A stretch of DNA of 61,843 nt, from assembly GCA_018608435.1 (NCBI GenBank), contig JABAZV010000012.1, positions 3,269 to 65,111 of the forward strand. The letters are read 5' to 3'. The stretch is from Patescibacteria group bacterium (GTDB lineage Bacteria > Patescibacteriota > Minisyncoccia > Phycocordibacterales > UBA918). The notes under the pieces were generated by a model. It ran no database searches. It was not told where the DNA came from and was given only the letters and a program-made list of their open reading frames with translations. This document shows, one piece after another, positions 1 through 61,843 of this stretch. Position numbers and translations under genes: made by a program. Each line of letters opens with the position of its first letter. The stretch's first letter is position 1.

Positions 1-42
1 GGACACTTGGCCCCGCTCAAACCACTGCAACACCCACCCAAC

Positions 43-73
43 TTGAAACTTCCTCAAAATCTGGCAATATAAT
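43..73 (+). promoter_or_regulatory. candidate sigma70-type promoter upstream of tRNA-Gln
   Basis: TTGAAA (43-48) and TATAAT (68-73) lie about 80 nt upstream of the tRNA. The 19-nt spacer is longer than the 17-nt optimum. Confidence 0.35.
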
Positions 74-151
74 GCTCGTTGCTACAACTTCATAAATACC
101 AGAGTTTAATCTTGTTTTAAACAAGCTTTAAACAAAGTAACAAATCCACCT

Positions 152-222
152 TGCCGGATCGTCTAATGGTAGGACTGCGGTTTCTGGTACCGTCAATCGG
201 GGTTCGAATCCCTGTCCGGCAG
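152..222 (+). tRNA. tRNA-Gln (anticodon CUG)
   Basis: Manual cloverleaf: acceptor TGCCGGA/TCCGGCA with a U1:A72 pair, D arm GTCT/GGAC, anticodon stem GCGGT/ACCGT with loop TTCTGGT (CTG), T arm CGGGG-TTCGAAT-CCCTG, discriminator G. No encoded CCA. Confidence 0.9.
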
Positions 223-232
223 CTCTTAGCAT

Positions 233-258
233 AAAACACCCGATGAGGGTGTTTTTGC
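233..258 (+). terminator. rho-independent terminator after tRNA-Gln
   Basis: 9-bp stem AAAACACCC/GGGTGTTTT with a 5-nt loop, running into a T tract. Confidence 0.7.
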
Positions 259-371
259 TTTAGAGATGCGAGGACAGTACAGTCCGGGGGACTGTACGTT
301 GGGATTCGAAAAGGTTGCCAGCACGTTTGAAGAATGAAAACGGGCGACAACCTGCACTGAAGCTGTAAGCT

Positions 372-392
372 TCGAATCCCTGTCCGGCAGCA
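372..392 (+). repeat. direct repeat of the tRNA-Gln 3' end (TTCGAATCCCTGTCCGGCAGC)
   Basis: A 21-nt exact copy of 203-223. The upstream sequence cannot form a T stem or acceptor stem, so it is a fragment and not a second tRNA. An inverted 10-nt piece, GGGATTCGAA, sits at 301-310. Confidence 0.8.
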
Positions 393-461
393 ACAACATT
401 TAAGCTATATTTAGCAAGACACATTCAGTTCGAGCCCTAAACGCGTGCTATACTTTTGGTA

Positions 462-1325
462 ATGGAACCAGAGGAAAATACTCAAGAAACCATACCGGAA
501 AAACACGTTTTACATACAGTTACTCCTTTGTCTAAATACTTGGCAATGGTTTTGTTCATTGCTCTGCCCTTCATTGGAGGTTGGGTTGGTTATAACTATG
601 CGCCAGAAAAAGTGGTTGAGGTTGAGAGGGCTGTCGTTAAAGAAATACTTCCTCAAGTAGAGAACGATGGTATCAGAGAAGAAACAGAAGACCTTGAATT
701 TATTGATTTAGAAGTAGGATTGAGTAAAGACAAGACCAATGTTTATCTCAATGGAAAGCTGATACACAAGAACTCTGATCCGGACACATTTCGTCTTTTT
801 GATGACTCTGTCTACACGGTCTATGTAGACAGGAATAATTTTTATAGTTTTAATTCTGATTACGAACTAGAAGTTGATGACGATCACGGATTAGATGTCG
901 ACAGTCTGAAGTCTCTTGATAATCCTTATAATAGTCGCCATTATGATTATTATACTGATATAAACGGAGTCTATATAGCACACAAATATCATAATTATTG
1001 GATGGATAAGATACCAGACGCGGACCCTCAAACTTTCATTATAAAAGGAGAGTGCTTAGGTGGAAGATATTACTCTATTGATAAATCAAATGTCTATTGC
1101 CAGGCATCCATTCTTGCAGGAGCTGATCCTAAGACTTTCCAGTTTCTTGATTTAGTACTTAACGACAGTCCTGATCAGATTCCAAGCTGGAATGGTATTG
1201 CAAAAGATAAGTATTGTATTTATCATTCAGGGAATAAAGTATTAAATGAATCTGGTCAATGTTTGAATCCATCATTATGCACCGAAGAAACACTCATATC
1301 AGACCCCGAATTGTGTGGTTTCTAG
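462..1325 (+). CDS. membrane-anchored DKNYY-repeat protein
   Basis: ORF 456..1325, with ATG at 462 and an alternative TTG at 456. It has an N-terminal TM (YLAMVLFIALPFIGGWVGY). Repeated DK(T/S)NVY, NGVYI and DKYCIY motifs are each followed by (A/S)DP(D/K/Q)TF, as in the DKNYY family. Confidence 0.75.
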   Translation: MEPEENTQETIPEKHVLHTVTPLSKYLAMVLFIALPFIGGWVGYNYAPEKVVEVERAVVKEILPQVENDGIREETEDLEFIDLEVGLSKDKTNVYLNGKLIHKNSDPDTFRLFDDSVYTVYVDRNNFYSFNSDYELEVDDDHGLDVDSLKSLDNPYNSRHYDYYTDINGVYIAHKYHNYWMDKIPDADPQTFIIKGECLGGRYYSIDKSNVYCQASILAGADPKTFQFLDLVLNDSPDQIPSWNGIAKDKYCIYHSGNKVLNESGQCLNPSLCTEETLISDPELCGF

Positions 1326-1364
1326 AGTTGCCGTATACAGGCGAATATAGAAACCGGTCATAAA

Positions 1365-1398
1365 AAAGTTCCAACATCATCCAAGACAGCCAGCAACA
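1365..1398 (+). repeat. intergenic motif copy a (AAAGTTCCAACATCATCCAAGACAGCCAGCAACA)
   Basis: One of four related ~33-nt elements. It starts 40 nt after the stop codon at 1325. Confidence 0.7.
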
Positions 1399-1556
1399 CA
1401 TAAAGTATAGGCCCACACAAAATGTACATGGGATTTTTTGTTAAGAGTAGTCAGAGAAAGCGTGTCTTGATAGTAAGGAAAAAAGTCTTGAGGATATAGT
1501 ATGATTCATCTTCGTAGAACCGTATTAATAATTCTAGTTTCTAGGTAAATGTAGTT

Positions 1557-2411
1557 ATGTCAGTGATTTATGCAAAGCTGAAGCGGGATGAGAGTCCAAA
1601 CGTAATTTTATTTAATGAAGATCAGGTAGATGACAAGTTAAGTCATTTGTTTGCTCCACCAGGTTTAAAAAACTCAATCGAGTACGACTGCTATGGACCG
1701 CAGTCACTTAATGATGAAATCTTCCATGTTGATCTATCAAATCAACAATGGCAAAAGATTAAAGACGTCTACGAGACTGATAACAGTAGTGCATCAAAAT
1801 TGTACGATTCAGGATATGCAGATCAGTATGCAAATATCGATGTGATTTATAGCGTTACAAATACTGCAATCTCATTTAAAAAAATACGTCCAAGTCAAAT
1901 TGCTTTACAGCAAGGGTCTTTGGAATGGGGTGACCGACCTGTCTTTGAAGCGCCGTCTGAAAAAGTTCTGATCGACCCTCCAGTTGACCTATGCATTAAC
2001 AAATCATCAAAACGTGCATACTTCAAAAGTTTTAGGAATGCGACTCGTATTGCTAGAGTGCTGAACGATTTCTATGATGAGACAACTCAACAACATGCTG
2101 AAGAAGCATTGGCATTTGATGTATTTAATATAGCGGAATTTGATGTGGAGGACGTGAGCCCAAAGAACAGAAAAAGGCTTGCGCGCATAAAAGGAGACCT
2201 AGACATTGATTTGTCTGACACAGGAACTATAACAAGGATGATCGAGTACGCTGATAAGTATGAGAGGATAGGTGTTTTTGAAAATAGTAGAATAAAGATA
2301 TGTTCTAATTCTGAACTCACAGATGCACTGGATGTTATTTCTGGATACTTTTACACAAACGAAATCACAGATGATGTAATGAAGGCTACGTCAACTAGAA
2401 AGTTGAATTAG
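1557..2411 (+). CDS. hypothetical protein (284 aa, soluble, no family recognised)
   Basis: Long ORF with an ATG start and no competing ORF. It has no signal peptide or TM. Confidence 0.65.
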   Translation: MSVIYAKLKRDESPNVILFNEDQVDDKLSHLFAPPGLKNSIEYDCYGPQSLNDEIFHVDLSNQQWQKIKDVYETDNSSASKLYDSGYADQYANIDVIYSVTNTAISFKKIRPSQIALQQGSLEWGDRPVFEAPSEKVLIDPPVDLCINKSSKRAYFKSFRNATRIARVLNDFYDETTQQHAEEALAFDVFNIAEFDVEDVSPKNRKRLARIKGDLDIDLSDTGTITRMIEYADKYERIGVFENSRIKICSNSELTDALDVISGYFYTNEITDDVMKATSTRKLN

Positions 2412-2498
2412 GTTAATCAAGAAGAAGGGCGAGGAATTAGAGAGTCTTAATGCATGATTATGTATTACAAAAAATTAACTCAAGAGCTTAAACTGGTT

Positions 2499-2531
2499 AA
2501 AGTTCGCACGTCGTCCCAAACAGCCAGCATC
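2499..2531 (+). repeat. intergenic motif copy b (AAAGTTCGCACGTCGTCCCAAACAGCCAGCATC)
   Basis: Second copy of the motif, 88 nt after the stop at 2411. It forms the 3' end of a 26-codon micro-ORF (2454-2534). Confidence 0.7.
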
Positions 2532-2605
2532 TAGTTTGAAGCCTATTTTTCAACTCATAGAATCGGTACCTGACTGGGACGCCGGAACTTTGGTATACTT
2601 TTCGC

Positions 2606-3325
2606 ATGAAAAAAGATTTACCTGATGTGACTTTGCTGGGAGTAGATTGTGTTGATATTGAGCGTTTAGTGACAGCTTCAGAAATATGTCAAAAAGAGTT
2701 TAATTTTGCAGAGGTTAAATTACTGACGTCACTGCCAGGAAGTGGCCATAAAGACGTTGTTGAGATTTAACCAATTAACACAGTTGAGAAGTATTCAAAG
2801 TTTGTCATTTCGAAGCTTGATGGATATGTAGATACAACCCACGTTCTAATAATTCAGTATGATGGTTTTATTCTAAACCCGGACGCGTGGTCAGATGAAT
2901 ATTATAAATATGATTATATTGGTGCTCCTTGGTTAGTGAGTAACTGGTTTGTTAAAGAACATGATTTTCCTGAAGAAGCTTTGGGAACAATGTTGGTAGG
3001 TAATGGTGGTTTTAGTTTGAGAAGCAAAAAGTTACTCACCTTATTGTCTGGTATGAGTGAGTCAAATGAAATTAGTGAATATCATCCTGAAGACGTAGTT
3101 GTGTGTGTCAGGTTAAGAAAAGAACTAGAATCACGAGGTATTGTGTTCGCGCCGGAAGATGTGGCTGGACAGTTCAGTTTTGAGTCATTGGATGATCAAA
3201 ATAATTATAAATGGACTGATCAATTTGGTTTTCATGGTTTGAAATGGACAGATATCTCAAAGTGGCTAGATAAACATCCTGAGCTTGATATAGACAACAC
3301 ACTAAACAGAGATATAAAGAAGTAG
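2606..3325 (+). pseudogene. DUF5672-type gene interrupted by one in-frame TAA (2768-2770)
   Basis: ATG 2606 and the listed ORF 2936..3325 share one frame. The only stop between them is TAA at 2768. The joined translation MKKDLPDVTLLGVDCVD...VVEI*PINTVEKYSKFV...LIIQYDGFILNPDAW...YDYIGAPW...VGNGGFSLRSKK carries the YDYIGAPW and GNGGFSLR hallmarks I associate with DUF5672. Confidence 0.75.
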
Positions 3326-3344
3326 TTTAACTAAATTTGCATAA

Positions 3345-3378
3345 AAAGTTCGAATATCGCCCAGACGTCCAGAAAACA
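3345..3378 (+). repeat. intergenic motif copy c (AAAGTTCGAATATCGCCCAGACGTCCAGAAAACA)
   Basis: Third copy, 20 nt after the stop at 3325. It has a 1-nt deletion relative to copy a. Confidence 0.65.
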
Positions 3379-3379
3379 T

Positions 3380-3387
3380 TGTATAAT
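3380..3387 (+). promoter_or_regulatory. extended -10 element TGTATAAT
   Basis: TGnTATAAT-type box located 7 nt upstream of ATG 3394, which implies a very short leader. Confidence 0.35.
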
Positions 3388-3393
3388 GTGGAA

Positions 3394-3498
3394 ATGAAAA
3401 ATAAGAAATTGTTTCGTATAGTTCTAGCAATTACCTTAGTAATGACTTTACTATGGGCTTTTCTAATGTTGACCAGCGATCCCAGTGCTTACATGTAG
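3394..3498 (+). CDS. micro-ORF encoding a 34-aa hydrophobic peptide (MKNKKLFRIVLAITLVMTLLWAFLMLTSDPSAYM)
   Basis: Found by hand and too short for the ORF track. It has a Lys-rich N-terminus followed by one TM-length hydrophobic stretch. There is no homology evidence. Confidence 0.25.
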   Translation: MKNKKLFRIVLAITLVMTLLWAFLMLTSDPSAYM

Positions 3499-3503
3499 AA
3501 TAT

Positions 3504-3537
3504 AAAGTTCCAACAACATCCCAAACAATCAACAAAA
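3504..3537 (+). repeat. intergenic motif copy d (AAAGTTCCAACAACATCCCAAACAATCAACAAAA)
   Basis: Fourth copy, 6 nt after the stop at 3498. Confidence 0.65.
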
Positions 3538-3554
3538 ATGTTAATATTATAACT

Positions 3555-3620
3555 ATGTCAAAAGGGCAAGATAGAAAAAAGGAAAAGAAAAAACCAAAGA
3601 AAGACAAAGATAAGAAGTAG
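3555..3620 (+). CDS. micro-ORF encoding a 21-aa Lys-rich peptide (MSKGQDRKKEKKKPKKDKDKK)
   Basis: Found by hand. The coding sequence is an A-rich low-complexity tract, so it could easily be non-coding. Confidence 0.15.
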   Translation: MSKGQDRKKEKKKPKKDKDKK

Positions 3621-3842
3621 TTAAAAGCTATGATTTATTGTCTGCACAGACAGCTTGAAGGAAATTCTTCTAAGGATTTTTAGTTTAGCTTAAAGGGGCG
3701 CAAATTTACTGCTGCTTGTGAGGAAAACTACTTTTGTATTCACGTAAGGGAACAAAGTTATTTTTGTTTTTTTAGCGTCTATGGTTAGTATTTTTTTTAT
3801 AATAACATTGCCATATTTTGCGCCCTGTCATATGATTCAAAT

Positions 3843-5114
3843 ATGCGTAACGATGGAAGCCTTAATAAAAGTGTTTGGGATGTAATTGTGATTGGAGGAG
3901 GGCCGGCTGGAATGATGGCTGCTGCGACAGCGGCTTCAAAAGGCGCAAGAGTATTGCTCTTGGAAAAGAATGAAGTCTTGGGCAAAAAACTTTCTATAAC
4001 TGGTGGCGGGCGTTGCAATATTACAAACAATAAGCCGGACACTCGTGAGATGCTGGGTTCGTATGAAGAAGAAGGCAAGTTCCTCTTTTCAACCTTTGCA
4101 CAGCACAATGTATCTGATTCGCTGCAATGGTTTTTTGAGCGTGGGGTGGCGGTAAAAGAGGAAAATGAAGGACGCCTGTTTCCGGTTACCGAATCTGCTG
4201 AAGCAGTGCGAGATGCGATGGTGGCTGAATTAAAGCAGCGAAAGGTTGAAGTGTTGTCGAAGCAGGTTGTTTCGTCAGTTTTGTACGATTCTGATAAAAG
4301 AATATTTACAATCAAAACTTTTTCTGAAACGTTTGTTGCGAAAGCTTGTGTAATTGCAACCGGAGGCTACGCCAGACCAGACACCGGATCGACTGGAGAT
4401 GGATTTAAGTGGCTTAAAGAGCTTGGGCACACGATAGAGCCAGTCAGTGATGCTCTGGTTCCCGTGGTGCTTAAGTCTGACTGGGTTAAAAAGCTGAGTG
4501 GCTTAACGCTTTCTGACGTGAAAGTTAGTATTTGGTCGGAAGGGAAGAGGAGGAAGGTAAAGACTGGTCGAGTATTGTTCACACATTTCGGGGTGACGGG
4601 TCCGCTCATTTTGAACATGAGCAAAACGATTGCTGACTTACTACATGAAGGACCGGTTTACATTAAGCTTAATTTGTTTCCAGAGTACGACACAGGTGCT
4701 TTTAAGGACTATGTGCAAGCAGTGCTGCGGTCGAACAAGAAGCTCCAAAATGCATTAGCTGATATTTTACCGCTGCAATTTATCAAAGGTGTTTTGAATG
4801 AATTAGCAATCGCAGGTGATACGCCATGCCACAGCGTAATAAAGGAAGATCGAACGCGTCTGCTGCAGTACTTACAAGCTGTTCCTTTGTCAGTTAAAGG
4901 TTTGCTTGGGACGGATAAAGCGATTGTGTCTGCCGGTGGTGTGGCTTTGACTGAAGTTGACTTTAGAACCATGTCTTCCAAAAAAATTCCGCAGCTGTTT
5001 GTGGTTGGTGACATGCTCAACATAAATCGTCCTTCAGTTGGCTATAGCTTGCAGCTTTGCTGGAGCACTGGTTATGCTGCTGGTTTGCACGCCGCGGTGT
5101 GGTCAGGAGCTTGA
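3843..5114 (+). CDS. HI0933/BaiN-like NAD(P)/FAD-dependent oxidoreductase
   Basis: N-terminal dinucleotide fold DVIVIGGGPAGMMAA, followed by LLLEKN..LGKKL.ITGGGRCNITN, which is typical of the HI0933 (YhiN) family. The length of 423 aa fits that family. Confidence 0.9.
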   Translation: MRNDGSLNKSVWDVIVIGGGPAGMMAAATAASKGARVLLLEKNEVLGKKLSITGGGRCNITNNKPDTREMLGSYEEEGKFLFSTFAQHNVSDSLQWFFERGVAVKEENEGRLFPVTESAEAVRDAMVAELKQRKVEVLSKQVVSSVLYDSDKRIFTIKTFSETFVAKACVIATGGYARPDTGSTGDGFKWLKELGHTIEPVSDALVPVVLKSDWVKKLSGLTLSDVKVSIWSEGKRRKVKTGRVLFTHFGVTGPLILNMSKTIADLLHEGPVYIKLNLFPEYDTGAFKDYVQAVLRSNKKLQNALADILPLQFIKGVLNELAIAGDTPCHSVIKEDRTRLLQYLQAVPLSVKGLLGTDKAIVSAGGVALTEVDFRTMSSKKIPQLFVVGDMLNINRPSVGYSLQLCWSTGYAAGLHAAVWSGA

Positions 5115-5187
5115 GTTGCAAGTAAAAATTCTGCTAATGGCGATATGCAAAACGCTAAGTTTGGCCGCAACAATAATCTATTTTTAA

Positions 5188-5216
5188 TTGACAAATAACC
5201 TATATTCTTACATTAT
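5188..5216 (+). promoter_or_regulatory. sigma70-type promoter for the 5269 gene
   Basis: TTGACA (5188-5193), a 17-nt spacer, then CATTAT (5211-5216). The TTG used as the ORF-track start is the -35 box itself. Confidence 0.55.
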
Positions 5217-5268
5217 ATACGTGCGTTTGGACTGTCCTGCGCTTTGTTCTACAACAAGAGGAAATATT

Positions 5269-5958
5269 ATGGCTGGTAAGGTCATTATTGGTACATATGC
5301 AACAGATGTTACGTGTGGTCAACAAAAAGAGGTTAATCGTCAAATGGAAGACGGTTCCTTTACTTTCAGGCAGGTTCAGGATTTTCTCGACAGGAAAAAC
5401 CCTTTTGTTTCAATTTCGGCTGATCTGCGTGATCAACAAAAACGTTGGCAAGTTTTGTTTGATGGTGAGGATATTGCGTGCGATGTTTACGGAGTCTCAA
5501 TACCAAAAAAAGATTCTGCTTACGGTCGCCTGATTATCGTCCCTAAAGGACTAGTTATCGGTGACATGATTGATATTTTGAATATTCCCGTCGCTGTTAA
5601 GGTTCACACTGATGATTTGGAAGAAGAAGTTGTCACCAGTTTGCGCACGAATGATGACAAATCATACGCAGTCTGGGTGAAAGAGCAGGTTGAGGCGGAT
5701 GATTTCATTGCAGAAAATGAAACTGGTATCGACTTGCTGGAAATGCTTTTGTATTTCTGGGTATATCACACCGAAACCGACAAGCACCTTGATGTGGATC
5801 GCCTTACTTATTGCACCGGTTCGATGCTTGAAAGCGACAGATCTGTTCCTTCAGTTTACTGGGAACCAGATAAAAAACTTCTTAATATTTTTTTCCACGA
5901 AATTTCTTCTGGTAATGATGTAGGTAGACCAACTGGTTTACGGAGAGTAATTGCATAA
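5269..5958 (+). CDS. hypothetical protein (229 aa from ATG 5269)
   Basis: ORF 5188..5958. ATG 5269 is preceded by AAGAGGA 7 nt upstream and lies downstream of the promoter above. No family recognised. Confidence 0.7.
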   Translation: MAGKVIIGTYATDVTCGQQKEVNRQMEDGSFTFRQVQDFLDRKNPFVSISADLRDQQKRWQVLFDGEDIACDVYGVSIPKKDSAYGRLIIVPKGLVIGDMIDILNIPVAVKVHTDDLEEEVVTSLRTNDDKSYAVWVKEQVEADDFIAENETGIDLLEMLLYFWVYHTETDKHLDVDRLTYCTGSMLESDRSVPSVYWEPDKKLLNIFFHEISSGNDVGRPTGLRRVIA

Positions 5959-5989
5959 AAGCTGATCTTTTGTTTTTTTATTTCTATTG

Positions 5990-6015
5990 CCACGCGAGTA
6001 ATCGCGTGGTTTTTT
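5990..6015 (+). terminator. rho-independent terminator
   Basis: Stem CCACGCGA/TCGCGTGG with loop GTAA, followed by TTTTTT. Confidence 0.8.
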
Positions 6016-6100
6016 AATTTTGATACTACAAGCGACAATAGTGACTCTTGCTAACACGACATCGTGTTTTAAGTAATGCGAAGTGATACAATAAAAGCAT

Positions 6101-8935
6101 ATGTTAGAGGGTCCTAAAAACACGTCTGGAGCTATCGACAACAAAACGCTATCTGCGCAGGCGGATGTGCCAAATTATTCTGAATTGGAAACTCCAGCTG
6201 AAACGGCGTCTGAAAATGATTCAGAGCAAGAGCAAGAGCTGGGTGCTTCGGCTGAAGAGGTGTCAGAAACAGCCGCTGAAATGATTGCAGCGCGTGCGCG
6301 TATTGATGATTTAAATCGTGCCATGTCTTCTGCTCGAGGCGGTGGTTCCGATAAGATTGAGAGTGAAGTGTTGGCTTTGGAAAAACTGATTCATGATCAG
6401 GAAAATAAGAAGTTAGGGTCAGGTTCGGAGCAGCAGCTTGATTTAGATCTTGGCGACAGCTTGGTAGAACCTTTGGTTGTTTCTGATGAAGACGCTTCTC
6501 CAGTCGATACTGAATCTTCTGAATCAGATTCTGAAGAACTAGAAGCAGCTTTGAAAAAGCAGGAGTATTTGCACTCTAAACAAGCATACAAAGCCAAGAA
6601 GAAAGAGTTTTTTGACGTGTTGGGAAAAGACTACGCCGATAAAAGCACTTTCAAGAGAGCGCTTGGTCTAGGTAGACAAAACATGAGCAATGAAGCTCAG
6701 GCTGCATATGATGAATTTATGCAAGCTAGTAGTGAATTTCACAAGAGTGGTGTTTATGAGGAGTTGCAAGAAAAGATTGCTAAGAGAAACAGTCGCGGAG
6801 AAGGGTTTAATAAGCCGATTGACCTTCAGGCAGGTATTTTAAATCGTCATGTTTTAAACCCTGCCAAAGAACGCCTGGAGATGCAAACAAGGAAAATGCC
6901 AGACGGTTTGCATAAATTCAAAGACGCAACGCTAAAGATGTTTGCAGACACAAAAGCTGGCGCAGTAGTGGCTGAGCGTGTGGGCGGAGCGGGAGCAGTA
7001 ATGTCAGAAAAATATCGAGCCTTTGCTGAAAAGCATCCGCGCATTGCATCTTACTCTACGACTGGTGCGACGGTCGGTGCTTCTTTTGCTATCGGCAGTC
7101 CAATTGCTATGGCTGCCTCGCTTGTTGCAGGTACAGCTTTGAATGAAACTTTTGCTAAAAAAGCAATACAAGAAACGCAAAAAACAAAAGACACTGTAAC
7201 AAACTCCTTTGCTGATTCATCTTCCTCAAACGCCGAGTCTCTTGCACAGCTAGAAAATTCTTATTTTGAGTCGCTCGACAAAGAACATAAGACAAAAAGA
7301 TACGTCAAAGCCGCAACCATCGGAACGGCACTGGCGGCGGGAGGAATGTCTTCAGGGTTTGTTTCGGAAGCTGGAGCTGATAGTTTGGTAGAAGGTGTAG
7401 ATTTGGCAGAAGAGCAAACAGCAGAAGTGGTTTCAACAAAAGTGCCAAATGACACTGCTAAAGAGCTTGAAATTCTCACTGCTCAATTTGATGCTGTGCA
7501 AGAAGAAATAAACAAACTAACTGCCGAAGTAGGAGTGGTAGAGGCAACTGCTTCTGCTGAAGCAGAGTCTGTTGTTGATCCGCTTGGTGCACTCACAGAT
7601 GACTTTGAAGCTACGCAAAAAGAATTAGACGAGCTAATTGCAAAGGTTGGCGAAGCGGGCGATCAAGAAGTAGTTGACGAAGCGGTTAGTGAAGAAGATG
7701 TTGATTCGATTGATAACGGCAGTGTTGAATCTAGTGATGGCCAGAGCGCTGAGTCTGTTTCAGAAGCAGTAACTGCAAACAGCGAAACTTTTGATATAAA
7801 AGAGAAAGTAAAAACTGGCGACACGGTTTCTGGTCTGTTGTTTGAAAATGTGAAGAAGCAAGCAGAACTAGGAAACCTAAACTTTCAAGCGCCTTTAAGT
7901 GAAGATGAATTCTATGATTGGATTAGCAAGAAATTTCCAGAGTTTAATACAGCTTCGGCTGAAGTACCAGATGATTTTGTGTGGTCAGATGATGCTAAGT
8001 TACCAGAAGTAGTCATGATGGGAGAGGTCTCAGACGATTATGTATGGCAAGATAAACCCGACGCACCTAAGGATAAAGCTCCTGCTATTAACTCTGAAGA
8101 CTGGAAAAAGCTTGGTGTTTCGAGTGGAAATCCGAACCATATTCGTGTTGGAGAAACTCTCGATATTGGTGCGATGCTTGAGAAGCTGGCGGAAATGCCC
8201 ATTGCTGACGCTAAAGAGGCTAATGCTTCTATTGCAGGAGCGCCGGCCGAAGTCTCAGACAATTATGTTTGGTCAGCTGATGCTAATTTGCCAGAAGTAG
8301 TTATGGCGGGAGCTGCAGCCGATGTTTCAGATAATTTTGTGTGGCCAGCTGAAGGTCTCCCAAAGGTAGTTATGGAGAGAGATATTACTGAAGTCTCAGA
8401 TGAATTTGTTGCACAGCCATCTTCTGCTGATTCATCGCAGGTCGAAACTCTGTCGACTGAAGGTGAGTCTGCACCTACTCCTGCAGCTGAAGGTGTGCCA
8501 GTCGAGACTTATTGCTCAGTATTAAATGAAGATTATAGCGATGCAACAGTCCGGTATGAAAAAAATGGTGAATTTTTAGTTAATAAAATCGCTGAATCAC
8601 TTCAAGAATGGGATCAGCTTGGTGTCATTGATTTACCAACGGTGTCAGAGCATTCGTCAGTCGAAAACTATAGAGACTTTCTCAAAGATATTTTTCCTGA
8701 GCTTGATCCTCATCCGATATATGGAAAACCGCCAACATTGACTGATAATCAGTGGGCAGGATTAGGCATAGGTGCAGATTCAGATGCTAAAGTAGTTGAT
8801 TTTCAAGTAGGTAAATTTGTTGAAATGCTAAGTGCTGTCGATCCAGAGGACGGAAAGATTGGTTTCGCAGACGTTCTAAAAGCTCTAATACCTAAAATAA
8901 GTGTAGATGTGGATGTTACTAAAACTCGATTTTGA
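6101..8935 (+). CDS. large acidic repeat protein (944 aa), unknown function
   Basis: Long ORF with Glu/Asp/Ser-rich and coiled-coil-like segments and two Ala/Gly-rich hydrophobic patches. It has five copies of the (V)SD(D/N/E)(Y/F)V(W) motif, three of them followed by LPEVVM or LPKVVM. Confidence 0.8.
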   Translation: MLEGPKNTSGAIDNKTLSAQADVPNYSELETPAETASENDSEQEQELGASAEEVSETAAEMIAARARIDDLNRAMSSARGGGSDKIESEVLALEKLIHDQENKKLGSGSEQQLDLDLGDSLVEPLVVSDEDASPVDTESSESDSEELEAALKKQEYLHSKQAYKAKKKEFFDVLGKDYADKSTFKRALGLGRQNMSNEAQAAYDEFMQASSEFHKSGVYEELQEKIAKRNSRGEGFNKPIDLQAGILNRHVLNPAKERLEMQTRKMPDGLHKFKDATLKMFADTKAGAVVAERVGGAGAVMSEKYRAFAEKHPRIASYSTTGATVGASFAIGSPIAMAASLVAGTALNETFAKKAIQETQKTKDTVTNSFADSSSSNAESLAQLENSYFESLDKEHKTKRYVKAATIGTALAAGGMSSGFVSEAGADSLVEGVDLAEEQTAEVVSTKVPNDTAKELEILTAQFDAVQEEINKLTAEVGVVEATASAEAESVVDPLGALTDDFEATQKELDELIAKVGEAGDQEVVDEAVSEEDVDSIDNGSVESSDGQSAESVSEAVTANSETFDIKEKVKTGDTVSGLLFENVKKQAELGNLNFQAPLSEDEFYDWISKKFPEFNTASAEVPDDFVWSDDAKLPEVVMMGEVSDDYVWQDKPDAPKDKAPAINSEDWKKLGVSSGNPNHIRVGETLDIGAMLEKLAEMPIADAKEANASIAGAPAEVSDNYVWSADANLPEVVMAGAAADVSDNFVWPAEGLPKVVMERDITEVSDEFVAQPSSADSSQVETLSTEGESAPTPAAEGVPVETYCSVLNEDYSDATVRYEKNGEFLVNKIAESLQEWDQLGVIDLPTVSEHSSVENYRDFLKDIFPELDPHPIYGKPPTLTDNQWAGLGIGADSDAKVVDFQVGKFVEMLSAVDPEDGKIGFADVLKALIPKISVDVDVTKTRF

Positions 8936-8975
8936 TGATAAGTTTAAATAAAACCTTGGTAAATCTCATAACTTT

Positions 8976-9263
8976 ATGACAACAACGACACCAAACAAAA
9001 CTTCGCTCGCAAACATGTCTCCTGAAACAACAGCTTTAGTGGCTGAGGATATTGGCATGATTGTTTTGAATGCAGCGCTCATTCGCGTGTTCATGGATTT
9101 GTCGGCTGAGGACACGGTAAAGTTTGAATCTTTTTTACAAACCAATCCAATTCCAAGCGCGCTGCTTAATTTCTTGTTTGAGATCCATGAAGATTTTGGC
9201 ACGATTCTAGAAGAGGAAGCCAAGGCTTTAGAGGAATCAGCGAAGATGGTAGGGGTGGGGTAA
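8976..9263 (+). CDS. small hypothetical protein (95 aa)
   Basis: ORF with an ATG start. The helical, acidic C-terminal half is reminiscent of small CPR-specific proteins (DUF5663-like), but this is not verified. Confidence 0.6.
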   Translation: MTTTTPNKTSLANMSPETTALVAEDIGMIVLNAALIRVFMDLSAEDTVKFESFLQTNPIPSALLNFLFEIHEDFGTILEEEAKALEESAKMVGVG

Positions 9264-9294
9264 AGGATTGAAAAGCTTTGCTTTTCAATCCTTT
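9262..9294. terminator. 14-bp perfect hairpin overlapping the stop codon
   Basis: Stem AAAGGATTGAAAAG/CTTTTCAATCCTTT with loop CTTTG. There is no strong T tract on either side. It lies between convergent ORFs. Confidence 0.55.
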
Positions 9295-9336
9295 GGCACG
9301 ACATACAACCCTTACTATATTTCCGCTTGATTACTA

Positions 9337-9681
9337 TCAAATATAGAGACTGTAAATATAAAGAACGTCTCTGGCGTATTTTCTAATCACAGACCTTGTG
9401 TCAAGGTTCAATGCATAACCGAAACAGCAAGTAGTAAACAAACAACAAGGAAGAGGAGGTGGGAAAATAGGGCAGAAATGCAACGGACATAATCCTTGTA
9501 ATAGTTTTATCGCTCGCATCGCAGCCCGTTTCGGCAGGCTTGTGTAATGCTCTTCTTGTTTGAAGTAAGCGATAAATTTTTCTTTGCTCACGTCTGTGTG
9601 GGTGATGGCGCTCTCAAGGCTCTCGTTTTTCGCTTTGTCGGTGTCTGGCGCGCAGTCAGTCGCTATCTTTTGGTGGTTCAA
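9337..9681 (-). CDS. doubtful or decayed ORF (114 aa)
   Basis: The first ~60 aa look protein-like (EKFIAYFKQEEHYTSLPKRAAMRAIKLLQG). The remainder is Cys/Pro-rich and implausible. A +1 frame gives a TM-like ISALFSHLLFLVVCLLLAVSVMH instead. Confidence 0.25.
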   Translation of the reverse strand: MNHQKIATDCAPDTDKAKNESLESAITHTDVSKEKFIAYFKQEEHYTSLPKRAAMRAIKLLQGLCPLHFCPIFPPPLPCCLFTTCCFGYALNLDTRSVIRKYARDVLYIYSLYI

Positions 9682-10062
9682 AACAGGTTGTTTTGCTCTC
9701 AGTACTTTGATTATAGACCCTTTGAGTCATCTCTTAGATTATTTAAATCCCCCAAAAGCTTTGGCTCTCGAGGGATTTATTTTGAATGTATGAATAGTGA
9801 ACATGCTCGGAAGTATTTTAATATATGACTCATTTAACGGTTTAGATAGGGGAATAAGGGTAGACAAAACGGACATGAACGAAGCTTTTACGCACTTTAT
9901 ACACAGTTAACACACCTTTAAACACACTCTTTCCCCGTGTAGTTCCCATTAAACTCACAGACTATACACAAAGTTATGCACAGTTTTGGTATAACAGACA
10001 ACAAAAAGTTTAAGTTACTCGGTACAATATATAAGATTACTTAATTATTTTCTTATTAGTAT

Positions 10063-11943
10063 ATGTCGTACAACAACGAAGAGTTTCCTGGCTATGTCAA
10101 AGTAGCCGGCCGCATCACAGTACTAACCGCCTTGGTTGGCGTGGCAGTGTTTGTGGTAGCGTTCATTTTTGACATCGGCAACCAAGAGTTGCAGCGTGTG
10201 TCTGCTCAATCCGCAACTACAACCTTGACTGTTCTAAACACACCACCAGTATTTACTGTCGGTGCGTATGAAGTTGTTGAATCATCAACCACTACGCCCA
10301 CTAACTCAGGTGATATTGTTCAATGGTCTGCTCTCGGAACAGACAGTAACGGTGCTCCGTATTTTTTGCTGATATGTGATGGCAATGCTACACCTACAGC
10401 TAATGCAGCCGCTGGGCCAGGTTCTCTTGGAACACAGCCTCCAGATTGTGATGCTGGAGTTGTGCAGTGGGGAGTTTCTACTAGTACGGTGAGTGGTCAA
10501 TTGGCTACAGTTTCAACTACTACAACTGAAGCTGCACCGTTTGCTGAGCAAAATAACTGGTACGCTTGGGTCTGTGATGACGACCCATTCAACCCTCGCT
10601 GTAACGACATTCCCGTACAGGGACTAAATGCAACTAACTCTTCACCATTTGCTGTAAACGGAAGACCAGTTTTGACTGACTTTGCAAATAACGGACCCGT
10701 TGATCCTGGCGCCACTTTGAATTTCCTTTCAACATCAACTGACCCTGACTTGTCTGGAGGTGAAGACAAGATTTACCTCGTAGTATGTCAAACTAATACT
10801 GACTACAGCACGACAACTAATACTTGTGCAGATAACTTCCTTGCATCAACCACAATTGATCTCTTGAGTGACGCATCTGCGACTTACACTCTGGCGGCAA
10901 TTGTTCGTGATGATACGTACAGTGCTTATGGATACATAGTTGACGAACACGGTCACGAAGCAACTGCTAACCCGATTAGCGCAAACTTTATTGTTAATAA
11001 CGTTACTCCAACAATATTAAGTGGAGACATCGTTCTAAATGGAGGAGGTAACTTAGTGCTTACTATTCCGGCTGGAGAGACACCAAGCAGCACGCTTGAT
11101 TTCACCATTAGAGACGGAAACAGTTGTCTCAACAGTGCATCCACGAGTGAAATTACTGGCTATGAAACTGCGGTCTTTAGAACTGGAGTGGGCACATCAA
11201 CTTGTGATACAACTGCAGGATCTTACGATCCAAACAATTGTTACGGTAGCCAGTTACCACCTGCAACATGGAATCTCTCTTGTAATGCAACTACAACCTG
11301 TGCCAGTCCTTTGCAGGACACTATGGAATACACCTGTACTTTTCCACTATGGTTCGTAGCTGACCCTACAGACGCTGGTCCGAACACTCCAGCCGCGCTT
11401 GAAACAGACACTTGGTCAGCAGCAGTTGCTGGAGCCGATGATGATTTCGCTACTAGTTCACTTGTGATTACGTCTAGTCCTGTAGAATTAGCAAGCTTCA
11501 GTGCAATCGATATTGTAGATGACGAGATTGCTTACGGGGCTGTTGAGCCAGGTGACGATACCGGTACGTTGTCCGCCACTTCAACCGCTCAAAATGTCGG
11601 TAACACAGGACTTGACCAAGAGGTACGAGGAGACTCCATGTGTGGTACTTACACAACAACTACGCCTTGTCCTGCTGCACCAACGTCAACAATCCCAGCT
11701 TCTGAACAAGAATTCGCTTCTACAACTCTAGCTTACGGAAGTGTATTAGCTACAACCTTGTCTTCTACAACTGATATCGAAGTTGAGTTAGATATTCCAA
11801 AGACTACAGCTACTAGTTCAGATCTGTGGCAAGAAGGAACGACATACTGGGGAATTGCAGTTCCGGTCGCGATTACGTTGGCTGGTAGTTATCAAGGGCT
11901 TAACACCTATACAGCGGTAACTGCTGAAGATGCCGACTGGTAG
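10063..11943 (+). CDS. membrane-anchored Thr/Ser/Cys-rich surface protein (626 aa)
   Basis: N-terminal signal anchor ITVLTALVGVAVFVVAFIF followed by T/S-rich beta-type sequence with many Cys. The C-terminal module ends LAGSYQGLNTYTAVTAEDADW. Confidence 0.85.
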   Translation: MSYNNEEFPGYVKVAGRITVLTALVGVAVFVVAFIFDIGNQELQRVSAQSATTTLTVLNTPPVFTVGAYEVVESSTTTPTNSGDIVQWSALGTDSNGAPYFLLICDGNATPTANAAAGPGSLGTQPPDCDAGVVQWGVSTSTVSGQLATVSTTTTEAAPFAEQNNWYAWVCDDDPFNPRCNDIPVQGLNATNSSPFAVNGRPVLTDFANNGPVDPGATLNFLSTSTDPDLSGGEDKIYLVVCQTNTDYSTTTNTCADNFLASTTIDLLSDASATYTLAAIVRDDTYSAYGYIVDEHGHEATANPISANFIVNNVTPTILSGDIVLNGGGNLVLTIPAGETPSSTLDFTIRDGNSCLNSASTSEITGYETAVFRTGVGTSTCDTTAGSYDPNNCYGSQLPPATWNLSCNATTTCASPLQDTMEYTCTFPLWFVADPTDAGPNTPAALETDTWSAAVAGADDDFATSSLVITSSPVELASFSAIDIVDDEIAYGAVEPGDDTGTLSATSTAQNVGNTGLDQEVRGDSMCGTYTTTTPCPAAPTSTIPASEQEFASTTLAYGSVLATTLSSTTDIEVELDIPKTTATSSDLWQEGTTYWGIAVPVAITLAGSYQGLNTYTAVTAEDADW

Positions 11944-11989
11944 GAATTAGCCTGATCCATTTATCCTTAAGTAATTGAAATAAATAAAG

Positions 11990-12013
11990 ACTGAGAATGT
12001 TCTCAGTTTTTTT
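11990..12013 (+). terminator. rho-independent terminator
   Basis: Stem ACTGAGAA/TTCTCAGT (loop TG) followed by TTTTTTT. Confidence 0.8.
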
Positions 12014-12177
12014 ATTGAAATTTAACAAAACCTGATTTACTGGCATATAATTCGTTACAAACCTTTGCATATTTTAATTAGCGTCTTTTATGGCAGGCAA
12101 TATATACTCAATACTTTGTTATCCAAAACAACGCATTGCTTTTTCTTTCTTTTTTCTCGATAATGTAACAATAATAT

Positions 12178-13131
12178 ATGAGTTTCGCGGTACGCAAAAT
12201 TAGCGCATGTGTTCTTCTTTCAGCAGTGTTCTTTCTGGGCACTAATATTAGTGATGCTCTGGCTGGGTTCGGTATTACTCCGCCATACGTACGCAACACT
12301 AGCCTGGTTCGCAACTCAACTTATGAACAGCAGATTTTACTAGTGCGCAGTGACACAAATACAGCTCAGAAAGCCGAGATAACAATCGACGCTCCTGAGA
12401 TTGAGGAATGGGTAACTATTCTTGAAGGAGATGTAATCAGAATGCCTAACGGTGTGCAGAAGGTGCCAATGACGGTGCGTATAGTTGTTCCTGGTGATGC
12501 AGAGTTCCGTAATTATGAAGGTGCAATTAGAATTCGTACATTGCCAGACGATGACCAGGTTAAGCCAGGTGCTGTCAGTATTTCACTTGGAGCGTTAGTT
12601 GATATAGACCTGTCTGTTATCGATCGTGAGATTAAAGATTTTCGTGTTCGCAAAATTTCAGCGGCTGACTTGAATGAAGGTCATAAATTAATGTGGCTAT
12701 TCTTCCCTGGAAAAATTCGTTTCGATATGATGATTGAAAACACCGGTAATGTAGCCATTGCTCCATCCAATGTCTCTTTCCGTATCTTTGATCGCACTGG
12801 AAAAATTTTGCTGGAAGAAACAAACAGTATAGGAAAGACTGAAACTGTTCCTCCTTACGGCACAGAAACAATAACAGCCAATATTCCTACAAGGTTGCCG
12901 GCGGGTAGCTACGTCGCTCGCTATGCTATTTATAATGATGAAGAAGTTAAGCAAGAAGGTGACATTAGTCTTAATATTGTTCCGGCTGGAACGCTTCAGG
13001 CTGCAAATTTTGGTTTTATCGGCTTGTCGATGGCGCATAAGATATCTGTTTTGCTGCCGGTGTTTGCTGTTATCATTGCTGGAATATTTGTCTGGCAGTC
13101 ACGTCGGCGTGATAAGGTTCGTAAAGTATAG
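12178..13131 (+). CDS. DUF916/DUF3324-like cell-surface protein with C-terminal TM anchor
   Basis: Signal peptide ending ALA|GFGITPP, two beta-sandwich-like halves, and a C-terminal TM ISVLLPVFAVIIAGIFVW followed by RRRDKVRK. Confidence 0.8.
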   Translation: MSFAVRKISACVLLSAVFFLGTNISDALAGFGITPPYVRNTSLVRNSTYEQQILLVRSDTNTAQKAEITIDAPEIEEWVTILEGDVIRMPNGVQKVPMTVRIVVPGDAEFRNYEGAIRIRTLPDDDQVKPGAVSISLGALVDIDLSVIDREIKDFRVRKISAADLNEGHKLMWLFFPGKIRFDMMIENTGNVAIAPSNVSFRIFDRTGKILLEETNSIGKTETVPPYGTETITANIPTRLPAGSYVARYAIYNDEEVKQEGDISLNIVPAGTLQAANFGFIGLSMAHKISVLLPVFAVIIAGIFVWQSRRRDKVRKV

Positions 13132-13133
13132 AG

Positions 13134-14249
13134 ATGCGAGTATTAATACGATTCATACAATACAGTTTTGTTGCACTGATCTTATTTCCTTTCTTTGTCT
13201 CTGCTCAAACGCTAAGTTATGCGACCACTACACTCATTATTAGTATTTGTGGTAACGAAATTGTAGACAACGGTGAGGATTGTGATGTGCTTGGAGAAAC
13301 TGGTGTTTACAGCCAAACTATTGCTGGTCGTCAGTGTACGCCAAGCTGTTTTTTTGGACCTTATTGTGGTGATGGTATTTTACAAACATCCTTTGGTGAA
13401 GAGTGCGATGATGGCAACAATGATGACGCTGACTTCTGTTCTTCAATATGTGAAATTGAACCAGCCGGTTCAGGTGGAGGTGGTTCTTCAGGTGGAGGTG
13501 GTTCTTCAGGTGGAGGATCAACCCAAGAACTTGGAGACACTGTTATTTCAATTATCGGTAGAGCATATCCATCTAGAACTATAAATTTTTTACTTGATAC
13601 AGAGTCTGTTGGCTCGGCTCGTTCTGACAGTCAGGGTCGGTTTGATTTTTCTACTGAAGCTTCACCTGGCACAGCGACAATTGGTATTTGGTCAACTGAT
13701 TCCAGCGGGGTTCGCTCGATCACCCTTAACAACACGTTTGATGTTACTCAAGGTGCAGTTACAAGTATTAACGGAATAATTTTACCTCCCACAATTTCTC
13801 TGGCTGACACAACGGTAGATCCTGGTCAATTAGTGACCGTGTCGGGAATATCAGTCCCAGAGACACTGGTAGAGATTCATGTTGATGATAGCGAGTTGGT
13901 TGAGACCACACAGTCGGACTTTGAAGGGCGCTGGAGCTTTGATTTTGATACAAGTAAGGTAAGCATAGCTGAGCACACCCTCAGGGCGCGTTCTGTCATC
14001 GGAGAGCCACCTCTTACTACAGACAGTAGCTTCAGTAATTCTTTGCAGCTATTTGTTGGTGTTGAAGGCAGGGCTACACAGCCGTCTGATCTTAACAGAG
14101 ACGGATTCATTAACTTGATCGACTTTTCTATTTTAATTTTCTGGTGGCAAACAGATGGGGGAGACTCAGATCCGCCAGCTGACATTAATCAAAATGGGCG
14201 AGTCAGTCTAGAAGATTTTTCTATCTTATTGTTTAACTGGACAGGTTAG
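13134..14249 (+). CDS. secreted protein with Cys-rich repeats, Gly/Ser linker, Ig-like domains and C-terminal dockerin-like repeats
   Basis: It starts 2 nt after the previous stop. Two CG(N/D)..(E/D)..GE(D/E)CD motifs match the Myxococcus-type cysteine-rich repeat. A GGGGSS linker follows. The C-terminus has DLNRDGFINLIDFSILIFWW and DINQNGRVSLEDFSILLFNW, an EF-hand-like dockerin pair. Confidence 0.9.
   Translation: MRVLIRFIQYSFVALILFPFFVSAQTLSYATTTLIISICGNEIVDNGEDCDVLGETGVYSQTIAGRQCTPSCFFGPYCGDGILQTSFGEECDDGNNDDADFCSSICEIEPAGSGGGGSSGGGGSSGGGSTQELGDTVISIIGRAYPSRTINFLLDTESVGSARSDSQGRFDFSTEASPGTATIGIWSTDSSGVRSITLNNTFDVTQGAVTSINGIILPPTISLADTTVDPGQLVTVSGISVPETLVEIHVDDSELVETTQSDFEGRWSFDFDTSKVSIAEHTLRARSVIGEPPLTTDSSFSNSLQLFVGVEGRATQPSDLNRDGFINLIDFSILIFWWQTDGGDSDPPADINQNGRVSLEDFSILLFNWTG
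13473..13517 (+). repeat. perfect 18-nt tandem repeat x2.5 (GGTGGAGGTGGTTCTTCA) encoding the GGGGSS linker
   Basis: Units at 13473-13490 and 13491-13508 are identical, followed by a partial unit at 13509-13517. Confidence 0.9.
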
Positions 14250-14284
14250 ATATAAAGAAAGACTGTGGTAATTTATTTTCATTT

Positions 14285-14313
14285 AAAAAACGCTCCTTCA
14301 GAGCGTTTTTTTT
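14285..14313 (+). terminator. rho-independent terminator
   Basis: Stem AAAAAACGCTC/GAGCGTTTTTT with loop CTTCA, then a T tract. Confidence 0.8.
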
Positions 14314-14774
14314 GTGATTTACAGCATAGTTTGCGTCTCATCATGTTAAAAGTCAGAGATTATTTTGGTGCAAAATATTTACAAATATTTAGTCTGCAAA
14401 AAATTGTTGAACAAAATAATATTTACTAGCATTGACACATCTTAAAATCAAACGCTTAAGTTGCACGTAAAAGGTGTTTTTTGTGTATAAGTCAAAGATG
14501 CATCTTTCATACATCGTACAATGTAATAGTATTTGTAAAGGAGGTAATCATTTAGTATTACTGCCTAGCTCCACTTTTGCGAAGTGTAGCTGACAGTCGA
14601 TATTTTATCGAACGCAAAGGTGGGGCTGGGAACACTTCAGCCAGTGTTACTTTGCAAATATACTTACAGTGCTTTTTGTGAATTGGAGTGGAGACCAATT
14701 CACGTACGAGTTTGTACCTCGTCTACACTCACACCACGGGCTGTAGACTGTAAGTCTAAACAACGTAGAGTAAT

Positions 14775-15929
14775 ATGCAAAGAACTGCCAACAAGTTCTC
14801 TGTGCTTCAGGCTATTGCAGCGATTGCAGGCTTTGCCATTTTATTATGGTCAGTCGGTCTGCCTTCACTCCGTTTTGCGGAAGCTGCAAGTGTCACCTCA
14901 TTCAGCGATACCCTTTCGACTTCTGAGCCAAGTGTAGTGTCAAACCATACTATTCAGTTCACCACCAATGCTGGTGTTGCGGCTGGACAGTCAATTGTCA
15001 TTTCATTTGAATCAGGGTTTACAGGTGTAGCTGGAATCGCATTCGGCGACGTCGACTTGTCGGTCGACACAGGTTCAGTTGTCGAGGAAGACCTCGCTGC
15101 TGCTGCCTCCGGAGCGGATTGGGGTGTAAGTTCCGCTGGTCAAGATGTCACTATCACAAGTGGTACTGACACCATTGGAGCTAATGCTACAGTCACAATT
15201 GAGATCGGAACAAACGCCACTACCGGAGTAACTGGTACAAACCAGATTACCAACCCGGCAGCTGGATCTTACGAAGTAACGCTAACGTCAGGAGCGACTG
15301 ACACCGGTTCAACCCGAGTTGCAACCATCGAGACTGTTCTCGTAACAGCCTCTGTTGACACACTCTTTACATTTACTGTAGGAGGTGTAATAGGTGGACA
15401 AACAGTAAACGGTACTACAACCACCGGTTCAACTACACCCACAACAATCCCGTTTGGTGTACTGGACGCAGGAGTTGCTAGTACAGCTGCTCAAGACCTT
15501 ACGGTTGTAACAAACGCCAGAAATGGCTTTGTGGTAACAGTAACGGCCGACGGACAGCTTGATTCTTCCACCGGAGCTGACATCGATGGCTTCCGTAACG
15601 GAAACTTCGATTCAACAGCCGTACCGTGGGAGAGTCCATCAGCTAGTGTCGCCGATGAAAATACTTGGGGACACTGGGGTATTACCTCAGACGACCCGAC
15701 GATTACTGCCGGACTAACAGACGAGTTCGACACAGCTGGAGACGGTCAGGATTATGTATCCGCATCGACCACTCCAGTAGAAGTATTTCGTCATGATGGT
15801 CCGATCGATGGAACGCTAACCGGCCAGGGTACTGCCCGAATCGGTTACACCGTAGAAATTAGCGCCTTGCAAGAGGCTGGTAATGACTACGATGCCATTC
15901 TGACTTATGTAGCAACGCCAGTATTCTAG
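14775..15929 (+). CDS. secreted Thr/Gly-rich surface subunit candidate (384 aa)
   Basis: Signal peptide with AEA|AS. The sequence is entirely beta-type and T/G/A/V-rich. The C-terminal module is ...LFTFTVGG...IPFGVLDAG...LTVVTNARNGFVVTVTADG...GNDYDAILTYVATPVF. Confidence 0.85.
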   Translation: MQRTANKFSVLQAIAAIAGFAILLWSVGLPSLRFAEAASVTSFSDTLSTSEPSVVSNHTIQFTTNAGVAAGQSIVISFESGFTGVAGIAFGDVDLSVDTGSVVEEDLAAAASGADWGVSSAGQDVTITSGTDTIGANATVTIEIGTNATTGVTGTNQITNPAAGSYEVTLTSGATDTGSTRVATIETVLVTASVDTLFTFTVGGVIGGQTVNGTTTTGSTTPTTIPFGVLDAGVASTAAQDLTVVTNARNGFVVTVTADGQLDSSTGADIDGFRNGNFDSTAVPWESPSASVADENTWGHWGITSDDPTITAGLTDEFDTAGDGQDYVSASTTPVEVFRHDGPIDGTLTGQGTARIGYTVEISALQEAGNDYDAILTYVATPVF

Positions 15930-15980
15930 AGAACTTATGTTCTCAAATGATTATTGATTCCAAGCTTGGAGTTAACATAC

Positions 15981-16020
15981 AAAAAACCTATCTCCCACCA
16001 CGAGAGAGGTTTTTTGTTTT
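15981..16020 (+). terminator. rho-independent terminator
   Basis: Imperfect hairpin AACCTATCTC...GAGAGAGGTT flanked by A and T tracts. Confidence 0.6.
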
Positions 16021-16187
16021 TAAGGTGAATGTGTTTTGATAATAAGCTTTATCTGATTGAGTTTGTGATATTAACTAATTGTTTTATCGGTAGTTTTACT
16101 AATTATTAAATTAAACTTCGTCTAATTGCTGTCATCTGTGTACAGACAAAGTATTTAACTTGAAGTCACTGTTATAATTCACCTGTA

Positions 16188-17294
16188 ATGAATAAGCGAT
16201 TATTGGCGCCAGGGTTTATTTTGGTAATATTTTTAGCGGTACTTTCTCCCGATTCAGCGGAAGCAGCTTCGTTGTATATAGACCCTCCCTTTAGCGCTTT
16301 AAACAAAGGTGACGCAGGAGTTTTGGCTGTTAGACTCGATGTAGATGAGGATTCTGGCGAATGTGTAAATGCAGTTGATGCAGTTGTTTCATATTCAAAA
16401 GGAATTGAACCGACTGACATTTCGATTGGAGAGTCTATTTTAAGTATTTGGGTTGAAGAACCGCTTATTAACCGCGATGATAGAACTATCACTTTCGCTG
16501 GCGGGATTCCTAACGGCTACTGCGGACGCGTGGTAGGTGATCCGCAGCTAACTAATAAACTTGCAGAAATAATTGTCCGTTCACCGGGTTTTTCAATTGG
16601 TGCCAGTAGCGACACTTCAACCTCAACATTATCCTTTTCTAATAATTCCACTGTTTACTTAAATGATGGTTTTGGCACCAAGGCCTCGCTTAATACTTTT
16701 CCAGCAACGATAAGCTTGGGAGATAAGCCAGGTTCTGCAATGGAAGACCCGTGGCAAGAGATAGTCGATGCTGACACAACAGCACCGGAAGAGTTTAGTA
16801 TTTCCTTGCAGCGAGACGAAAAAGCTTTCAGTAAAAAATACTACATTGTTTTTAATACTTCAGATAAACAAACAGGAATCGATCGCTATGAAGTAATTGA
16901 AGAAAAAATAGATCTAATTGGTAGTTTTCAGTGGGGAAGGGCTGATGCTCCGTGGGTGAAAGCTAGAAGCCCTTACGTACTTGAAGATCAGACTTTGAAC
17001 AGCACAATCCGTGTTAAGGCAGTCGATAAGACAGGTAATGAGTACATTGCTACTTTGGTTCCGGACGAATCATTACGAACTGCTTCTGCTGAAAGTAGGG
17101 TTGCAATAGCAGCTATTGTGGCTGGAATCGGGCTGGTTTTGATGTTGGCAATTGTTGCAGTTGTATTTGCCTTTAGGCGGAAGCGACGTGGTCAGGCATC
17201 AGGGTTTGGTGGTAAAGAAGATGAGTCTGATGAAGTTTTTGACGAAGAAATAAGCGAAGAAGAAGTGACTGATAATTCCAAAATAGAAAAATAA
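16188..17294 (+). CDS. cohesin-like domain protein with C-terminal TM anchor and acidic tail
   Basis: Signal AEA|ASLYIDPP. The segment ...VLAVRLDVD..CVNAVDAVVSYSKGIEP..ISIGESILSIWVEEP...ITFAGGIPNGY fits the cohesin-type pattern seen in CPR proteins. The TM is IAAIVAGIGLVLMLAIVAVVFAF followed by RRKRR. Confidence 0.8.
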   Translation: MNKRLLAPGFILVIFLAVLSPDSAEAASLYIDPPFSALNKGDAGVLAVRLDVDEDSGECVNAVDAVVSYSKGIEPTDISIGESILSIWVEEPLINRDDRTITFAGGIPNGYCGRVVGDPQLTNKLAEIIVRSPGFSIGASSDTSTSTLSFSNNSTVYLNDGFGTKASLNTFPATISLGDKPGSAMEDPWQEIVDADTTAPEEFSISLQRDEKAFSKKYYIVFNTSDKQTGIDRYEVIEEKIDLIGSFQWGRADAPWVKARSPYVLEDQTLNSTIRVKAVDKTGNEYIATLVPDESLRTASAESRVAIAAIVAGIGLVLMLAIVAVVFAFRRKRRGQASGFGGKEDESDEVFDEEISEEEVTDNSKIEK

Positions 17295-17297
17295 ATC

Positions 17298-19112
17298 ATG
17301 ATAAATAAAGCAAGAAAAATATTACCATTGTCTTCGAATATTGTGATGAAGGTCTTTGTTTTGTTCACTTTGCTTTTCTCACTCCTTGCTTCTGCATCAG
17401 CAGCCGAGGCGGCTTCTCTTTCACTTTCGCCAAGTACAGGAGTTTATAGTGTTGGCAGTACATTCAGCAGTCAGGTGCGAGTAAACACAAACGGAAAGCC
17501 GGTCAATGCGGCAGATGGAGTACTTTCATTTAATCCAAACGAACTTTCAGTAGTGTCTGTTAATCGTGCCGGTTCTATATTCAACTTATGGGTTACTGAG
17601 CCGGAATTCTCCAATTCTGCTGGAACAATAAGTTTTAGTGGTGGTGTTCCATCTGGTTTTTCTGGAGCTTCTGGCAACGTGATGAGTGTTACTTTTAGAA
17701 CAAAAACTTCTGGAGCAACACGCGTTTCTTTCTCAAGTGGTTCGGTTCTCGCTAACGATGGTCGTGGAACTAACATTCTTTCCAATATGAGCGGTGGTTC
17801 TTACACTGTTTCAACGCCAACTACAGCACCAGCACCAGAAGTTATTGTTGAGTACGTTCCTCCGGCCAATACTCCATCTGCTCCAGTGATTACTTCAACC
17901 TCTCATGCAGATAAAAATGGTTGGTACAAAAATAACAATGCCGAGCTAGCATGGAGTTTTCCAAGCGGAATCACTTCTGTCCGCACACTCCTAAACGAAA
18001 GTCCAAACACAATTCCGACCAAGGTTTACGATAGTAATCTGCCACGCAATATTACTCTGGCTGATTTGCCTGAAGGTGAATCTTATTTCCATATTCAGTT
18101 CAAAAACTCCGATGGTTGGGGTAAAGTCGCTCATTACAGGCTCGGAGTTGATACGGCTAAGCCTAGTTCAATAGAAATAACTTCTCCCGAAGGAGAAAAT
18201 TTCGCCAACCCAAACCAAACTTTAGTCATTAATACCGCAGACGAAACGACTGCTGTCAGTCGCTTCATGGTGAAGCTTGATGCTGATGAGCCATATGAAG
18301 TGATAGACACAACAGGATCAAGCACAATTACTTTGCCACCACTTGAGCCAGGGTATCATTCTGTGATTATAGAAGCGTTCGACGAGGCAGGTAATAGTAT
18401 TGTTGGAACATACTCATTTACGATTGAATCTTTTGACCGTCCGATTTTTACAGAATATCCAAATGAAATTAGTAGTGAAGTAATTCCTGTTATCAAAGGA
18501 CAAACCAGGCCAAATTCTGTCGTCAATGTTGAGCTTACAAAAGTCGGAGGAGAGGCTTTAAAATATACAGTTGAAGCAGACGAGTCTGGTGTCTTTACTT
18601 TTATTCCAGAAGGTAGATTGACTGACGGTGTTTATGATTTGTCTGCAATGGCAACTGATTCATTTGGCGCAGTGAGCGAAAGGTCAGAGGTGGTGCGCAT
18701 AGCTGTGCAAGAGAGAGGTTATATTAGAATTGGATCATTTCTCATCAGTCTTCTTTCCGTAATTGTTCCTTTGGTGGCTTTGGTGGCTTTGCTTGGTCTA
18801 CTGCTTTGGTATGTACTTTTCCTCCGTCGTCGTTTTCGCAGCCGGCTGCGCATAGAATCATCCGAAGCGCTCAGTATTCTTAAGCAAGAGTTTTTTAATT
18901 TACACGATATACTTAATGTCCAAGAAACCACCCTGCGCAGTTCTCGTAAGTCAGGAAAACTGACAAAAGCAGAGGCAGAAGTAATGTCTGCCATTGATGC
19001 GGCGTTGACAGAATCACGTCAGAAAGTAGAAAAAGAAATTACCGATATTACAACTTTGGCAAAAGTCAGGCAAAAGAAAACAAGCAAATTAGACAAAAAA
19101 GTAACTAGATAA
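17298..19112 (+). CDS. cohesin-like domain protein with Ig-like domains, TM anchor and coiled cytoplasmic tail
   Basis: It starts 3 nt after the previous stop. The segment LSLSPSTGVYSVGSTFSSQVRVNTNGKPVNAADGVLSFNPNELSVVSVNRAGSIFNLWVTEPEFSNSAGTISFSGGVPSGF is cohesin-like. The TM is FLISLLSVIVPLVALVALLGLLLWYVLF. Confidence 0.85.
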   Translation: MINKARKILPLSSNIVMKVFVLFTLLFSLLASASAAEAASLSLSPSTGVYSVGSTFSSQVRVNTNGKPVNAADGVLSFNPNELSVVSVNRAGSIFNLWVTEPEFSNSAGTISFSGGVPSGFSGASGNVMSVTFRTKTSGATRVSFSSGSVLANDGRGTNILSNMSGGSYTVSTPTTAPAPEVIVEYVPPANTPSAPVITSTSHADKNGWYKNNNAELAWSFPSGITSVRTLLNESPNTIPTKVYDSNLPRNITLADLPEGESYFHIQFKNSDGWGKVAHYRLGVDTAKPSSIEITSPEGENFANPNQTLVINTADETTAVSRFMVKLDADEPYEVIDTTGSSTITLPPLEPGYHSVIIEAFDEAGNSIVGTYSFTIESFDRPIFTEYPNEISSEVIPVIKGQTRPNSVVNVELTKVGGEALKYTVEADESGVFTFIPEGRLTDGVYDLSAMATDSFGAVSERSEVVRIAVQERGYIRIGSFLISLLSVIVPLVALVALLGLLLWYVLFLRRRFRSRLRIESSEALSILKQEFFNLHDILNVQETTLRSSRKSGKLTKAEAEVMSAIDAALTESRQKVEKEITDITTLAKVRQKKTSKLDKKVTR

Positions 19113-19114
19113 AT

Positions 19115-19816
19115 ATGACAAATTCAGAAAAGCAAGATAGTAAGCAGAAAAAGAATAATTGGTCCAAATACATTTTTATTGGCGCGCTAATGTTTGTTTT
19201 TGTTTATGCTTTAACAGCAGGAATAGTTGATAGTCGCTTAAACGAATATAAGGAAACGCTCACTGGACAAATTGCTGAGCAAGAAACCTTATTAGCTGCC
19301 ATTGCAGAAACAATCGCGCGTGGTGGAGCAGATACAATTACAGAATCGATTATTCGTGATTGTACTCTTAGCGAAAGAGCAAGCTTTGATGATTTGCTTG
19401 GACGTTTAAACAGTAGTTTGTCTTACAGTCAGCTGGTTGAACTAGAGCGTTTGTTTGGTCGTTGCGCTTCTTTTTTCTCGGAAAGGAAGTCGGTGATGTC
19501 CGCTCGGTTTGCGCGTGAAATTGAAGTGTACGAAAACCACGTAATACAGCTTAGTGCAATTGATGGAAACGATCTATCAGAAAAGTATTCGGTTGATAGT
19601 TGGCATGCACTTGCTGCTGAAGAGCAAAAACAGAATGAGCTCTTTACAGAACTCGTACAACTACAAGAAGAAATAATAAAGACTCTGCTCGAAGGAAGTT
19701 CCATTGACTCGACCGAGATTGTAGACATTCTCACGCGCGTGAGTGAGGTTCAGGGGATTCTGGCAGTGTCTAGTCAGCAAGCGGCTGCCATTAGATCAGA
19801 GCTAGTCTCGCTATAG
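19115..19816 (+). CDS. membrane-anchored helical protein (233 aa)
   Basis: It starts 2 nt after the previous stop. One N-terminal TM (IFIGALMFVFVYALTAGIV) is followed by helical sequence. No family recognised. Confidence 0.75.
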   Translation: MTNSEKQDSKQKKNNWSKYIFIGALMFVFVYALTAGIVDSRLNEYKETLTGQIAEQETLLAAIAETIARGGADTITESIIRDCTLSERASFDDLLGRLNSSLSYSQLVELERLFGRCASFFSERKSVMSARFAREIEVYENHVIQLSAIDGNDLSEKYSVDSWHALAAEEQKQNELFTELVQLQEEIIKTLLEGSSIDSTEIVDILTRVSEVQGILAVSSQQAAAIRSELVSL

Positions 19817-19817
19817 A

Positions 19818-19852
19818 ACAAAGAACTACTGCAGCGCAGTAGTTCTTTGTTT
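19818..19852 (+). terminator. terminator hairpin
   Basis: 15-bp perfect stem ACAAAGAACTACTGC/GCAGTAGTTCTTTGT with loop AGC. The T tract is short. Confidence 0.7.
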
Positions 19853-20053
19853 AATCTGTGACCAGGTTTAAATAGTTATGATTACTGCAGTTACGCTTAT
19901 AAATTATTTAAAAGTTATTATGCAGAACTCTTTAACCTGCTAAGTGACATTATTTTTAAGTTAGTTCGGTTATGCAGACTGTGTCATAAACCTTGAGAAT
20001 GATATGTCATAATGTAGATAAGCTGTCGTTACAGACTGTCGTATTTTTACTAT

Positions 20054-20797
20054 ATGAAACGTTTAATGAATTGGATTTCAAATTCCATTTTGCCACCGAA
20101 AAAAAAGGGCGTTGTGCGTTTTATGTTTCCAGCCGCCGCTTCCATTGTTGCTCTTATGAGCGCTTCGGTTATTCTCAGTACAGAAGCTTCTTATGTGCGT
20201 CTAGAAGCGAGTAAGACAACCGTTGAGGCAGGTGGGAATTTTTCTGTACAGATTTATGCCTACGCACACGAGCCGGTCAATGCGATAGATGTGACAATAA
20301 ATTACGACTCTAACAAGGTTTCTGTAGAACAAATAGACCGCGGCCAATCAGTTATAACAATTTGGACAGAAGATCCGGTTATTACAGATAATAAAATTAT
20401 CTTCAGCGGTGGAACCTTCAGGCGAGGTTTCCTAAAAGAGCATTTAATCGCTTCGGTCGATTTCAAAGCAAAATCTACTGGGCCTAGTGAGTTTTCGGTT
20501 TCTGACTTACTTTTGCTTGCCGGTGATGGAACCGGTACTGAGGTGGCTGTTTCTGAGGTGATAGATTCAAAACTAAATTTATTCATTTATGATGAAAACT
20601 CAGATCCGGCGAAAATTAAAGTCGAAGCAACTTTAAATCTACTGACTGACCTTGACGGAGACGGAAAAATTACTTTACGGGACATAAGTGCTTTTATGGC
20701 TGCTTGGCACGATAAGAGTGCTTTCTATGATTTTAATAGTGATGGAAAAATGAGTTTCAGAGATTTCTCAATTATCTTGGCAAATTACTTCTTTTAG
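20054..20797 (+). CDS. cohesin-like plus dockerin-like protein (247 aa)
   Basis: N-terminal hydrophobic signal. The segment VEAGGNFSVQIYAYAHEPVNAIDVTINYDSNKVSVEQIDRGQSVITIWTEDP...IIFSGG is cohesin-like. The C-terminal DLDGDGKITLRDISAFMAAW and DFNSDGKMSFRDFSIILANY are dockerin-like. Confidence 0.85.
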   Translation: MKRLMNWISNSILPPKKKGVVRFMFPAAASIVALMSASVILSTEASYVRLEASKTTVEAGGNFSVQIYAYAHEPVNAIDVTINYDSNKVSVEQIDRGQSVITIWTEDPVITDNKIIFSGGTFRRGFLKEHLIASVDFKAKSTGPSEFSVSDLLLLAGDGTGTEVAVSEVIDSKLNLFIYDENSDPAKIKVEATLNLLTDLDGDGKITLRDISAFMAAWHDKSAFYDFNSDGKMSFRDFSIILANYFF

Positions 20798-20845
20798 ATA
20801 GAGTAATAGGCAGTTTGAATTATCGTTACAAAATTGAAAATCAGC

Positions 20846-20875
20846 AAGACGGCGAGCATAGCTCGTCGTCTTTCT
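20846..20875 (+). terminator. terminator hairpin
   Basis: Stem AAGACGGCGAGC/GCTCGTCGTCTT (one G:U) with loop ATA, followed by TCTG. The T tract is weak. Confidence 0.55.
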
Positions 20876-21081
20876 GTAATATTACGAACAAAAAACGACA
20901 ATAAATTTAACTCAACAACAGTAAAGCTTTACCAGTTTAGCCACTTTGCATGTTGATAGGATGAAATTTAGGTGTGCGAGCTTGTTATTATGTTATTACG
21001 TTCTTTCTGCGGTAGTTTAGCCATACGACGACTCAGAAAGCATGTAACTGTACAACGTAGAGTGTAATTTCCTTCTTGGAA

Positions 21082-23196
21082 ATGTCACTCAATAAAAAAA
21101 TTGATAAAGAGTTAAGGAAGAAACGCCGTACGGTGTTGTATTCAATGGTGTATGCCAGCAAGCTGTCAATGATGGCGGTTTTCTTGTTGTTACTTTCTTT
21201 TATTGCTCAGCCTTTAAACCAAGCCCTTGCGAATGGTCTAGAAGAGGAGTCTGAAACTGAAGAAACTGTAATTGCAGATGAAGTTAAGATGGATGATTCT
21301 GATAGTGAAGAGAATCAGCCAGAAGAAGTTGAGAGTAATAATCAAAACGTGTCAGATGCAGAAAATGTAAAAGAAAATCAAACTGACTCACAAGACGTGG
21401 TGCAAGCAGAAGTAGTTGATATTAAGCCAGTTGATTTGACTGAGGAAGAAATGGAGACAAATCAAACTACCGCACAAGTCACTGAAACTGAGGCCGTGTC
21501 TGATAACGAAAATGTTAATACTGCAGCTGAAGATGGCGAGGTTGAGAACGAAATTACTTCAACTGAGTCGCCAGTTATTTTTGAGGAAAGTCTTGAAAAC
21601 TTGCTGATAAACTCAGAAACACTTGATGTTTTGTTTAACGGAGAAGCTGCCTCTGAAGCTGATCTTGAATCTAACCTTGAACCAGATTCAGATATTCAAG
21701 CTGTTTCTCCAGTCATGGACGATATTAGTTCTACTACTGCAGAGGTTGGTGGTGAAGATTTAAATAATGGAGAGGTTTTAATGTCTGCCAGTACTAGCGC
21801 ACCACTTGCGACGAGCACTTCCGCATCGGCAGGAGGAGGATCTTCTTCTAGTGACAACCAGTCAGATGATGCTCTTGCGTCGACTGAAGATGCAGGTGTA
21901 GATGATTCTGGAAATGAGCAACAATCATCTGGCGGCGGTTCGGGCGGAGGAGTGGCAGATCCGGTAAATTCAGACAGAGAAGAAGAATCTGCAGCAGAAG
22001 AAGTTGCTAGTTCTTCAGACTCATCGTCTTCTGATGCTAAAGAGGAAGGGTCTGAAGAAAATTCTACTACAACAGTAGAGCGTGTTGTTGAGTCGCGTTA
22101 TTTGGTTACTGATGATAATTATTATCAGTTTGACAGAAAAGCTTGTGTGGCAGTTGGTGACGGAACATATCACTGTAGTTTAGCGACGGAAAATTCAATT
22201 GATCAAAATTCTGTCGTCTATGCCGAAGCTGGTGAAGACGGAGATATGGAAATATTTTTGCGTACAGCACGTGGTGGTGTTGAGCAGATTTCTGACAATA
22301 CACATGAAGACACCTCGCCACATATTGATCCTGAATCTATGAATATAGTTTGGCAGCGTTTGATTGACGGTCGCTATCAAGTAATTTTGTACAATTTGGA
22401 TGAAAAAAAAGAAAAGCAACTAACGTTCTCTCGCACCAACAACATGGAACCAAAGGTATCAAAAGAAGGAATTGTGTGGCAGGCGTGGGACGGAAACGAC
22501 TGGGAGATTATGTATTTTGACGGCACTTACACCGATCAGCTTACAGACAACCAAGCTCAAGATGTTGCTCCAGTGATCGAAGATGGTTATGTCTTGTGGA
22601 GTATTCTCGGCAGCGAAAATCAAGAGGCACGTGTTTATTCTCTTGAGGACGGTGAAACACTTTCGATTAAAGGTCATGAAGGCGGATCAATTGCCAATCC
22701 TCGTTTTGTCTTGGTTTACGACACAAAGTATGAAAACGGAGACATAATTACCCAGCGCTTTGATCCCGAGACTGGCTTGTCGGCACCGATTGCAGCCAAG
22801 CCAGCACCAGAACCAATACACATTCCTCCAGTTGATCCGATTGGGGAGATTCGCGCTTTAATTCAGAATAAGTCTTCGCAAAAAGAAGACCATGTAGAGA
22901 ATGATGTAGAGAATGGTGACAGTCAGCTTGATTTGGTCTCTGTTCCGGCTGATGACGACGATGTTACTCTCGATCTTAAGTCAGCTAGTTCATCTGATTT
23001 AGAAGGAGTAGAGATTGCTCCAGTAGCAGAAGAAGAGCCATTCATCCTGACTGACTACGACTTGGTTTTGACTGAAACGTATGAAGAATTGGTTCAGTCG
23101 ACATCGTCAGAGCCGGTGGCAGATTCGGCTGAGATTGTTGTCGGCGCTGTTGCAGAAAGTGAAGGTGTAAAAGTGGAGCTTATGAAGGAAGAGTAA
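21082..23196 (+). CDS. signal-anchored acidic protein with C-terminal propeller-like repeats
   Basis: ORF 21076 (TTG), with ATG at 21082. TM MMAVFLLLLSFIAQPL, then ~300 aa of D/E/S-rich low complexity. Repeated (I/V)VWQ..(D/W)DG..(E/Q)I(F/M/L)(L/Y) blades follow, resembling TolB-type beta-propeller repeats. Confidence 0.8.
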   Translation: MSLNKKIDKELRKKRRTVLYSMVYASKLSMMAVFLLLLSFIAQPLNQALANGLEEESETEETVIADEVKMDDSDSEENQPEEVESNNQNVSDAENVKENQTDSQDVVQAEVVDIKPVDLTEEEMETNQTTAQVTETEAVSDNENVNTAAEDGEVENEITSTESPVIFEESLENLLINSETLDVLFNGEAASEADLESNLEPDSDIQAVSPVMDDISSTTAEVGGEDLNNGEVLMSASTSAPLATSTSASAGGGSSSSDNQSDDALASTEDAGVDDSGNEQQSSGGGSGGGVADPVNSDREEESAAEEVASSSDSSSSDAKEEGSEENSTTTVERVVESRYLVTDDNYYQFDRKACVAVGDGTYHCSLATENSIDQNSVVYAEAGEDGDMEIFLRTARGGVEQISDNTHEDTSPHIDPESMNIVWQRLIDGRYQVILYNLDEKKEKQLTFSRTNNMEPKVSKEGIVWQAWDGNDWEIMYFDGTYTDQLTDNQAQDVAPVIEDGYVLWSILGSENQEARVYSLEDGETLSIKGHEGGSIANPRFVLVYDTKYENGDIITQRFDPETGLSAPIAAKPAPEPIHIPPVDPIGEIRALIQNKSSQKEDHVENDVENGDSQLDLVSVPADDDDVTLDLKSASSSDLEGVEIAPVAEEEPFILTDYDLVLTETYEELVQSTSSEPVADSAEIVVGAVAESEGVKVELMKEE

Positions 23197-23275
23197 AGGA
23201 GTGCGTAAGTAGCTGTTCGTTTGAATGAGTGTAGCCATCTTTTTCTTGAAGTAGAATCAGAAATCTCAAAACAAT

Positions 23276-26200
23276 ATGTTTTCCAAAATTTTGTCACGTA
23301 AAGTAAAACCATCAAAGAACTTTAAGAAGCGATTGAAACATCGTTCTCGCTTCGCTGTGGCTGGTTTTTTGGTAGCTTTGCTATTTTTGGAAATGACGAG
23401 TAGCTTGCTTACAAACACCTTTATTCCTGGCTTTATTTCTGTAGCAGAAGCGGCTTACAGCAATATCGATGCCGATGGTGACGGTACTGTCTCTGCAGCG
23501 CAAACTACTTGTGGAGGAGGGGGGAACTTTGATTGTCTTAACGACGGCGTGGCTACTTCTAGTAACCCTGGAACAGGTAGTGATTTCTTGGCTTTTTCAG
23601 GCGGAAATCAAGATTTCTACACAATGACGACTTTGCCGGCTGTTGATGCTGTAAGCAGGGTTTCTGTTCCGGTATACCACTTGGAAACAAGTGCAAACAT
23701 GAGATTGTCAGTAGCTTTGTGGGATGCTACAGAAACAACTCAATATGGAACAACTATTCAGTTTGCCAATGCCGCTTCTTCACTGTGGGACACGGCAGTT
23801 TTTTCTGGTCTCTCGCTCACCCAAACACAGCTTGATGGTTTGAGAGTAGAGCTTAGTTGCGCGCGTGTCGGCGGCGGAAAGTCAAATGAATGTAATGCTT
23901 ACGCAATGTTCGCTGCAGCTACTTACACTGAAGTTATTGATGTGACAGTAGGAAGTGTTGGTACTCAGCAAGATCTGGCTATTCCAACGACAACCGCGCA
24001 CGTCGGAGGATCATTTTCAATAGTTGAGAATACAGCTAGTCGAAACGTTACCTCAATAACTATTGCCGAGCAGGGAACAGTCGATGGTCAAAATGATCTT
24101 GATAATATTAAGTTGTTTTATGATCTCGACACAAGCGATCCATACAACTGTGCAGGTGAGACATATTCTGGGGGGGAGACACAGTTTGGAAGTACCGACA
24201 CTGATGGCTTTTCGGGCGCGAACGGCACGTCTGTTTTTACCGGCTCGGTTAACATAACTACCACTCAAGCAATGTGTGTTTATCCGGTGCTGGATGTTCT
24301 TGGTACAGTAACCTTTGACGAAACAGTAGAGATTCAAATTACCAACCCTGCGACTGATGTGGTTGGTAGCGGGTCGCCGGTTATTTCACCTGGCTCTGCG
24401 GTGCTGCTTTCGAGCACAACTGTCCTGCGACAATCTTCGATTGTGCAAGAGAACTATCATTGGCGTAACGATGACGGTTCAGAAGCGGCTGCTACCTCGG
24501 CAACGGCTGGGTCTGAAAACACTGCCTACAATGGAATGCCAAAAAACTCTACCAAGCGCGTGCGTTTTGCAGTGTCAAATGAAGGTAATGCTGATTCCAC
24601 CGCCCTACAGTTGCGTTTGGAATATGCTACGGCTACCGCGGCCTGTTCTGCACTTGGTACTTGGGTTGATACGGGTGCTGCTGGCGGTGCGTTTTCTATG
24701 TCGGATTCAGCTTCTCTCACAAACGGCAATGACACTACCGACATTTCGGTTGGAATAGGTGGTGTAACCAATCCCAATACAACTTTCCTTACAACAAACG
24801 GCGGAGTGCGTGATACTTCTTCTCAAACTGGCAATATAACCGCTACGTCTACAGAGTTCGTGGAGGTTGAATATTCAATCATTGCGTCAACTGCTATTCC
24901 GGACGGAACGTCTTATTGTTTTCGAGTGACAGACGCTGGAACTGCGCTGGATGGCTACACTAATTATCCAGAAGCAAACTTTAGCGCTGACGTTGAGGTC
25001 GATAGCACTGGCACGCAAACAGCGCAAGTGACTATTCCTACAACCGGTCAATACGCCGGCGGTGTATTGCGCTTAACAGACACTTCTGCTGGTTCTGATA
25101 CTCTCACCAGCGTCACTATTACCGCTAGTGGATCGATTGATATCGCCGCCGATGTGGAAAATATCAAACTTCGTTACGATCTTGACATCAGCAATCCGTA
25201 CACTTGCGATGACACTTCATATGCCGATACTGATACTCAGTTTGGTACCACTGTTACTAATTTTGACGGCAGTAATAAAGCAACTTTTTCTGGTTCGGTA
25301 ACTAACTCGCAAACCCAAACAGTGTGTTTGTACGTTGAATACGATGTAGTTGACACAACAACTAACGGAGGTTTGTTAGATGTTTATATTGCCAGCCCGT
25401 CAAGCGAGATTGTTTTTACGTCATCGACCGTTTCGCCATCTTCTCCGGTAGAGATTTCTGGTATGACAACTTTCGCTGCACCGTTTTTAACTCAAGCAAA
25501 TTATCATTGGCGCAATAATGACGGCACAGAGACAGGAGCAACTTCGGCTACTGGTGGAACTGAAAATACCGTTCTGACTGAAATGGCTAAAAGTAGCACG
25601 TATCGATTACGTTTTGCGCTTGGTAACACTGGTTTGTCGAATGCGCCTGAAGCGCGCTATCAGATTCAGTGGGCACAAAAAATATCAAGCTGCGTGGCAA
25701 CGCCAGAAATTGACTGGGAGCCAATTGGCACAGCAGCTGATGAATGGCAAATGTCCCCGACAGGGAACCTTACTGAAGGTAATGATACGACTGACGTTTT
25801 GCTGGCAAACGGAGGGGTTAGTGATCCGGCTGGTACATTCTTGACCAACAACAACGGGGTTAACGACACAACGGATCTGACCGCTTCGTCTACTTTGTTG
25901 GCTGATAATTATCTTGACTTAGAATTTGCGATAAGTCCTACAACTGAAAGTGTGCAAGGCGCAACTTACTGTTTTAGGGTGGTAGCAAATGGTAATCCGC
26001 TTGATTCTTATACTAATTTTCCTGAAGCTGTAGTAAAGCTCGATACCGACTATAAAATTCAGCGCGGAGTAAGTACGATGACTGGCACCACGCTCACTAT
26101 TACCGCTGGAAGTGAATACGAAGTACCGTCTTCAACGCGTGCGTTTATTCGCATCACAAATACCCAACTTACTGGCGCAGGGCCAAATACAGGTAATACA

Positions 26201-28825
26201 GCTAATAATGCTGACGATGTAACGGCCTATATTAGCAATCCAGGAAACCTAGCAACCAGCATTACTTTTAGTCGCGCAGGAGCTACTGGTAACACTCGAG
26301 TTGCTTGGGAAATCATCGAGTACATTGGAGCTGAAGGAGGGGAGAACGAAATGCTCGTACGCCGTCATGAGGCAGTAGCCTATGGAGCCGCCAACACAAC
26401 AGTGAGCGGATCCGTCACAGGAACAATTGCTGATGATAATGACGTAGCAGTATTTATAACTGGTCAAAATAATGCTAATACTGGTCGAAATGGCTATAAC
26501 GAAGGGCTTTCTACCTCAGCGTGGAATGCTACCAATAATCAAGCTGATTTTACGCGCGGAGTAAGCGGCGCGGTGTCGAACGTCAGTTATGCTTTAGTTG
26601 AGTTTACTGGCAGTAACTGGAAAGTGCAGCGTGTTGAACATGCTTACTCGAATGCAGGTGCAGTGGAAGTTCAAGGAATTGCTTCTGTTAATAGTCTGAC
26701 CAGGGCTTTTTTGCACGTACAGATGCGTACAAATCAAAATAAACACGCTGACTTCGGACAAGAGGTTTACTTTTCTGGAATTGGACAAATCTCCTTCTTA
26801 CTCGATGCCGCTGCGGCTGTAACTACCGGTTCTCATACTTCGGTTGCATGGGTGATTGAGAGTACACAAACACAAGGAGTTGTGATGGATGTGCATCGTT
26901 CAAACGGTGCCTTTACCTCGGCTGGAGCTGGTCCAGAAACCAACAATGTAAACATTGGTGCAACTCTGTCTGACCTGTCGGTGGCGTCAATCTTTACTAA
27001 CAACCGTAGTGACGAAACACAACGCTCTTGGCCTGAGCCGATTTTGGCAGCCAGACTTATTTCAACTACGCAGTATGAGCTTTGGCGTAGTGACACTACG
27101 GCAAACCTGAACTTCCGCACTGAGGTAGTCGAGTGGCCGACGGCTGCCAGAAAACTAGAGCAAAATTATTATCGTATCTATGTTAACGACGCTAGTAGCA
27201 TTAAGCCGAGTGATCCGTGGCCGGTAGGCGCAACTAATCTTGGTGAAAATGCAGAGATGACTGCTAACGATACTCCGATGGCAAGTGGAGATATTGCGCG
27301 TGTTCGCATGACGGTTTCGGTTACCGCTTCAGCTGTGCCGGCTGGACTGGATGCTTTTAAGTTAGAATACGGTCTACGCTCTGAAGCGGGTACTTGTAGC
27401 GGTATAACCAGTAATGATTGGCATGAAGTAGGCGGGATAGGTAGCACAACTGCTCTCTGGCGCGGTGTAAACAATACTCCAGCTGATGGGGCTGCATTGT
27501 CTGCGACAAATCCTCCTACGGGTGGTGATCTGCTTATTTCAATCGGTAGTGTGGCTGGTTCTTACGAAGAAGAGAATGATTCATCTTTAAACCCCTATCT
27601 TGCTTTCCCTGGTGATGAGGTTGAATACGACTGGGTGCTGCAGCACAATGGCGCAGCTGATAAAAGCTCTTATTGTTTCCGGATGGTTGAGTCTGACAGT
27701 AAATTGCTTGAAAACTATAACTTCTACCCCGTGCTACGAACAGTGGGGTATGATCCGCGTATAACCAATTGGCGCTGGTACGACGATGAGGCTAGTCTTA
27801 CACCATCAGCTCCACTCGCAGGAGAGAATGTTTCGCCTGTAGACGTTGTTAATCAAAACGCCATTAAATTACGCTTAGTGCTAGAAGAAAGCTCAGGAGC
27901 TTCAGGGATTGATGCAAAATTTGCTTTGCAGGTTTCGCAGCAAGCCGACTTTAGCTCGGCCGTGGCGACGGTAACACCGTCTGGACTTTGCTTAGAGGAT
28001 TCAATCTGGTGTTACGAAGATGGGTCGGGAGTAGACAATGCAATTATCGACGGCGTGGTTATTTCGGATGCTGATACTTGTGTATCGGGCGTGGGAGCAG
28101 GTTGCGGTACACATAATGAAAGCACTAGTAGTACAACAGCTACTTTTGATCATGCCGCCCTTACTTCAGCCGAATACGAGTTTACGATTTTGCACGCTGG
28201 AGCGCGCGCCAACGCGGTGTATTACTTTCGTTTATACGACGTTGTAAATAATGAACTGGTGCTTTTAGCTGGCGGAGCAAGCTATCCTTCGCTTGTTACA
28301 GAGGGAGCACAATTAGTCTTTACTGTCGCCGGTCTTGATGCGGGCATTAGTACTGCTGGCATTGTGACCGACGCCACCACAACAGCAGCGAGTATTGGCT
28401 TTGGCGGTTTGCCTTTTGGCACATCAGTTGAGGCGGCGCAGAGAATTACAATCAATACCAATGCTACCGAGGGTTATCAGCTCTTTGTGTCGGCAGCACA
28501 GGAATTACTCAATGTTTATGGTGAGGCTATTCCTGCAGTGTCTTCAACCAACGCTGCGCCGGATGGCTGGACAGATGCTTGTCTTGTTTCTGTCACTGGC
28601 TGCTTTGGTTATCATAGTACCGATGGAACGCTTAATGGCGGTGATGGTCGGTTTGCTCCAACCGATTCTTACGCTGCGCTTAGCACGACGGCCGAAGAAA
28701 TAATGTACAGCTCAATTCCAATCAGCGACACGCATGATGTGGTTTACAGATTGTCTGTAACCGAAGAGCAAGCCGCTGGTGATTACGAAACTAGCATACA
28801 GTATATTGCTGTACCAACGTTCTAG
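23276..28825 (+). CDS. giant surface protein (1849 aa)
   Basis: N-terminal basic region plus TM or signal (AEA|AYS). There is an internal ~330-aa duplication and four ~170-aa modules that begin (N)Y(H/Y)WR or NWRWY and end YCFR/YYFR...Y..(Y/F)P. The C-terminal module ends AGDYETSIQYIAVPTF. Confidence 0.9.
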   Translation: MFSKILSRKVKPSKNFKKRLKHRSRFAVAGFLVALLFLEMTSSLLTNTFIPGFISVAEAAYSNIDADGDGTVSAAQTTCGGGGNFDCLNDGVATSSNPGTGSDFLAFSGGNQDFYTMTTLPAVDAVSRVSVPVYHLETSANMRLSVALWDATETTQYGTTIQFANAASSLWDTAVFSGLSLTQTQLDGLRVELSCARVGGGKSNECNAYAMFAAATYTEVIDVTVGSVGTQQDLAIPTTTAHVGGSFSIVENTASRNVTSITIAEQGTVDGQNDLDNIKLFYDLDTSDPYNCAGETYSGGETQFGSTDTDGFSGANGTSVFTGSVNITTTQAMCVYPVLDVLGTVTFDETVEIQITNPATDVVGSGSPVISPGSAVLLSSTTVLRQSSIVQENYHWRNDDGSEAAATSATAGSENTAYNGMPKNSTKRVRFAVSNEGNADSTALQLRLEYATATAACSALGTWVDTGAAGGAFSMSDSASLTNGNDTTDISVGIGGVTNPNTTFLTTNGGVRDTSSQTGNITATSTEFVEVEYSIIASTAIPDGTSYCFRVTDAGTALDGYTNYPEANFSADVEVDSTGTQTAQVTIPTTGQYAGGVLRLTDTSAGSDTLTSVTITASGSIDIAADVENIKLRYDLDISNPYTCDDTSYADTDTQFGTTVTNFDGSNKATFSGSVTNSQTQTVCLYVEYDVVDTTTNGGLLDVYIASPSSEIVFTSSTVSPSSPVEISGMTTFAAPFLTQANYHWRNNDGTETGATSATGGTENTVLTEMAKSSTYRLRFALGNTGLSNAPEARYQIQWAQKISSCVATPEIDWEPIGTAADEWQMSPTGNLTEGNDTTDVLLANGGVSDPAGTFLTNNNGVNDTTDLTASSTLLADNYLDLEFAISPTTESVQGATYCFRVVANGNPLDSYTNFPEAVVKLDTDYKIQRGVSTMTGTTLTITAGSEYEVPSSTRAFIRITNTQLTGAGPNTGNTANNADDVTAYISNPGNLATSITFSRAGATGNTRVAWEIIEYIGAEGGENEMLVRRHEAVAYGAANTTVSGSVTGTIADDNDVAVFITGQNNANTGRNGYNEGLSTSAWNATNNQADFTRGVSGAVSNVSYALVEFTGSNWKVQRVEHAYSNAGAVEVQGIASVNSLTRAFLHVQMRTNQNKHADFGQEVYFSGIGQISFLLDAAAAVTTGSHTSVAWVIESTQTQGVVMDVHRSNGAFTSAGAGPETNNVNIGATLSDLSVASIFTNNRSDETQRSWPEPILAARLISTTQYELWRSDTTANLNFRTEVVEWPTAARKLEQNYYRIYVNDASSIKPSDPWPVGATNLGENAEMTANDTPMASGDIARVRMTVSVTASAVPAGLDAFKLEYGLRSEAGTCSGITSNDWHEVGGIGSTTALWRGVNNTPADGAALSATNPPTGGDLLISIGSVAGSYEEENDSSLNPYLAFPGDEVEYDWVLQHNGAADKSSYCFRMVESDSKLLENYNFYPVLRTVGYDPRITNWRWYDDEASLTPSAPLAGENVSPVDVVNQNAIKLRLVLEESSGASGIDAKFALQVSQQADFSSAVATVTPSGLCLEDSIWCYEDGSGVDNAIIDGVVISDADTCVSGVGAGCGTHNESTSSTTATFDHAALTSAEYEFTILHAGARANAVYYFRLYDVVNNELVLLAGGASYPSLVTEGAQLVFTVAGLDAGISTAGIVTDATTTAASIGFGGLPFGTSVEAAQRITINTNATEGYQLFVSAAQELLNVYGEAIPAVSSTNAAPDGWTDACLVSVTGCFGYHSTDGTLNGGDGRFAPTDSYAALSTTAEEIMYSSIPISDTHDVVYRLSVTEEQAAGDYETSIQYIAVPTF

Positions 28826-28855
28826 TCTATTCTGTAAATCACTAAAAATGCTATT

Positions 28856-29920
28856 ATGAAAACAATGCTTCCGACAAATTATTTACACTTAAAGCTCATA
28901 AAGCTTGTCTTGCTGCTTCTTCTCACTGCAACAGCTTGTCTTAGTTTTGCTCCTTTAGCAGCTGCCAGCGGAATTACAATTCGGCCGTTTTTGATTGACG
29001 AAACACTTGAGCCACGCGGAGTTGCCACCAACGAAATTTTCATCACTAGTGATCATCCCGCGCCGCGCAAAGCGACTGTGTACGCAACGGTTAACGAAAT
29101 CACGGTTGACGCGTCGGGGGAGATTAAAGAATTTATTTCTCCAGTGATGACTGATCGCACTAACACCGTGACAAGCTGGATCGAAGTTTCGCGCGGACGC
29201 ATTACCATTCCACCAGGGGAAACCGCCACTTTGCCAATCACAGTGCGTACTCATCCTTTTGCCGAGCCTGGCGAGTACCATGTATTTATTGGTTTAGTTG
29301 AAGCGCCAAATCGTCCAACGGCAGAAAACATAGCGATGGCAGGTAATGCGCGTGGAGTTGTTCTTAAGGTAACGATCGACGATCAGCGTAAAGATGGTCT
29401 CAAAATAAAGAACTTCTTGGTTGATCGTTTTGTGACGGGAGAAGATTCACGTTTGATCACAGTCAATATTGAGAATACTGGCGATCTGCCAGCTTCTCCA
29501 GAAGGGGAAGTTGTTTTCTATGATTCTCGCGGTTCAGAGCAAATGGCGGTGCCAGTGAGTGCGGCTGGCAAGTTGGTACAGCCTGGAGAAGAAATGACAC
29601 TCACAACCAACGTTCCCATTGAGGGTGATCTTGGTCGCTACAAAGCAAATCTTACTTTGCGTTATGGTGAACGACAGAGTGCTGCTTTATATGACACTAC
29701 TTTCTTTTACCTTGTGCCCACACAAACACTATTTGTAATATTCTTATTTACACTGCTGTTTGTTTTGACTTCTGTATTTTTGCTGCGCCGCGTCTTTACT
29801 GGGCAACGCGAAGGCGGTGATTTTGAAGAAGTGTCAATGTATGTCGACGAAGAGTCTGTCAGAGAACCACAAGATCATGACATCGACTTAAAAAAACCAG
29901 CAGAAAAGACTAAAGAATAA
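28856..29920 (+). CDS. DUF916/DUF3324-like cell-surface protein with C-terminal TM anchor
   Basis: Signal AAA|SGITIRPF, then ...TSWIEVSRGRITIPPGETATLPITVRTHPFAEPGEYHVFIGLVEAP. A second beta domain is followed by the TM LFVIFLFTLLFVLTSVFLL plus RR and an acidic tail. Confidence 0.8.
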   Translation: MKTMLPTNYLHLKLIKLVLLLLLTATACLSFAPLAAASGITIRPFLIDETLEPRGVATNEIFITSDHPAPRKATVYATVNEITVDASGEIKEFISPVMTDRTNTVTSWIEVSRGRITIPPGETATLPITVRTHPFAEPGEYHVFIGLVEAPNRPTAENIAMAGNARGVVLKVTIDDQRKDGLKIKNFLVDRFVTGEDSRLITVNIENTGDLPASPEGEVVFYDSRGSEQMAVPVSAAGKLVQPGEEMTLTTNVPIEGDLGRYKANLTLRYGERQSAALYDTTFFYLVPTQTLFVIFLFTLLFVLTSVFLLRRVFTGQREGGDFEEVSMYVDEESVREPQDHDIDLKKPAEKTKE

Positions 29921-29926
29921 ATTTTT

Positions 29927-31591
29927 ATGATTACGTCACTCATCAAAGTTAAGCTAAATTATTTTGTCAAAGTTTTGACGTTAGCGTTAATGGCGGTGAT
30001 GTTTGCTGGCTCTTTCTTGTGGCCATTTGTGACGGCTGCTCAAGGGTCGCTGTCGCTTAGTATTTCACCAACTCTTTTTGAAATGACTGCTAATCCAGAT
30101 GATCGCTTCGTGAGTGTTGTGCGAGTTATTAATCCAAACCCTTTTGATATTACTGTCACTGCTGAACCGGTAAACTTCATGCCTAAAGGCGAAGGAGGAG
30201 AAGGAGTCTTTAGGCCGATAGAAAATGAAGATGATCAAACATCAACTTTAGCTGGCTGGATTTTTCTTGAATCAACTATCATTACTGTTGCTGCTGAACA
30301 AACAGCAGAAGTTCCATTTACAATCGAAGTTCCAGAAGATGCTCCTCCTGGAGGACATTTTGCAGCGATGCTGATTGGTACAAAGTCGCTTGGTTCAGAT
30401 GAAAACAGAAATAATGTCGAAACATCACAAGTAGTGACGTCATTAGTTTTTCTGCGGGTTACTGGTGATATTAATGAATCTGGTTCCATCAGAGAGTTTC
30501 GTTCCGTCGATAAAGTGGTCGAACGACCGGAGGTAGACTTTTCTTTACGCTTCCAAAATGACGGAAACGTTCATATTTTGCCGCAAGGAGAGATTCGTAT
30601 TTTCAACATGTGGGGTCAGGAACGTGGGGTGCTGCCAGTGAATCGTCAGACAATGTTTGGTAATGTGCTGCCAGACAGTATTCGTGAGTACAGGTTCAAC
30701 TGGTCAGGAGAATGGTCTTTAGCTGACATGGGTCGCTATAAAGCTGTAGCGACTCTGGCTTATGGTCAGGACTCACGGCAGTTTGTTAATTCAGAAACAA
30801 GTTTTTGGTTAATTCCGTGGAAGATACTATTGCTGGTAATTTTGGCGTTTAGTGCTTTTGCTGCAGTAATGACCTGGGGAATAAAGCTTTATATTCGTAA
30901 GATGTTGCGCATGGCAGGAGTTGTTCCTGGTGAAGAAGTATTCCCATCACCTGCAAAAAGTGAACGAAAAGTTTCTGTCGTAGCGCCACTTGAAGAAGGG
31001 ATACTAGACTTGCGTCACCGCATGGCTGCTTCAAAAACAGTTTCTAGTAAGTTTGCAGCTGTATTCTCTTTTGTTAGCCAGTACAAACTTTTCTTTGCCT
31101 TAGCAGGCACAGCAATTGTCTTTATTGTGCTCTTGGCTGGTTATGTGCGCGGAGCATCTATCAACGAACGTCAGTATGAAGTAACCGTCAGCAGTGCTGG
31201 TGAGGACGTCACTATCACTTCTGAAGACATTAAATACAACGAACTCAAAGATCAGCAAGTAGAAAACCAAGATGAAAAAAAGGATGTTGAAACGTCAGTT
31301 GTGAGTCTTGTTCCTCCGATTAAGATTGTTAATCAAAGTGGAGTAAATGGTTTGGCGGCAGAGCTTCGTCTTAAGCTAGAAACAGCTGGCTACGAAGTGG
31401 CTGAGCTTACCAACGAGATGGGTTCTTCTGAAAATAATACTGTCATAGTTTATGCTCCAGAGTATAGTTCTGAAGCTTTGCAGCTTAGCTTAGATGTGTA
31501 CGGTGCACTGACTTCTTCTTTCGACGATCTGACAGACAGTCAGGCACCGATTGTGATATATGTTGGAAAAGACCTGGAGAACGCTCGGTAG
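29927..31591 (+). CDS. DUF916/DUF3324-like protein fused to a C-terminal LytR_C-like domain
   Basis: The segment SLSISPTLFEMTANP...LAGWIFLES..ITVAAEQTAEVPFTIEVPEDAPPGGHFAAMLIGT is DUF916-like. It has two TMs. The C-terminal IKIVNQSGVNGLAAELRLKLETAGYEV...NTVIVYAPE...PIVIYVGKDL matches the LytR_C pattern. Confidence 0.8.
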   Translation: MITSLIKVKLNYFVKVLTLALMAVMFAGSFLWPFVTAAQGSLSLSISPTLFEMTANPDDRFVSVVRVINPNPFDITVTAEPVNFMPKGEGGEGVFRPIENEDDQTSTLAGWIFLESTIITVAAEQTAEVPFTIEVPEDAPPGGHFAAMLIGTKSLGSDENRNNVETSQVVTSLVFLRVTGDINESGSIREFRSVDKVVERPEVDFSLRFQNDGNVHILPQGEIRIFNMWGQERGVLPVNRQTMFGNVLPDSIREYRFNWSGEWSLADMGRYKAVATLAYGQDSRQFVNSETSFWLIPWKILLLVILAFSAFAAVMTWGIKLYIRKMLRMAGVVPGEEVFPSPAKSERKVSVVAPLEEGILDLRHRMAASKTVSSKFAAVFSFVSQYKLFFALAGTAIVFIVLLAGYVRGASINERQYEVTVSSAGEDVTITSEDIKYNELKDQQVENQDEKKDVETSVVSLVPPIKIVNQSGVNGLAAELRLKLETAGYEVAELTNEMGSSENNTVIVYAPEYSSEALQLSLDVYGALTSSFDDLTDSQAPIVIYVGKDLENAR

Positions 31592-31603
31592 TTTCTTCAT
31601 CAG

Positions 31604-31612
31604 TGGTATAAT
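31604..31612 (+). promoter_or_regulatory. extended -10 element TGGTATAAT
   Basis: TGnTATAAT located 18 nt upstream of ATG 31630. No clear -35 box. Confidence 0.35.
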
Positions 31613-31629
31613 TTAATTAGTTATTACTT

Positions 31630-32097
31630 ATGAGTAAAACAACAATTGCTCTTCTGGTAGGATTATATGGTTGTTTTATTATTGCCATGATGATTTACAA
31701 TAACTCAAATCATGCAACACGCGAATTGCCAAAAGAACTGCCTGCAAACAAAGTAGCCTTACCGGTTTCTGCTTATCAAAGCATAACCACAATAAATGCC
31801 CAGCACCTTTACGAAGAAGGATTACATGCAATCAGCGGGGAAGTTGTTCTGCCTACACCTTGCGACTCTTTGCTGCATGACGTTGTGGTCGCAGAGTCTT
31901 TCCCAGAACAGGTAACCATAAATTTCTCAGTTTTAAAAAACGAAGAAAACTGCACTCGAGTAGAGAAGTCAGTGCCGTTTGAGGTAGAATTTATGGCTTC
32001 AGATCAGGCTATTATAAAAGCTAGATTTATGGGGCGAATGGTCGAACTTAATCTTGCCGAAATTTCTAATGAGAAAAGGTTAGAGGAAGAGTCGTAA
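31630..32097 (+). CDS. membrane-anchored hypothetical protein (155 aa)
   Basis: ORF with an N-terminal TM (IALLVGLYGCFIIAMMIY). No family recognised. Confidence 0.7.
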   Translation: MSKTTIALLVGLYGCFIIAMMIYNNSNHATRELPKELPANKVALPVSAYQSITTINAQHLYEEGLHAISGEVVLPTPCDSLLHDVVVAESFPEQVTINFSVLKNEENCTRVEKSVPFEVEFMASDQAIIKARFMGRMVELNLAEISNEKRLEEES

Positions 32098-32154
32098 GTC
32101 AAGAGCAATTATAAATATTTATATAAATTTACTGTGCAATTTGTAAAAGGACAC

Positions 32155-32697
32155 ATGACGACAATATTGGTGATTATGCTAATTATTTTATTGATGGCAG
32201 TTGCTATGTGGTGGGTGTTGGATCGGAAAGAAGCAAAAGAGCTGACCGAAAGCGCCGCCGGTCAAGTTTTTACAACTATAGAAAATCAGCCTGCGTTTAC
32301 CAACATAACTGGCGAACCACTTGATTTGTCGAGCAATGTTGGTGAAATTTTAATTGTAAACATTTGGGCTAGCTGGAGCCCTGATTCTGCTACCGAATTA
32401 CCAGCTCTCTCTTTGCTTTCGCAAAAGTATACCGATCAAGGTGTGCGCGTCGTTGCTATGAACCGAGGTGAGCCAGCCCAAACCGCTGAAAGATTTTTAA
32501 ATAGAATAGGCGCGACTGAAGGAGTCACTTTGGCTTTTGATCCAGATGACAATTTCTATGATTCTGTCTCAGGTTACGCTATGCCTGAAACGCTGGTTTA
32601 TGATCAAGCAGGAGAACTTCTGTATCATCACAGAGGAGTTGTTTCAGTTGAATTGATAGAACAGAATATAAAGCAAATTTTGGCAGATAAGCCGTAG
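32155..32697 (+). CDS. TlpA/ResA-like thioredoxin-fold protein lacking both active-site cysteines
   Basis: ORF 32134 (GTG), with ATG at 32155. An N-terminal TM is followed by ILIVNIWASWSPDSATELPAL...GVRVVAMN...GYAMPETLVYDQAGELL. This fits the redoxin pattern, but W-S-P-D-S replaces W-C-x-x-C. Confidence 0.8.
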   Translation: MTTILVIMLIILLMAVAMWWVLDRKEAKELTESAAGQVFTTIENQPAFTNITGEPLDLSSNVGEILIVNIWASWSPDSATELPALSLLSQKYTDQGVRVVAMNRGEPAQTAERFLNRIGATEGVTLAFDPDDNFYDSVSGYAMPETLVYDQAGELLYHHRGVVSVELIEQNIKQILADKP

Positions 32698-32745
32698 TGC
32701 CAATATGCTTTAATAGCTACTACACTTTTGTACACAGTTTATAGC

Positions 32746-32773
32746 TTGACTTTTATGTAAAATAGGTCATACT
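32746..32773 (+). promoter_or_regulatory. candidate promoter TTGACT-16 nt-CATACT
   Basis: -35 at 32746-32751 and -10 at 32768-32773. It lies upstream of the terminator at 32803. Confidence 0.35.
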
Positions 32774-32802
32774 GTTACCAGTTGGTTCTTTGAAAGCCAA
32801 TT

Positions 32803-32837
32803 GCCGCGACCGATTATTATTTCGGTGGCTTTTTTTT
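32803..32837 (+). terminator. rho-independent terminator
   Basis: Stem GCC(GCG)ACCGA/TCGGTGGC with a bulge and loop TTATTATT, followed by eight T. Confidence 0.6.
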
Positions 32838-32871
32838 ATAAAAGCCACAGCGTCGCATTAACATCATCAAT

Positions 32872-33033
32872 ATGTTTAAAGCAATTGGATTCATCATAGT
32901 TCTTTACGGACTATCAATTTTTTTTCAAGATTCATTCAGAGCCCTCGACAGCACCGCGGTATCCGTTCTTTCAACGGTAAAAACTGCAGCTGAGGTTTCC
33001 GAGCAACGTCTGATTCAAGAAAATCAACAATAA
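32872..33033 (+). CDS. small ORF (53 aa, one TM)
   Basis: Found by hand: MFKAIGFIIVLYGLSIFFQDSFRALDSTAVSVLSTVKTAAEVSEQRLIQENQQ. It is followed directly by a terminator. There is no SD and no homology evidence. Confidence 0.3.
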   Translation: MFKAIGFIIVLYGLSIFFQDSFRALDSTAVSVLSTVKTAAEVSEQRLIQENQQ

Positions 33034-33040
33034 AAACATC

Positions 33041-33065
33041 AATCATCACTATGTGATGATTTTTT
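33041..33065 (+). terminator. rho-independent terminator
   Basis: Stem ATCATCAC/GTGATGAT with loop TAT, followed by TTTTT. Confidence 0.7.
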
Positions 33066-33269
33066 AATAGTCGATAAAGATCTGCTTTGAAGTAAGGTCG
33101 ATTTTCTTGTCTGTGTTTATTGATCTATATTACAAACTAACTTCTGGATGATGCAAAAATTATTTTCTACTTCAGGCAAAGGTGCGATGTAAAACATTTA
33201 TGTATTTCAACTTTCTGTTCTCATACTCTTCTTTGTCATAACACATAATTCACGCTATTATTACAGGTA

Positions 33270-34313
33270 ATGAAACTCAGTCGAGTAGTGCAGTACGTTT
33301 TCTTTTTCGCTCTTCTTGCGCTGGCTGGTTATGTTGTTTGGCTCATCATGTTGCCGTTTGCAAGCGCACTCGCGCTGGCTGCTATTATTGTTACTATTAG
33401 TCACCCATTCTACTTGCGCATTTTAAAAGTAATGCCTAAGCAAAACCGCTCGCTGGCAGCATTTTTTTCTACCTTACTGATATTTTTAGCCGTTGTTTTA
33501 CCGCTTATTTTCCTGTCCTCTTTGGTTATAAAAGAAATCGTTAGTGTGTACCAAGATCTCGACTCTGGGCAGCTTTCAATTCAAACAAGCCTCGACGCTT
33601 TAGAAGCAACCATTCATACAGTTGCTCCTGGTTTTGATGTTGACCTAGCTGAACAAATAAAAGTCAGTGCGCAGTGGGTAACTGGAAATATTGGTCATAT
33701 TTTTGCTGGTACTATATCAACGATATTCATTTTTTTCATTGCTCTGATTGGTTCTTTTTACTTCTTCCGCGATGGTCACGAATTCTTGCAGGTTATCATT
33801 AAAGCTAGTCCGCTGCCTGATCATGAAGATCGAATTATTTTTGAGCGTATGGCACGCGCAGCACGAGCTGTTGCTACTGGGACTATTTTGGTAGCTATCA
33901 TTCAAGGGACATTGGTAGCGCTAGGTTTTTCTTTTGTTGGTATCGAGAGAGCTATACTTTGGGGGTCAATCGCATCACTTGGAGCGTTGGTGCCAGGAGT
34001 TGGAACTACGATTGTGACTGCGCCAGCGATCATTTACCTTTTTGCTACAGGAGAGCTTGTCAGCGGAATCGCTTTGCTTGTATGGTCAGTGCTTTTGGTT
34101 GGCTTGGTAGACAATCTGCTTGGTCCTTACTTAATAAGTCGTGGCAACAATCTCCATCCGTTTATTATCCTGATATCTGTTTTGGGAGGTTTGGCTTTAT
34201 TTGGTCCAGTTGGTTTTGTTATCGGTCCGGTGGTTGTGACCTTGTTCTTAGTCTTGCTTGAAATATATAATCAGTATATTGTTCAAGATCAGCCAATCAA
34301 AGAAACGTTATGA
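33270..34313 (+). CDS. AI-2E family transporter (PerM/UPF0118)
   Basis: 347 aa with about 8 TM segments. The conserved GT(I/L)LVA.IQG....(L/I)GF...G...A.LWG......(L/I)VP..G region is typical of the family. Confidence 0.9.
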   Translation: MKLSRVVQYVFFFALLALAGYVVWLIMLPFASALALAAIIVTISHPFYLRILKVMPKQNRSLAAFFSTLLIFLAVVLPLIFLSSLVIKEIVSVYQDLDSGQLSIQTSLDALEATIHTVAPGFDVDLAEQIKVSAQWVTGNIGHIFAGTISTIFIFFIALIGSFYFFRDGHEFLQVIIKASPLPDHEDRIIFERMARAARAVATGTILVAIIQGTLVALGFSFVGIERAILWGSIASLGALVPGVGTTIVTAPAIIYLFATGELVSGIALLVWSVLLVGLVDNLLGPYLISRGNNLHPFIILISVLGGLALFGPVGFVIGPVVVTLFLVLLEIYNQYIVQDQPIKETL

Positions 34314-34732
34314 TAAGCAGAAGTCAAATAGTGAAAATTCTGAAAATCAACGGCGTAAACGCTGTTTCTCCAGATGAGGATATACGTTCAATTTTGCTTA
34401 GCGCGAGGTTTAATGAAGATGAAGTTAACACAGCTATTATGGTATTACATCAAAATCATCAAGCAGACACGGAGCGTGTAGATGGCTTGAATAAAGTATT
34501 TCGTACAGAATCAGGACTGAACGCAGCAGAGGTGTCTAATTTACTTGGAATTGAAGTGGATACAGATTCTCTCGTCCCAGCGGCGTCTCGCCGTCGTGAT
34601 TTTTCTGCTTTACAAGTGATTGCAGTTTGGTTTTTTACAGCTGTAGTGGCTGTTTTGTCTGCTCTCTTTTTTATGTACACGTACAGTGTTGGAATTTTTC
34701 ATCCAGAAGTGGGTCTCAACATCTCTTTTTAA
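34310..34732 (+). CDS. hypothetical protein with C-terminal TM (140 aa)
   Basis: ATGA start/stop overlap with the transporter gene. Soluble N-terminal domain and one C-terminal TM. Confidence 0.65.
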   Translation: MISRSQIVKILKINGVNAVSPDEDIRSILLSARFNEDEVNTAIMVLHQNHQADTERVDGLNKVFRTESGLNAAEVSNLLGIEVDTDSLVPAASRRRDFSALQVIAVWFFTAVVAVLSALFFMYTYSVGIFHPEVGLNISF

Positions 34733-34740
34733 ATAATATT

Positions 34741-35874
34741 ATGTGGCGAGAAAGTTTTCCAGTATTAGCGTTTTTAACGATACTCATTTTTCAATTGAGT
34801 ACTTTGTCGTGGCTGATAACTATGCCATCAGTTCAATACGGGAATGTTCAATCTGTTGGCTTGTCTGAGGCCGAGGCTTTTGTCTTGCCTGAAATAATTT
34901 CAACCCAACTTGCATTGGCGTCGGTTAGCAACAACTACGATTCAATGCTTATAGTAGGTGACGTTCTGCTTGCTCGGTACGTAGAAACTCTCATGACTAA
35001 ACATGGAGATGATTATCCGTTTACCGGTATTTCCTTTTCTGACTTTTCACAAAATCCAGCTGTGTTAGGAAATTTTGAAGCAGCAGTTCCAAAATTGCAC
35101 GTACCTACGCCACCGCTTGAAATACGTTTTTCTGTAGCCGAAGAATATTTACCAGCTCTTTCTAAAGCTGGTTTTTCACAACTTTCTTTGGCCAACAATC
35201 ACGCTTTTGATTTTGGCGTTGCTGGTTACGAAAATACGCAAGATGCTTTAAAAGAAGAATATTTAGAGCCGTTTGGTAGTCCGGTGGATTTTTCCCCTAA
35301 AGATATTTCGTTTCAAGAGATAGACAATCTTAATGTCGCTCTGATCCCGCTCCATGCACTTTATAAGCTTCCGACAGGCGAAGAGATTGAAGCTCTATTT
35401 GAGGCTACAAGCTCAGCTGACTTTCAGTTGGTTTATGTTCACTGGGGAACAGAATACAAGCTGATGCATAGTGCAGCGCAAGAAAACTTGGCTAAGAAGC
35501 TGGTGGAAGCAGGTGCGGACTTGATCGTTGGTCATCATCCTCATGTGGTACAAGATGTGCAGCTGATCGACGGTGTACCGGTGTTTTATTCGCTTGGTAA
35601 TTATATTTTTGATCAGTATTTCTCAATCGACGTGCAGGAAAGCTTAATGCTTCAATTAGATTTTTCTCCTCAGCCTTTAATCTCTCTTTTTCCTGTCACG
35701 AGTGTCGGTTCGCGTTCAAAACCGCGCATGCAAACAGAGGAAGAAAAAGAGCTGTTTTTAGAAAAACTTGCCGCCCGCAGTGACAGTAGCTTGGAAGAAG
35801 AAATAATGAACGGACATCTTATGATCAATAACTTGGTTGCATCTTCTACCAGAATAGCTATGATTAATAAATAA
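34741..35874 (+). CDS. CapA-family (poly-gamma-glutamate capsule synthesis type) metallophosphatase
   Basis: ORF 34627, with the likely start ATG 34741 just after the upstream stop. N-terminal TM, then GDVLLAR, LANNHAFDFG, VHWGTEY, GADLIVGHHPHVVQ and YSLGNYIFDQ. Confidence 0.85.
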   Translation: MWRESFPVLAFLTILIFQLSTLSWLITMPSVQYGNVQSVGLSEAEAFVLPEIISTQLALASVSNNYDSMLIVGDVLLARYVETLMTKHGDDYPFTGISFSDFSQNPAVLGNFEAAVPKLHVPTPPLEIRFSVAEEYLPALSKAGFSQLSLANNHAFDFGVAGYENTQDALKEEYLEPFGSPVDFSPKDISFQEIDNLNVALIPLHALYKLPTGEEIEALFEATSSADFQLVYVHWGTEYKLMHSAAQENLAKKLVEAGADLIVGHHPHVVQDVQLIDGVPVFYSLGNYIFDQYFSIDVQESLMLQLDFSPQPLISLFPVTSVGSRSKPRMQTEEEKELFLEKLAARSDSSLEEEIMNGHLMINNLVASSTRIAMINK

Positions 35875-35883
35875 TTTTTATAT

Positions 35884-36411
35884 ATGTTTAATAAAGTTGA
35901 ACTTATCGGAGGAGCGGTCAGTATTTGTTTGATGTTCGTAGCTTTGTACATGGTGCAAATGCGAGCAACTATGCCAAACCTAAGTGAAACCCAGCAGTCA
36001 GCTCAATTGGCTGGTGCGAGTGGAATCGTAATGGTGACAGATGATGACGAACGAGCAGGTTTTGGAGGGTCAGTTGCTAATAATAATATAAAAGATATGG
36101 TGGTAGATGACGTAAAAATCGGAACTGGAGAAGAAGTTAAAAAAGGTGATATTGTAGCTGTACATTATGTTGGCACACTACAAAATGGCGAAGAATTCGA
36201 TAGTTCACGCAAGCGAGGCGAAACGTTTGAATTTGAAGTTGGTGGCCAACAAGTAATTGCTGGTTGGGACGAAGGAGTGCTTGGTATGCAAGTCGGGGGA
36301 GAGCGTACGCTTGTAATCCCGCCTGAGAAGGCATACGGTGATCGTGGCATTGGACCAATCCCTGGTGGCGCGACACTTCTCTTTACAATTGAATTGATTG
36401 AAATCAAATAA
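35884..36411 (+). CDS. membrane-anchored FKBP-type peptidyl-prolyl isomerase
   Basis: N-terminal TM, then VHYVGTLQNGEEFDSSRKRGETFEFEVGGQQVIAGWDEGVLGMQVGGERTLVIPPEKAYG...GATLLFTIELIEI. Confidence 0.9.
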   Translation: MFNKVELIGGAVSICLMFVALYMVQMRATMPNLSETQQSAQLAGASGIVMVTDDDERAGFGGSVANNNIKDMVVDDVKIGTGEEVKKGDIVAVHYVGTLQNGEEFDSSRKRGETFEFEVGGQQVIAGWDEGVLGMQVGGERTLVIPPEKAYGDRGIGPIPGGATLLFTIELIEIK

Positions 36412-36432
36412 ATCAAAGCAAGAGTGATTTTT

Positions 36433-36463
36433 AAAGCGGCGCGGCAGGAAGCCGCGCCGCTTT
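36433..36463 (+). terminator. GC-rich terminator hairpin
   Basis: 13-bp stem AAAGCGGCGCGGC/GCCGCGCCGCTTT with loop AGGAA. Confidence 0.75.
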
Positions 36464-36507
36464 AAATTAGAAGCTAAAATTAACTCCAAAACATACTTAA
36501 GTTAAAC

Positions 36508-37710
36508 ATGATAAAACCACCTGTAACATTTGAAGTTGTAAAACGCATCTCAGGCACTCTCGGCCGGGCGGGTATTATTCATACTCCGCATGGCGATATC
36601 GAAACGCCAGCCTTTGTCGTTGTGGGCACAAAAGGCACAGTCAAAAGCCTCAAGCCTGAAGACATGGCCGAATACGTCGGCAATCAAGTCGCTCTGGCCA
36701 ATACTTACCACTTGTTCTTACAGCCGGGTGCTGATGTTATAAAAGAAGCTGGTGGCTTGCATAAGTTTTCTAATTGGGATTTGCCAACTATTACTGACAG
36801 TGGTGGGTTTCAAGTGTTTTCACTTGGCGCCGCTTTTGGCAAAGGAGTGACAAAGTTTGCCAAAGGTGAAACCGACGACAAAACCGAAAAATCAGAACTC
36901 AATGTCTACAGCAAAAAGCTCGCCGAAGAACACGGCAAACTGTGTGTGATCGACGAAGAAGGAGTTACTTTCACTTCTCACATCGACGGCTCAATGCATC
37001 GCTTTACAGCCGAGCGTAGTATCGAAATACAACACGACATCGGCGCCGATATAATCATCGCCTTCGACGAATGTACCAGCCCAACAGCTGACAAAGCGTA
37101 TCAGGAAGAAGCCATGGATCGCACTCACCGCTGGGCTAAGCGCAGTATCTTGGCTCACAAACAAAACTTCGAAGCACTCAAGAAGCAGGGTTTGTACGGC
37201 GTAGTACAAGGCGGACGTCATCTCGATTTACGTCAGACGAGCGCTAGGACGCTGGCTGATATGGACTTTGATGGTTTTGGTATTGGCGGTAGCTTTAGTA
37301 AAGAAGACTTAGGGGAAGCAATTCAAGTAGTAAACGAAATCCTGCCCGAAGACAAACCTCGCCATTTGCTCGGCATTGGCGAGCCGATGGACATTGTTGA
37401 AGGAGTCAGGCTCGGCTGCGACACTTTTGATTGCGTCGCGCCTACTCGCATCGCCCGCACCGGCACGATTTATGAGCGCACCAACGACGGCCACAAACGC
37501 ATCAATCTCATGAACAGCAAATACCGCCGCGATTTCAGCAAGCCAGATGAATCCTGTGATTGTTACGTTTGTCAAAACTACACCAAAGCCTACCTGGCTC
37601 ACTTATTCCACTCCCGAGAAATGCTCGGTGCCCATTTGGCTTCACTACATAATCTTTATTACATAGTAAATTTCACTAAGCGGTTGAGGGAGGAGATATT
37701 GCTTGCTTAG
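36508..37710 (+). CDS. tgt: tRNA-guanine transglycosylase (queuine tRNA-ribosyltransferase)
   Basis: Motifs TPAFVVVGTKG, LANTYHL, TDSGGFQVFSL, AFDECT, GVVQGG, GFGIGG and the zinc site CDCYVCQNYTKAYLAHL. Confidence 0.95.
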   Translation: MIKPPVTFEVVKRISGTLGRAGIIHTPHGDIETPAFVVVGTKGTVKSLKPEDMAEYVGNQVALANTYHLFLQPGADVIKEAGGLHKFSNWDLPTITDSGGFQVFSLGAAFGKGVTKFAKGETDDKTEKSELNVYSKKLAEEHGKLCVIDEEGVTFTSHIDGSMHRFTAERSIEIQHDIGADIIIAFDECTSPTADKAYQEEAMDRTHRWAKRSILAHKQNFEALKKQGLYGVVQGGRHLDLRQTSARTLADMDFDGFGIGGSFSKEDLGEAIQVVNEILPEDKPRHLLGIGEPMDIVEGVRLGCDTFDCVAPTRIARTGTIYERTNDGHKRINLMNSKYRRDFSKPDESCDCYVCQNYTKAYLAHLFHSREMLGAHLASLHNLYYIVNFTKRLREEILLA

Positions 37711-37754
37711 CAAACTGCTTTTTATATTGGGACTTACAAGGTATAGTAACAAGC

Positions 37755-39815
37755 GTGAAATTCGAAATAGCAACTGACAAAACTCCAGCTGGGGATCAGC
37801 CGCAGGCTATTGCTGCGCTGATGAAAGGGGTTAGAGCTGGTCAGAGTCACCAGACGCTTTTGGGTGTGACTGGTTCTGGTAAAACCTTTACGGCGGCGAA
37901 CGTAATTCAGCAATTGCAAAAACCAACGCTCGTAATCGCACACAACAAAACTCTTGCCGCGCAGCTCGCGCAAGAATACCGCGACTTCTTTCCTAATAAT
38001 GCGGTGCATTACTTTGTTTCTTACTACGACTACTACCAGCCCGAAGCTTACATGCCGACTAGCGATACTTATATTGAAAAAGAAGCGCAGATTAATGACG
38101 AGATTGACCGTTTGCGCCACGCTAGTACGCAAGCATTGCTTACACGCAAAGACGTAATCATCGTTGCTTCTGTTTCGTGTATTTATGGTTTGGGTTCTCC
38201 AGCTGAATACATGCGTGTGCTGAAGAAGATTGAGAAAGGTTTTAAGACTAACCGCACAGAGATGTTGCGTACTCTGGTTAGTATGTATTTTGAGCGGACA
38301 AATGCTGATCTTACGCCGGGGTGCTTTCGGGCGGTGGGGAACACGGTAGAAATAATGCCCACTAACGAGCGGGTGATTTATCGATTGGGTTTTGCTGGCG
38401 ATGAGGTTTCGAGTATCACTAAGATAGATGGAATCACGCGAGAGATTATTTCAGAACCAGAGACTTTCTATCTCTTTCCAGCGAAGCACTTTGTTACGCC
38501 TGAAGATGAAAGAAAAGTCGCTATTGAAAATATTGGATTAGAGCTTAAAGAACAACTTAAGAAATTTAAGAAAGAAGGAAAAATACTCGAAGCAGAAAGA
38601 TTGCGGCGCCGTACCGAACACGACTTGGCACTAATGCGCGAAGTAGGGTATTGCAATGGAATTGAAAACTACTCAAGGCATTTTGATAGACGAAAGGCTG
38701 GCGAAGCGCCGTACACATTACTTTCATATTTCCCAACAAAGGCTGATGGATCACCAGACTTCCTTACCGTCATTGACGAATCGCACGTAACTGTCCCACA
38801 GCTAAACGGTATGTTTGCTGGCGACCAATCGCGTAAAAACACGCTGGTAGAACACGGCTTTAGATTGCCGAGCGCTATAGATAACCGTCCACTAAAGTTT
38901 GCCGAATTTGAAGAAAGGGTCGGGCAGCAAATATACACTACCGCCACTCCTGGAAAGTTTGAACTAGCAAAACTAGCTGAAGACAAACTAAAACCAATCG
39001 AGCAAATCATTCGTCCGACTGGTTTGGTTGACCCTGAAATTGATATCCGCGGAGTGACAGAAAAAGGTAATTATAAAGGTCAGATTAAGGATTTTATAGC
39101 CGAAGCAGAACGAGTCATTAAAAGAGATGCTCGTGTCTTGGTGACCACATTAACCAAAAAAATGGCCGAAGATTTGGCAGATTTTCTTACTGAGAAGGGT
39201 GTGAAAACTAAGTACATCCATAGCGATGTGGTTACAATGGAGAGAATTGAAATTTTAACTGATTTTCGCAAAGGAGAATTTGATTGCTTGGTGGGAGTAA
39301 ACTTGTTACGTGAAGGACTAGATTTACCTGAGGTTGAACTGGTTGCGATTCTTGACGCGGATAAAGAAGGTTTCTTGCGCAGTGAAACAGCCTTGATACA
39401 AACAATGGGTCGAGCAGCGCGAAATGTAAACGGTCGAGTTGTGTTGTACGCAGACGAAATCACCAAGTCGCTAAAATACGCTATTGGAGAAACAGATCGA
39501 CGTCGTGAAAAGCAGATCGCTTACAACAAAAAGCACGGCATTACTCCTAAAACAATCAAGAAAGAAATCAAGTCGATTGCCGATCAAATGAAAACTGATC
39601 ATGATGAAACGGTCGACACATTGCTTAAAGTTGATTTAGAGTTATTCAAAAAGAACCCCAAAAAGGTAATGAAAGAAAAGCGCCGACAAATGGAAGAAGC
39701 GGTCGGAATTTTGGACTTTGAAACTGCCGCTATTTTGCGCGATGAGATAAAGTATTTGGAAGGGGAGTTGGATGGCAGTAATAAGAAGAAAAAAAGAAGA
39801 AACGAGAGTAGGTGA
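37755..39815 (+). CDS. uvrB: excinuclease ABC subunit B
   Basis: GTG start. Motifs PAGDQPQAI, Walker A GVTGSGKT, YYDYYQPEAY, DESH, the helicase C motifs and a C-terminal UVR motif (FETAAILRDEIKYLE). Confidence 0.95.
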   Translation: MKFEIATDKTPAGDQPQAIAALMKGVRAGQSHQTLLGVTGSGKTFTAANVIQQLQKPTLVIAHNKTLAAQLAQEYRDFFPNNAVHYFVSYYDYYQPEAYMPTSDTYIEKEAQINDEIDRLRHASTQALLTRKDVIIVASVSCIYGLGSPAEYMRVLKKIEKGFKTNRTEMLRTLVSMYFERTNADLTPGCFRAVGNTVEIMPTNERVIYRLGFAGDEVSSITKIDGITREIISEPETFYLFPAKHFVTPEDERKVAIENIGLELKEQLKKFKKEGKILEAERLRRRTEHDLALMREVGYCNGIENYSRHFDRRKAGEAPYTLLSYFPTKADGSPDFLTVIDESHVTVPQLNGMFAGDQSRKNTLVEHGFRLPSAIDNRPLKFAEFEERVGQQIYTTATPGKFELAKLAEDKLKPIEQIIRPTGLVDPEIDIRGVTEKGNYKGQIKDFIAEAERVIKRDARVLVTTLTKKMAEDLADFLTEKGVKTKYIHSDVVTMERIEILTDFRKGEFDCLVGVNLLREGLDLPEVELVAILDADKEGFLRSETALIQTMGRAARNVNGRVVLYADEITKSLKYAIGETDRRREKQIAYNKKHGITPKTIKKEIKSIADQMKTDHDETVDTLLKVDLELFKKNPKKVMKEKRRQMEEAVGILDFETAAILRDEIKYLEGELDGSNKKKKRRNESR

Positions 39816-39830
39816 TTGTTAATAATGTTT

Positions 39831-39860
39831 AAAAAAGTGCGCCCAGCGCCCTTTTTTTTA
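39831..39860 (+). terminator. rho-independent terminator
   Basis: Hairpin AAAAAAG(T)GCGC/GCGC(C)CTTTTTT with loop CCA and a long T tract. Confidence 0.6.
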
Positions 39861-39975
39861 TTTTTGATTATTAATGTGTAAATAATATCGATTTGCTTAA
39901 CAGCTAGTCACCTAGGTTTCTTTGCGCTGTGGGTTACATCGTTAATAGTTATTCTGTAATGCTACTATAGAACAT

Positions 39976-40785
39976 ATGTCAGTTTCTAGTAAAAAACACG
40001 TTTTGTTTATTGGAGAAGAGAATGTTCATGTTAAAGAAGTTTTAAAGTCTCTTGAGAAGCAAGATTTTTCTATTGTTAAAGCCCCGTACGAAAAAGCTAA
40101 TCTGCCCGACATTAAGCACGGATCTTTTAATCTTATTTTGTTAAACCATTTAGCAGAAGAAGATAACTGTGCTTCTTTCTTGAGAGATTTTACTGGTAGC
40201 GATTTGCGTGAAGTAATCCCTGTTTTTCTGATTGCTGAAGATAATATAAATGTAGAGGATGTTATGTGGCAAGGTGCGACAGATTATATAGCTCCAAGCG
40301 ACAGTCATGAGACTGTGCTCAACAAAATCGCTGCAGTGTTCACTGATACAGACGCATTTTCTGGCAGCTCTGCTATTGACATAACTCCTCCAATTGCACA
40401 AATTTCGTCTTCCGGTATTCGAGTTTATGTTATTGAAGACGATCCACTGCTTCGTAACTTACTTTCTATTCGCCTTGATAAATCTAACTTTCCATATAAG
40501 TTTGACGCTAACGGAGAAAATGCTGTGGAAGAGTTGCGGGAATTTAAGCCTGATATCATAGTTCTTGATTTAATGCTGCCGGGCAGAAGTGGTTTTGAGG
40601 TGTTGAGTGAAATTAAGGGAGCTGCTGATTTAAAGAATTTACCAGTCATTGTATTTTCTAATCGTGATGGACAAGAAGACCGAAAGCGCGCTGTTCAGCT
40701 TGGTGCCAATGCTTTTTATGTTAAGGCTATGACTGATTTAGCTGAACTCATTGAGCAGATTGAGACAGTGACCAAGTTAAGATAA
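39976..40785 (+). CDS. stand-alone response regulator with a degenerate N-terminal receiver and an intact C-terminal receiver
   Basis: The C-terminal half has VIEDDP, IIVLDLMLPG, VIVFSN and YVKA, so all receiver signature positions are present. The N-terminal half has a receiver-like beta/alpha pattern, but Asn (LILLNHL) sits at the phospho-acceptor position. There is no output domain. Confidence 0.85.
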   Translation: MSVSSKKHVLFIGEENVHVKEVLKSLEKQDFSIVKAPYEKANLPDIKHGSFNLILLNHLAEEDNCASFLRDFTGSDLREVIPVFLIAEDNINVEDVMWQGATDYIAPSDSHETVLNKIAAVFTDTDAFSGSSAIDITPPIAQISSSGIRVYVIEDDPLLRNLLSIRLDKSNFPYKFDANGENAVEELREFKPDIIVLDLMLPGRSGFEVLSEIKGAADLKNLPVIVFSNRDGQEDRKRAVQLGANAFYVKAMTDLAELIEQIETVTKLR

Positions 40786-40799
40786 ATATTGCATTATTT

Positions 40800-43367
40800 A
40801 TGGCAACAAAAAAAACTCCAACAAAAGTTAAAAAAACTCCAGCTACTAAAGCAAAAGTAGCAGCAAAACGCGCTGCTCCAAAGAAAGCTGTCAAAAAAGC
40901 TTCTCCTAAAGCCAAAAAAGTAACAAAATCTCGAAAAGTAGCCAAAGTAACAGTAGCAAAAAAGCCGCAAACTAAACCCAAGACAAAAACTAGAAATACA
41001 AAGAATGATTCTGGCGTTGTTTCTTTGCCAAATAATATGTCTTTGCGCAGCGTAGAAAAAAGCGTAGTACTTAGGCTCGAATTTGAGAAGTTTTTTCAAA
41101 ACTCTGTATATAAAGTCTCCTATGTTTCTGCAGCCTGCTTTATTTTAGTAGGTGCTTCTTTGGCAGCCTCAGGCCTTTTTAAAGATACTATTCAGCTACA
41201 GACAGCTACTGTTGCTAGCTCTACCAGCACAGTTGCTGAGGTGATAGATATTTCAACCGAATTCTACTTCCTTGATTCTTTTCCGCAAAACATCGTGGAT
41301 CCGTTCAGGGTGACATTTTTTGCTACCAATGTTGAGTCAGTAAAAGCAAAAATACGTGGAGTGGGTGATTCTTCTTTTGTGTTGGAATTACCAGTTGAGA
41401 TGCATTCTGAAGATAAATATCGTACCGACATTCCAACATCAGCCGATGTGCCTCCTGGGTACTATGATTTTACTGTTTGGGCTTATCCGCTAGATGGTAG
41501 TAGCTTGTTTGCCGAGCGCTCACCAAAGTTTTTTATCGGCTCTAAAGAAGAGGAAGATATTTACCTTGGTATAAGCAACGAGCCTGAATCAACAGCTGAA
41601 ATTATAACTGATCCTGCTTTAATTGAAGAAGAACCGACGGTAAGTGAATCAGAGGCGGTTGAGACAAGCGCTGTGAACACTGTGATTACAGCCAATAGCT
41701 TGACTACTTCTTCTCCAGATCCTGTAAGTGCTGTTTCTGAAACAGAAGTAACACCTACAGAAGAGCTGGTTTTAGAAAATGAACCTGCAGAAGATTCTGT
41801 TGCCATTGTTGATAAGGAAGAGGTTGTTATCATTGATTTGGGTACTGAAGAAGAAGTTAAAGAAACTGCTCAGAAACCATTTGCATTACTAATACAACCT
41901 GGACAAGTTTTGCAGGAAACAGCAGCTATTCCTGTATATACGCCAGAGAGCTACGAAAAACTTGGCCTTTATGCGCGCCCTGTTTCAGGTTTATCACCCC
42001 GCTTTTTGGCCGCGGCTACTTTCCGTTATGACAACTGGCAATTTATATTTGACACCAGACAAATTCCAAACGGTGACTATGAATTTTTTGCTCTAGCAAA
42101 CCGCGCTGGAGAACAAGTGAAATCAGAACAAGTTGTTCTGCGTGTTAAAAATGCTTTGTATTCAGATCCTGTAGACGAAGTGATAGTTGTAGACACTGCT
42201 GTGCGCGAATTCGTGAAAATCGAGACAGATTTAAGTGATTCAAATGTAGAGACGGAAATGACAACTGCAGCTATGCCTTCTACTACAAGTGGAGTTGATG
42301 AAGAAAGTGTAGAAGGTGAGCTTTTGATCAAAGATGATGCTGCAAGGTCTTATGAAGAAAAGGTTAATATTAAAGCTAATCTGTTGCTGCTAAGCGAAGC
42401 TGAAACGATTGATGAATTACTCCAAAACTATTCAGCTGCAGTGCAGACTCAAAATGATGTGTTAACAAAAGCGGCCGAGGAAGCCTTGCAGTTAAAGCGA
42501 GAAAGAATAATTAAAGCCTCGCTCTACGATAAAGAAAATCGCGATATTGCCGACGACATGAATACGGCTCTGGCTTATCAGATTGAAGACTTGCAGAAGC
42601 GTATACAAAAGTTTGAAACTTTGCGCCGCGAAAATTCATCTGGTGAAACTGCTGTTGATACAGACGGTGATGGCGTATCAGACATTGATGAGAAGAATCT
42701 TTATGGTACTGATCCTAGTTCTTCTGACACAGATGGCGACGGCGTATCAGACTCAGTTGAAATCATGCGTGGTTACGACCCGCTCGATGCGAGGGTGGAG
42801 GTCGTTGTTACATTTGAGTCACCAAAAGAATCAGTTGGTTTAACTCGAGCTGAAACACTTGTAGTTGCTGATGTTATTCCGTCTATTCGAGCTGATTCAC
42901 CGACTGAGTCTACAGTGGGTACGGAAATACGTGGTAAAGCCTTACCTAACAGCTTTGTAACCTTGTACATATTTAGTATGCCAACTGTAGTGACGGTGCG
43001 TACAGATGCTGATGGAGCTTTTGTTTACACTTACGATAAAGAACTTGCAGACGGCAAACATGATGTCTTCGTGGCGATTACAGACAATGCTGGAGAAATC
43101 GTCGCACAAAGTAATCCGTTTTCATTCGTTAAAGTTGCAGAAGCGTTTACTCCTGTAGATGCTGCCAGCGAAGCTGATGTCCTTACAGTACCGACTCCAG
43201 TAGATAATAACGGATACACTATTGCGGCAGGAGTTGGTATTTTGGCCTTTGGTTTAATACTGCTTCTACTCGGTTTGAATTTCCGTCAGCCTCGTATCAT
43301 ACTTGATACTGAAAAAAAATCTTCTTTATCAAACTCAGATAATAAAGCCACAACAGAAGTTTCATGA
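40800..43367 (+). CDS. bitopic or double-anchored membrane protein (855 aa) with Lys/Ala/Pro-rich N-terminal tail, thrombospondin-type-3-like repeats and an Ig-like domain
   Basis: Residues 1-70 are ATKKTPTKVKKTPATKAKVAAKRAAPKKAVKK..., followed by a TM at about residue 105. Two DTDGDGVSD motifs are present, along with an Ig-like segment (RGKALPNSFVTLYIFS...DADGAFVYTY) and a C-terminal TM. Confidence 0.85.
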   Translation: MATKKTPTKVKKTPATKAKVAAKRAAPKKAVKKASPKAKKVTKSRKVAKVTVAKKPQTKPKTKTRNTKNDSGVVSLPNNMSLRSVEKSVVLRLEFEKFFQNSVYKVSYVSAACFILVGASLAASGLFKDTIQLQTATVASSTSTVAEVIDISTEFYFLDSFPQNIVDPFRVTFFATNVESVKAKIRGVGDSSFVLELPVEMHSEDKYRTDIPTSADVPPGYYDFTVWAYPLDGSSLFAERSPKFFIGSKEEEDIYLGISNEPESTAEIITDPALIEEEPTVSESEAVETSAVNTVITANSLTTSSPDPVSAVSETEVTPTEELVLENEPAEDSVAIVDKEEVVIIDLGTEEEVKETAQKPFALLIQPGQVLQETAAIPVYTPESYEKLGLYARPVSGLSPRFLAAATFRYDNWQFIFDTRQIPNGDYEFFALANRAGEQVKSEQVVLRVKNALYSDPVDEVIVVDTAVREFVKIETDLSDSNVETEMTTAAMPSTTSGVDEESVEGELLIKDDAARSYEEKVNIKANLLLLSEAETIDELLQNYSAAVQTQNDVLTKAAEEALQLKRERIIKASLYDKENRDIADDMNTALAYQIEDLQKRIQKFETLRRENSSGETAVDTDGDGVSDIDEKNLYGTDPSSSDTDGDGVSDSVEIMRGYDPLDARVEVVVTFESPKESVGLTRAETLVVADVIPSIRADSPTESTVGTEIRGKALPNSFVTLYIFSMPTVVTVRTDADGAFVYTYDKELADGKHDVFVAITDNAGEIVAQSNPFSFVKVAEAFTPVDAASEADVLTVPTPVDNNGYTIAAGVGILAFGLILLLLGLNFRQPRIILDTEKKSSLSNSDNKATTEVS

Positions 43368-44719
43368 TAACTGCTATTGCCCAAACCCTCGAACGAGGTT
43401 TTAATGTCATGCGTCTAAACTCACGCATGATGCTGGTGGGAGCACTAGCTTTTATTTTCCCTTTCATATTCTTCTTTGTTGCACAAAGTTTTTTCTCAAC
43501 GGCTCAAGATAATATTAATACTACCGAAAAGCAGCGCATCAGTATTGTTCATGAGGCACTGGAAATCGTGCTTGAAAATTCTCTGGATGATATAGTTGGT
43601 CTCCAAAACGCGGTATCAAAATTTTCAAATGAAAATACTGATATTTCAAAACTTCGCGTTTACGAAAGCAATAGCCTTAACAACGATTTGTTGGTATTGG
43701 CAGCTGCTGATCCAGAGCTTGTTAGTCAGTATGACGAAAGCGCTGAAAGCAGTATTGCTGAAATTGGTTTCTCAGAAAAGCTTGATTTTCAACTGTTTGA
43801 ACTACAGCTCAATGGCGAGCGTACTTGGCAGGTCTTTAAGCGCATTAATATTGAAGACAAAACTTTTTATATTTTTTCAGAACAAAATTTTGCTGTACTA
43901 GACAGCACAATGAATTATCGCAAACAACAGTCTTACCTTGGTCTCTCTGTTATTTTGCTCTTTTTATTGGCTCTGTCTTACTGGTTGCATCGTCAGACAG
44001 ATTGGCAAGCAAAGTATGAAAAAATCGCAATTACGTTAAAAGAACGTGATCAATTCTCTAACATGATTGCGCACGAGTTCCGCACACCTCTTACAGCGAT
44101 TAAAGGTTACGCCAGCTTTTTGCAAGAATCTGATTCTGTGCAAGACGACGAAAAACGCTTTGCTAATAATATTTACGTCTCGGCTGAGAGATTGGTTGTG
44201 CTAGTGAATGATTTTCTTGAAGTATCGCGTATCCAAGCGGGTAAAATAACAGTTAACACAACAGAGTTTGATTTGCGAGATGTTCTTGAGCGTGTGGTCG
44301 AAGATTTGACTCCGTTGGCAAAAGATAAACACCTTGAGCTTGTTTTTCATGATAGTAGCGACCACGTTATGCTTAATTCAGATCCAGACCGCATGACTCA
44401 AGTTATGACGAATATTATCAGTAACGCAATTAAGTACACTCCAGATGGAAAAGTTGAGGTTGTTTGCGCTGAGATTCATGGCAGAGTTGAGGTGAGAGTG
44501 AAAGATACTGGTACCGGAATCAGCGCTGAAGATCAAAAAAAGTTATTTTCGCCATTTACCCGAGTAGGAGGAGTGGATGCTGGAACAATAACTGGTTCAG
44601 GACTAGGGATGTGGATTACTCGCCAGTTGGTAGAATTTCTTGGTGGAACAATCGGAGTCGAGTCGATACAAGATGTTGGTACACACGTAGTAATTAAATT
44701 TGCAGCTTCTAGGCGGTAG
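43364..44719 (+). CDS. sensor histidine kinase
   Basis: ATGA overlap with the upstream gene. Two TMs flank a ~160-aa extracytoplasmic domain. H box SNMIAHEFRTPLTAIKGY, N box NIISNAIKYT, and G boxes DTGTGI and GSGLGM. Confidence 0.9.
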   Translation: MITAIAQTLERGFNVMRLNSRMMLVGALAFIFPFIFFFVAQSFFSTAQDNINTTEKQRISIVHEALEIVLENSLDDIVGLQNAVSKFSNENTDISKLRVYESNSLNNDLLVLAAADPELVSQYDESAESSIAEIGFSEKLDFQLFELQLNGERTWQVFKRINIEDKTFYIFSEQNFAVLDSTMNYRKQQSYLGLSVILLFLLALSYWLHRQTDWQAKYEKIAITLKERDQFSNMIAHEFRTPLTAIKGYASFLQESDSVQDDEKRFANNIYVSAERLVVLVNDFLEVSRIQAGKITVNTTEFDLRDVLERVVEDLTPLAKDKHLELVFHDSSDHVMLNSDPDRMTQVMTNIISNAIKYTPDGKVEVVCAEIHGRVEVRVKDTGTGISAEDQKKLFSPFTRVGGVDAGTITGSGLGMWITRQLVEFLGGTIGVESIQDVGTHVVIKFAASRR

Positions 44720-44862
44720 TGTAAGCTTAATACCTCAATCCTTTTTGTGTCTATGCTCAATAGTCATCACACCGTTGCGCCAACTTTCAATTATTGTACT
44801 ATGTACAGATTCGACTGTGTTGAATTACATAGATACGTTGCTATGAGCTTTGATTAAAAATT

Positions 44863-47553
44863 ATGCCAAATCCTAAGAAAGAACCAACTAAAGAAGAAGC
44901 CGATAAAGGCGTAAAAACAGAGCCGAAAACAAAGACAAAATGGCAACCTGAAAATACACCCGACGCTAATAAGATCGTTGTTCGTGGTGCGCGCACGCAT
45001 AATCTTAAAAACATCAGCGTAGAAATGCCGCGTGGAAAAATGATTGCCGTTACTGGGCCGTCAGGATCTGGTAAGTCTTCACTTGCTTTTGATACTATTT
45101 TTGCTGAAGGGCAACGTCGTTATGTGGAAAGTCTTTCGCCTTACGCGCGGCAATTCCTCAACAAAATGCAAAAACCAGACGTGGATGAAATCTCTGGTCT
45201 TTCTCCCGCTATTTCAATCGATCAAAAATCAGCTTCTCGTAACCCTAGGTCAACCGTAGCTACTATTACTGAGATTTACGATTATTTACGTATTGTCTAT
45301 GCTCGTATTGGACAACCTTATTGTTTGGACACAGACGTTCCAATTCAGAAGCTTTCGCAAGACGAAATTCTTTCCATCATTCTCAAGTCAATTGAAGACA
45401 AGGAAGTGAAAGAAGCTACTAAGAAACAATCTGAAAGAGTAATGGGAATTGAGGTTAGTAAGGGTAGGGTGGTTGTGTTTGCACCGATGGTGGTTGGGCG
45501 AAAGGGTGAGTATTACCAAATGCTCTACGACTTGCTCGGTAAAGGTTACGAAACGGTAAAAATAGATGGCGAAATAAAACAACTTCGTGAAAAGATTTCT
45601 CTTACCAAAACCAAGCGACATGATATTGATGTTTTAATCGATGAGATTTATGTCAGCGAGTTTTCTAGTGACCCTAAGGGTTCTAGGGAGCGTTTAAGTG
45701 AAGCTGTTGAACTAGCTTTAGCTGAGTCTGGAGGAATGGTAAAGATTGAAAGCCCAGATGGCAGTGAAAGGACTTTGTCAGCGAAGTTTATCTGCCCAGT
45801 TGATGGTTCTAGTTTTCCTGAAGTTGAACCACGCTTGTTTTCTTTCAACTCACCTTATGGAGCATGTTCTGAGTGTAATGGTCTTGGAGTGGTTGGAATT
45901 TTTAACAGTGATGAATGTACTTTGTGTAAGGGTGCACGTTTGCGTAAAGAAGCTTTGCGTATTTATCTTGGCGGCAAAGGCACAAAAAACCTCGGTAAAA
46001 ATATAGTTGATTTTACGAGTCTAACAGTAGCTCAGGCGGTTGATTTTATTAATAATTTAGATCTTACTCCTAAACAAACCGAAATCGCTTGGCCAGCGCT
46101 CAAAGAAGTCATTGAAAGACTTGATTTTATGATGGACGTAGGGATTGAATACCTTACTCTTGATCGTCGTGCCAACACACTTTCAGGCGGTGAAGCACAG
46201 CGTATTCGTTTGGCTTCACAACTTGGTTCTGGTTTGGTAGGCGCTCTTTACGTACTTGATGAGCCTACTATTGGTCTGCATCAGCGCGATAACGATAAGC
46301 TTATTAAAACATTGCACGAGCTGCGCGATCTCGGAAATACAATTATCGTCGTGGAGCACGATGAAGACACAATCTACGCGGCTGATTATCTAATTGATAT
46401 TGGTCCGGGGGCTGGTGTTCATGGCGGTGAGGTAGTCGTAGCTGGTTATCTTGAACCTTTACTTTCAGCTAAAACAAACCCGAGTAAGTCGGTTACCTTA
46501 GATTATCTCCGTGGTGACAAGGTAATCGAAACGCCAAAGCGTCGCACTAGCGAAAAGGGAAAGATTCAGATTAAGGGCGGTAAAGCCTTTAATATCAAAA
46601 ACCTAAATATCGACATTCCGCTTGGTCGCTTGATTTGCGTAACCGGTGTCTCTGGTTCTGGCAAATCTACCTTTATGTATGAGATTCTCGATAAGAATCT
46701 AAAGACCAGACTAGAAAAAAGATTCCGCAGTGCAAAAACCATCAATGCCAAAAGCTTTACTGGCTCTGAGTATCTTGGTCGGAGTATACTGATTGATCAG
46801 TCCCCGATTGGTCGTACTCCTCGCAGTAACCCAGCTACTTACACTGGTGCCTTTACTCACATTAGAGATTTATTTGCTGCTTCTGGTGAAGCACGTGCTC
46901 GTGGCTGGAAACCGGGGCGGTTTAGTTTCAACGTTAAAGGTGGTCGTTGTGAAGCTTGCCAAGGGAATGGCTTAATCGCAGTTGAAATGCATTTCTTGCC
47001 AACGGTTTATGTTATTTGCGATATTTGTGACGGAACACGTTTTACAGCTGAAACGCTTGAAGTGCGCTTTAAAGGCAGGAATATTCACGAAGTTCTACAC
47101 ATGGATATTGAAACAGCCTTTCAGTTCTTCAAAGACATTCCTTCGGTGGCAGAACGCTTGAAGTCTTTGCTTGATGTTGGTTTGGGTTATTTAAAGCTTG
47201 GTCAAAATGCTACTACTTTGTCTGGTGGGGAAGCGCAGCGGGTTAAGATTGCTTCAGAGTTATATCGTCCGCATACGCAGAAAACCATTTATTTGCTTGA
47301 CGAACCAACAATCGGACTGCATTACGAAGATGTGCGCAAATTAATCGAAATCTTGCAGCAGTTGGTGGAGCGCGGTAATACGGTAATGGTGATTGAGCAT
47401 AATTTAGATTTGGTTAAATCAGCCGATTACGTGATTGATATCGGTCCTGAAGGTGGAGTAGGAGGTGGGCAAGTGGTTGCAAAGGGAACGCCTGAAGAAG
47501 TGGCGGAAAGCACCAAGTCGCACACTGGTAAATATCTCAAGCGAGTTTTGTAG
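44863..47553 (+). CDS. uvrA: excinuclease ABC subunit A
   Basis: Two ABC modules (GPSGSGKSSLAF; GVSGSGKST), signature LSGGEAQR twice, and zinc-finger Cys clusters. There is a ~35-aa Lys-rich N-terminal extension. Confidence 0.95.
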   Translation: MPNPKKEPTKEEADKGVKTEPKTKTKWQPENTPDANKIVVRGARTHNLKNISVEMPRGKMIAVTGPSGSGKSSLAFDTIFAEGQRRYVESLSPYARQFLNKMQKPDVDEISGLSPAISIDQKSASRNPRSTVATITEIYDYLRIVYARIGQPYCLDTDVPIQKLSQDEILSIILKSIEDKEVKEATKKQSERVMGIEVSKGRVVVFAPMVVGRKGEYYQMLYDLLGKGYETVKIDGEIKQLREKISLTKTKRHDIDVLIDEIYVSEFSSDPKGSRERLSEAVELALAESGGMVKIESPDGSERTLSAKFICPVDGSSFPEVEPRLFSFNSPYGACSECNGLGVVGIFNSDECTLCKGARLRKEALRIYLGGKGTKNLGKNIVDFTSLTVAQAVDFINNLDLTPKQTEIAWPALKEVIERLDFMMDVGIEYLTLDRRANTLSGGEAQRIRLASQLGSGLVGALYVLDEPTIGLHQRDNDKLIKTLHELRDLGNTIIVVEHDEDTIYAADYLIDIGPGAGVHGGEVVVAGYLEPLLSAKTNPSKSVTLDYLRGDKVIETPKRRTSEKGKIQIKGGKAFNIKNLNIDIPLGRLICVTGVSGSGKSTFMYEILDKNLKTRLEKRFRSAKTINAKSFTGSEYLGRSILIDQSPIGRTPRSNPATYTGAFTHIRDLFAASGEARARGWKPGRFSFNVKGGRCEACQGNGLIAVEMHFLPTVYVICDICDGTRFTAETLEVRFKGRNIHEVLHMDIETAFQFFKDIPSVAERLKSLLDVGLGYLKLGQNATTLSGGEAQRVKIASELYRPHTQKTIYLLDEPTIGLHYEDVRKLIEILQQLVERGNTVMVIEHNLDLVKSADYVIDIGPEGGVGGGQVVAKGTPEEVAESTKSHTGKYLKRVL

Positions 47554-47580
47554 AAAATTAATAAATGTTGCGTGTAAAAC

Positions 47581-47608
47581 GGTGGAAAGTTATGCTTTCC
47601 ACCTTTTT
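47581..47608 (+). terminator. rho-independent terminator
   Basis: Stem GGTGGAAAG/CTTTCCACC with loop TTATG, followed by TTTTT. Confidence 0.8.
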
Positions 47609-47723
47609 GTATATTCTCTAAAACAAATCCTCCAACCACTCAAAAACATTTCCGTCGTAGCCATGATAACAACGTTTTGTACACAGTCAGTGTGATAATA
47701 TTACAGTATTTAGAAATAATCCT

Positions 47724-50700
47724 ATGGAACTTAACATGCATTTTTCCTCTTTATTCAATCGTGCTCACATGACGCAAGTATTTTCGTTCTTACTTGTTGC
47801 TGTGATGCTTTTATCACCAATGTTTCTTAGCGCTCAGGCTCCGGAACCTGAATCAATTGTCGAGCCGGCTATTGAGCAAGTAGTTGATGATGGTCAAGTG
47901 GTCATCGATATAATTAAAGCTGAGCTGCCAAATCTGTCACAAACAGAAGCTGAGCAGCTATACCACAGAGCTAAGTTTGAAGGGGAAGACCCGAGTGATA
48001 TGTCTGTGATCAATTCTTATGCAGTTGATGCTGCTCAAGAAGTTTCTTCTTTTGGTTCTGAAGAACAGTTCTATATAGAAAATGCAAATCTGATCTTAAA
48101 CCAAGATGGGTCTTATGAAGCCATTTTTTCTGTGCAAAACAGTGGATCAGTTGAGACTGACGTTAAGTTCCGTTTTGTTCTCAAGGACCCCTTCACTGGA
48201 AATGATGTTTACTATGTTCAGACACCGGAATCTTATACGCTTGTTACTGGTCAGTCTTCTACTTATTCGTTAGACATGAAGTTACCCCCTTATCTTTCTG
48301 GAAAATACATGGCAGCGATTGAGGTTGCAAACTCTGCTGGCCAACCAATCACTTCAACAAACTTTTCTGAGAATGTTTTTGCTCTAGAAGCAAATGCAAC
48401 AGCAGTAGCCATTGATCGTGACTCTTGCCGCCTTACTATCGCCTCTGACCCAGCTGTTAGATATAACCTTGTGCAAGGTGTAGACGTAGCTAGTGACGAA
48501 CAACTCCTGCTCTCTTGCGACGTTAGTAACTTTGCTGACGAGTCTATGACTCTGCAGTATCAAACTGAGACTTTTTTTAGAAGTTCTTGGGGAGATTCGC
48601 AAGGAACTACGCCAATAACAGATGTCAGTACAGTTTTGGCAGCGTATACATCAGACACGATCACTGTTCCTGTACCTATGCAGGATAAGCCACAGTCGTA
48701 TGATGTGCAGTTTGATTTCTTGTATGAAAACAATTCTGTTGCTGCACCAATCTACGTTCACTATGTGTTGCAAGGCAACAGTGCGACTATTCAAAAAGTC
48801 ACACCAGATAAACTCTCTTATGTTTCTGGCGACGTCGCAACTGTGGTGATGGAGTGGGTTGGTCGAGCTGATCACTTTGCAGACGCACGTGTTTTTGACA
48901 AACCTATTGCAGATGCAACAGAACCATTTGTAGCAAATGTGCAGTTGTTGGATCATAAAGGAAAAATCTGTAGTGAGTCTGTAAGTCAAACATTGACTAA
49001 TAAAAGCATACAAGAAGGATCGGTTATTTCTGTTCCAGTTAATAAAAATTGTGAATCAGTGTTTGTAAAGTCTTCTATTCAAACAAGTGATGGCGAGACT
49101 CTGTATGAAATCCAGGGATCTTTTACTGACGTCTCTCCTGCATCAGACTCAAGTAAGCCTAGTATGATAGACGCTTATGTTCTGGTTGCTCTTGCTTCTA
49201 TCGCCTTGCTTGCAGTTCTCTTGGTAACACAGTACCTATACAGGTGGTCGCCAAACTGGTTGGTCGGAATGATTGTTTCCTTGTTGGTTGGAATAGCTAT
49301 TGTTGCAATTCTGGCTCGATCTGCTCCGCTTACTGAAGCAGGTTCTTCTGTGGACTACATATACCCCGACAGTTACACAATGTGTTCTCAGCCTGCTGTG
49401 TCTGGTGGTCAATATCAATGGCCGATTGGCTTAGAGTTGAGTGCGACTGTGCCATCTGGAAGCTACTTATCTACCGAAGGAATCAGTATCAGCTTTTCAG
49501 CTAGAGACACCGTTAGTAATAACGTAATAGGCAACAGCAACTGGGGAGCAAGACTGTTCCTTAATACATCTGTATCTCCTGCAGATCAGATTGGCGACAG
49601 TGGAGTTTCTTCACTCAACCACACTTTTTCTGGTCTAGCTGTTGGTAGTTACCGCCTTGAGATGACTTGGAATGACAATCGCTGCATCAACATAGGAGAA
49701 GCAGCTTGTTACCCAACAAATCCAAATACTTCCTGTTATACACCTGACCCTGGACTCGGCGACAATCCGTCAGTAGTACGAAATTACTACTTCACCGTCA
49801 CTGCTCCATCAGCAGCTTCTCCAACAGTTACATTAACGAGAGATGCTTCTTCTGTTACTGCTGGTAATCCTGTTACCGTAGGCTGGACCTCTACCGGTTC
49901 ACCTGACGCTTGTGATCTTTGGTCTGTACCAGCCGTGAGTAGCTGGACGGGAGCTCAAGGTCCTTTTGGAAGTGAGACAATGAACTTAAGTTCGAACACG
50001 ACTTTTTTCGCTCGTTGTTATAACAGTGCAGGTGAAGAAGATACTGATTCTATCAGCGTGAGTGTTACTCCTCCTGCAGGATCGCCTCCTGTTATCGACC
50101 TTTCTGTAACCTCACCCATAACTTCAGGCTCACTCACAACTATTGACTGGGATGTATCTGGTACAGGAGTTTCTTGCACTGCTTCTTCTGGTGGTGGTGG
50201 AGGCTGGAGCGGGCCTGTGTCAAACAGTGGTCTATACCAAGACTATCCAACCTCAGACGCAACATACACATTGAATTGTTTAAATTCATATGATTCGGAC
50301 AGTGATTCAAAATTAGTCACAGTTAATCCTATTGTTTCAGTTTCTAAGCCAAGTTGTGCTATTCCGTCAGCTGCTAATCGAACAATAGTAAACTTTGGTG
50401 GCCAACGCATGAGGAGTGACCGGACTGATCGTTCTGTATCACCTGATCAGTCAGTTAGTCTTTCGGACGGCACTTACAATGTGACGCTGATGTCATGGGA
50501 TGGCTATAGTGGTAGAGAAATTAGCGATCAACCAAACGAACGGTGGAGAGTTGATTTTCTAGATGGCACTAATGTTTTAACTTCTTCGGGAGTGATAAGA
50601 GACCTAGAGGACCTTGTTGTTGCAGCGCAGAAGATAGAGACTGTCAGCACTGACCTAGTGATTTCAACACCAGTTGTCGCTGTTCGTGCAGTACACTATG

Positions 50701-51908
50701 CTTACCCAGACTACACTGTTAGTAACAGCGTCTTCCCGATTTGTGCTGCTTTTGACGAAACGACTCCTACTCCTCCATCTGGACCAGTGCCAAATGTAAA
50801 TCTTACCGTGAGTCCTGGTAACTCTGTCTTTTCTGGTGAATCAGTTACTCTTAATTGGGAAGATACAACAGGTACCGCAACAAACTGTGCAACCAGCTGG
50901 GCTGGCAATCAGGCTTATACCGGATCTGATTTTTATACTGAAGCCGTAAATGGAAACACTACTTACACAGTTTCTTGTACAAACACTGTCGGAACTTCAA
51001 ATCCTCCAGAGGAAGAAACGGTAACCGTTAATCCAGTTGGTGTTACTCTGGACCCCCCAGCACCTCCTAATGTTGATGTGGGTGGAGAAACAGTTCTAAC
51101 ATGGAGTTCCACTGGAACAACAGGTTTATGCACTGGTTCACCTGAAAGTATTGCAAATTGGTCTGGCCCGATACTGCCTTTAAGCGACAGCGCAGCAATC
51201 ACTGTTAATGGCTCTGTAAACTACACAATAATCTGCAACACCACGATTGGTACAACCGTATCGGCCAGCACCTATATTGCTGTTCCGGTCGGATTCTTAA
51301 GTGTTGGTAACTGTGACATTCCGGTGGGAGATTCTTATTGTTCTTCCGACGTTACATGGCAAGGTCAGTCCTTCCTTGGTGACGCTGATCTTAATCAAAG
51401 AATCAGCGGTTCATATACTACTGTTTTGTCTGACAGTGGTCCTAACTTCTCGAACATTAATAACCCTGTCGATATTAATCCTGATCGTGATACATTCATT
51501 CTGAATGATGATGGCGGATCTTACGAAAGAGGACCTGTGTCTGGTACTGCGTCTTGTGTCAGCACTTCAGTTTGGATCTCAAGGCCTGCAGGAATATCAC
51601 GTTGCGAACCTTTGCCAGTCATAACGATAAGTTCAGAAGACACCATTGTTTCTTATCGCGACTCGACTACTTATCCCATCACAGTTGATGCTCCGTACGA
51701 AGTGAATTGTGTGTTGCGCGGTGGTTCGACTGATAGTTTCAATTTCGTCGGAACACCTAGTGCTACATCTGGTACTTACGACGGAATAGGTAATATTCTT
51801 ACCTCAACTACGATCACTGAAATCACTTGTACTTCGACAGAGTCTCCATTGTTGACGGCCTCAGAGCAGTCAACAACAAGAGTTGTTCCTAGTATGCAAG
51901 AAATCTAG
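47724..51908 (+). CDS. large surface protein (1394 aa) with a central TM hairpin
   Basis: N-terminal signal, then a ~480-aa domain. Two adjacent TMs lie at nt ~49167-49322. The ~860-aa C-terminal region contains four ~85-aa Cys-containing Ig-like repeats. Confidence 0.85.
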   Translation: MELNMHFSSLFNRAHMTQVFSFLLVAVMLLSPMFLSAQAPEPESIVEPAIEQVVDDGQVVIDIIKAELPNLSQTEAEQLYHRAKFEGEDPSDMSVINSYAVDAAQEVSSFGSEEQFYIENANLILNQDGSYEAIFSVQNSGSVETDVKFRFVLKDPFTGNDVYYVQTPESYTLVTGQSSTYSLDMKLPPYLSGKYMAAIEVANSAGQPITSTNFSENVFALEANATAVAIDRDSCRLTIASDPAVRYNLVQGVDVASDEQLLLSCDVSNFADESMTLQYQTETFFRSSWGDSQGTTPITDVSTVLAAYTSDTITVPVPMQDKPQSYDVQFDFLYENNSVAAPIYVHYVLQGNSATIQKVTPDKLSYVSGDVATVVMEWVGRADHFADARVFDKPIADATEPFVANVQLLDHKGKICSESVSQTLTNKSIQEGSVISVPVNKNCESVFVKSSIQTSDGETLYEIQGSFTDVSPASDSSKPSMIDAYVLVALASIALLAVLLVTQYLYRWSPNWLVGMIVSLLVGIAIVAILARSAPLTEAGSSVDYIYPDSYTMCSQPAVSGGQYQWPIGLELSATVPSGSYLSTEGISISFSARDTVSNNVIGNSNWGARLFLNTSVSPADQIGDSGVSSLNHTFSGLAVGSYRLEMTWNDNRCINIGEAACYPTNPNTSCYTPDPGLGDNPSVVRNYYFTVTAPSAASPTVTLTRDASSVTAGNPVTVGWTSTGSPDACDLWSVPAVSSWTGAQGPFGSETMNLSSNTTFFARCYNSAGEEDTDSISVSVTPPAGSPPVIDLSVTSPITSGSLTTIDWDVSGTGVSCTASSGGGGGWSGPVSNSGLYQDYPTSDATYTLNCLNSYDSDSDSKLVTVNPIVSVSKPSCAIPSAANRTIVNFGGQRMRSDRTDRSVSPDQSVSLSDGTYNVTLMSWDGYSGREISDQPNERWRVDFLDGTNVLTSSGVIRDLEDLVVAAQKIETVSTDLVISTPVVAVRAVHYAYPDYTVSNSVFPICAAFDETTPTPPSGPVPNVNLTVSPGNSVFSGESVTLNWEDTTGTATNCATSWAGNQAYTGSDFYTEAVNGNTTYTVSCTNTVGTSNPPEEETVTVNPVGVTLDPPAPPNVDVGGETVLTWSSTGTTGLCTGSPESIANWSGPILPLSDSAAITVNGSVNYTIICNTTIGTTVSASTYIAVPVGFLSVGNCDIPVGDSYCSSDVTWQGQSFLGDADLNQRISGSYTTVLSDSGPNFSNINNPVDINPDRDTFILNDDGGSYERGPVSGTASCVSTSVWISRPAGISRCEPLPVITISSEDTIVSYRDSTTYPITVDAPYEVNCVLRGGSTDSFNFVGTPSATSGTYDGIGNILTSTTITEITCTSTESPLLTASEQSTTRVVPSMQEI

Positions 51909-51923
51909 AAGCTTCGTATTAGT

Positions 51924-51955
51924 AACAAAAAACAGCGCGTGCGCTGTTTTTTGTT
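51924..51955 (+). terminator. rho-independent terminator
   Basis: Stem AACAAAAAACAGCG/CGCTGTTTTTTGTT around a CGTG loop. Confidence 0.8.
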
Positions 51956-52022
51956 ATTTGTATTTGAATATTGTTCTGGTGGCTTAAGGCAGTGATTATT
52001 ATTTGTGCTATAAAGTATAGGC

Positions 52023-53255
52023 ATGAATTTAGCTGATTTTAAAGCCACTAAGTTTCCGGAAGTCCCAGGTGTTTACTTTTTCTTGGGAGCAAGAAAGGAG
52101 ATTTTGTATATCGGTAAAGCGACTAATTTGCGCACACGCGTTCGCAGTTATTTCGCGTCAGACTTAAGTGAAAAAAGATCAAGACTAATTGAGAAGATGG
52201 TAACAGAGGCAAAAACAGTAGAATGGACAAAAACTGACAGCGTGCTCGAAGCACTAATCTTAGAAACCAACCTCATTCGCACGCACAGGCCGCACTACAA
52301 CACTCGCAGTAAAGATGACAAGAGTTACAATCATCTCGTTATTACCAACGAAGAATGGCCGCGTGTACAAGTCGTGCGTGGAAAAGATTTGACTTCACAG
52401 TATAAAGAAGGAGATATCAAATATGAATTTGGACCTTTTACAAGCGGAATGCTTTTTAAGGAAGCGCTTAAAATTGTGCGGAAGCTGTTTCAATTTTATG
52501 ATACTAAAGTTCCACTCGGACAAGAAAAAAGTAAATTAGCTAAAGGCAAAATTGATTTTAATCGTCAGATTGGCTTGTATCCAAACCAAGAAAATGCTGC
52601 TGAATATAAACGTACAATCAGGCACATTCAACTTTTCTTTGCTGGCAAGAAAGAGAAAATTATTATAGAGCTGGAAAAAGAAATGATGAAGCACGCCAAG
52701 TATGAAGAGTTTGAGGCGGCCAGTGCCATCAAGAAGCGCATTTTTGCCCTGCAGCATATTCAAGACGTGGCTTTGATAAAGGATGATTCTAGGCATTATC
52801 GCGATGAAAATTCTATGCGTATTGAGGCTTATGATGTGTCTCACTTGCGTGGTAGTGATATGGTGGGAGTGATGGTGGTGGTAGAAGGAAGCGAGCCAGC
52901 GAAGAGTGAATACCGGAAGTTTAAAATCAAAAGCCTCTCAGACGCCAACGATCCAGCAGCGCTGCGAGAAATGCTAGCTCGTCGCCTGCATCATTCAGAG
53001 TGGCCGCTCCCACAGCTCATTGTGGTTGACGGAAACAGCGTGCAAAAGCGCGCGGCTGAGATAGAGCTGCGCAAAGCAAGGCTGGTTATTCCGGTAGTAG
53101 CGGTTGCAAAGGATAGTAAGCACAAACCTGAGCGGTTGATCGGTCTTAAAAAACTGATCACAAGTCATCAGCAGTCAATCTTGCTTGCTAACGCTGAGTC
53201 TCACCGTTTTGCAATTGCATTTCACCGCGAGAAAAGAAGTAAGCGCTTGATTTAG
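52023..53255 (+). CDS. uvrC: short excinuclease ABC subunit C (410 aa)
   Basis: GIY-YIG N-terminus (PGVYFFLGARKEILYIGKATNLRTRVRSYF), UVR-like helix (EEFEAASAIKKRIFALQHI) and endonuclease domain (RIEAYDVSHL...ESHRFAIAFHR). The ORF ends ~10 aa later with no helix-hairpin-helix region. Confidence 0.85.
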   Translation: MNLADFKATKFPEVPGVYFFLGARKEILYIGKATNLRTRVRSYFASDLSEKRSRLIEKMVTEAKTVEWTKTDSVLEALILETNLIRTHRPHYNTRSKDDKSYNHLVITNEEWPRVQVVRGKDLTSQYKEGDIKYEFGPFTSGMLFKEALKIVRKLFQFYDTKVPLGQEKSKLAKGKIDFNRQIGLYPNQENAAEYKRTIRHIQLFFAGKKEKIIIELEKEMMKHAKYEEFEAASAIKKRIFALQHIQDVALIKDDSRHYRDENSMRIEAYDVSHLRGSDMVGVMVVVEGSEPAKSEYRKFKIKSLSDANDPAALREMLARRLHHSEWPLPQLIVVDGNSVQKRAAEIELRKARLVIPVVAVAKDSKHKPERLIGLKKLITSHQQSILLANAESHRFAIAFHREKRSKRLI

Positions 53256-53263
53256 TTTCTGGT

Positions 53264-53302
53264 TTGAAAATGGGCGGAAGCAAAGCTTCCGCCCATTTTC
53301 AA
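53264..53302 (+). terminator. terminator hairpin
   Basis: 18-bp perfect stem TTGAAAATGGGCGGAAGC/GCTTCCGCCCATTTTCAA with loop AAA. Confidence 0.75.
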
Positions 53303-53346
53303 CTGCTCCAACAGACACACGCAAAACCAGATGATATAATAAAAGC

Positions 53347-54309
53347 ATGAAAAGAGTAGCGGTATTACGCGGAGGCCCAAGCGAAGAATATGAAGTGTCA
53401 CTAAAGAGTGGTCAGGCTGTACTTAGTGCTTTAAATAGTAAGGGTTATTCACCCAAAGACATTGTAATCACTAAAAAAGGAGAGTGGCTAGACAATGGTT
53501 TTGTGCGTTCACCCGAACAAATATTCACTGGTGTCGATGTAGTATTTATTGCTTTACATGGCCACTACGGAGAAGACGGTCAGGTGCAAAGAATCATGCA
53601 AAGACTCAATCTTCCTTTTACTGGTAGCGGCGCATTTGCTTCTTCGGTCGCTTTCAACAAAGCTCTTACCAAAGAAACACTAGTAAAACACAAAATCAGC
53701 CTACCAAAACACCGCACCTTTAAGGCTGTAGAAATGAGCGACCTTGATGAGCAGATTGCCCAGATCTTTCTAGACATAGGCGAAACTCTCATTGTAAAGC
53801 CGGTAACAGGAGGTTCGTCGATAAACACTCATGTTGCTAGTGACGAGGATTCTCTCAGGTCAATTTTGTCTGACTTGTCACAAAAGTATGAACAGCTTCT
53901 TATAGAGGAGTGTATCATTGGTCGCGAAGCTACTGTTGGAGTGCTCGATGGTTTTCGGGGTGAAGAAACTTATGTTTTACCAGTAGTAGAAATCGTTCCT
54001 CCTTCCAGCGAGCAGGTGTGGTCACATGAGTCAAAGTACAACGGAACAACAAAAGAGATTGTCCCTGGTGGATTTTCATACAACGAAAAGATCTTGCTTT
54101 CTGACGCTGCTAGTTTGGTGCATGAAATACTCGATTGTCAGCAATATTCTCGCAGCGACTTTATCATTCGTGACGGTGTGCCGTACTTCTTAGAAGTAAA
54201 CACTCTCCCTGGCTTAACCGATGAATCTCTCTTTCCAAAAGCAGCCGCTGCAGTAGGGCTAGAATTTCCTGAACTCATCACTTATCTAGTAGAAACAGCG
54301 CGCGTTTAA
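53347..54309 (+). CDS. ddl: D-alanine--D-alanine ligase
   Basis: Motifs VAVLRGGPSEEYEVSLKSG, FIALHGHYGEDGQVQ, an ATP-grasp core and the C-terminal YFLEVNTLPGLT. Confidence 0.9.
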   Translation: MKRVAVLRGGPSEEYEVSLKSGQAVLSALNSKGYSPKDIVITKKGEWLDNGFVRSPEQIFTGVDVVFIALHGHYGEDGQVQRIMQRLNLPFTGSGAFASSVAFNKALTKETLVKHKISLPKHRTFKAVEMSDLDEQIAQIFLDIGETLIVKPVTGGSSINTHVASDEDSLRSILSDLSQKYEQLLIEECIIGREATVGVLDGFRGEETYVLPVVEIVPPSSEQVWSHESKYNGTTKEIVPGGFSYNEKILLSDAASLVHEILDCQQYSRSDFIIRDGVPYFLEVNTLPGLTDESLFPKAAAAVGLEFPELITYLVETARV

Positions 54310-54501
54310 AGTGCTAGTGTAAGCTCTTTTTTAAGCTTTAAAACAGCATATCTAACTTGCAATTTCACATAGGTGCTGTAAGATTGTGGGAATCCAAGTT
54401 GTGTGGATTGATTTGTTTTAGCTTTATAGCGAATACTTTCCTTATAAAGCAGTAACAAACCTTACTTGGCAGTGCTTTCTGCACTGATCACTTCATTACT
54501 T

Positions 54502-54575
54502 GGGCCAGTAGCTCAGTTGGCTAGAGCGCCTCATTTGCACTGAGGAGGCCGGGGGTTCGAGTCCTCTCTGGTCCA
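54502..54575 (+). tRNA. tRNA-Ala (anticodon UGC)
   Basis: Manual cloverleaf: acceptor GGGCCAG/CTGGTCC with the G3:U70 alanine identity pair, D arm GCTC/GAGC, anticodon stem CCTCA/TGAGG with loop TTTGCAC, T loop TTCGAGT. The T stem has two G:U pairs. No encoded CCA. Confidence 0.85.
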
Positions 54576-54581
54576 CATACG

Positions 54582-54620
54582 GAAAACCATCACACAAACG
54601 CGTGGTGGTTTTCTTTATTT
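54582..54620 (+). terminator. rho-independent terminator after tRNA-Ala
   Basis: Stem GAAAACCATCAC/GTGGTGGTTTTC (one G:U), followed by TTTATTTT. Confidence 0.65.
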
Positions 54621-54758
54621 TGCGTTTAATTTATATTGTCTTGAATCAAACCTGCTTTTAGTACAATAAACACTTGAAAGGTAAAACCGTCCATTATTTA
54701 TCGTGCGCCAACGTATTAATTAACCAATAGACTATGGAAAAAAATCGCTATTACTTCA

Positions 54759-55610
54759 ATGTATGCAAACCCATTGCATCCAGGCCACATAGAATGTCTT
54801 GAACTCTCAAAAGACATCGCTGATGAACTGTGGGTAATAATAAACAGCGACCATCAAGCTAGGCTAAAGCGGGGGACTGATAGTTTTCAAGATGAGCTTT
54901 ACCGCATGCGCGTTGTTGGTGCTCTAAAGTGTGTTGACCGAGTGGTTTTGTCTGAAGATCAAGATTCTAGTGTTTGCCAAACGCTCGAAAAACTAATCAC
55001 CGAAGCCAAAACCCAGCCAGATGTAGAAGTGATATTTACCAAAGGTGGCGATCGCTTTGCTGGTGAAATTCCAGAACGAGCAGTGCTAGAAAAGCACGGT
55101 GTAAAAATCGTCGACAGTCTGGGCAAAAAAAGCCACAGCAGCAGCTCATATGTAAATCGTTTAGCAAATCCAGAGGACAAAAAAGCCCTAGCAGAAGCGA
55201 TTGCCAAAGTGCCAGAAGCTGAGCGCGAACAAGAATACATCGAAGTCGGAGTGCGTCCTTGGGGAGTTTATTACGTTATGGAAGACCATCCTTCATTTAA
55301 GGTAAAGAAGATAGTTGTAACACCGGGCGCTCGGCTGAGTTTGCAAAGCCACAAACACCGCAGCGAGCACTGGGTAGTGGTGAGCGGAAACGCTACTGTA
55401 ACTATTCGTGATAGCGCCCACGCTGATCATATCGGTCACCGCATTGTTGCTCCCAACGAGAGTTGCTATATTCCACAAGGTTTTGTGCACAGGTTAGCCA
55501 ACCAAGGAGAAGAATCATTAATCCTGATCGAAGTGCAAACCGGCACATACATGGGAGAAGACGACATCGAGCGCTACGAAGATGACTACGATCGAACTTC
55601 TGACAGCTAA
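54759..55610 (+). CDS. fusion of a cytidylyltransferase-like (HxGH) nucleotidyltransferase domain and a mannose-6-phosphate-isomerase-type cupin; the 5' end is probably frameshifted
   Basis: The N-terminal half has NPLHPGHIECLE (HxGH motif). The C-terminal half has RPWGVYYV...KKIVVTPGARLSLQSHKHRSEHWVVVSGNATV...IPQGFVHRLAN (type II PMI cupin). An upstream ATG at 54734 is out of frame by one A in an A7 run. Confidence 0.8.
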   Translation: MYANPLHPGHIECLELSKDIADELWVIINSDHQARLKRGTDSFQDELYRMRVVGALKCVDRVVLSEDQDSSVCQTLEKLITEAKTQPDVEVIFTKGGDRFAGEIPERAVLEKHGVKIVDSLGKKSHSSSSYVNRLANPEDKKALAEAIAKVPEAEREQEYIEVGVRPWGVYYVMEDHPSFKVKKIVVTPGARLSLQSHKHRSEHWVVVSGNATVTIRDSAHADHIGHRIVAPNESCYIPQGFVHRLANQGEESLILIEVQTGTYMGEDDIERYEDDYDRTSDS

Positions 55611-55706
55611 CACATGAAACTGCTTTGGCGTACATTGAAATATCCTCATCACTCCCTTGCGGGGCTGAGGTTGCGCAAACTAAGCGTGTGGTGGTAATCC
55701 TGAGTT

Positions 55707-55740
55707 AACAAAACCGATACAGCATGTATCGGTTTTGTTT
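55707..55740 (+). terminator. rho-independent terminator
   Basis: 14-bp stem AACAAAACCGATAC/GTATCGGTTTTGTT with loop AGCAT. Confidence 0.8.
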
Positions 55741-55908
55741 AGCCGCTATACTTTACTATTTATTTTTTGCGAGATATTTAGAGAGAATAAGTTAGGTATT
55801 TACAAAACATAATTACGTGTTACTGTCCAGTTGGAGTAAAAAGTAACTTTGGCAAACATAACTTTATTTGCAAATTTAATTTCAACTTTTAAACAAAGAG
55901 GATTTGAA

Positions 55909-56166
55909 ATGTTTTATGAAACTGAAGAATTAAAAAAAACGAGAATCGCCTTTGCGGTTGCTGAGGGTGAGGCGGTTGATCTAGAGTTTTTAGAAAACTT
56001 CATCGAATTTCTACAGAAAAGTCAAATTGATGTTGATACTGAAGAAGCTCATCTTGTTTTCAAGCTTGTGGGAAGTTACTCGGTAGTACACACTGCTGAA
56101 GAAGCAGCTTTAATAGAAGAATGGCTACTTAAAAACGGTGTGAAAAAGTCTTCTCAAGAAGCGTAA
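55909..56166 (+). CDS. small acidic hypothetical protein (85 aa from ATG 55909)
   Basis: ORF 55849 (TTG). ATG 55909 is preceded by AGAGGA 6-7 nt upstream, and a terminator follows directly. Confidence 0.55.
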   Translation: MFYETEELKKTRIAFAVAEGEAVDLEFLENFIEFLQKSQIDVDTEEAHLVFKLVGSYSVVHTAEEAALIEEWLLKNGVKKSSQEA

Positions 56167-56172
56167 GTATTC

Positions 56173-56197
56173 AAGCGGTCACCACGACCGCTTTTTT
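56173..56197 (+). terminator. rho-independent terminator
   Basis: Stem AAGCGGTC/GACCGCTT with loop ACCAC, followed by TTTTT. Confidence 0.8.
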
Positions 56198-56257
56198 AAT
56201 GCCTTAATTCTGCATTGGCAGTTGACCAGATCTAAATTTGCATTAGAATGACAGCTT

Positions 56258-57361
56258 ATGTCTAAACTATCAGCCGGTATCGTTGGTTTGCCTAATGTTG
56301 GCAAATCAACCCTGTTTAACGCTCTCACTAAAAACACGGTTGAGATGGCAAATTATCCTTTTTGTACGATCGACCCAACAGTCGGCGTTGTTCCTGTGCC
56401 TGATGGTCGTTTGGCGCGCTTAACCGAAATCTCTTCTTCGGAAGAAACACTGCCGGCCGTGATGGAGTTCGTTGATATTGCTGGCTTGGTGAAAGGTGCG
56501 TCGGCTGGAGAAGGTTTGGGAAATAAGTTTTTGGCAAACATTCGTGAAACTGATTTGATCGTGGAGGTTGTGCGTATTTTTGAAGACTCTGATATTCATC
56601 ATGTTTCAGGCACAATTGATCCGATGGGTGATATTGAAACAATTAATCTCGAGCTTATACTGGCCGACACAGAAACTGTGAGCAAGCGTTTGCTTAGTCT
56701 TGAGAAAGATGTAAAACGCGGTGACAAAACAGCCTTGCAAGAAAAAGCACTGCTAGAACAACTTTCGCAGCATCTGCAAAGCGGACAGCTGGCCAACAGC
56801 CTTGATGTTAGCGATGAAGAGAAGAAGCTGATTCGTAGTCTTAGTTTGCTCTCCATGAAGCAGTTCTTGTATGTGTGTAACAAGAAGCAAGACGGCTATA
56901 ACCTAGACGATCAAAACGATGATCGTTGGCAGGAGCTGGTTAATTTCTTTGAGCAGAGTAAATCTGAGTACGTTGTAGTTGACGCTGGTATGGAGCATGA
57001 GCTTAAAGACTTGGAAGAAGGGGAGAAGAATGAGTTTCGTCGTGAGTACGGCGCGCAAGACAGTGGGGTAGAAGCTTTGATACGTTCTGCTTACAATCGC
57101 CTAGGGCTTATGAGCTACTTCACAACCGGAGAAAAAGAAACTCGCGCTTGGACAGTGCCAATTGGCTCGACTGGACCTGAAGCTGGCGCAGCGATTCATA
57201 CTGATTTTCAAACAAAGTATATTCGAGCGCAAGTGATTTCTTTTGACGACTTGGCAGCGATTGGCAGCAAAGCGGCTGCGCGCGATCAAGGAAAGCTCAG
57301 GACTGAAGGAAAGGAATACATTGTGCAAGACGGCGACGTGATTGAGTTTATGCATTCGTAA
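56258..57361 (+). CDS. ychF: redox-regulated ATPase YchF (Obg-like GTPase family)
   Basis: Motifs GIVGLPNVGKSTLFNALT, NYPFCTIDP, FVDIAGLVKGAS.GEGLGNKFL and the C-terminal TGS-like domain ending VQDGDVIEF. Confidence 0.95.
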   Translation: MSKLSAGIVGLPNVGKSTLFNALTKNTVEMANYPFCTIDPTVGVVPVPDGRLARLTEISSSEETLPAVMEFVDIAGLVKGASAGEGLGNKFLANIRETDLIVEVVRIFEDSDIHHVSGTIDPMGDIETINLELILADTETVSKRLLSLEKDVKRGDKTALQEKALLEQLSQHLQSGQLANSLDVSDEEKKLIRSLSLLSMKQFLYVCNKKQDGYNLDDQNDDRWQELVNFFEQSKSEYVVVDAGMEHELKDLEEGEKNEFRREYGAQDSGVEALIRSAYNRLGLMSYFTTGEKETRAWTVPIGSTGPEAGAAIHTDFQTKYIRAQVISFDDLAAIGSKAAARDQGKLRTEGKEYIVQDGDVIEFMHS

Positions 57362-57372
57362 GCAGTGAGCAA

Positions 57373-57411
57373 TAAAACAAACCCCTGAAACTTTCAGGGG
57401 TTTGTTTTATT
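57373..57411. terminator. bidirectional terminator between convergent genes
   Basis: About 18-bp stem ATAAAACAAACCCCTGAA/TTCAGGGGTTTGTTTTAT with A and T tracts on both sides. Confidence 0.8.
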
Positions 57412-57686
57412 TAAGTGCTTTTGTCAGACTCTTTTGGATTTGGTGGCTGCACTGGGCTGACGATGTTTGGGTTCCAGTTAGAATCAATTACGTTATGCTT
57501 GTCTTCAAATTCTTTTACTTGATGAGTAAGGTATTGAGCTAGACGCTTAGCGTGTTGCGGAGTAAGCGAGTATAGCGTGCCTTGATTACCCGACTTTAAT
57601 CCAAGGACAAAGTATTCGGGTGTATAAGCAACACTAGCGCTCTCGCAGAATAATTTTGGTGCATTTTGGAAATCTTCTTTTTTCAT
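57411..57686 (-). CDS. DUF3467-like small protein (91 aa)
   Basis: This is the only convincing minus-strand gene. The pattern ...ESASVAYTPEYFVLGL......LYSLTPQHAKRLAQYLTHQVKEFEDKH resembles DUF3467 proteins. Confidence 0.7.
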   Translation of the reverse strand: MKKEDFQNAPKLFCESASVAYTPEYFVLGLKSGNQGTLYSLTPQHAKRLAQYLTHQVKEFEDKHNVIDSNWNPNIVSPVQPPNPKESDKST

Positions 57687-57860
57687 GAAAGTATTATAAC
57701 CTGAATTTTCTACAAGGACGAATTACGACTTTTGCGAGAGGGATAAGTCAGAATTACTTGCTCTTGCTAAAGCTTAAGCGTAGTATAAGAAAAGACATGA
57801 AAGCCATAAGATATGGCTTGAAGCCTTTATTAAAGAATTGAATCTTAAAACAAAACAACT

Positions 57861-58832
57861 ATGAAAAAGACAATTTCATCTTTTGTGGCTTTAGCTGTGG
57901 TGCTTACTGGAGTAGCGATTGCAACTCCACAAGCTGAAGCTGCATGCAGCTACAATGGCTGGCTAAACTCTGGCGGCAAGTGTGGAAAATCACACGGCAA
58001 CAAAAACTACGAGAAGCGAAAAAACAACACAAAGAGTAAATATTATTCTGCTAGTACGTATAACACTAACGATCAGCTCGAAGCTTACGTCAAGCACTTG
58101 AGGAAACTTATTTCGGCCCTCGAAGACGATCTTTATGATCGAGATAACGACTCTGAAGTATCGGTTTTTACTCGCTCTGTTTCAAACGTTAATGATGATC
58201 GGGCGACTTTGCGCGGCCGACTTGATCTTGGTGACGATGACGAAGCGCGCGTTTACTTTGAATATGGTTTGTCGCGAACAAATCTAAACAAAGAAAGCAG
58301 CACACTAACGTTAGATGATAACGACGACCAAGACTTCCATGCTTCTTTACGTAATCTAAACGAGAACGATTGGTACTATTATCGCGCAGTATCAATTGAT
58401 GAAGACGGAGAAAGAGATTATGGCTCTATAATGAGCTTTAGAACTGATTCAAAAAACAATGACGACGAGCCAGATGTTGTGACTGGTAATACTTCAAGCA
58501 TTACTTCAGATGAAGCGCGCCTGCGCGGAATGGTCGACATGAATGACTTTCAAGACGGATTAGTATTCTTTGTTTACGGTGAAGATCGCGATCAGGTTGA
58601 AGAAGTAGAAGATGATTATGATTCATATTCTGAAGTAGATGAAGACGGCAGAGACTTGCAGAAAGAATCAGTTGATTCAAATCTAGATAATTTTGAAAGT
58701 TACCAAGAAGACATTTCTGGATTAGATGAAGACACTCGTATTTACTATAGTATTTGTGTCGAGTACGAAGATGAGTCAGATGACGAAGTGATAATTTGTG
58801 GCAGTGTAAAAAGCTTTCAGACTAATGATTAA
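57861..58832 (+). CDS. secreted acidic protein with two ~110-aa repeats
   Basis: Signal peptide ending AEA|A. The repeats are T.SVSNVNDDRATLRGRLDLGD..ARVYFEYG...YYYRAVSIDEDGERDYGSIMSFRT and TGNTSSITSDEARLRGMVDMND..GLVFFVYG...IYYSICVEYEDE...ICGSVKSFQT, which are FN3-like. Confidence 0.75.
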   Translation: MKKTISSFVALAVVLTGVAIATPQAEAACSYNGWLNSGGKCGKSHGNKNYEKRKNNTKSKYYSASTYNTNDQLEAYVKHLRKLISALEDDLYDRDNDSEVSVFTRSVSNVNDDRATLRGRLDLGDDDEARVYFEYGLSRTNLNKESSTLTLDDNDDQDFHASLRNLNENDWYYYRAVSIDEDGERDYGSIMSFRTDSKNNDDEPDVVTGNTSSITSDEARLRGMVDMNDFQDGLVFFVYGEDRDQVEEVEDDYDSYSEVDEDGRDLQKESVDSNLDNFESYQEDISGLDEDTRIYYSICVEYEDESDDEVIICGSVKSFQTND

Positions 58833-58910
58833 TATTTGTTAGTGCAAACTGAGTAGAAAACAGCAATGCTTTAAATCTTTCTGTAATTCTAGGTAAACAC
58901 TTAAATATAT

Positions 58911-58946
58911 AAAGTACGGCGTTTAAACGCCGTACTTTTGCGTTTT
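58911..58946 (+). terminator. rho-independent terminator
   Basis: Stem AAAGTACGGCG/CGCCGTACTTT with loop TTTAAA, followed by TGCGTTTT. Confidence 0.8.
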
Positions 58947-58984
58947 AGGATATGTAAAAGTTATCAGTATCATGTTAATCTTGT

Positions 58985-59740
58985 ATGGAAATACCTATGA
59001 AAAAAATAATTACAGTGATACTAATAATCCTGCTAATTTCAGCAATTGCCTTTTTCTTTAATAAAGTTAGTACCGAGAATGGTCAAAGCGCAGGAGCAGT
59101 CACCCAAGTTGATCCTCTCGACATTGTCCTTGGTTTCTACAACGATTGGTTTGATGAACTTAAGAGCACTAGTAGCGATCCTTATATTGCAGGTCTCATG
59201 AAGTCAGAAGTACTTACAGAATCTGTGCAAACATACATTACAGCTACCGATCGCGACACTTCGTCAGTGTTTGATCCTGTTCTGTGTTTTGAAAAAATGC
59301 CACCACGTATTGGAGCCAAAGAAGTATACAAACTAGGAACGTCTGCCCAGTACACTATTTTGCCACGCGGAGTTGGTGGAGTTTCTGCCAAGCGAGCAAT
59401 TGTTGATCTTCAAGTGATAGATAACGAATGGAAGATATCTAACATTGAGTGTGTGGACGGAGAGTCTGTAGAAGATCGAGAGTTCACCTTTGAAAGAAGC
59501 GGCTATATCCTCAAGAGTGATGAAGAGCCGTTAACTTTAGACAGCTGGTACTTAATCTTTGAAGAAAACGGCAAAGAGGGACATCACGCACCACTTTTCT
59601 TTGATGCAAGCAGTATGTGTGAAATGACTGGAGAATCAGAGTCTGTTTGCGACGAATCAAGGTTTACAAACCCAAGTCCAGCAGCAGTAAAAGGGAACAT
59701 GACTGAGTCTGGAGTAAATGTAAAATGGATGAAGTTTTAG
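58985..59740 (+). CDS. membrane-anchored hypothetical protein (251 aa; alternative start ATG 58997)
   Basis: N-terminal TM IITVILIILLISAIAFFF followed by a soluble domain with 4 Cys. No family recognised. Confidence 0.7.
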   Translation: MEIPMKKIITVILIILLISAIAFFFNKVSTENGQSAGAVTQVDPLDIVLGFYNDWFDELKSTSSDPYIAGLMKSEVLTESVQTYITATDRDTSSVFDPVLCFEKMPPRIGAKEVYKLGTSAQYTILPRGVGGVSAKRAIVDLQVIDNEWKISNIECVDGESVEDREFTFERSGYILKSDEEPLTLDSWYLIFEENGKEGHHAPLFFDASSMCEMTGESESVCDESRFTNPSPAAVKGNMTESGVNVKWMKF

Positions 59741-59764
59741 TTTCAACCCTTAAACTAAAATCAA

Positions 59765-59803
59765 CAAAAGCGCATGTAAAATTTTTCATGCGCTTTTGTA
59801 TTT
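59765..59803 (+). terminator. rho-independent terminator
   Basis: Stem CAAAAGCGCATG/CATGCGCTTTTG with a 9-nt loop, followed by a T-rich tract. Confidence 0.75.
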
Positions 59804-59897
59804 AATGATAATTATTCTTATTAATCTATTTTCTTCTCAACAACCTTACCGTTAGTTACACAAAGGTTTTAAATAACAATGGTGTACAATATCTTTA

Positions 59898-61244
59898 ATG
59901 CAAAACCTCAACCGAGGACTAGTTGAAACCGTCGCTGCTATAGTAGTGTTTTTTCTCGGTATAGTACTAATTATTTTTACCCTGCATTATTTTGGGGTTA
60001 ATGTTATTCCTATCTTGGCTGTTGTAATTGCTATTGCACCGCTGTGGTTGCCGAGTATTCTGTTCTACATAACTTTCAACGAGTGGATGGATTATGTGCA
60101 TGAAAAGTTTATGTTTAAAAACGGACGCTCTACTGTGCGCATTATGCTTCCACAAGAAGTGCTGAAATCTCCAGAAGCAATGGAAAGCGTTTTTGCACAG
60201 CTTAACGATCCAGGTTTAGGCTACAACCACATGCAAACCTTTCTCGAAGGGAAGCATAACTTAGTGCTTAGTTTTGAGCTGGTTTCAATCGGAGGAGATG
60301 TGCGCTTTTACGCAAACATCCCATCTGGTAAGCGTAATATGCTTGAAGCACTGCTTTATGCTCAGTATCCAGGGATTGAAATACATACAGAAAAAATCGA
60401 TTACACAGGCGAAATTGTATGGAATGAAGACGAGTGGGAATTCATGTCTTTTCATATGGTAAAAAAGAAAGATGTTCACTTACCGATTAAAACTTACATA
60501 GATTTCAAGCATGACATGCAACCAAAAGAAGAGCTCAAGTACGAGCCTATGGCACCCATGCTTGAAGCTCTGGGTAAAGCTGCTCCGCATGAGCGATTTT
60601 GGATACAGATATTGCTCAAAGCGCACCGCCCAGAAGGCTTTTTGAAAAGTGGTTCTTTGTCTAAGTCTGAAACGTGGGAGAAAAAAACTCAAGAAGCCGT
60701 GGATGAACTAATGCAAAAGCGCGGCAAAGCTCCAGTAATGAGAGACGAAGGTGGGATTGAAGAGCAAGGAAACAATCCCATGCTCACAGCTTCTGATAGA
60801 GATACCGTGGCCTCTGTTGAGCGTAACGTAAGGAAATACGCTTATGACGTTGCTATTCGCTCAATGTACTTCACTAAACCGGGTAAGTTTAATGCCGGTG
60901 TAATGGGTCAAATGCTGCGTAGCTTCAGCGCTTACGACATTGTTGGTCAGAATGCTATCGGTGTTACGTGGCGAACAGACTTCGATTATCCGGGACTGTC
61001 TGACTTTTCTGGCCGTAGACGAACGCAGTTTAAAAAAGATGAACTCAAAGCTTACAAAATGCGCTCATATGACGCACGTGACATAAAAGGAGGATCTGAC
61101 AATATGAAAACTATGTCGGTTGAAGAATTGGCTACTATTTATCACATTCCAGGTACATCAGTGGCAACTCCTGGACTCAGCCGGGTTGAAACAGCGCGTA
61201 AAGAAGCGCCGCCAAATTTGCCTATTGGTAATTTGCCAACTTAA
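59898..61244 (+). CDS. membrane protein (448 aa), unknown function
   Basis: Two N-terminal TMs precede a soluble domain (SFELVSIGGDVRFYANIPSGKRNMLEALLYAQYPGIEI...). It ends EELATIYHIPG...APPNLP. Confidence 0.8.
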   Translation: MQNLNRGLVETVAAIVVFFLGIVLIIFTLHYFGVNVIPILAVVIAIAPLWLPSILFYITFNEWMDYVHEKFMFKNGRSTVRIMLPQEVLKSPEAMESVFAQLNDPGLGYNHMQTFLEGKHNLVLSFELVSIGGDVRFYANIPSGKRNMLEALLYAQYPGIEIHTEKIDYTGEIVWNEDEWEFMSFHMVKKKDVHLPIKTYIDFKHDMQPKEELKYEPMAPMLEALGKAAPHERFWIQILLKAHRPEGFLKSGSLSKSETWEKKTQEAVDELMQKRGKAPVMRDEGGIEEQGNNPMLTASDRDTVASVERNVRKYAYDVAIRSMYFTKPGKFNAGVMGQMLRSFSAYDIVGQNAIGVTWRTDFDYPGLSDFSGRRRTQFKKDELKAYKMRSYDARDIKGGSDNMKTMSVEELATIYHIPGTSVATPGLSRVETARKEAPPNLPIGNLPT

Positions 61245-61258
61245 TTATTGCACTTATC

Positions 61259-61843
61259 GTGTCCGACTTAGAATCTAAAGACAACATATCAGATGACTCG
61301 AACATAAATTCCTCTGAACAGGAAGCTTATTCTGAAGTAAATTTTTCGCCTGAAAGCGAGCTTCAGGCAAAGCATGTAGACACTGGTGTTCCTACTAGGG
61401 CAAAAATGTTGGTCAGACTGCTGGCCGGTTTTGTTGTTTTGTTTGTATGCATGATTGTGTTTATTGGTTGGTTTCTAGTATCTGCTAACCAGCCACCAGC
61501 TGCATTTCCACTGGAAGAACCGATTGTTATAGAAACAGGTGCCGATGTTAAGACTATTGCGTACCAGCTTGAGGAAGCGGGCGTGGTGCAGTCTAAGACA
61601 CTTTTGTACTATGCTTTTGTTGCGTTATATGACCCGACTACCATCAAAGCCAGCACTTACATTTTTGACGAACCACTCACAACGCTCGCGGTTGCAAAGC
61701 AGCTTACGCTAGGAGATTTCGATACAGATCTAATCAAGCTAACGCACATTGAAGGCGAGCGGGCCAGTACACTCGCTAGGCGTGCCGCAAGTATACTTCC
61801 TGAGTTTGATGAAGCTGCATTTGTTTCTATCGCTGAGCCATTG
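61259..61843 (+). CDS. mltG: endolytic murein transglycosylase MltG/YceG family, 3'-truncated by the window end
   Basis: This open frame runs to the window end and is not in the ORF track because it has no stop. It starts at GTG 61259 or ATG 61406. It has a TM LLAGFVVLFVCMIVFIGWFLV. The following PIVIETGADVKTIAYQLEEAGVVQSK...IKASTYIFDEPLTTLAVAKQLTLGD...THIEGERAS is typical of YceG-like proteins. Confidence 0.8.
   Translation, partial: MSDLESKDNISDDSNINSSEQEAYSEVNFSPESELQAKHVDTGVPTRAKMLVRLLAGFVVLFVCMIVFIGWFLVSANQPPAAFPLEEPIVIETGADVKTIAYQLEEAGVVQSKTLLYYAFVALYDPTTIKASTYIFDEPLTTLAVAKQLTLGDFDTDLIKLTHIEGERASTLARRAASILPEFDEAAFVSIAEPL

Follow-up and report, generated by a model that had tools for sequence, protein, structure and literature searches.

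Genes and Transcription Units of the Locus

The window, i.e., the whole stretch of DNA that was analysed (61,843 nucleotides), contains a block of about 22 kb at positions 10063–32697, in which 14 co-directional ORFs lie on the + strand. The genes, here numbered g1 to g14, and two hairpins are as follows.

10063..11943, +, g1, 626 aa, conserved first gene with an N-terminal TM/signal anchor at residues 18–36 (ORF, synteny)
12178..13131, +, g2, 317 aa, signal peptide, two Ig-like domains, and C-terminal TM 289–307, a WxLIP-like chaperone/anchor paralogue by hhalign
13134..14249, +, g3, 371 aa, secreted, Cys-rich DUF4215 repeat, Ig-like domains, and C-terminal type I dockerin (Pfam)
14285..14311, +, intrinsic-terminator-like hairpin, 11-bp stem with a T run behind it, at the end of the g2–g3 unit
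14775..15929, +, g4, 384 aa, candidate major pilin (ORF, AF2 model, NF058581 matches)
~15985..16020, no strand assigned, terminator-like hairpin directly 3' of g4, bidirectional in appearance (sequence reading, minus-strand version from the scan)
16188..17294, +, g5, 368 aa, signal peptide, cohesin-like domain, second beta domain, C-terminal TM 309–327, and acidic tail (hhalign, BLASTP)
17298..19112, +, g6, 604 aa, signal peptide, cohesin, Big_13 Ig domains, TM 485–503, and a cytoplasmic tail of ~100 aa (Pfam)
19115..19816, +, g7, 233 aa, conserved, N-terminal TM 20–38, the remainder helical-looking by eye (sequence reading, TM prediction, synteny)
20054..20797, +, g8, 247 aa, secreted, cohesin and dockerin together, i.e., of the adaptor type (Pfam)
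21076..23196, +, g9, 706 aa, secreted, strongly acidic (composition, sub-threshold matches, synteny)
23276..28825, +, g10, 1849 aa, giant subunit, adhesin-like, carrying a signal peptide (BLASTP, hhalign to g4)
28856..29920, +, g11, 354 aa, signal peptide, beta-sandwich domains 40–174 and 182–286, TM 289–319 (AF2, Foldseek, hhalign)
29927..31591, +, g12, 554 aa, WxLIP-like two-domain unit, two TM helices, and C-terminal LytR_C (hhalign, Pfam)
31630..32097, +, g13, 155 aa, small, N-terminally anchored (sequence, TM prediction)
32134..32697, +, g14, 187 aa, membrane-anchored thioredoxin-fold protein, Redoxin/TlpA/ResA-like (Pfam, NCBIfam)

An earlier sequence-only reading of this DNA had described a co-directional block of signal- or anchor-bearing proteins, and all 14 of the encoded proteins indeed have a hydrophobic N-terminal segment (signal or anchor). 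C-terminal TM helices are found in g2, g5, g6, and g11, and two internal ones in g12. The short intergenic gaps (13131/13134, 17294/17298, 19112/19115, 29920/29927) are exactly as first reported, with g3 starting 2 nt past the g2 stop. The AEA↓A(S/Y) context was likewise found in the 384-, 368-, 604-, and 1849-aa proteins; it is simply the canonical AxA signal-peptidase site.

The block comprises several transcription units rather than a single operon; terminator-like hairpins flank g4. A promoter-like site (12022–12051, 11/12 matches) precedes g2. The monocistronic arrangement of g4, alone between two terminator-like hairpins, is as expected for what may be the gene of an abundant subunit.

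The g1 protein contains 14 Cys, 24% Ser+Thr, and 1.8% Lys+Arg; searches of Pfam, NCBIfam, and PDB sequences yielded no match to it bar a weak Tad N-terminal one, and it is syntenic in about 50 loci. The acidity ascribed to g9 is borne out (22.5% Asp+Glu), but its proposed beta-propeller is only hinted at by NCBIfam beta_prop_Msarc/TolB matches far below the cut-offs (E 6e-5 to 2e-4). A tblastn match to g13 was obtained in only about one-third of related loci, although in L084 and L085 a similar-sized gene is called at this position. The statement that the block holds no recognizable enzyme was inexact, as g14 belongs to the Redoxin/ResA/TlpA family (Pfam Redoxin, E 2e-11; NCBIfam ResA, E 3.6e-17). 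Its CxxC position reads SPDS in this genome; among its orthologues, which are syntenic in related loci, about 16 have CPxC and about 28 have SPxS.

Cohesin and Dockerin Proteins

Both dockerin proteins and all three cohesin-like proteins proposed earlier were recovered. Above the Pfam cut-offs are Cohesin in g6 (27.8 bits) and g8 (30.2 bits; cut-off 24.1) and Dockerin_1 in g3 (27.7 bits) and g8 (25.0 bits; cut-off 22.9). The same holds for DUF4215 in g3 (32.3 bits), whose dockerin has two Ca-binding repeats readable in the sequence. Big_13 domains (E 7.9e-14) accompany the cohesin of g6, a candidate membrane-anchored scaffold. No Pfam cohesin match of its own was obtained for g5, which by profile comparison is nevertheless a clear paralogue of the cohesin proteins g6 (hhalign 99.8% over 252 columns) and g8 (96.5%).

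Membrane-Anchored Two-Ig Proteins

The three TM-anchored proteins previously called DUF916/DUF3324-like, g2, g11, and g12, are paralogous to each other (hhalign 95–99.9%; 97.7% for g11 and g2, 99.9% for g11 and g12). Against a set of eight real Firmicute WxLIP proteins, they scored 91–97% overall (g2, 90.8%; g11, 93.2%; g12, 96.8% with E 2.6e-10 over 248 columns). Structure prediction and Foldseek, the proposed check, agree with this assignment: the best PDB folds for the AF2 model of g11 (pLDDT 85.4) are the Enterococcus faecium WxLIP entries 9i1y and 9i25 (E 1e-11), the WxLIP matches including an entry for WxLIP bound to long WxL, followed by RbmA, CfaA, FimC, EcpB, and CsuC. Profiles and model thus indicate that g2, g11, and g12 are remote homologues of WxLIP (DUF916+DUF3324), g11 being a candidate WxLIP/PapD-like membrane-anchored chaperone. 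The C-terminal LytR_C domain of g12 (Pfam, 38 bits) is fused to the WxLIP-like unit in related loci as well (L084, L085, L154).

With WxLIP as the nearest solved fold and a profile-level homologue of the anchored proteins, the locus might encode a non-filamentous complex of the WxL/Csc type, in which g2, g11, and g12 would each hold one g4 or g10 via its C-terminal domain, with no polymerization, and cohesin–dockerin pairs would add further proteins. In the published WxL model, a DUF916 hairpin strand is inserted into WxL in a 1:1 WxLIP–WxL complex (PMC10599100). Real WxL clusters (L147, L150, L153) have the identical arrangement of a small protein, an anchored two-Ig protein, and a giant protein carrying the C-terminal domain of the small one. 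We nonetheless consider this reading unlikely, as the properties of g4 and its C-terminal module, given below, speak against it.

Candidate Pilin and Giant Subunit

The g4 protein consists of a signal peptide, an N-terminal beta-sandwich (residues ~43–184), a conserved hydrophobic linker strand (188–205), and a C-terminal Pam-pilin-like domain (~222–384). Its AF2 model (pLDDT 82.5) consists of an approximately 10-stranded beta-sandwich, a single linker strand at 198–204, and a 7-strand C-terminal domain; its top-ranking fold matches in the PDB, generic two-Ig MSCRAMM adhesins, have low TM-scores. Searches found over 1883 homologues that are 60–67% identical, and the family comprises 2057 clusters at 50% identity. 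Conservation is highest in the linker, the last strand, the core segments of the C-terminal domain, and the very start of the mature protein, and lowest in the center of the N-terminal domain.

The giant g10 contains a tandem duplication of 350 aa (222–574 and 572–925) and WRNDDG-type repeat modules; Pfam and PDB sequence searches with it gave no match. Its residues 1680–1849 form a linker and a Pam-pilin-like C-terminal domain as in g4 (BLASTP 30% identity, E 1e-5; hhalign 99.8%, E 5e-30), and this module was found in all related loci examined. A C-terminal module had been proposed to be common to three proteins; the pairing of the 384- and 1849-aa proteins stands, but the 626-aa protein does not detectably share it (hhalign 1–4%). 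The presence of a linker-like strand in g10 also means that a position at a fiber tip is not dictated by sequence.

The only family recurrently matched by the g4 family is NF058581 (CPR_Pam_pilin_C), with 19 of the 36 members matching at E values down to 3e-6, every match being below the NCBI curated cut-off (16–38 bits vs. 55). In 9 of 10 divergent members, which match the g4 profile with E about 1e-55 to 1e-60, positions 2–148 of the 148 in the model are covered (E 2e-9 to 5e-5). These sub-threshold but consistent matches, full-length in the intermediates, suggest that the module shared by g4 and g10 is distantly related to the C-terminal domain of Pam pilins. A sequence search of the PDB found no entry for Pam pilins, and the proposed likeness of g4 to them comes from the NF058581 profile and the published pilin plan.

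No WxL domain is detectable in the shared module: PF13731 matches none of the 36 family members, hhalign gives 2–6%, and no W-x-L motif is present. The resemblance to csc/WxL clusters noted by the sequence-only reading goes as far as remote homology in the anchors; it does not extend detectably to the C-terminal module of g4 and g10.

The C-terminal module thus matches the domain of a polymerizing pilin and not WxL, in disagreement with a non-filamentous complex. The full additional N-terminal domain and conserved hydrophobic linker of g4, in the style of Pam pilins, and its very large, highly conserved family and monocistronic gene, suited to a bulk structural subunit, disagree with it as well.

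Strong conservation, an acidic, Ser/Thr-rich, and Cys-free composition, and probably abundant expression would also befit a building unit of a two-dimensional layer on the cell surface (S-layer or sheath), anchored or decorated by the other proteins via cohesin–dockerin pairs and TM anchors. Cohesin–dockerin systems coexist with S-layer anchoring in cellulosome-producing Firmicutes. Yet Pfam and NCBIfam searches with the locus proteins and the g4 family gave no match to an S-layer family, g4 is homologous to a domain whose assembly into helical filaments has been seen by cryo-EM, and each pilin paralogue adjoins chaperone-like partner genes, making a layer quite improbable.

Conservation and a Paralogous Locus

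The synteny in related Patescibacteria that the sequence-only reading had proposed to test is present: the order g1–g10 is kept in about 50 species-level Paceibacteria genomes, and the order g9–g14 in about 35 loci. Synteny alone is weak evidence here, because colinearity runs on downstream into housekeeping genes (AI-2E transporter, FKBP, TGT, UvrB).

A second, smaller, independently located paralogous locus occurs in the same Paceibacteria genomes and in Falkowbacteria, another CPR class. It encodes a pilin, a chaperone, a 133-aa TM protein, a pilin-N-domain–dockerin protein, and Hsp20, and, where sequence is available (L068), a cohesin-TM protein. The dockerin protein starts with a full pilin N-terminal domain and lacks the C-terminal one, the architecture expected of a putative fiber terminator that would plug into a membrane cohesin. 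The g3 protein has no such pilin N-terminal domain, and hence this idea is not directly supported for the 10063–32697 locus. One Falkowbacteria locus contains three WxLIP-like paralogues, as here.

The colinearity with housekeeping genes and the division into several transcription units would fit a functionally meaningless cluster of unrelated secreted proteins, adjacent only through the colinearity of small CPR genomes. We give this explanation very little credence: the set of pilin, WxLIP-like, dockerin, and cohesin proteins recurs in the separate paralogous locus and in another CPR class, and the domain sharing of g4 and g10 and the fusion of a pilin N-terminal domain to a dockerin link the modules physically.

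A Probable Pam-Like Surface Fiber

The locus most probably encodes a surface-fiber (pilus) system of an ultrasmall Paceibacteria (Parcubacteria/OD1) bacterium, distantly related to the Pam pili of Candidatus Mycosynbacter amalyticus and equipped with anchored chaperones and a cohesin–dockerin subsystem. The Pam pili of this Saccharimonadia bacterium comprise two-domain pilins, whose domain forms helical filaments by cryo-EM, and membrane-anchored PapD-like chaperones; conservation of the pilins peaks in the donated linker and at the C-domain binding site (10.64898/2026.03.03.709456). The plan of g4 (N-terminal domain, linker strand, C-terminal domain) is alike, with the linker and parts of the C-terminal domain most conserved in both. 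The TM helix of g2, g11, and g12 matches PamC and PamD, and the three WxLIP-like paralogues stand against PamC, PamD, and the RbmA-like PamR in M. amalyticus. In contrast, the ATP-synthase neighborhood conserved around pam operons (10.64898/2026.03.03.709456) is absent at this locus.

What the analysis shows is homology, domain architecture, conserved gene order, and signals of transcription units; all steps of the following mechanism we infer. All components would be exported by Sec. The major subunit g4, with its N-terminal beta-sandwich, hydrophobic linker strand, and incomplete Ig-like C-terminal domain, would polymerize by donor-strand exchange, the strand of one g4 completing the C-terminal domain of its neighbor. 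The g10 protein, in which the linker and C-terminal domain follow about 1600 residues of repeats, may be built in as an adhesive subunit, probably at the tip. Acting like PapD/FimC or WxLIP, g2, g11, and g12 would cap open C-terminal domains after export and pass subunits to the fiber; one of them may anchor the fiber base, and the LytR_C domain of g12 may touch the cell wall. The membrane-anchored cohesins g5 and g6, the adaptor g8, and the dockerin protein g3 would fix accessory or terminating subunits on the cell surface. By inference, the products of the locus may serve in host attachment.

The earlier opinion that no described system has this composition needs revision with respect to the Pam pili of the 2026 preprint, which resemble it. 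The combination of cohesin–dockerin with a pilus/WxL-type locus apparently is still undescribed: a literature search for cohesin–dockerin together with Pam or WxL found no description, and the Pam preprint mentions neither cohesin–dockerin nor WxL (10.64898/2026.03.03.709456). In Southlakia, a Saccharimonadia epibiont, a dockerin-domain protein is among the essential genes listed from Tn-seq (PMC10633639).

Organization of the locus

The plus-strand genes at positions 10063-32697, all of which the sequence-only reading had described as bearing a signal or anchor, form a run of 14 ORFs (g1-g14), each with an N-terminal hydrophobic segment. C-terminal TM helices are present in g2, g5, g6, and g11, and two internal TM helices were observed in g12. 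The intergenic gaps of 2-6 nt listed in the same reading are correct on the ORF coordinates, and the cleavage context AEA|A(S/Y) was indeed found in g4, g5, g6, and g10, being an ordinary AxA signal-peptidase motif. A good promoter-like site is located 5' of g2, and two terminator-like hairpins interrupt the run:

14285-14311, strong terminator-like hairpin, 3' of g3
about 15985-16020, terminator-like hairpin, 3' of g4

Hence, g4, encoding the candidate major pilin, is isolated from its neighbors and has a leader of ~460 nt, and the area 10063-32697 contains more than one operon. The untranslated stretch from the g3 terminator to the g4 start codon (14312-14774) may be a long leader or a promoter region of this putative pilin gene. 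Rfam and tRNA scans revealed no RNA elements in the locus, the Rfam scan of 14312-14774 being equally blank.

Components of several known surface-assembly systems were looked for. No LPXTG-like motif occurs near the C-terminus of any locus protein, and no sortase families were found among the Pfam matches of the scanned ORFs. Neither usher nor PapD is seen at the Pfam level in any locus protein, and ATP-synthase families are absent from the Pfam matches of the larger window ORFs scanned. A search of PDB sequences with g10 produced no match.

The proposed pilin assignment of g4

The candidate major pilin g4 (384 aa) and the giant adhesin-like protein g10 (1849 aa) have a common C-terminal module, spanning residues 198-384 and 1680-1849, respectively (BLASTP E 1e-5; hhalign of the family alignments 99.8%, E 5e-30). 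In the N-terminal region of g10, a stretch of 350 aa is duplicated in tandem, and repeats of the WRNDDG type occur as well. The module had also been ascribed to a third protein, g1 (626 aa), which is ruled out at the sequence level by hhalign values of 1-4%, even against a diverse 190-sequence profile; the apparent absence of the module from g1 is the point of fact on which the sequence-only reading most needed correction. A PDB sequence search with g1 gave no match.

The only NCBIfam model recurring for g4 and its relatives is NF058581 (CPR_Pam_pilin_C). The score of g4 itself is 16 bits (E 0.0096), and matches were observed in 19 of 36 close homologues, with the best E of 3e-6. Nine of ten divergent family members (~345 aa), which the g4 profile retrieves at E values of about 1e-55 or lower, cover positions 2-148 of the 148 positions of the model with E of 2e-9 to 5e-5. 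The best family members reach 23-38 bits, compared to the curated NCBI cut-off of 55 bits. Since all scores fall below this cut-off, the g4 family is a distant subfamily outside the curated membership. At this sub-threshold level, and via the full-length intermediates, the C-terminal domain of g4 appears to be homologous to the C-domain of Pam pilins.

The Pam pilins PamA and PamB were identified by cryo-EM of filaments of Ca. Mycosynbacter amalyticus, and consist of a nine-strand N-terminal beta-sandwich, a linker strand given to the neighboring subunit, and a truncated Ig-like C-domain (Troman et al., bioRxiv 10.64898/2026.03.03.709456). The AF2 model of g4 (pLDDT 82.5) contains a sandwich at residues 43-184, a single strand at 198-204, and a seven-strand C-domain, i.e., the predicted layout is that of a Pam pilin. 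The linker (residues 188-205) is conserved and hydrophobic. Conservation peaks in the last strand, the core segments of the C-domain, the linker (181-200), and the first residues of the mature protein, and is minimal in the middle of the N-domain. This pattern is similar to that of Pam pilins, where the donated linker and its binding site in the C-domain are most conserved (bioRxiv 10.64898/2026.03.03.709456).

Other searches were less specific. Foldseek with the whole g4 model retrieved only generic two-Ig MSCRAMM adhesins at TM-scores of 0.2-0.3, which is uninformative beyond the predicted tandem Ig-like domains. A PDB sequence search with the g4 profile gave no match, and P0364, a divergent intermediate used as the query, retrieved only hypothetical proteins from Parcubacteria and Falkowbacteria and no named Pam pilin. 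Among 1.84 billion representatives, the g4 profile matched 2057 clusters at E 1e-3 or better (50% identity clusters), and the annotation of this family of more than 2000 clusters is always hypothetical. One relative, P0257 from Candidatus Peregrinibacteria (PIQ78623.1, 3077 aa), has nine separate matches to the g4 profile, best to the pilin N-terminal domain, which suggests that another CPR lineage may use this domain in tandem copies as well. An S-layer made of g4, i.e., the same protein forming a surface lattice instead of a fibre, is a highly improbable alternative.

The sequence-only reading had likened the arrangement of DUF916-like anchors and common module to that of WxL clusters. Identity of the module with the WxL domain is ruled out at the sequence level: PF13731 matched none of the 36 family members, hhalign against 16 genuine WxL domains from plasmids yielded 1.7-6.1%, and the C-terminal 200 residues of g1, g4, and g10 contain no W-x-L motif. 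The best alignment of g4/g10 with WxL domains is colinear over the FG, "GW.L.V"-like, and terminal "Y..TLTW.L..P"-like motifs and is not significant. A hand-made WxL bait gave no match in the PDB sequence file, whereas it did retrieve true WxL genes from plasmids.

Membrane-anchored two-Ig proteins

The three anchored proteins (g2, g11, g12) are paralogous to one another, with hhalign values of 95-99.9%, and g12 additionally contains a Pfam LytR_C domain. The AF2 model of g11 (pLDDT 85.4) comprises two beta-sandwich domains and a TM helix. Its top Foldseek matches in PDB are the 2026 structures 9i1y (WxLIP from Enterococcus faecium) and 9i25 (WxLIP bound to long WxL) with E of 1e-11, followed by RbmA and the pilus chaperones CfaA, FimC, EcpB, and CsuC (E 3e-9 to 3e-7). 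The g11 model, and g2 and g12 as its paralogues, correspond to a candidate membrane-anchored PapD/FimC-like chaperone.

The Pfam thresholds for WxLIP are not reached, as g12 scores 14.7 bits against PF06030 (cut-off 27.3); PF06030 is weakly matched by 4 of 39 g11-family members and PF11797 by none of the 39, and the best relative reaches 23.8 bits. No NCBIfam model matches the g11 family, and a PDB sequence search with the g11 profile returned only two chance-level matches (E about 0.8-0.9). Comparison by hhalign with eight WxLIP proteins, drawn from real WxL clusters on plasmids of Enterococcus, Bacillus, Lactiplantibacillus, Lactococcus, Listeria, and Pontibacillus, gave 96.8% for g12 (E 2.6e-10, 248 columns), 93.2% for g11, and 90.8% for g2, compared to 0.1% for g8, 0.4% for g4, 8.8% for g6, and 75.7% over 83 columns for g5 as controls. 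Thus, the earlier description of these three proteins as DUF916/DUF3324-like was right at the level of remote homology. By profile similarity, g2, g11, and g12 are remote homologues of WxLIP, and the model predicts an identical fold (two Ig-like domains and a TM helix).

Cohesin and dockerin modules

The cohesin assignments agree with Pfam for g6 (27.8 bits) and g8 (30.2 bits; PF00963 cut-off 24.1), and the type I dockerin assignments for g3 (27.7 bits) and g8 (25.0 bits; PF00404 cut-off 22.9). The third proposed cohesin-like protein, g5, has no Pfam match and belongs here only as a paralogue, although a clear one, of g6 and g8 (hhalign 99.8% and 96.5%). Further Pfam matches are DUF4215 in g3 and Big_13 in g6. 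No dockerin-bearing carbohydrate-active enzymes were found, the dockerin proteins having no modules beyond DUF4215, Ig, and cohesin. A Tn-seq study of a Saccharimonadia epibiont lists a dockerin-domain protein among the essential genes (PMC10633639); this is consistent with, and no proof of, a role in host interaction.

Conservation and paralogous loci

Homologues of g4 all come from Parcubacteria/Paceibacteria-type MAGs (Kaiser-, Nomura-, Pacebacteria), where all of them are annotated as hypothetical. Synteny in related Patescibacteria, suggested as a check of the locus, was observed: g1-g10 have the same order in about 50 species-level genomes, and the order of g9-g14 is retained in about 35 further loci. 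However, colinearity runs on into the downstream housekeeping genes, and hence synteny alone proves little.

The stronger evidence of linkage is a second, paralogous locus, which many of these genomes carry at another position. Its genes encode:

a g4 paralogue (45-52% identity)
a WxLIP-like protein
a 133-aa TM protein with two TM helices
a ~630-aa protein with a full pilin N-domain, followed by Ig domains and dockerin (36.5 bits)
Hsp20
a cohesin-TM protein (31.1 bits)

This compact locus is seen at L068:9965-16783, where 12787-14682 encodes the protein with the pilin N-domain and dockerin, and also at L060, L065, L070, L071, and L154. A Falkowbacteria contig carries two tandem pilins, three WxLIP-like proteins, one of them with LytR_C, a 132-aa protein, a protein combining the pilin N-domain with dockerin, and Hsp20, whose gene keeps its place even in this lineage. 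Therefore, the genes of pilin, chaperone, and dockerin proteins stay linked across independent contexts. Their linkage is observed in at least two CPR lineages, and the cohesin-TM gene is added to it in the Paceibacteria mini-locus. Incidental clustering, under which the neighborhood of these genes would have no functional meaning, is unlikely because the paralogous loci recur.

Comparison with known systems

The locus resembles the Pam system in the C-domain homology (sub-threshold, and full-length in the intermediates), in having several pilin-type proteins in one locus and three two-Ig chaperone-like proteins with a C-terminal TM helix per locus, in the lack of usher, sortase, and secretion ATPase, and in its CPR host. 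The Pam preprint describes predicted PapD/FimC-like chaperones with C-terminal TM helices (PamC, PamD) and an RbmA-like TM-anchored protein (PamR), and is silent on both WxL/DUF916 and cohesin/dockerin (10.64898/2026.03.03.709456). The differences are numerous. The locus class is Paceibacteria/ABY1, whereas the preprint mainly covers Saccharimonadia and Microgenomatia; the locus scores lie under the NCBI family cut-off; its major pilin has no cysteines, whereas those of PamA and PamB are paired; and the ATP-synthase neighborhood, reported there as conserved around pam, is missing. The locus includes the giant 1849-aa subunit and conserves cohesin and dockerin proteins, the chaperone-LytR_C fusion, and the thioredoxin-fold protein, and no single-domain PamT-like tip pilin was found in it.

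The WxL/Csc cell-surface clusters of Firmicutes (Siezen 2006; Hassan et al. 2023, PMC10599100) have an anchored two-Ig protein (DUF916+DUF3324+TM) homologous to that of the locus, and the same triad of a small protein, an anchored protein, and a giant with the C-terminal domain of the small one; in both cases every part is secreted and the host is monoderm. In the genuine clusters of the Firmicute plasmids L147, L150, and L153, the triad is made up of WxLIP and two proteins with a WxL domain, one small and one giant, with the domain at the C-terminus of the giant; one such giant is 1514 aa long. On the other hand, the common C-terminal domain of the locus is unrecognizable as WxL by PF13731, the W-x-L motif, or hhalign (6% or less), the LPXTG (CscD) protein and sortase are lacking, the small protein of the locus carries an additional domain at its N-terminus, and cohesin and dockerin modules are added. 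We consider a non-polymerizing surface complex of the WxL type, for which the anchored protein and the triad would speak, rather unlikely.

Similarity to chaperone-usher pili (Pap/Fim, CFA/I, Csu, Ecp) includes the fold of g11, near CfaA, FimC, EcpB, and CsuC, the presumed donor-strand logic, and an adhesin subunit with a pilin domain. In contrast to these pili, the locus has no usher, outer membrane, or sequence-level family membership; its chaperones are membrane-anchored, its pilins are two-domain, and an internal linker, rather than an N-terminal extension, is the candidate for the donor strand. Finally, cellulosomal scaffolds share with the locus Pfam-level cohesins and type I dockerins with duplicated Ca-binding repeats, a cohesin-dockerin adaptor (g8), and cell-anchored cohesin proteins (g5, g6). 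Here, however, neither a glycoside hydrolase nor another enzyme carries a dockerin, anchoring is by a TM helix and not by an SLH domain or sortase, and the modules reside in a pilus-type locus, with dockerin fused to the pilin N-domain in the paralogous loci.

Overall, the kind of system is already known from Pam pili (2026) and WxL/WxLIP (2006-2026), the locus being a divergent version from a different CPR class. The cohesin-dockerin set, the chaperone-LytR_C fusion, the giant subunit, and the thioredoxin-fold protein have not been reported for Pam operons.

A proposed model of fibre assembly

In the proposed mechanism, g4 would be the major subunit of a Pam-like fibre built by strand complementation, g10 the subunit bearing a giant adhesive N-terminal region, and g2, g11, and g12 membrane-anchored chaperones or anchors. 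The anchored cohesins g5 and g6, the adaptor g8, and the dockerin protein g3 would form a docking subsystem. We infer both the polymerization and the binding steps. The fusion of the pilin N-domain with dockerin, devoid of an acceptor C-domain, has the build expected of a chain terminator that could fasten the base of the fibre to a cohesin in the membrane; this step is the most interesting and the least certain one. If true, it would be a mode of pilus anchoring not found in the literature searched, and nothing usable was found there on cohesin/dockerin in CPR pili or on expression.

A broader proposal, speculative and on balance doubtful, is that Pam pili and WxL/Csc are separate branches of a single ancient system of fibre assembly in monoderms, built around a membrane-anchored two-Ig chaperone, and that in Paceibacteria/ABY1 a terminator composed of the pilin N-domain, donor strand, and dockerin plugs into a membrane-anchored cohesin. 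The WxLIP-homologous chaperone connects the Pam and Firmicute WxL literatures, which have no cross-reference, and this homology suggests that WxL proteins may likewise undergo strand complementation.

In many groundwaters, Paceibacteria are the largest of the CPR classes. The description of Pam pili dates only from 2026 and concerns a single cultured member of Saccharimonadia, and the locus indicates that Paceibacteria have a related system as part of their conserved core. It provides a candidate parts list (major subunit, adhesin, chaperones, anchors) for fibres that uncultured cells may use toward hosts or surfaces, and the recurrent cohesin-dockerin coupling, including the pilin-domain-dockerin fusion, offers a testable idea of fibre anchoring that dispenses with usher and sortase.

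Other proteins of the locus and its neighborhood

The locus had been said to contain no recognizable enzyme, which is inexact, since g14 (32134-32697) is a Redoxin/ResA/TlpA-type thioredoxin-fold protein; its CxxC motif reads SPDS. Among 44 orthologues (L084-L145), CPxC was observed in about 16 and SPxS in about 28, the latter having both cysteines replaced by serine together. This suggests that redox activity may have been lost repeatedly or anciently while the fold was kept. The families of g13 (31630-32097) and g14 align by hhalign at 66% over 119 columns, and g13 may be a thioredoxin-fold paralogue of g14 that has degenerated. Neither g13 nor the 133-aa protein of the paralogous locus showed a relation to pilins. 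The description of g9 as acidic and propeller-like holds for its composition (22.5% acidic), the propeller-repeat matches being weak only.

Directly upstream of the locus, positions 6101-8935 encode a 944-aa protein (19% acidic) that lacks both an N-terminal signal segment and a family match, and in the next ~1.1 kb (8935-10063) there is no ORF that convinces; related genomes have ABC_tran and MacB/FtsX genes at this place. Downstream, at 39976-44719, an 855-aa protein with TSP3 and Big_13 domains lies between a response regulator and a histidine kinase. Its Big_13 region is weakly similar to that of g6 (E 0.004), and it may be a surface protein under regulation. Another Ser/Thr-rich protein (1394 aa, 24 Cys) is encoded at 47724-51908, between uvrA-like and uvrC genes. 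It has no family match other than a weak Ig_7, shows a faint BLAST similarity to the second domain of g11 (E 0.006), and may be a further surface protein.

Follow-up and report, generated by a model that had tools for sequence, protein, structure and literature searches.

Cohesin and dockerin modules in a conserved envelope operon cluster of Paceibacteria suggest surface fastening beside a pilus-like fibre

Cohesin and dockerin modules outside the cellulosome join secreted enzymes into toxin and glycosidase complexes in Clostridium perfringens, and in Archaeoglobus fulgidus one protein carries both modules. Two surface systems lacking such modules in their descriptions resemble the present locus in other respects. 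The Pam system, found mainly in Saccharimonadia and Microgenomatia, consists of Sec-exported pilins (PamB, 38.7 kDa), an RbmA-like anchor and chaperones that carry a TM helix at the C-terminus, with cohesin and dockerin unmentioned (Troman et al. 2026, bioRxiv 10.64898/2026.03.03.709456). In the WxL clusters of Firmicutes, two WxL proteins, one small and one large, are accompanied by a WxL-interacting protein (WxLIP), with cohesin and dockerin not reported (Hassan et al. 2023, PMC10599100).

The initial annotation of the window (the whole 62-kb stretch of DNA that was analysed) described a complete cohesin-dockerin partner set. The modules proved real but not self-contained: the five of them form the middle of a conserved 12-gene cluster, here designated A to L (10063-31591, about 21.5 kb; Table 1), the synteny of which is kept in 15 of the 16 loci long enough for the test, all from Patescibacteria. 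Every fully covered locus contains exactly three cohesin and two dockerin ORFs, whose relative positions do not vary, a recurrence that places the 3:2 arrangement beyond chance, and in the only rearranged locus, with the gene order E-F-H-A-B-C, the cohesin and dockerin genes remain linked. Among the matches listed, no cohesin/dockerin set lay outside Patescibacteria, and no published description of this cohesin-dockerin cluster was found in the literature. The cluster is conserved in ultra-small Paceibacteria (CPR), and a hydrophobic signal or anchor segment opens all 12 of its products. Since the modules are embedded in an operon with a pilus-like subunit, a giant candidate adhesin and membrane-anchored chaperone-like proteins, they most likely belong to a host-attachment apparatus, in which they fasten non-enzymatic proteins to the surface of the cell. 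Our main reading, to which we give a probability of roughly 55%, is that the envelope operon cluster A to L builds this apparatus and that the dockerins of C and H pair with its cohesins. It would be best described as a Pam/WxL-like surface-fibre system whose anchored cohesin stalks capture dockerin proteins in a Ca-dependent manner; the domains and the synteny are observed, whereas the pairing is what we infer.

Table 1. Features of the conserved cluster A to L (window positions)
Feature	Position	Strand	Length	Description
Gene A	10063..11943	+	626 aa	First conserved cluster gene; N-terminal membrane anchor
Gene B	12178..13131	+	317 aa	Signal peptide, two beta domains, C-terminal TM helix aa 280-309
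Gene C	13134..14249	+	371 aa	Signal peptide, 2 Cys-rich DUF4215 repeats, C-terminal dockerin
5' leader of D	14517..14774	+		Conserved, structured; -10-like TACAAT, 5'-proximal AAGGAGG, invariant GGAGTGGAGACC
Gene D	14775..15929	+	384 aa	Signal sequence, N-terminal beta domain, Pam-pilin-like C-terminal domain; ends ...LTYVATPVF
Gene E	16188..17294	+	368 aa	Signal peptide, divergent cohesin-like domain about nt 16266-16682
Gene F	17298..19112	+	604 aa	Signal peptide, cohesin nt 17442-17783, Big_13 stalk, TM helix
Gene G	19115..19816	+	233 aa	Start 2 nt past F stop; N-terminal TM helix
Gene H	20054..20797	+	247 aa	N-terminal hydrophobic segment, cohesin nt 20204-20563, C-terminal dockerin nt 20645-20797
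Gene I	21076..23196	+	706 aa	N-terminal TM helix, long acidic low-complexity region
Gene J	23276..28825	+	1849 aa	Giant surface protein, N-terminal anchor/signal, repeated middle
Gene K	28856..29920	+	354 aa	Signal peptide, two beta-sandwich domains, C-terminal TM helix
Gene L	29927..31591	+	554 aa	Last conserved cluster gene; C-terminal LytR_C

All three cohesin-like domains proposed initially are genuine. F and H exceed the Pfam Cohesin cut-off of 24.1 bits (27.8 bits, aa 49-162, and 30.2 bits, aa 51-170, respectively), whereas E itself had no Pfam Cohesin match and its orthologues matched weakly in 3 of 20 cases (best E 0.0022). The N-terminal domain of E nevertheless aligned with the other two cohesins by BLASTP (33% and 38% identity, E 7e-10 and 3e-8) and by hhalign (probability 95.3%, E 2.3e-8), and is, judged from these alignments, a clear paralogue of both. 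An HMM made from the E, F and H domains found no fourth cohesin copy in the window. The anticipated fold was borne out by an AF2 model of H (pLDDT 68.9; about 76-92 in the cohesin part and a moderate 62-72 in the dockerin part), for which the top 38 PDB matches in Foldseek were without exception cohesin modules (lowest E 7e-10, highest TM 0.80), including C. perfringens 2vo8 (0.80) and 2jh2 (0.74-0.77) and A. fulgidus 2xdh (0.76).

E and F are type-I membrane proteins with one cohesin atop an Ig-like stalk, which is short in E (one Ig-like domain) and long in F (Big_13, 52.4 bits); the cohesin is N-terminal and distal and the TM helix C-terminal, as in anchoring scaffoldins. The anchors and tails claimed for these two proteins are indeed present, with hydrophobic/TM segments at aa 300-332 in E and aa 474-511 in F, and a cytoplasmic tail in each, acidic and about 36 aa long in E, conserved and about 93 aa long in F, where the motif ...KLTKAE..QKVEKEI.D is kept in 19 orthologues. 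Conservation within F is highest in the cohesin (68%), and the second domain of E is about 25% identical to F aa 241-371. H bears both modules, as had been proposed, with a linker of about 25 residues between them; 383 homologous clusters were found for it at E<=0.001, and the best 120 of the 383 are 51-63% identical and strongly conserved over the full length.

The dockerin-like pairs first read at 14088-14249 and 20648-20797 both score above the Pfam Dockerin_1 gathering cut-off of 22.9 bits, with 27.7 bits in C (aa 318-365, nt 14085-14228; the module spans nt 14085-14249) and 25.0 bits in H (aa 198-241, nt 20645-20776). When the 414 six-frame ORFs of the window were scanned with the Ca-loop pattern D-x-[NDS]-x-[DNS]-G...D, the dockerin loops at 14088, 14181, 20648 and 20729 and one TSP3 repeat at 42726 were matched, and no others. 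The Ca ligands are conserved, the two loops of C (DLNRDGFINLID and DINQNGRVSLED) being retained in 14 of 14 orthologues and the ligands of H being invariant in 27 homologues. In each protein the dockerin is the best-conserved module (83% vs 54% mean pairwise identity for the dockerin and the rest of C; 65% vs 52% for H), and the constraint on its hydrophobic helix faces likewise exceeds that on the remainder of the protein. At about 50-54 aa both dockerins are short, and their helices are very hydrophobic; in the H model the helices come after the Ca loops, with none before the first loop, which is the dockerin-type F-hand. A profile search of PDB sequences with the H C-terminus reached EF-hand Ca-binding proteins at E 2e-5 and the cellulosomal dockerin 2y3n_B at E 0.1, and its Pfam EF-hand_1 score (24.8) lies barely under the cut-off of 25.4. 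Loop positions 10-11, which set specificity in known dockerins, read L-I/L-E in C and L-R/F-R in H; because the two dockerins differ there, two distinct cohesin-dockerin pairs would be expected rather than promiscuous binding.

The putative cargo C holds Cys-rich repeats, as initially described (DUF4215, 32.3 bits, over the Pfam cut-off; TIGR02232, E 8.9e-10), followed by a Gly/Ser linker and a beta-rich region, whose claimed Ig-like character rests on matches to Big_6, CarboxypepD_reg and Big_7 that are all under the Pfam cut-off. No enzyme domain was found in C with Pfam or NCBIfam, and neither of the two linked dockerin proteins is enzymatic, be it in the window or at any orthologous locus. 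The reported absence of carbohydrate-active enzymes held in the Pfam search, no cluster protein matched a glycoside hydrolase, esterase or lyase family, and domain searches of the cluster and of the whole 62-kb window detected neither a CAZyme nor a CBM or SLH domain. Upstream of C, the stop of B lies 2 nt ahead of its start and a promoter-like site near B (12022-12051) has 11/12 matches; downstream, a terminator-like hairpin (11-bp stem, then a T run; 14285..14311, + strand), 36 nt past the C stop, probably ends the B-C unit.

Compared with known cohesin-dockerin systems, the locus shares with those of C. perfringens and A. fulgidus the cohesin fold of H, the C-terminal dockerin with duplicated Ca-loop and helix and the lack of a cellulose-degrading context, and with A. 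fulgidus the combination of both modules in one protein. Unlike these systems, it places its cohesins on proteins that cross the membrane once and have cytoplasmic tails, within a pilus-like operon, and, unlike C. perfringens, its set includes no enzyme. Anchored E and F, adaptor H and cargo C recall the cellulosome scaffoldins (C. thermocellum SdbA/OlpB, A. cellulolyticus ScaA/ScaB), as do the distal cohesin and C-terminal anchor, and many scaffoldin cohesins are among the structural matches of H. In contrast to scaffoldins, however, each protein here has one cohesin rather than an array and is anchored by a TM helix rather than by SLH or sortase, CBMs and dockerin-bearing enzymes are lacking, and the dockerins are short with very hydrophobic helices.

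The most fibre-like components of the cluster lie outside the five modules. The window D matched the NCBIfam model NF058581 (CPR_Pam_pilin_C) at E 0.0096 with 16 bits (cut-off 55), as did 11 of the 17 sequences of the D alignment, one of which is a J C-terminal fragment (best E 5.9e-10), and 35 of 50 distant representatives of the family, which numbers 2050 clusters at 50% identity; full-model matches reach the C-terminus in three loci (L016, L019 and L013), and single-sequence scores peak at about 26 bits, all under the NCBI cut-off of 55. By sequence, the C-terminal domain of D thus appears distantly related to that of CPR Pam pilins. It recurs in J (nt 28313-28825, ending ...IQYIAVPTF; D aa 198-384 vs J aa 1680-1849, BLASTP 30% identity, E 1.6e-9), and the two proteins share the C-terminal motif Y-[VI]-A-[TV]-P-[VT]-F. 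J, syntenic in 18 loci and with an N-terminal module that differs among genomes, is a candidate tip adhesin. D is apparently monocistronic, given a terminator-like hairpin at about 15981-16015; its leader, conserved in a DNA alignment of 11 loci, has 54 pairs predicted by RNAalifold, 33 with compensatory changes, and corresponds to no Rfam family.

B, K and L are, as judged from their sequences, paralogues with two beta domains and a membrane anchor. K aligned with B by hhalign (probability 96.8%, E 2.5e-10, 227 columns) and with the N-terminal ~306 aa of L by BLASTP (26% identity over 306 aa, E 1.5e-14); among the cluster proteins B is the best conserved (73% mean column identity), and L has extra hydrophobic segments between its K-like part and the C-terminus (Pfam LytR_C, 38 bits). 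The AF2 model of K (pLDDT 87.6; domains aa 40-174 and 182-286, helix aa 289-316) was closest in Foldseek to the E. faecium WxLIP structures 9i25_C and 9i1y (E 3e-11), followed by RbmA, CfaA and CsuC; a difference in domain angles keeps the TM-scores low (0.29/0.40). The K model thus suggests for B, K and L a fold nearest to WxL-interacting proteins, then RbmA and fimbrial chaperones.

The likeness to Pam pili accordingly extends to the CPR lineage, Sec-exported subunits, a linked large fibre or adhesin gene, a D family that matches the pilin C-terminal model, a D protein (384 aa) near PamB in size, two-beta-domain proteins with a C-terminal TM helix that resemble PamC and PamD, and RbmA among the fold matches, as for PamR. 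The locus departs from Pam in that all D-family matches fall under the NCBI cut-off and no ATP synthase genes adjoin cluster A to L, and from pam as described in having three cohesin proteins, two dockerin proteins and genes A, G and I. As in WxL clusters, a small protein made mostly of the shared C-terminal domain (D) accompanies a large one that adds N-terminal binding modules to that domain (J), B, K and L are DUF916-DUF3324-TM-like partners, and the K model is nearest to the E. faecium WxLIP both free and bound to long WxL. Unlike in those clusters, the C-terminal motif replaces the dual W-x-L, D and J have no Pfam WxL match, and Pfam WxLIP_PGBD is reached weakly, in 2 of 16 K orthologues.

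Under the main reading, C and H would leave the cell by Sec, and their Ca2+-loaded dockerins would then be bound by the cohesin of E, F and/or H, so that C would be kept at the cell surface with or without H as a one-step adaptor in between. A donor-strand-type fibre with a D shaft and a J tip may have this complex beside it or at its base, and B, K and L would handle the fibre subunits; catalysis would play no part, adhesion and architecture being the probable functions. A physical link between complex and fibre is conjecture, as neither dockerin nor cohesin was detected in A, D or J by the Ca-loop pattern and the cohesin HMM.

The modules might instead be real folds without mutual pairing, in which case the cohesin-like domains would act as generic beta-sandwich spacers or as binders of another ligand such as host surface, peptidoglycan or glycan, and the dockerin-like ends as Ca2+-dependent stabilising or ligand-binding EF-hand pairs; their co-occurrence would then simply reflect that each belongs to a surface protein of the same operon cluster. 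We consider this possible but doubtful. The pairing is one that we only infer, the H C-terminus stands nearer to EF-hand proteins than to the cellulosomal dockerin, E fails the Pfam cohesin model, and many non-cellulosomal cohesin- and dockerin-like modules reportedly lack a known partner (survey by Peer et al. 2009). Such independence sits poorly, however, with the linkage of the 3:2 set at every locus, the rearranged one included, and with the constraint on the dockerins and their hydrophobic helix faces, and the presence of both modules in one protein is known from adaptor scaffoldins, just as the extreme C-terminal dockerins of C and H resemble those of known dockerin-bearing proteins. A minimal cellulosome-like display of enzymes is very improbable: the 62 kb in view leave room for dockerin-bearing enzymes elsewhere in the genome, yet CAZyme, CBM and SLH domains are absent from the cluster and the window, both linked dockerin proteins are non-enzymatic at every orthologous locus, and the neighbours are pilin-, adhesin- and chaperone-like.

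The self-assembling surface structure first suggested from this locus stood in part. An anchored scaffold, adaptor and cargo fit the architecture, given the distal cohesins on anchored E and F, the dual-module H and a non-enzymatic dockerin cargo, and the strong conservation of the C and H dockerins also agrees with it; the obvious polymer-forming parts, however, are D and J, with B, K and L, rather than the cohesin and dockerin proteins. A donor-strand-type fibre with the latter as an accessory or anchoring layer is therefore the more likely self-assembling structure, and a head-to-tail polymer of H, forming a filament or lattice seeded on the E and F anchors and capped by C, the less likely one, which we regard as improbable. 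One cohesin and one dockerin per H across its linker, full-length conservation of the family and the A. fulgidus cohesin 2xdh among the matches would suit such a chain, and A. fulgidus proteins with both modules are reported to self-associate; against it, the cluster has a dedicated fibre subunit, D, with its own long, conserved and structured leader and flanking terminators, and the N-terminal hydrophobic segment of H may keep H in the membrane.

Among the other cluster proteins, A (syntenic in 13 loci; hydrophobic segment aa 12-41) is acidic and Thr/Ser-rich with 14 Cys, has a weak TadE/G-like match (Pfam Tad, E 0.0011, under the cut-off) and showed no homology to D in hhalign. G, with a TM segment at aa 17-40, is syntenic in 19 loci, and I, with a net charge of -119, contains weak TolB-like beta-propeller repeats (NCBIfam E 6e-5 to 2e-3, under the cut-offs).

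The initial annotation had read the interval 13134-20797 as a cohesin-dockerin set forming a self-assembling surface structure, and five plus-strand genes with the noted modules were found there (genes are lettered A to L in the table). With a Pfam gathering cut-off of 24.1 bits for the Cohesin family (PF00963), F and H scored 27.8 and 30.2 bits, so two of the three proposed cohesins stand by this model, while E gave no Cohesin match in Pfam, and three of 20 E orthologues reached the model, weakly. Nevertheless, the N-terminal domain of E is 33% and 38% identical to the F and H cohesins (BLASTP, E = 7e-10 and 3e-8), and matched them with a profile-profile probability of 95.3%. By these comparisons E carries a paralogue of both, linked to the family through paralogy alone, and too divergent for the Pfam model that F and H pass. 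An HMM built from the E, F and H domains found no fourth copy in the window. In sequence-profile searches against PDB, E had no significant match, and F matched Ig-like repeats of biofilm-associated proteins and nothing else.

Coordinates of the genes and other features in the window (L001 and L003 are related loci in other genomes)
Feature	Position	Strand	Length	Description
Minus-strand ORF	3797-4315	−		overlaps a plus-strand oxidoreductase gene
Large acidic protein	6101-8935		944 aa	outside the conserved cluster
A	10063-11943	+	626 aa	
B	12178-13131	+		candidate fibre-subunit handler
C	13134-14249	+		Cys-rich; dockerin at aa 318-365
Hairpin 3′ of C	14285-14311			strong, terminator-like
D leader	14517-14774; also L001:4892-5106, L003:4737-4951 and eight other loci			identified by DNA conservation
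D	14775-15929	+	384 aa	putative fibre subunit
Hairpin 3′ of D	~15981-16015			hairpin, then T run
E	16188-17294	+		cohesin gene
F	17298-19112	+		cohesin at aa 49-162
F cytoplasmic tail	18831-19112		~93 aa	conserved motif
G	19115-19816	+		small membrane protein
H	20054-20797	+	247 aa	cohesin at aa 51-170, dockerin at aa 198-241
I	21076-23196	+	706 aa	membrane anchor, acidic region, weak TolB-like propeller repeats
J	23276-28825	+	1849 aa	giant putative adhesin
Ca loop in J	23465-23500			aa 64-75
K	28856-29920	+		candidate fibre-subunit handler
L	29927-31591	+		candidate fibre-subunit handler
Response regulator	39976-40785			
TSP3 surface protein	40800-43367			TSP3 Ca-binding repeats, Big_13 domain
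Thrombospondin-type repeat	42726			
Histidine kinase	43364-44719			overlaps the stop of the TSP3 protein
Large protein	47724-51908		1394 aa	outside the conserved cluster

The structure of H, predicted from an alignment of 27 homologues, had a mean pLDDT of 68.9, with block means of about 76-92 in the beta domain. The best 38 PDB matches of the model by Foldseek were all cohesin modules (E = 7e-10 to 1.5e-6), with the highest TM(target), 0.80, for the cohesin of the Clostridium perfringens GH33 (2vo8), and 0.76 for a non-cellulosomal Archaeoglobus cohesin (2xdh). In this model of H, the cohesin takes the nine-stranded beta-sandwich (jelly-roll) fold. Thus the expectation that the segments would score with cohesin HMMs and fold as jelly rolls held for the scores of F and H and the model of H, but not for E in Pfam; the F and H modules are members of the cohesin family as folds, and E fails the sequence model. 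The JGI name ‘archaellum component FlaF (FlaF/FlaG flagellin family)’ on two H homologues, P0027 and P0058, looks wrong, since the H model folds as a cohesin, and no result obtained here favours the name. Within F, the best-conserved part is the cohesin (68% mean pairwise identity). The transmembrane anchors and cytoplasmic tails that had been proposed for the 16188 and 17298 proteins, E and F, were confirmed, with the cohesins N-terminal and membrane-distal on stalks that differ in length, the same orientation as in anchoring scaffoldins.

Both proposed dockerins, in the genes at 13134-14249 and 20054-20797, exceeded the Dockerin_1 cut-off (PF00404, 22.9 bits), with 27.7 bits for C and 25.0 bits for H, and H indeed carries both kinds of module. 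A regular expression for the Ca loop, run over all 414 six-frame ORFs of the window, recovered the four loops of C (DLNRDGFINLID and DINQNGRVSLED) and H (DLDGDGKITLRD and DFNSDGKMSFRD), together with the thrombospondin-type repeat, and nothing more. Asp or Asn occupies loop positions 1, 3, 5 and 12 in both dockerins, and these ligand positions were unchanged in all 14 orthologues of C and, for H, in 27 + 20 homologues, so the Ca-coordinating pattern is kept in all orthologues aligned. The H model places one helix after each Ca loop (208-220 and 235-246) and none ahead of the first, which is the arrangement of a dockerin-type ‘F-hand’ and not of a full EF-hand. As folds, the C and H modules belong to the dockerin family. 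Within the C dockerin, one half nearly repeats the other (DFSILIFWW and DFSILLFNW), a feature that in known dockerins goes with a dual binding mode. Loop positions 10-11, which set specificity in type I dockerins, read L-I/L-E in C versus L-R/F-R in H, and the two dockerins would therefore be expected, by analogy, to prefer different cohesins. A single EF-hand/dockerin-like Ca loop (DADGDGTVSAAQ) lies directly after the N-terminal anchor of J; it was rejected as a half-dockerin, being one loop found in 3 related loci within a variable module.

Homologues of H fell into 383 clusters at E ≤ 0.001; the best 120 of them were 51-63% identical, mostly over the full length, and all were unnamed or ‘hypothetical’, with Candidatus Kaiserbacteria and Nomurabacteria as the named organisms. 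The contigs bearing them share a gene order. In a scan of one genome per species, at least 17 loci came up. At least 16 of them, one on a complete 0.99-Mb chromosome, bear a Patescibacteria label (Nomurabacteria, Kaiserbacteria, Paceibacteria/Parcubacteria and others); several MAG labels are unreliable (‘uncultured Candidatus Saccharibacteria’ and one ‘Acidimicrobiales’). The complete Paceibacteria genome CP060229.1 carries the cluster as locus L009. According to the tblastn table, the twelve genes A-L (10063-31591) recur wherever the contig is long enough, in the same order in 15 of the 16 loci that could be tested. Conservation does not extend 5′ of A. In all loci with full coverage, three cohesin and two dockerin ORFs, neither more nor fewer, occupy matching relative positions. 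The claim that the set is encoded together thus stood, with the modules linked in all covered loci, but the initial annotation had missed the larger 12-gene context.

The sole rearranged locus, L017 (SKGH01000075.1, Ca. Kaiserbacteria), has the order E-F-H-A-B-C on an 11.7-kb contig in which no G, D or I-L was detected; the linkage of its cohesin and dockerin genes to A-B-C is kept, with the pilin and giant-adhesin part elsewhere. L016 (JBLIMJ010000001.1), an 87.6-kb contig of the Acidimicrobiales-labelled MAG, carries A-H, with I-L not detected, and is probably misbinned. An apparent F-G fusion in six loci was an artefact of ORF extension, as translation gives a stop after F in every locus. 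The F tail holds the motif ...KLTKAE...QKVEKEI.D.T in 19/19 orthologues and G begins 2 nt past the F stop, which hints at a cytoplasmic partner or a signalling role.

Several neighbours of the set resemble fibre components. Against the NCBIfam model NF058581 (CPR_Pam_pilin_C, ‘Pam pilus system pilin subunit’; cut-off 55 bits), D scored 16 bits (E = 0.0096), below the cut-off, and its orthologues 18.8-26.3 bits, some across the full model (2-148) and several with the match ending exactly at the C-terminus. Matches were obtained for 11/17 sequences of the D alignment (best E = 5.9e-10), which includes a C-terminal fragment of J from another locus (L020), and for 35/50 distant representatives (best E = 1.5e-10) of a family of 2050 clusters at 50% identity. 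By these scores D is a distant relative of Pam pilins and not a member by the NCBI cut-off. Nothing significant was found for D in a sequence-profile search against PDB, and no Pam filament sequences turned up in the PDB sequence set searched. The C-terminal domain of J is homologous to that of D (30% identity over ~190 residues, E = 1.6e-9), ending ...YIAVPTF in J and ...YVATPVF in D, and this pilin-like domain is conserved between genomes while the N-terminal module of J differs. A was considered as a third pilin-like protein for its D-like end (...LNTYTAVTAEDADW), and was rejected at an hhalign probability of 0.3%.

K matched the N-terminal half of L (E = 1.5e-14) and B matched K (hhalign probability 96.8%), which makes B, K and the N-terminal half of L paralogues; B has no Pfam match. 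The K model (pLDDT 87.6) consists of two beta-sandwich domains and a C-terminal TM helix. Its best PDB matches by Foldseek were the Enterococcus faecium WxLIP, free and bound to a long WxL protein (9i25_C and 9i1y, E = 3e-11), followed by Vibrio RbmA and then the fimbrial chaperones CfaA and CsuC (E = 3e-9 to 2e-7); WxLIP and RbmA thus rank higher than the chaperones, with TM-scores that are low because the inter-domain angles differ. In Pfam, two of 16 K orthologues reached WxLIP (PF06030), weakly, at E = 0.0015.

Gene spacing and hairpins suggest the transcription units [A] [B-C] [D] [E-F-G] [H] [I-J-K-L], the promoter and terminator calls being consensus matches alone. B stops 2 nt ahead of the C start, the two being translationally coupled; E and F lie 3 nt apart, F and G 2 nt, and K and L 6 nt. 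The spacer 5′ of D spans 525 bp, and its last ~230 nt are conserved as DNA in ten other loci, between genomes whose proteins are merely ~60% identical. This leader holds a −10-like TACAAT, a 5′-proximal AAGGAGG, an invariant GGAGTGGAGACC and, just 5′ of the ATG, ACAACGTAGAG. Of the 54 pairs that RNAalifold predicted, 33 show compensatory double changes. No Rfam family matched the leader, the Rfam scan of the window giving two tRNAs and nothing else. The leader looks like an undescribed structured 5′ UTR, which may stabilise the mRNA of a very highly expressed gene in the manner of STAB-SD elements. The pattern of leader and terminator around D fits a very highly expressed structural gene. PamA and PamB are the 2nd and 9th most abundant proteins in Ca. 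Mycosynbacter amalyticus (bioRxiv 10.64898/2026.03.03.709456).

In that organism, whose pam operon (NZ_CP045921.1) encodes PamA-E, PamT and PamR, Pam pilins are Sec-exported with a C-terminal truncated Ig domain, and the system, found mainly in Saccharimonadia and Microgenomatia, has an RbmA-like membrane anchor as well as PapD-like chaperones in which a C-terminal TM helix is retained; neither ‘cohesin’ nor ‘dockerin’ occurs in that paper (bioRxiv 10.64898/2026.03.03.709456), and its language-model PamA matches may already include the D family. In Firmicutes, WxL clusters encode a WxLIP and two WxL proteins, one small and one large; the large one has binding domains at its N-terminus and the WxL domain at its C-terminus (PMC10599100). 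By analogy, D, J and B/K/L would fill the pilin/small, large and chaperone/WxLIP roles of these two systems. D and J differ in having no Pfam match to the WxL domain with its two Trp-x-Leu motifs. K resembles WxLIP (DUF916, DUF3324 and a C-terminal TM helix) in fold and architecture and weakly by sequence, and its two beta-sandwiches and TM helix may be those of a PapD/FimC-like Pam chaperone, at low TM-scores and with WxLIP and RbmA as better matches. B/K/L resemble both in fold and architecture, not convincingly in sequence.

A cellulosome is defined by dockerins borne on CAZymes, a scaffoldin with a CBM and an SLH or sortase anchor, from all of which A-L departs, E and F being anchored by TM helices. 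The proposal that the set lacks carbohydrate-active enzymes was upheld, with no GH, CE, PL, CBM or SLH family in the cluster or window proteins, and the cellulosome reading was rejected. In logic, E/F, H and C are like anchoring-scaffoldin, adaptor and cargo sets, and also like non-cellulosomal cohesin-dockerin pairs, as predicted here from sequence and model; non-cellulosomal modules of these kinds are known to be widespread (Peer et al. 2009). The set differs from both in its TM anchors, one cohesin per protein, non-enzymatic cargo and pilus-operon context. Literature searches combining cohesin or dockerin with CPR, Parcubacteria, Patescibacteria, Paceibacteria, Nomurabacteria or Kaiserbacteria gave, among the papers listed, no title or abstract describing the cluster, and the sole mention in one such paper concerned non-cellulosomal dockerins in a giant Omnitrophota ORF. 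We take the cluster to be a putative surface-fibre operon of Paceibacteria that contains its own closed set of cohesins and dockerins.

Beyond the observed domain identities, topology, paralogy, conservation and linkage of the set, we propose the following mechanism, to which, as a whole, we give a probability of roughly 55%. Once exported by Sec and loaded with Ca, the C and H dockerins would bind cohesins on E, F and/or H, and the Cys-rich C would thereby be held at the surface, directly or via H. The docked complex would sit next to a donor-strand-type fibre or at its foot; D would be the fibre subunit and the giant adhesin J the tip, and B, K and L would handle the fibre subunits. No dockerin or cohesin was found on any fibre protein, so gene linkage is the one connection between the fibre and the cohesin-dockerin set.

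That the modules do not pair with each other at all seems to us rather unlikely. In a sequence search against PDB, the H C-terminus was as near to EF-hand proteins as to cellulosomal dockerins, which speaks for non-pairing, and H also scored 24.8 bits for EF-hand_1, just short of the cut-off of 25.4. The dockerin is the most conserved part of both proteins, at a mean pairwise identity of 83% versus 54% for the central beta-rich region of C, and of 65% versus 52% for the cohesin of H. Since H bears both a Cohesin (30.2 bits) and a Dockerin_1 match on one chain, as the initial annotation had noted, it could also polymerise head-to-tail, which we hold to be improbable. Display of enzymes encoded elsewhere has very little to recommend it: the cargo at 13134 proved non-enzymatic as proposed, with DUF4215/TIGR02232 Cys-rich repeats and weak, sub-threshold Ig-like matches.

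A bolder version of the docking mechanism, which we regard as speculative and unlikely, is that in Paceibacteria cohesin-dockerin docking is integral to pilus biogenesis. E/F, H and C would then make up a base at which a Pam/WxL-like donor-strand fibre is nucleated, terminated or anchored; they would replace an usher, a sortase or the RbmA-like PamR, and the F tail, with G, would couple this base to the cell interior. If true, this would be the first use of the cellulosome plug-and-socket pair in a pilus machine, and would tie together Pam pili, WxL clusters and cohesin-dockerin modules, so far treated separately.

The CPR/Patescibacteria, whose biggest class is the Paceibacteria/Parcubacteria, account for much of bacterial diversity, and their way of life is attachment to host cells. 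The cluster genes are all ‘hypothetical’ in public records, and A-L offers a concrete, conserved 12-gene candidate for an attachment apparatus of the Paceibacteria, through which the Pam pilus idea reaches a further class and connects with the WxL/WxLIP system of Gram-positive bacteria. The closed set of three cohesins plus two dockerins allows six pairs; if these bind, they would provide new orthogonal, compact connectors (~50-aa dockerin) for protein engineering.

Elsewhere in the window, the surface protein with bacterial TSP3 repeats is flanked by the response regulator and the histidine kinase, and 39976-44719 has the look of a two-component system that encloses a gene for a secreted or surface protein. 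Two further large proteins were seen: the strongly acidic 944-aa protein has no Pfam match at E ≤ 0.01 and its gene is not conserved beside the cluster in other genomes, and the 1394-aa protein has a faint Ig_7 match and nothing more. Of the 37 ORFs in the window (1-61843) that reach 150 aa, 36 lie on the plus strand, and GC skew is positive in 28 of 30 2-kb bins and slightly negative at 10-12 kb and 50-52 kb, which indicates an extreme gene-strand bias along one replichore.
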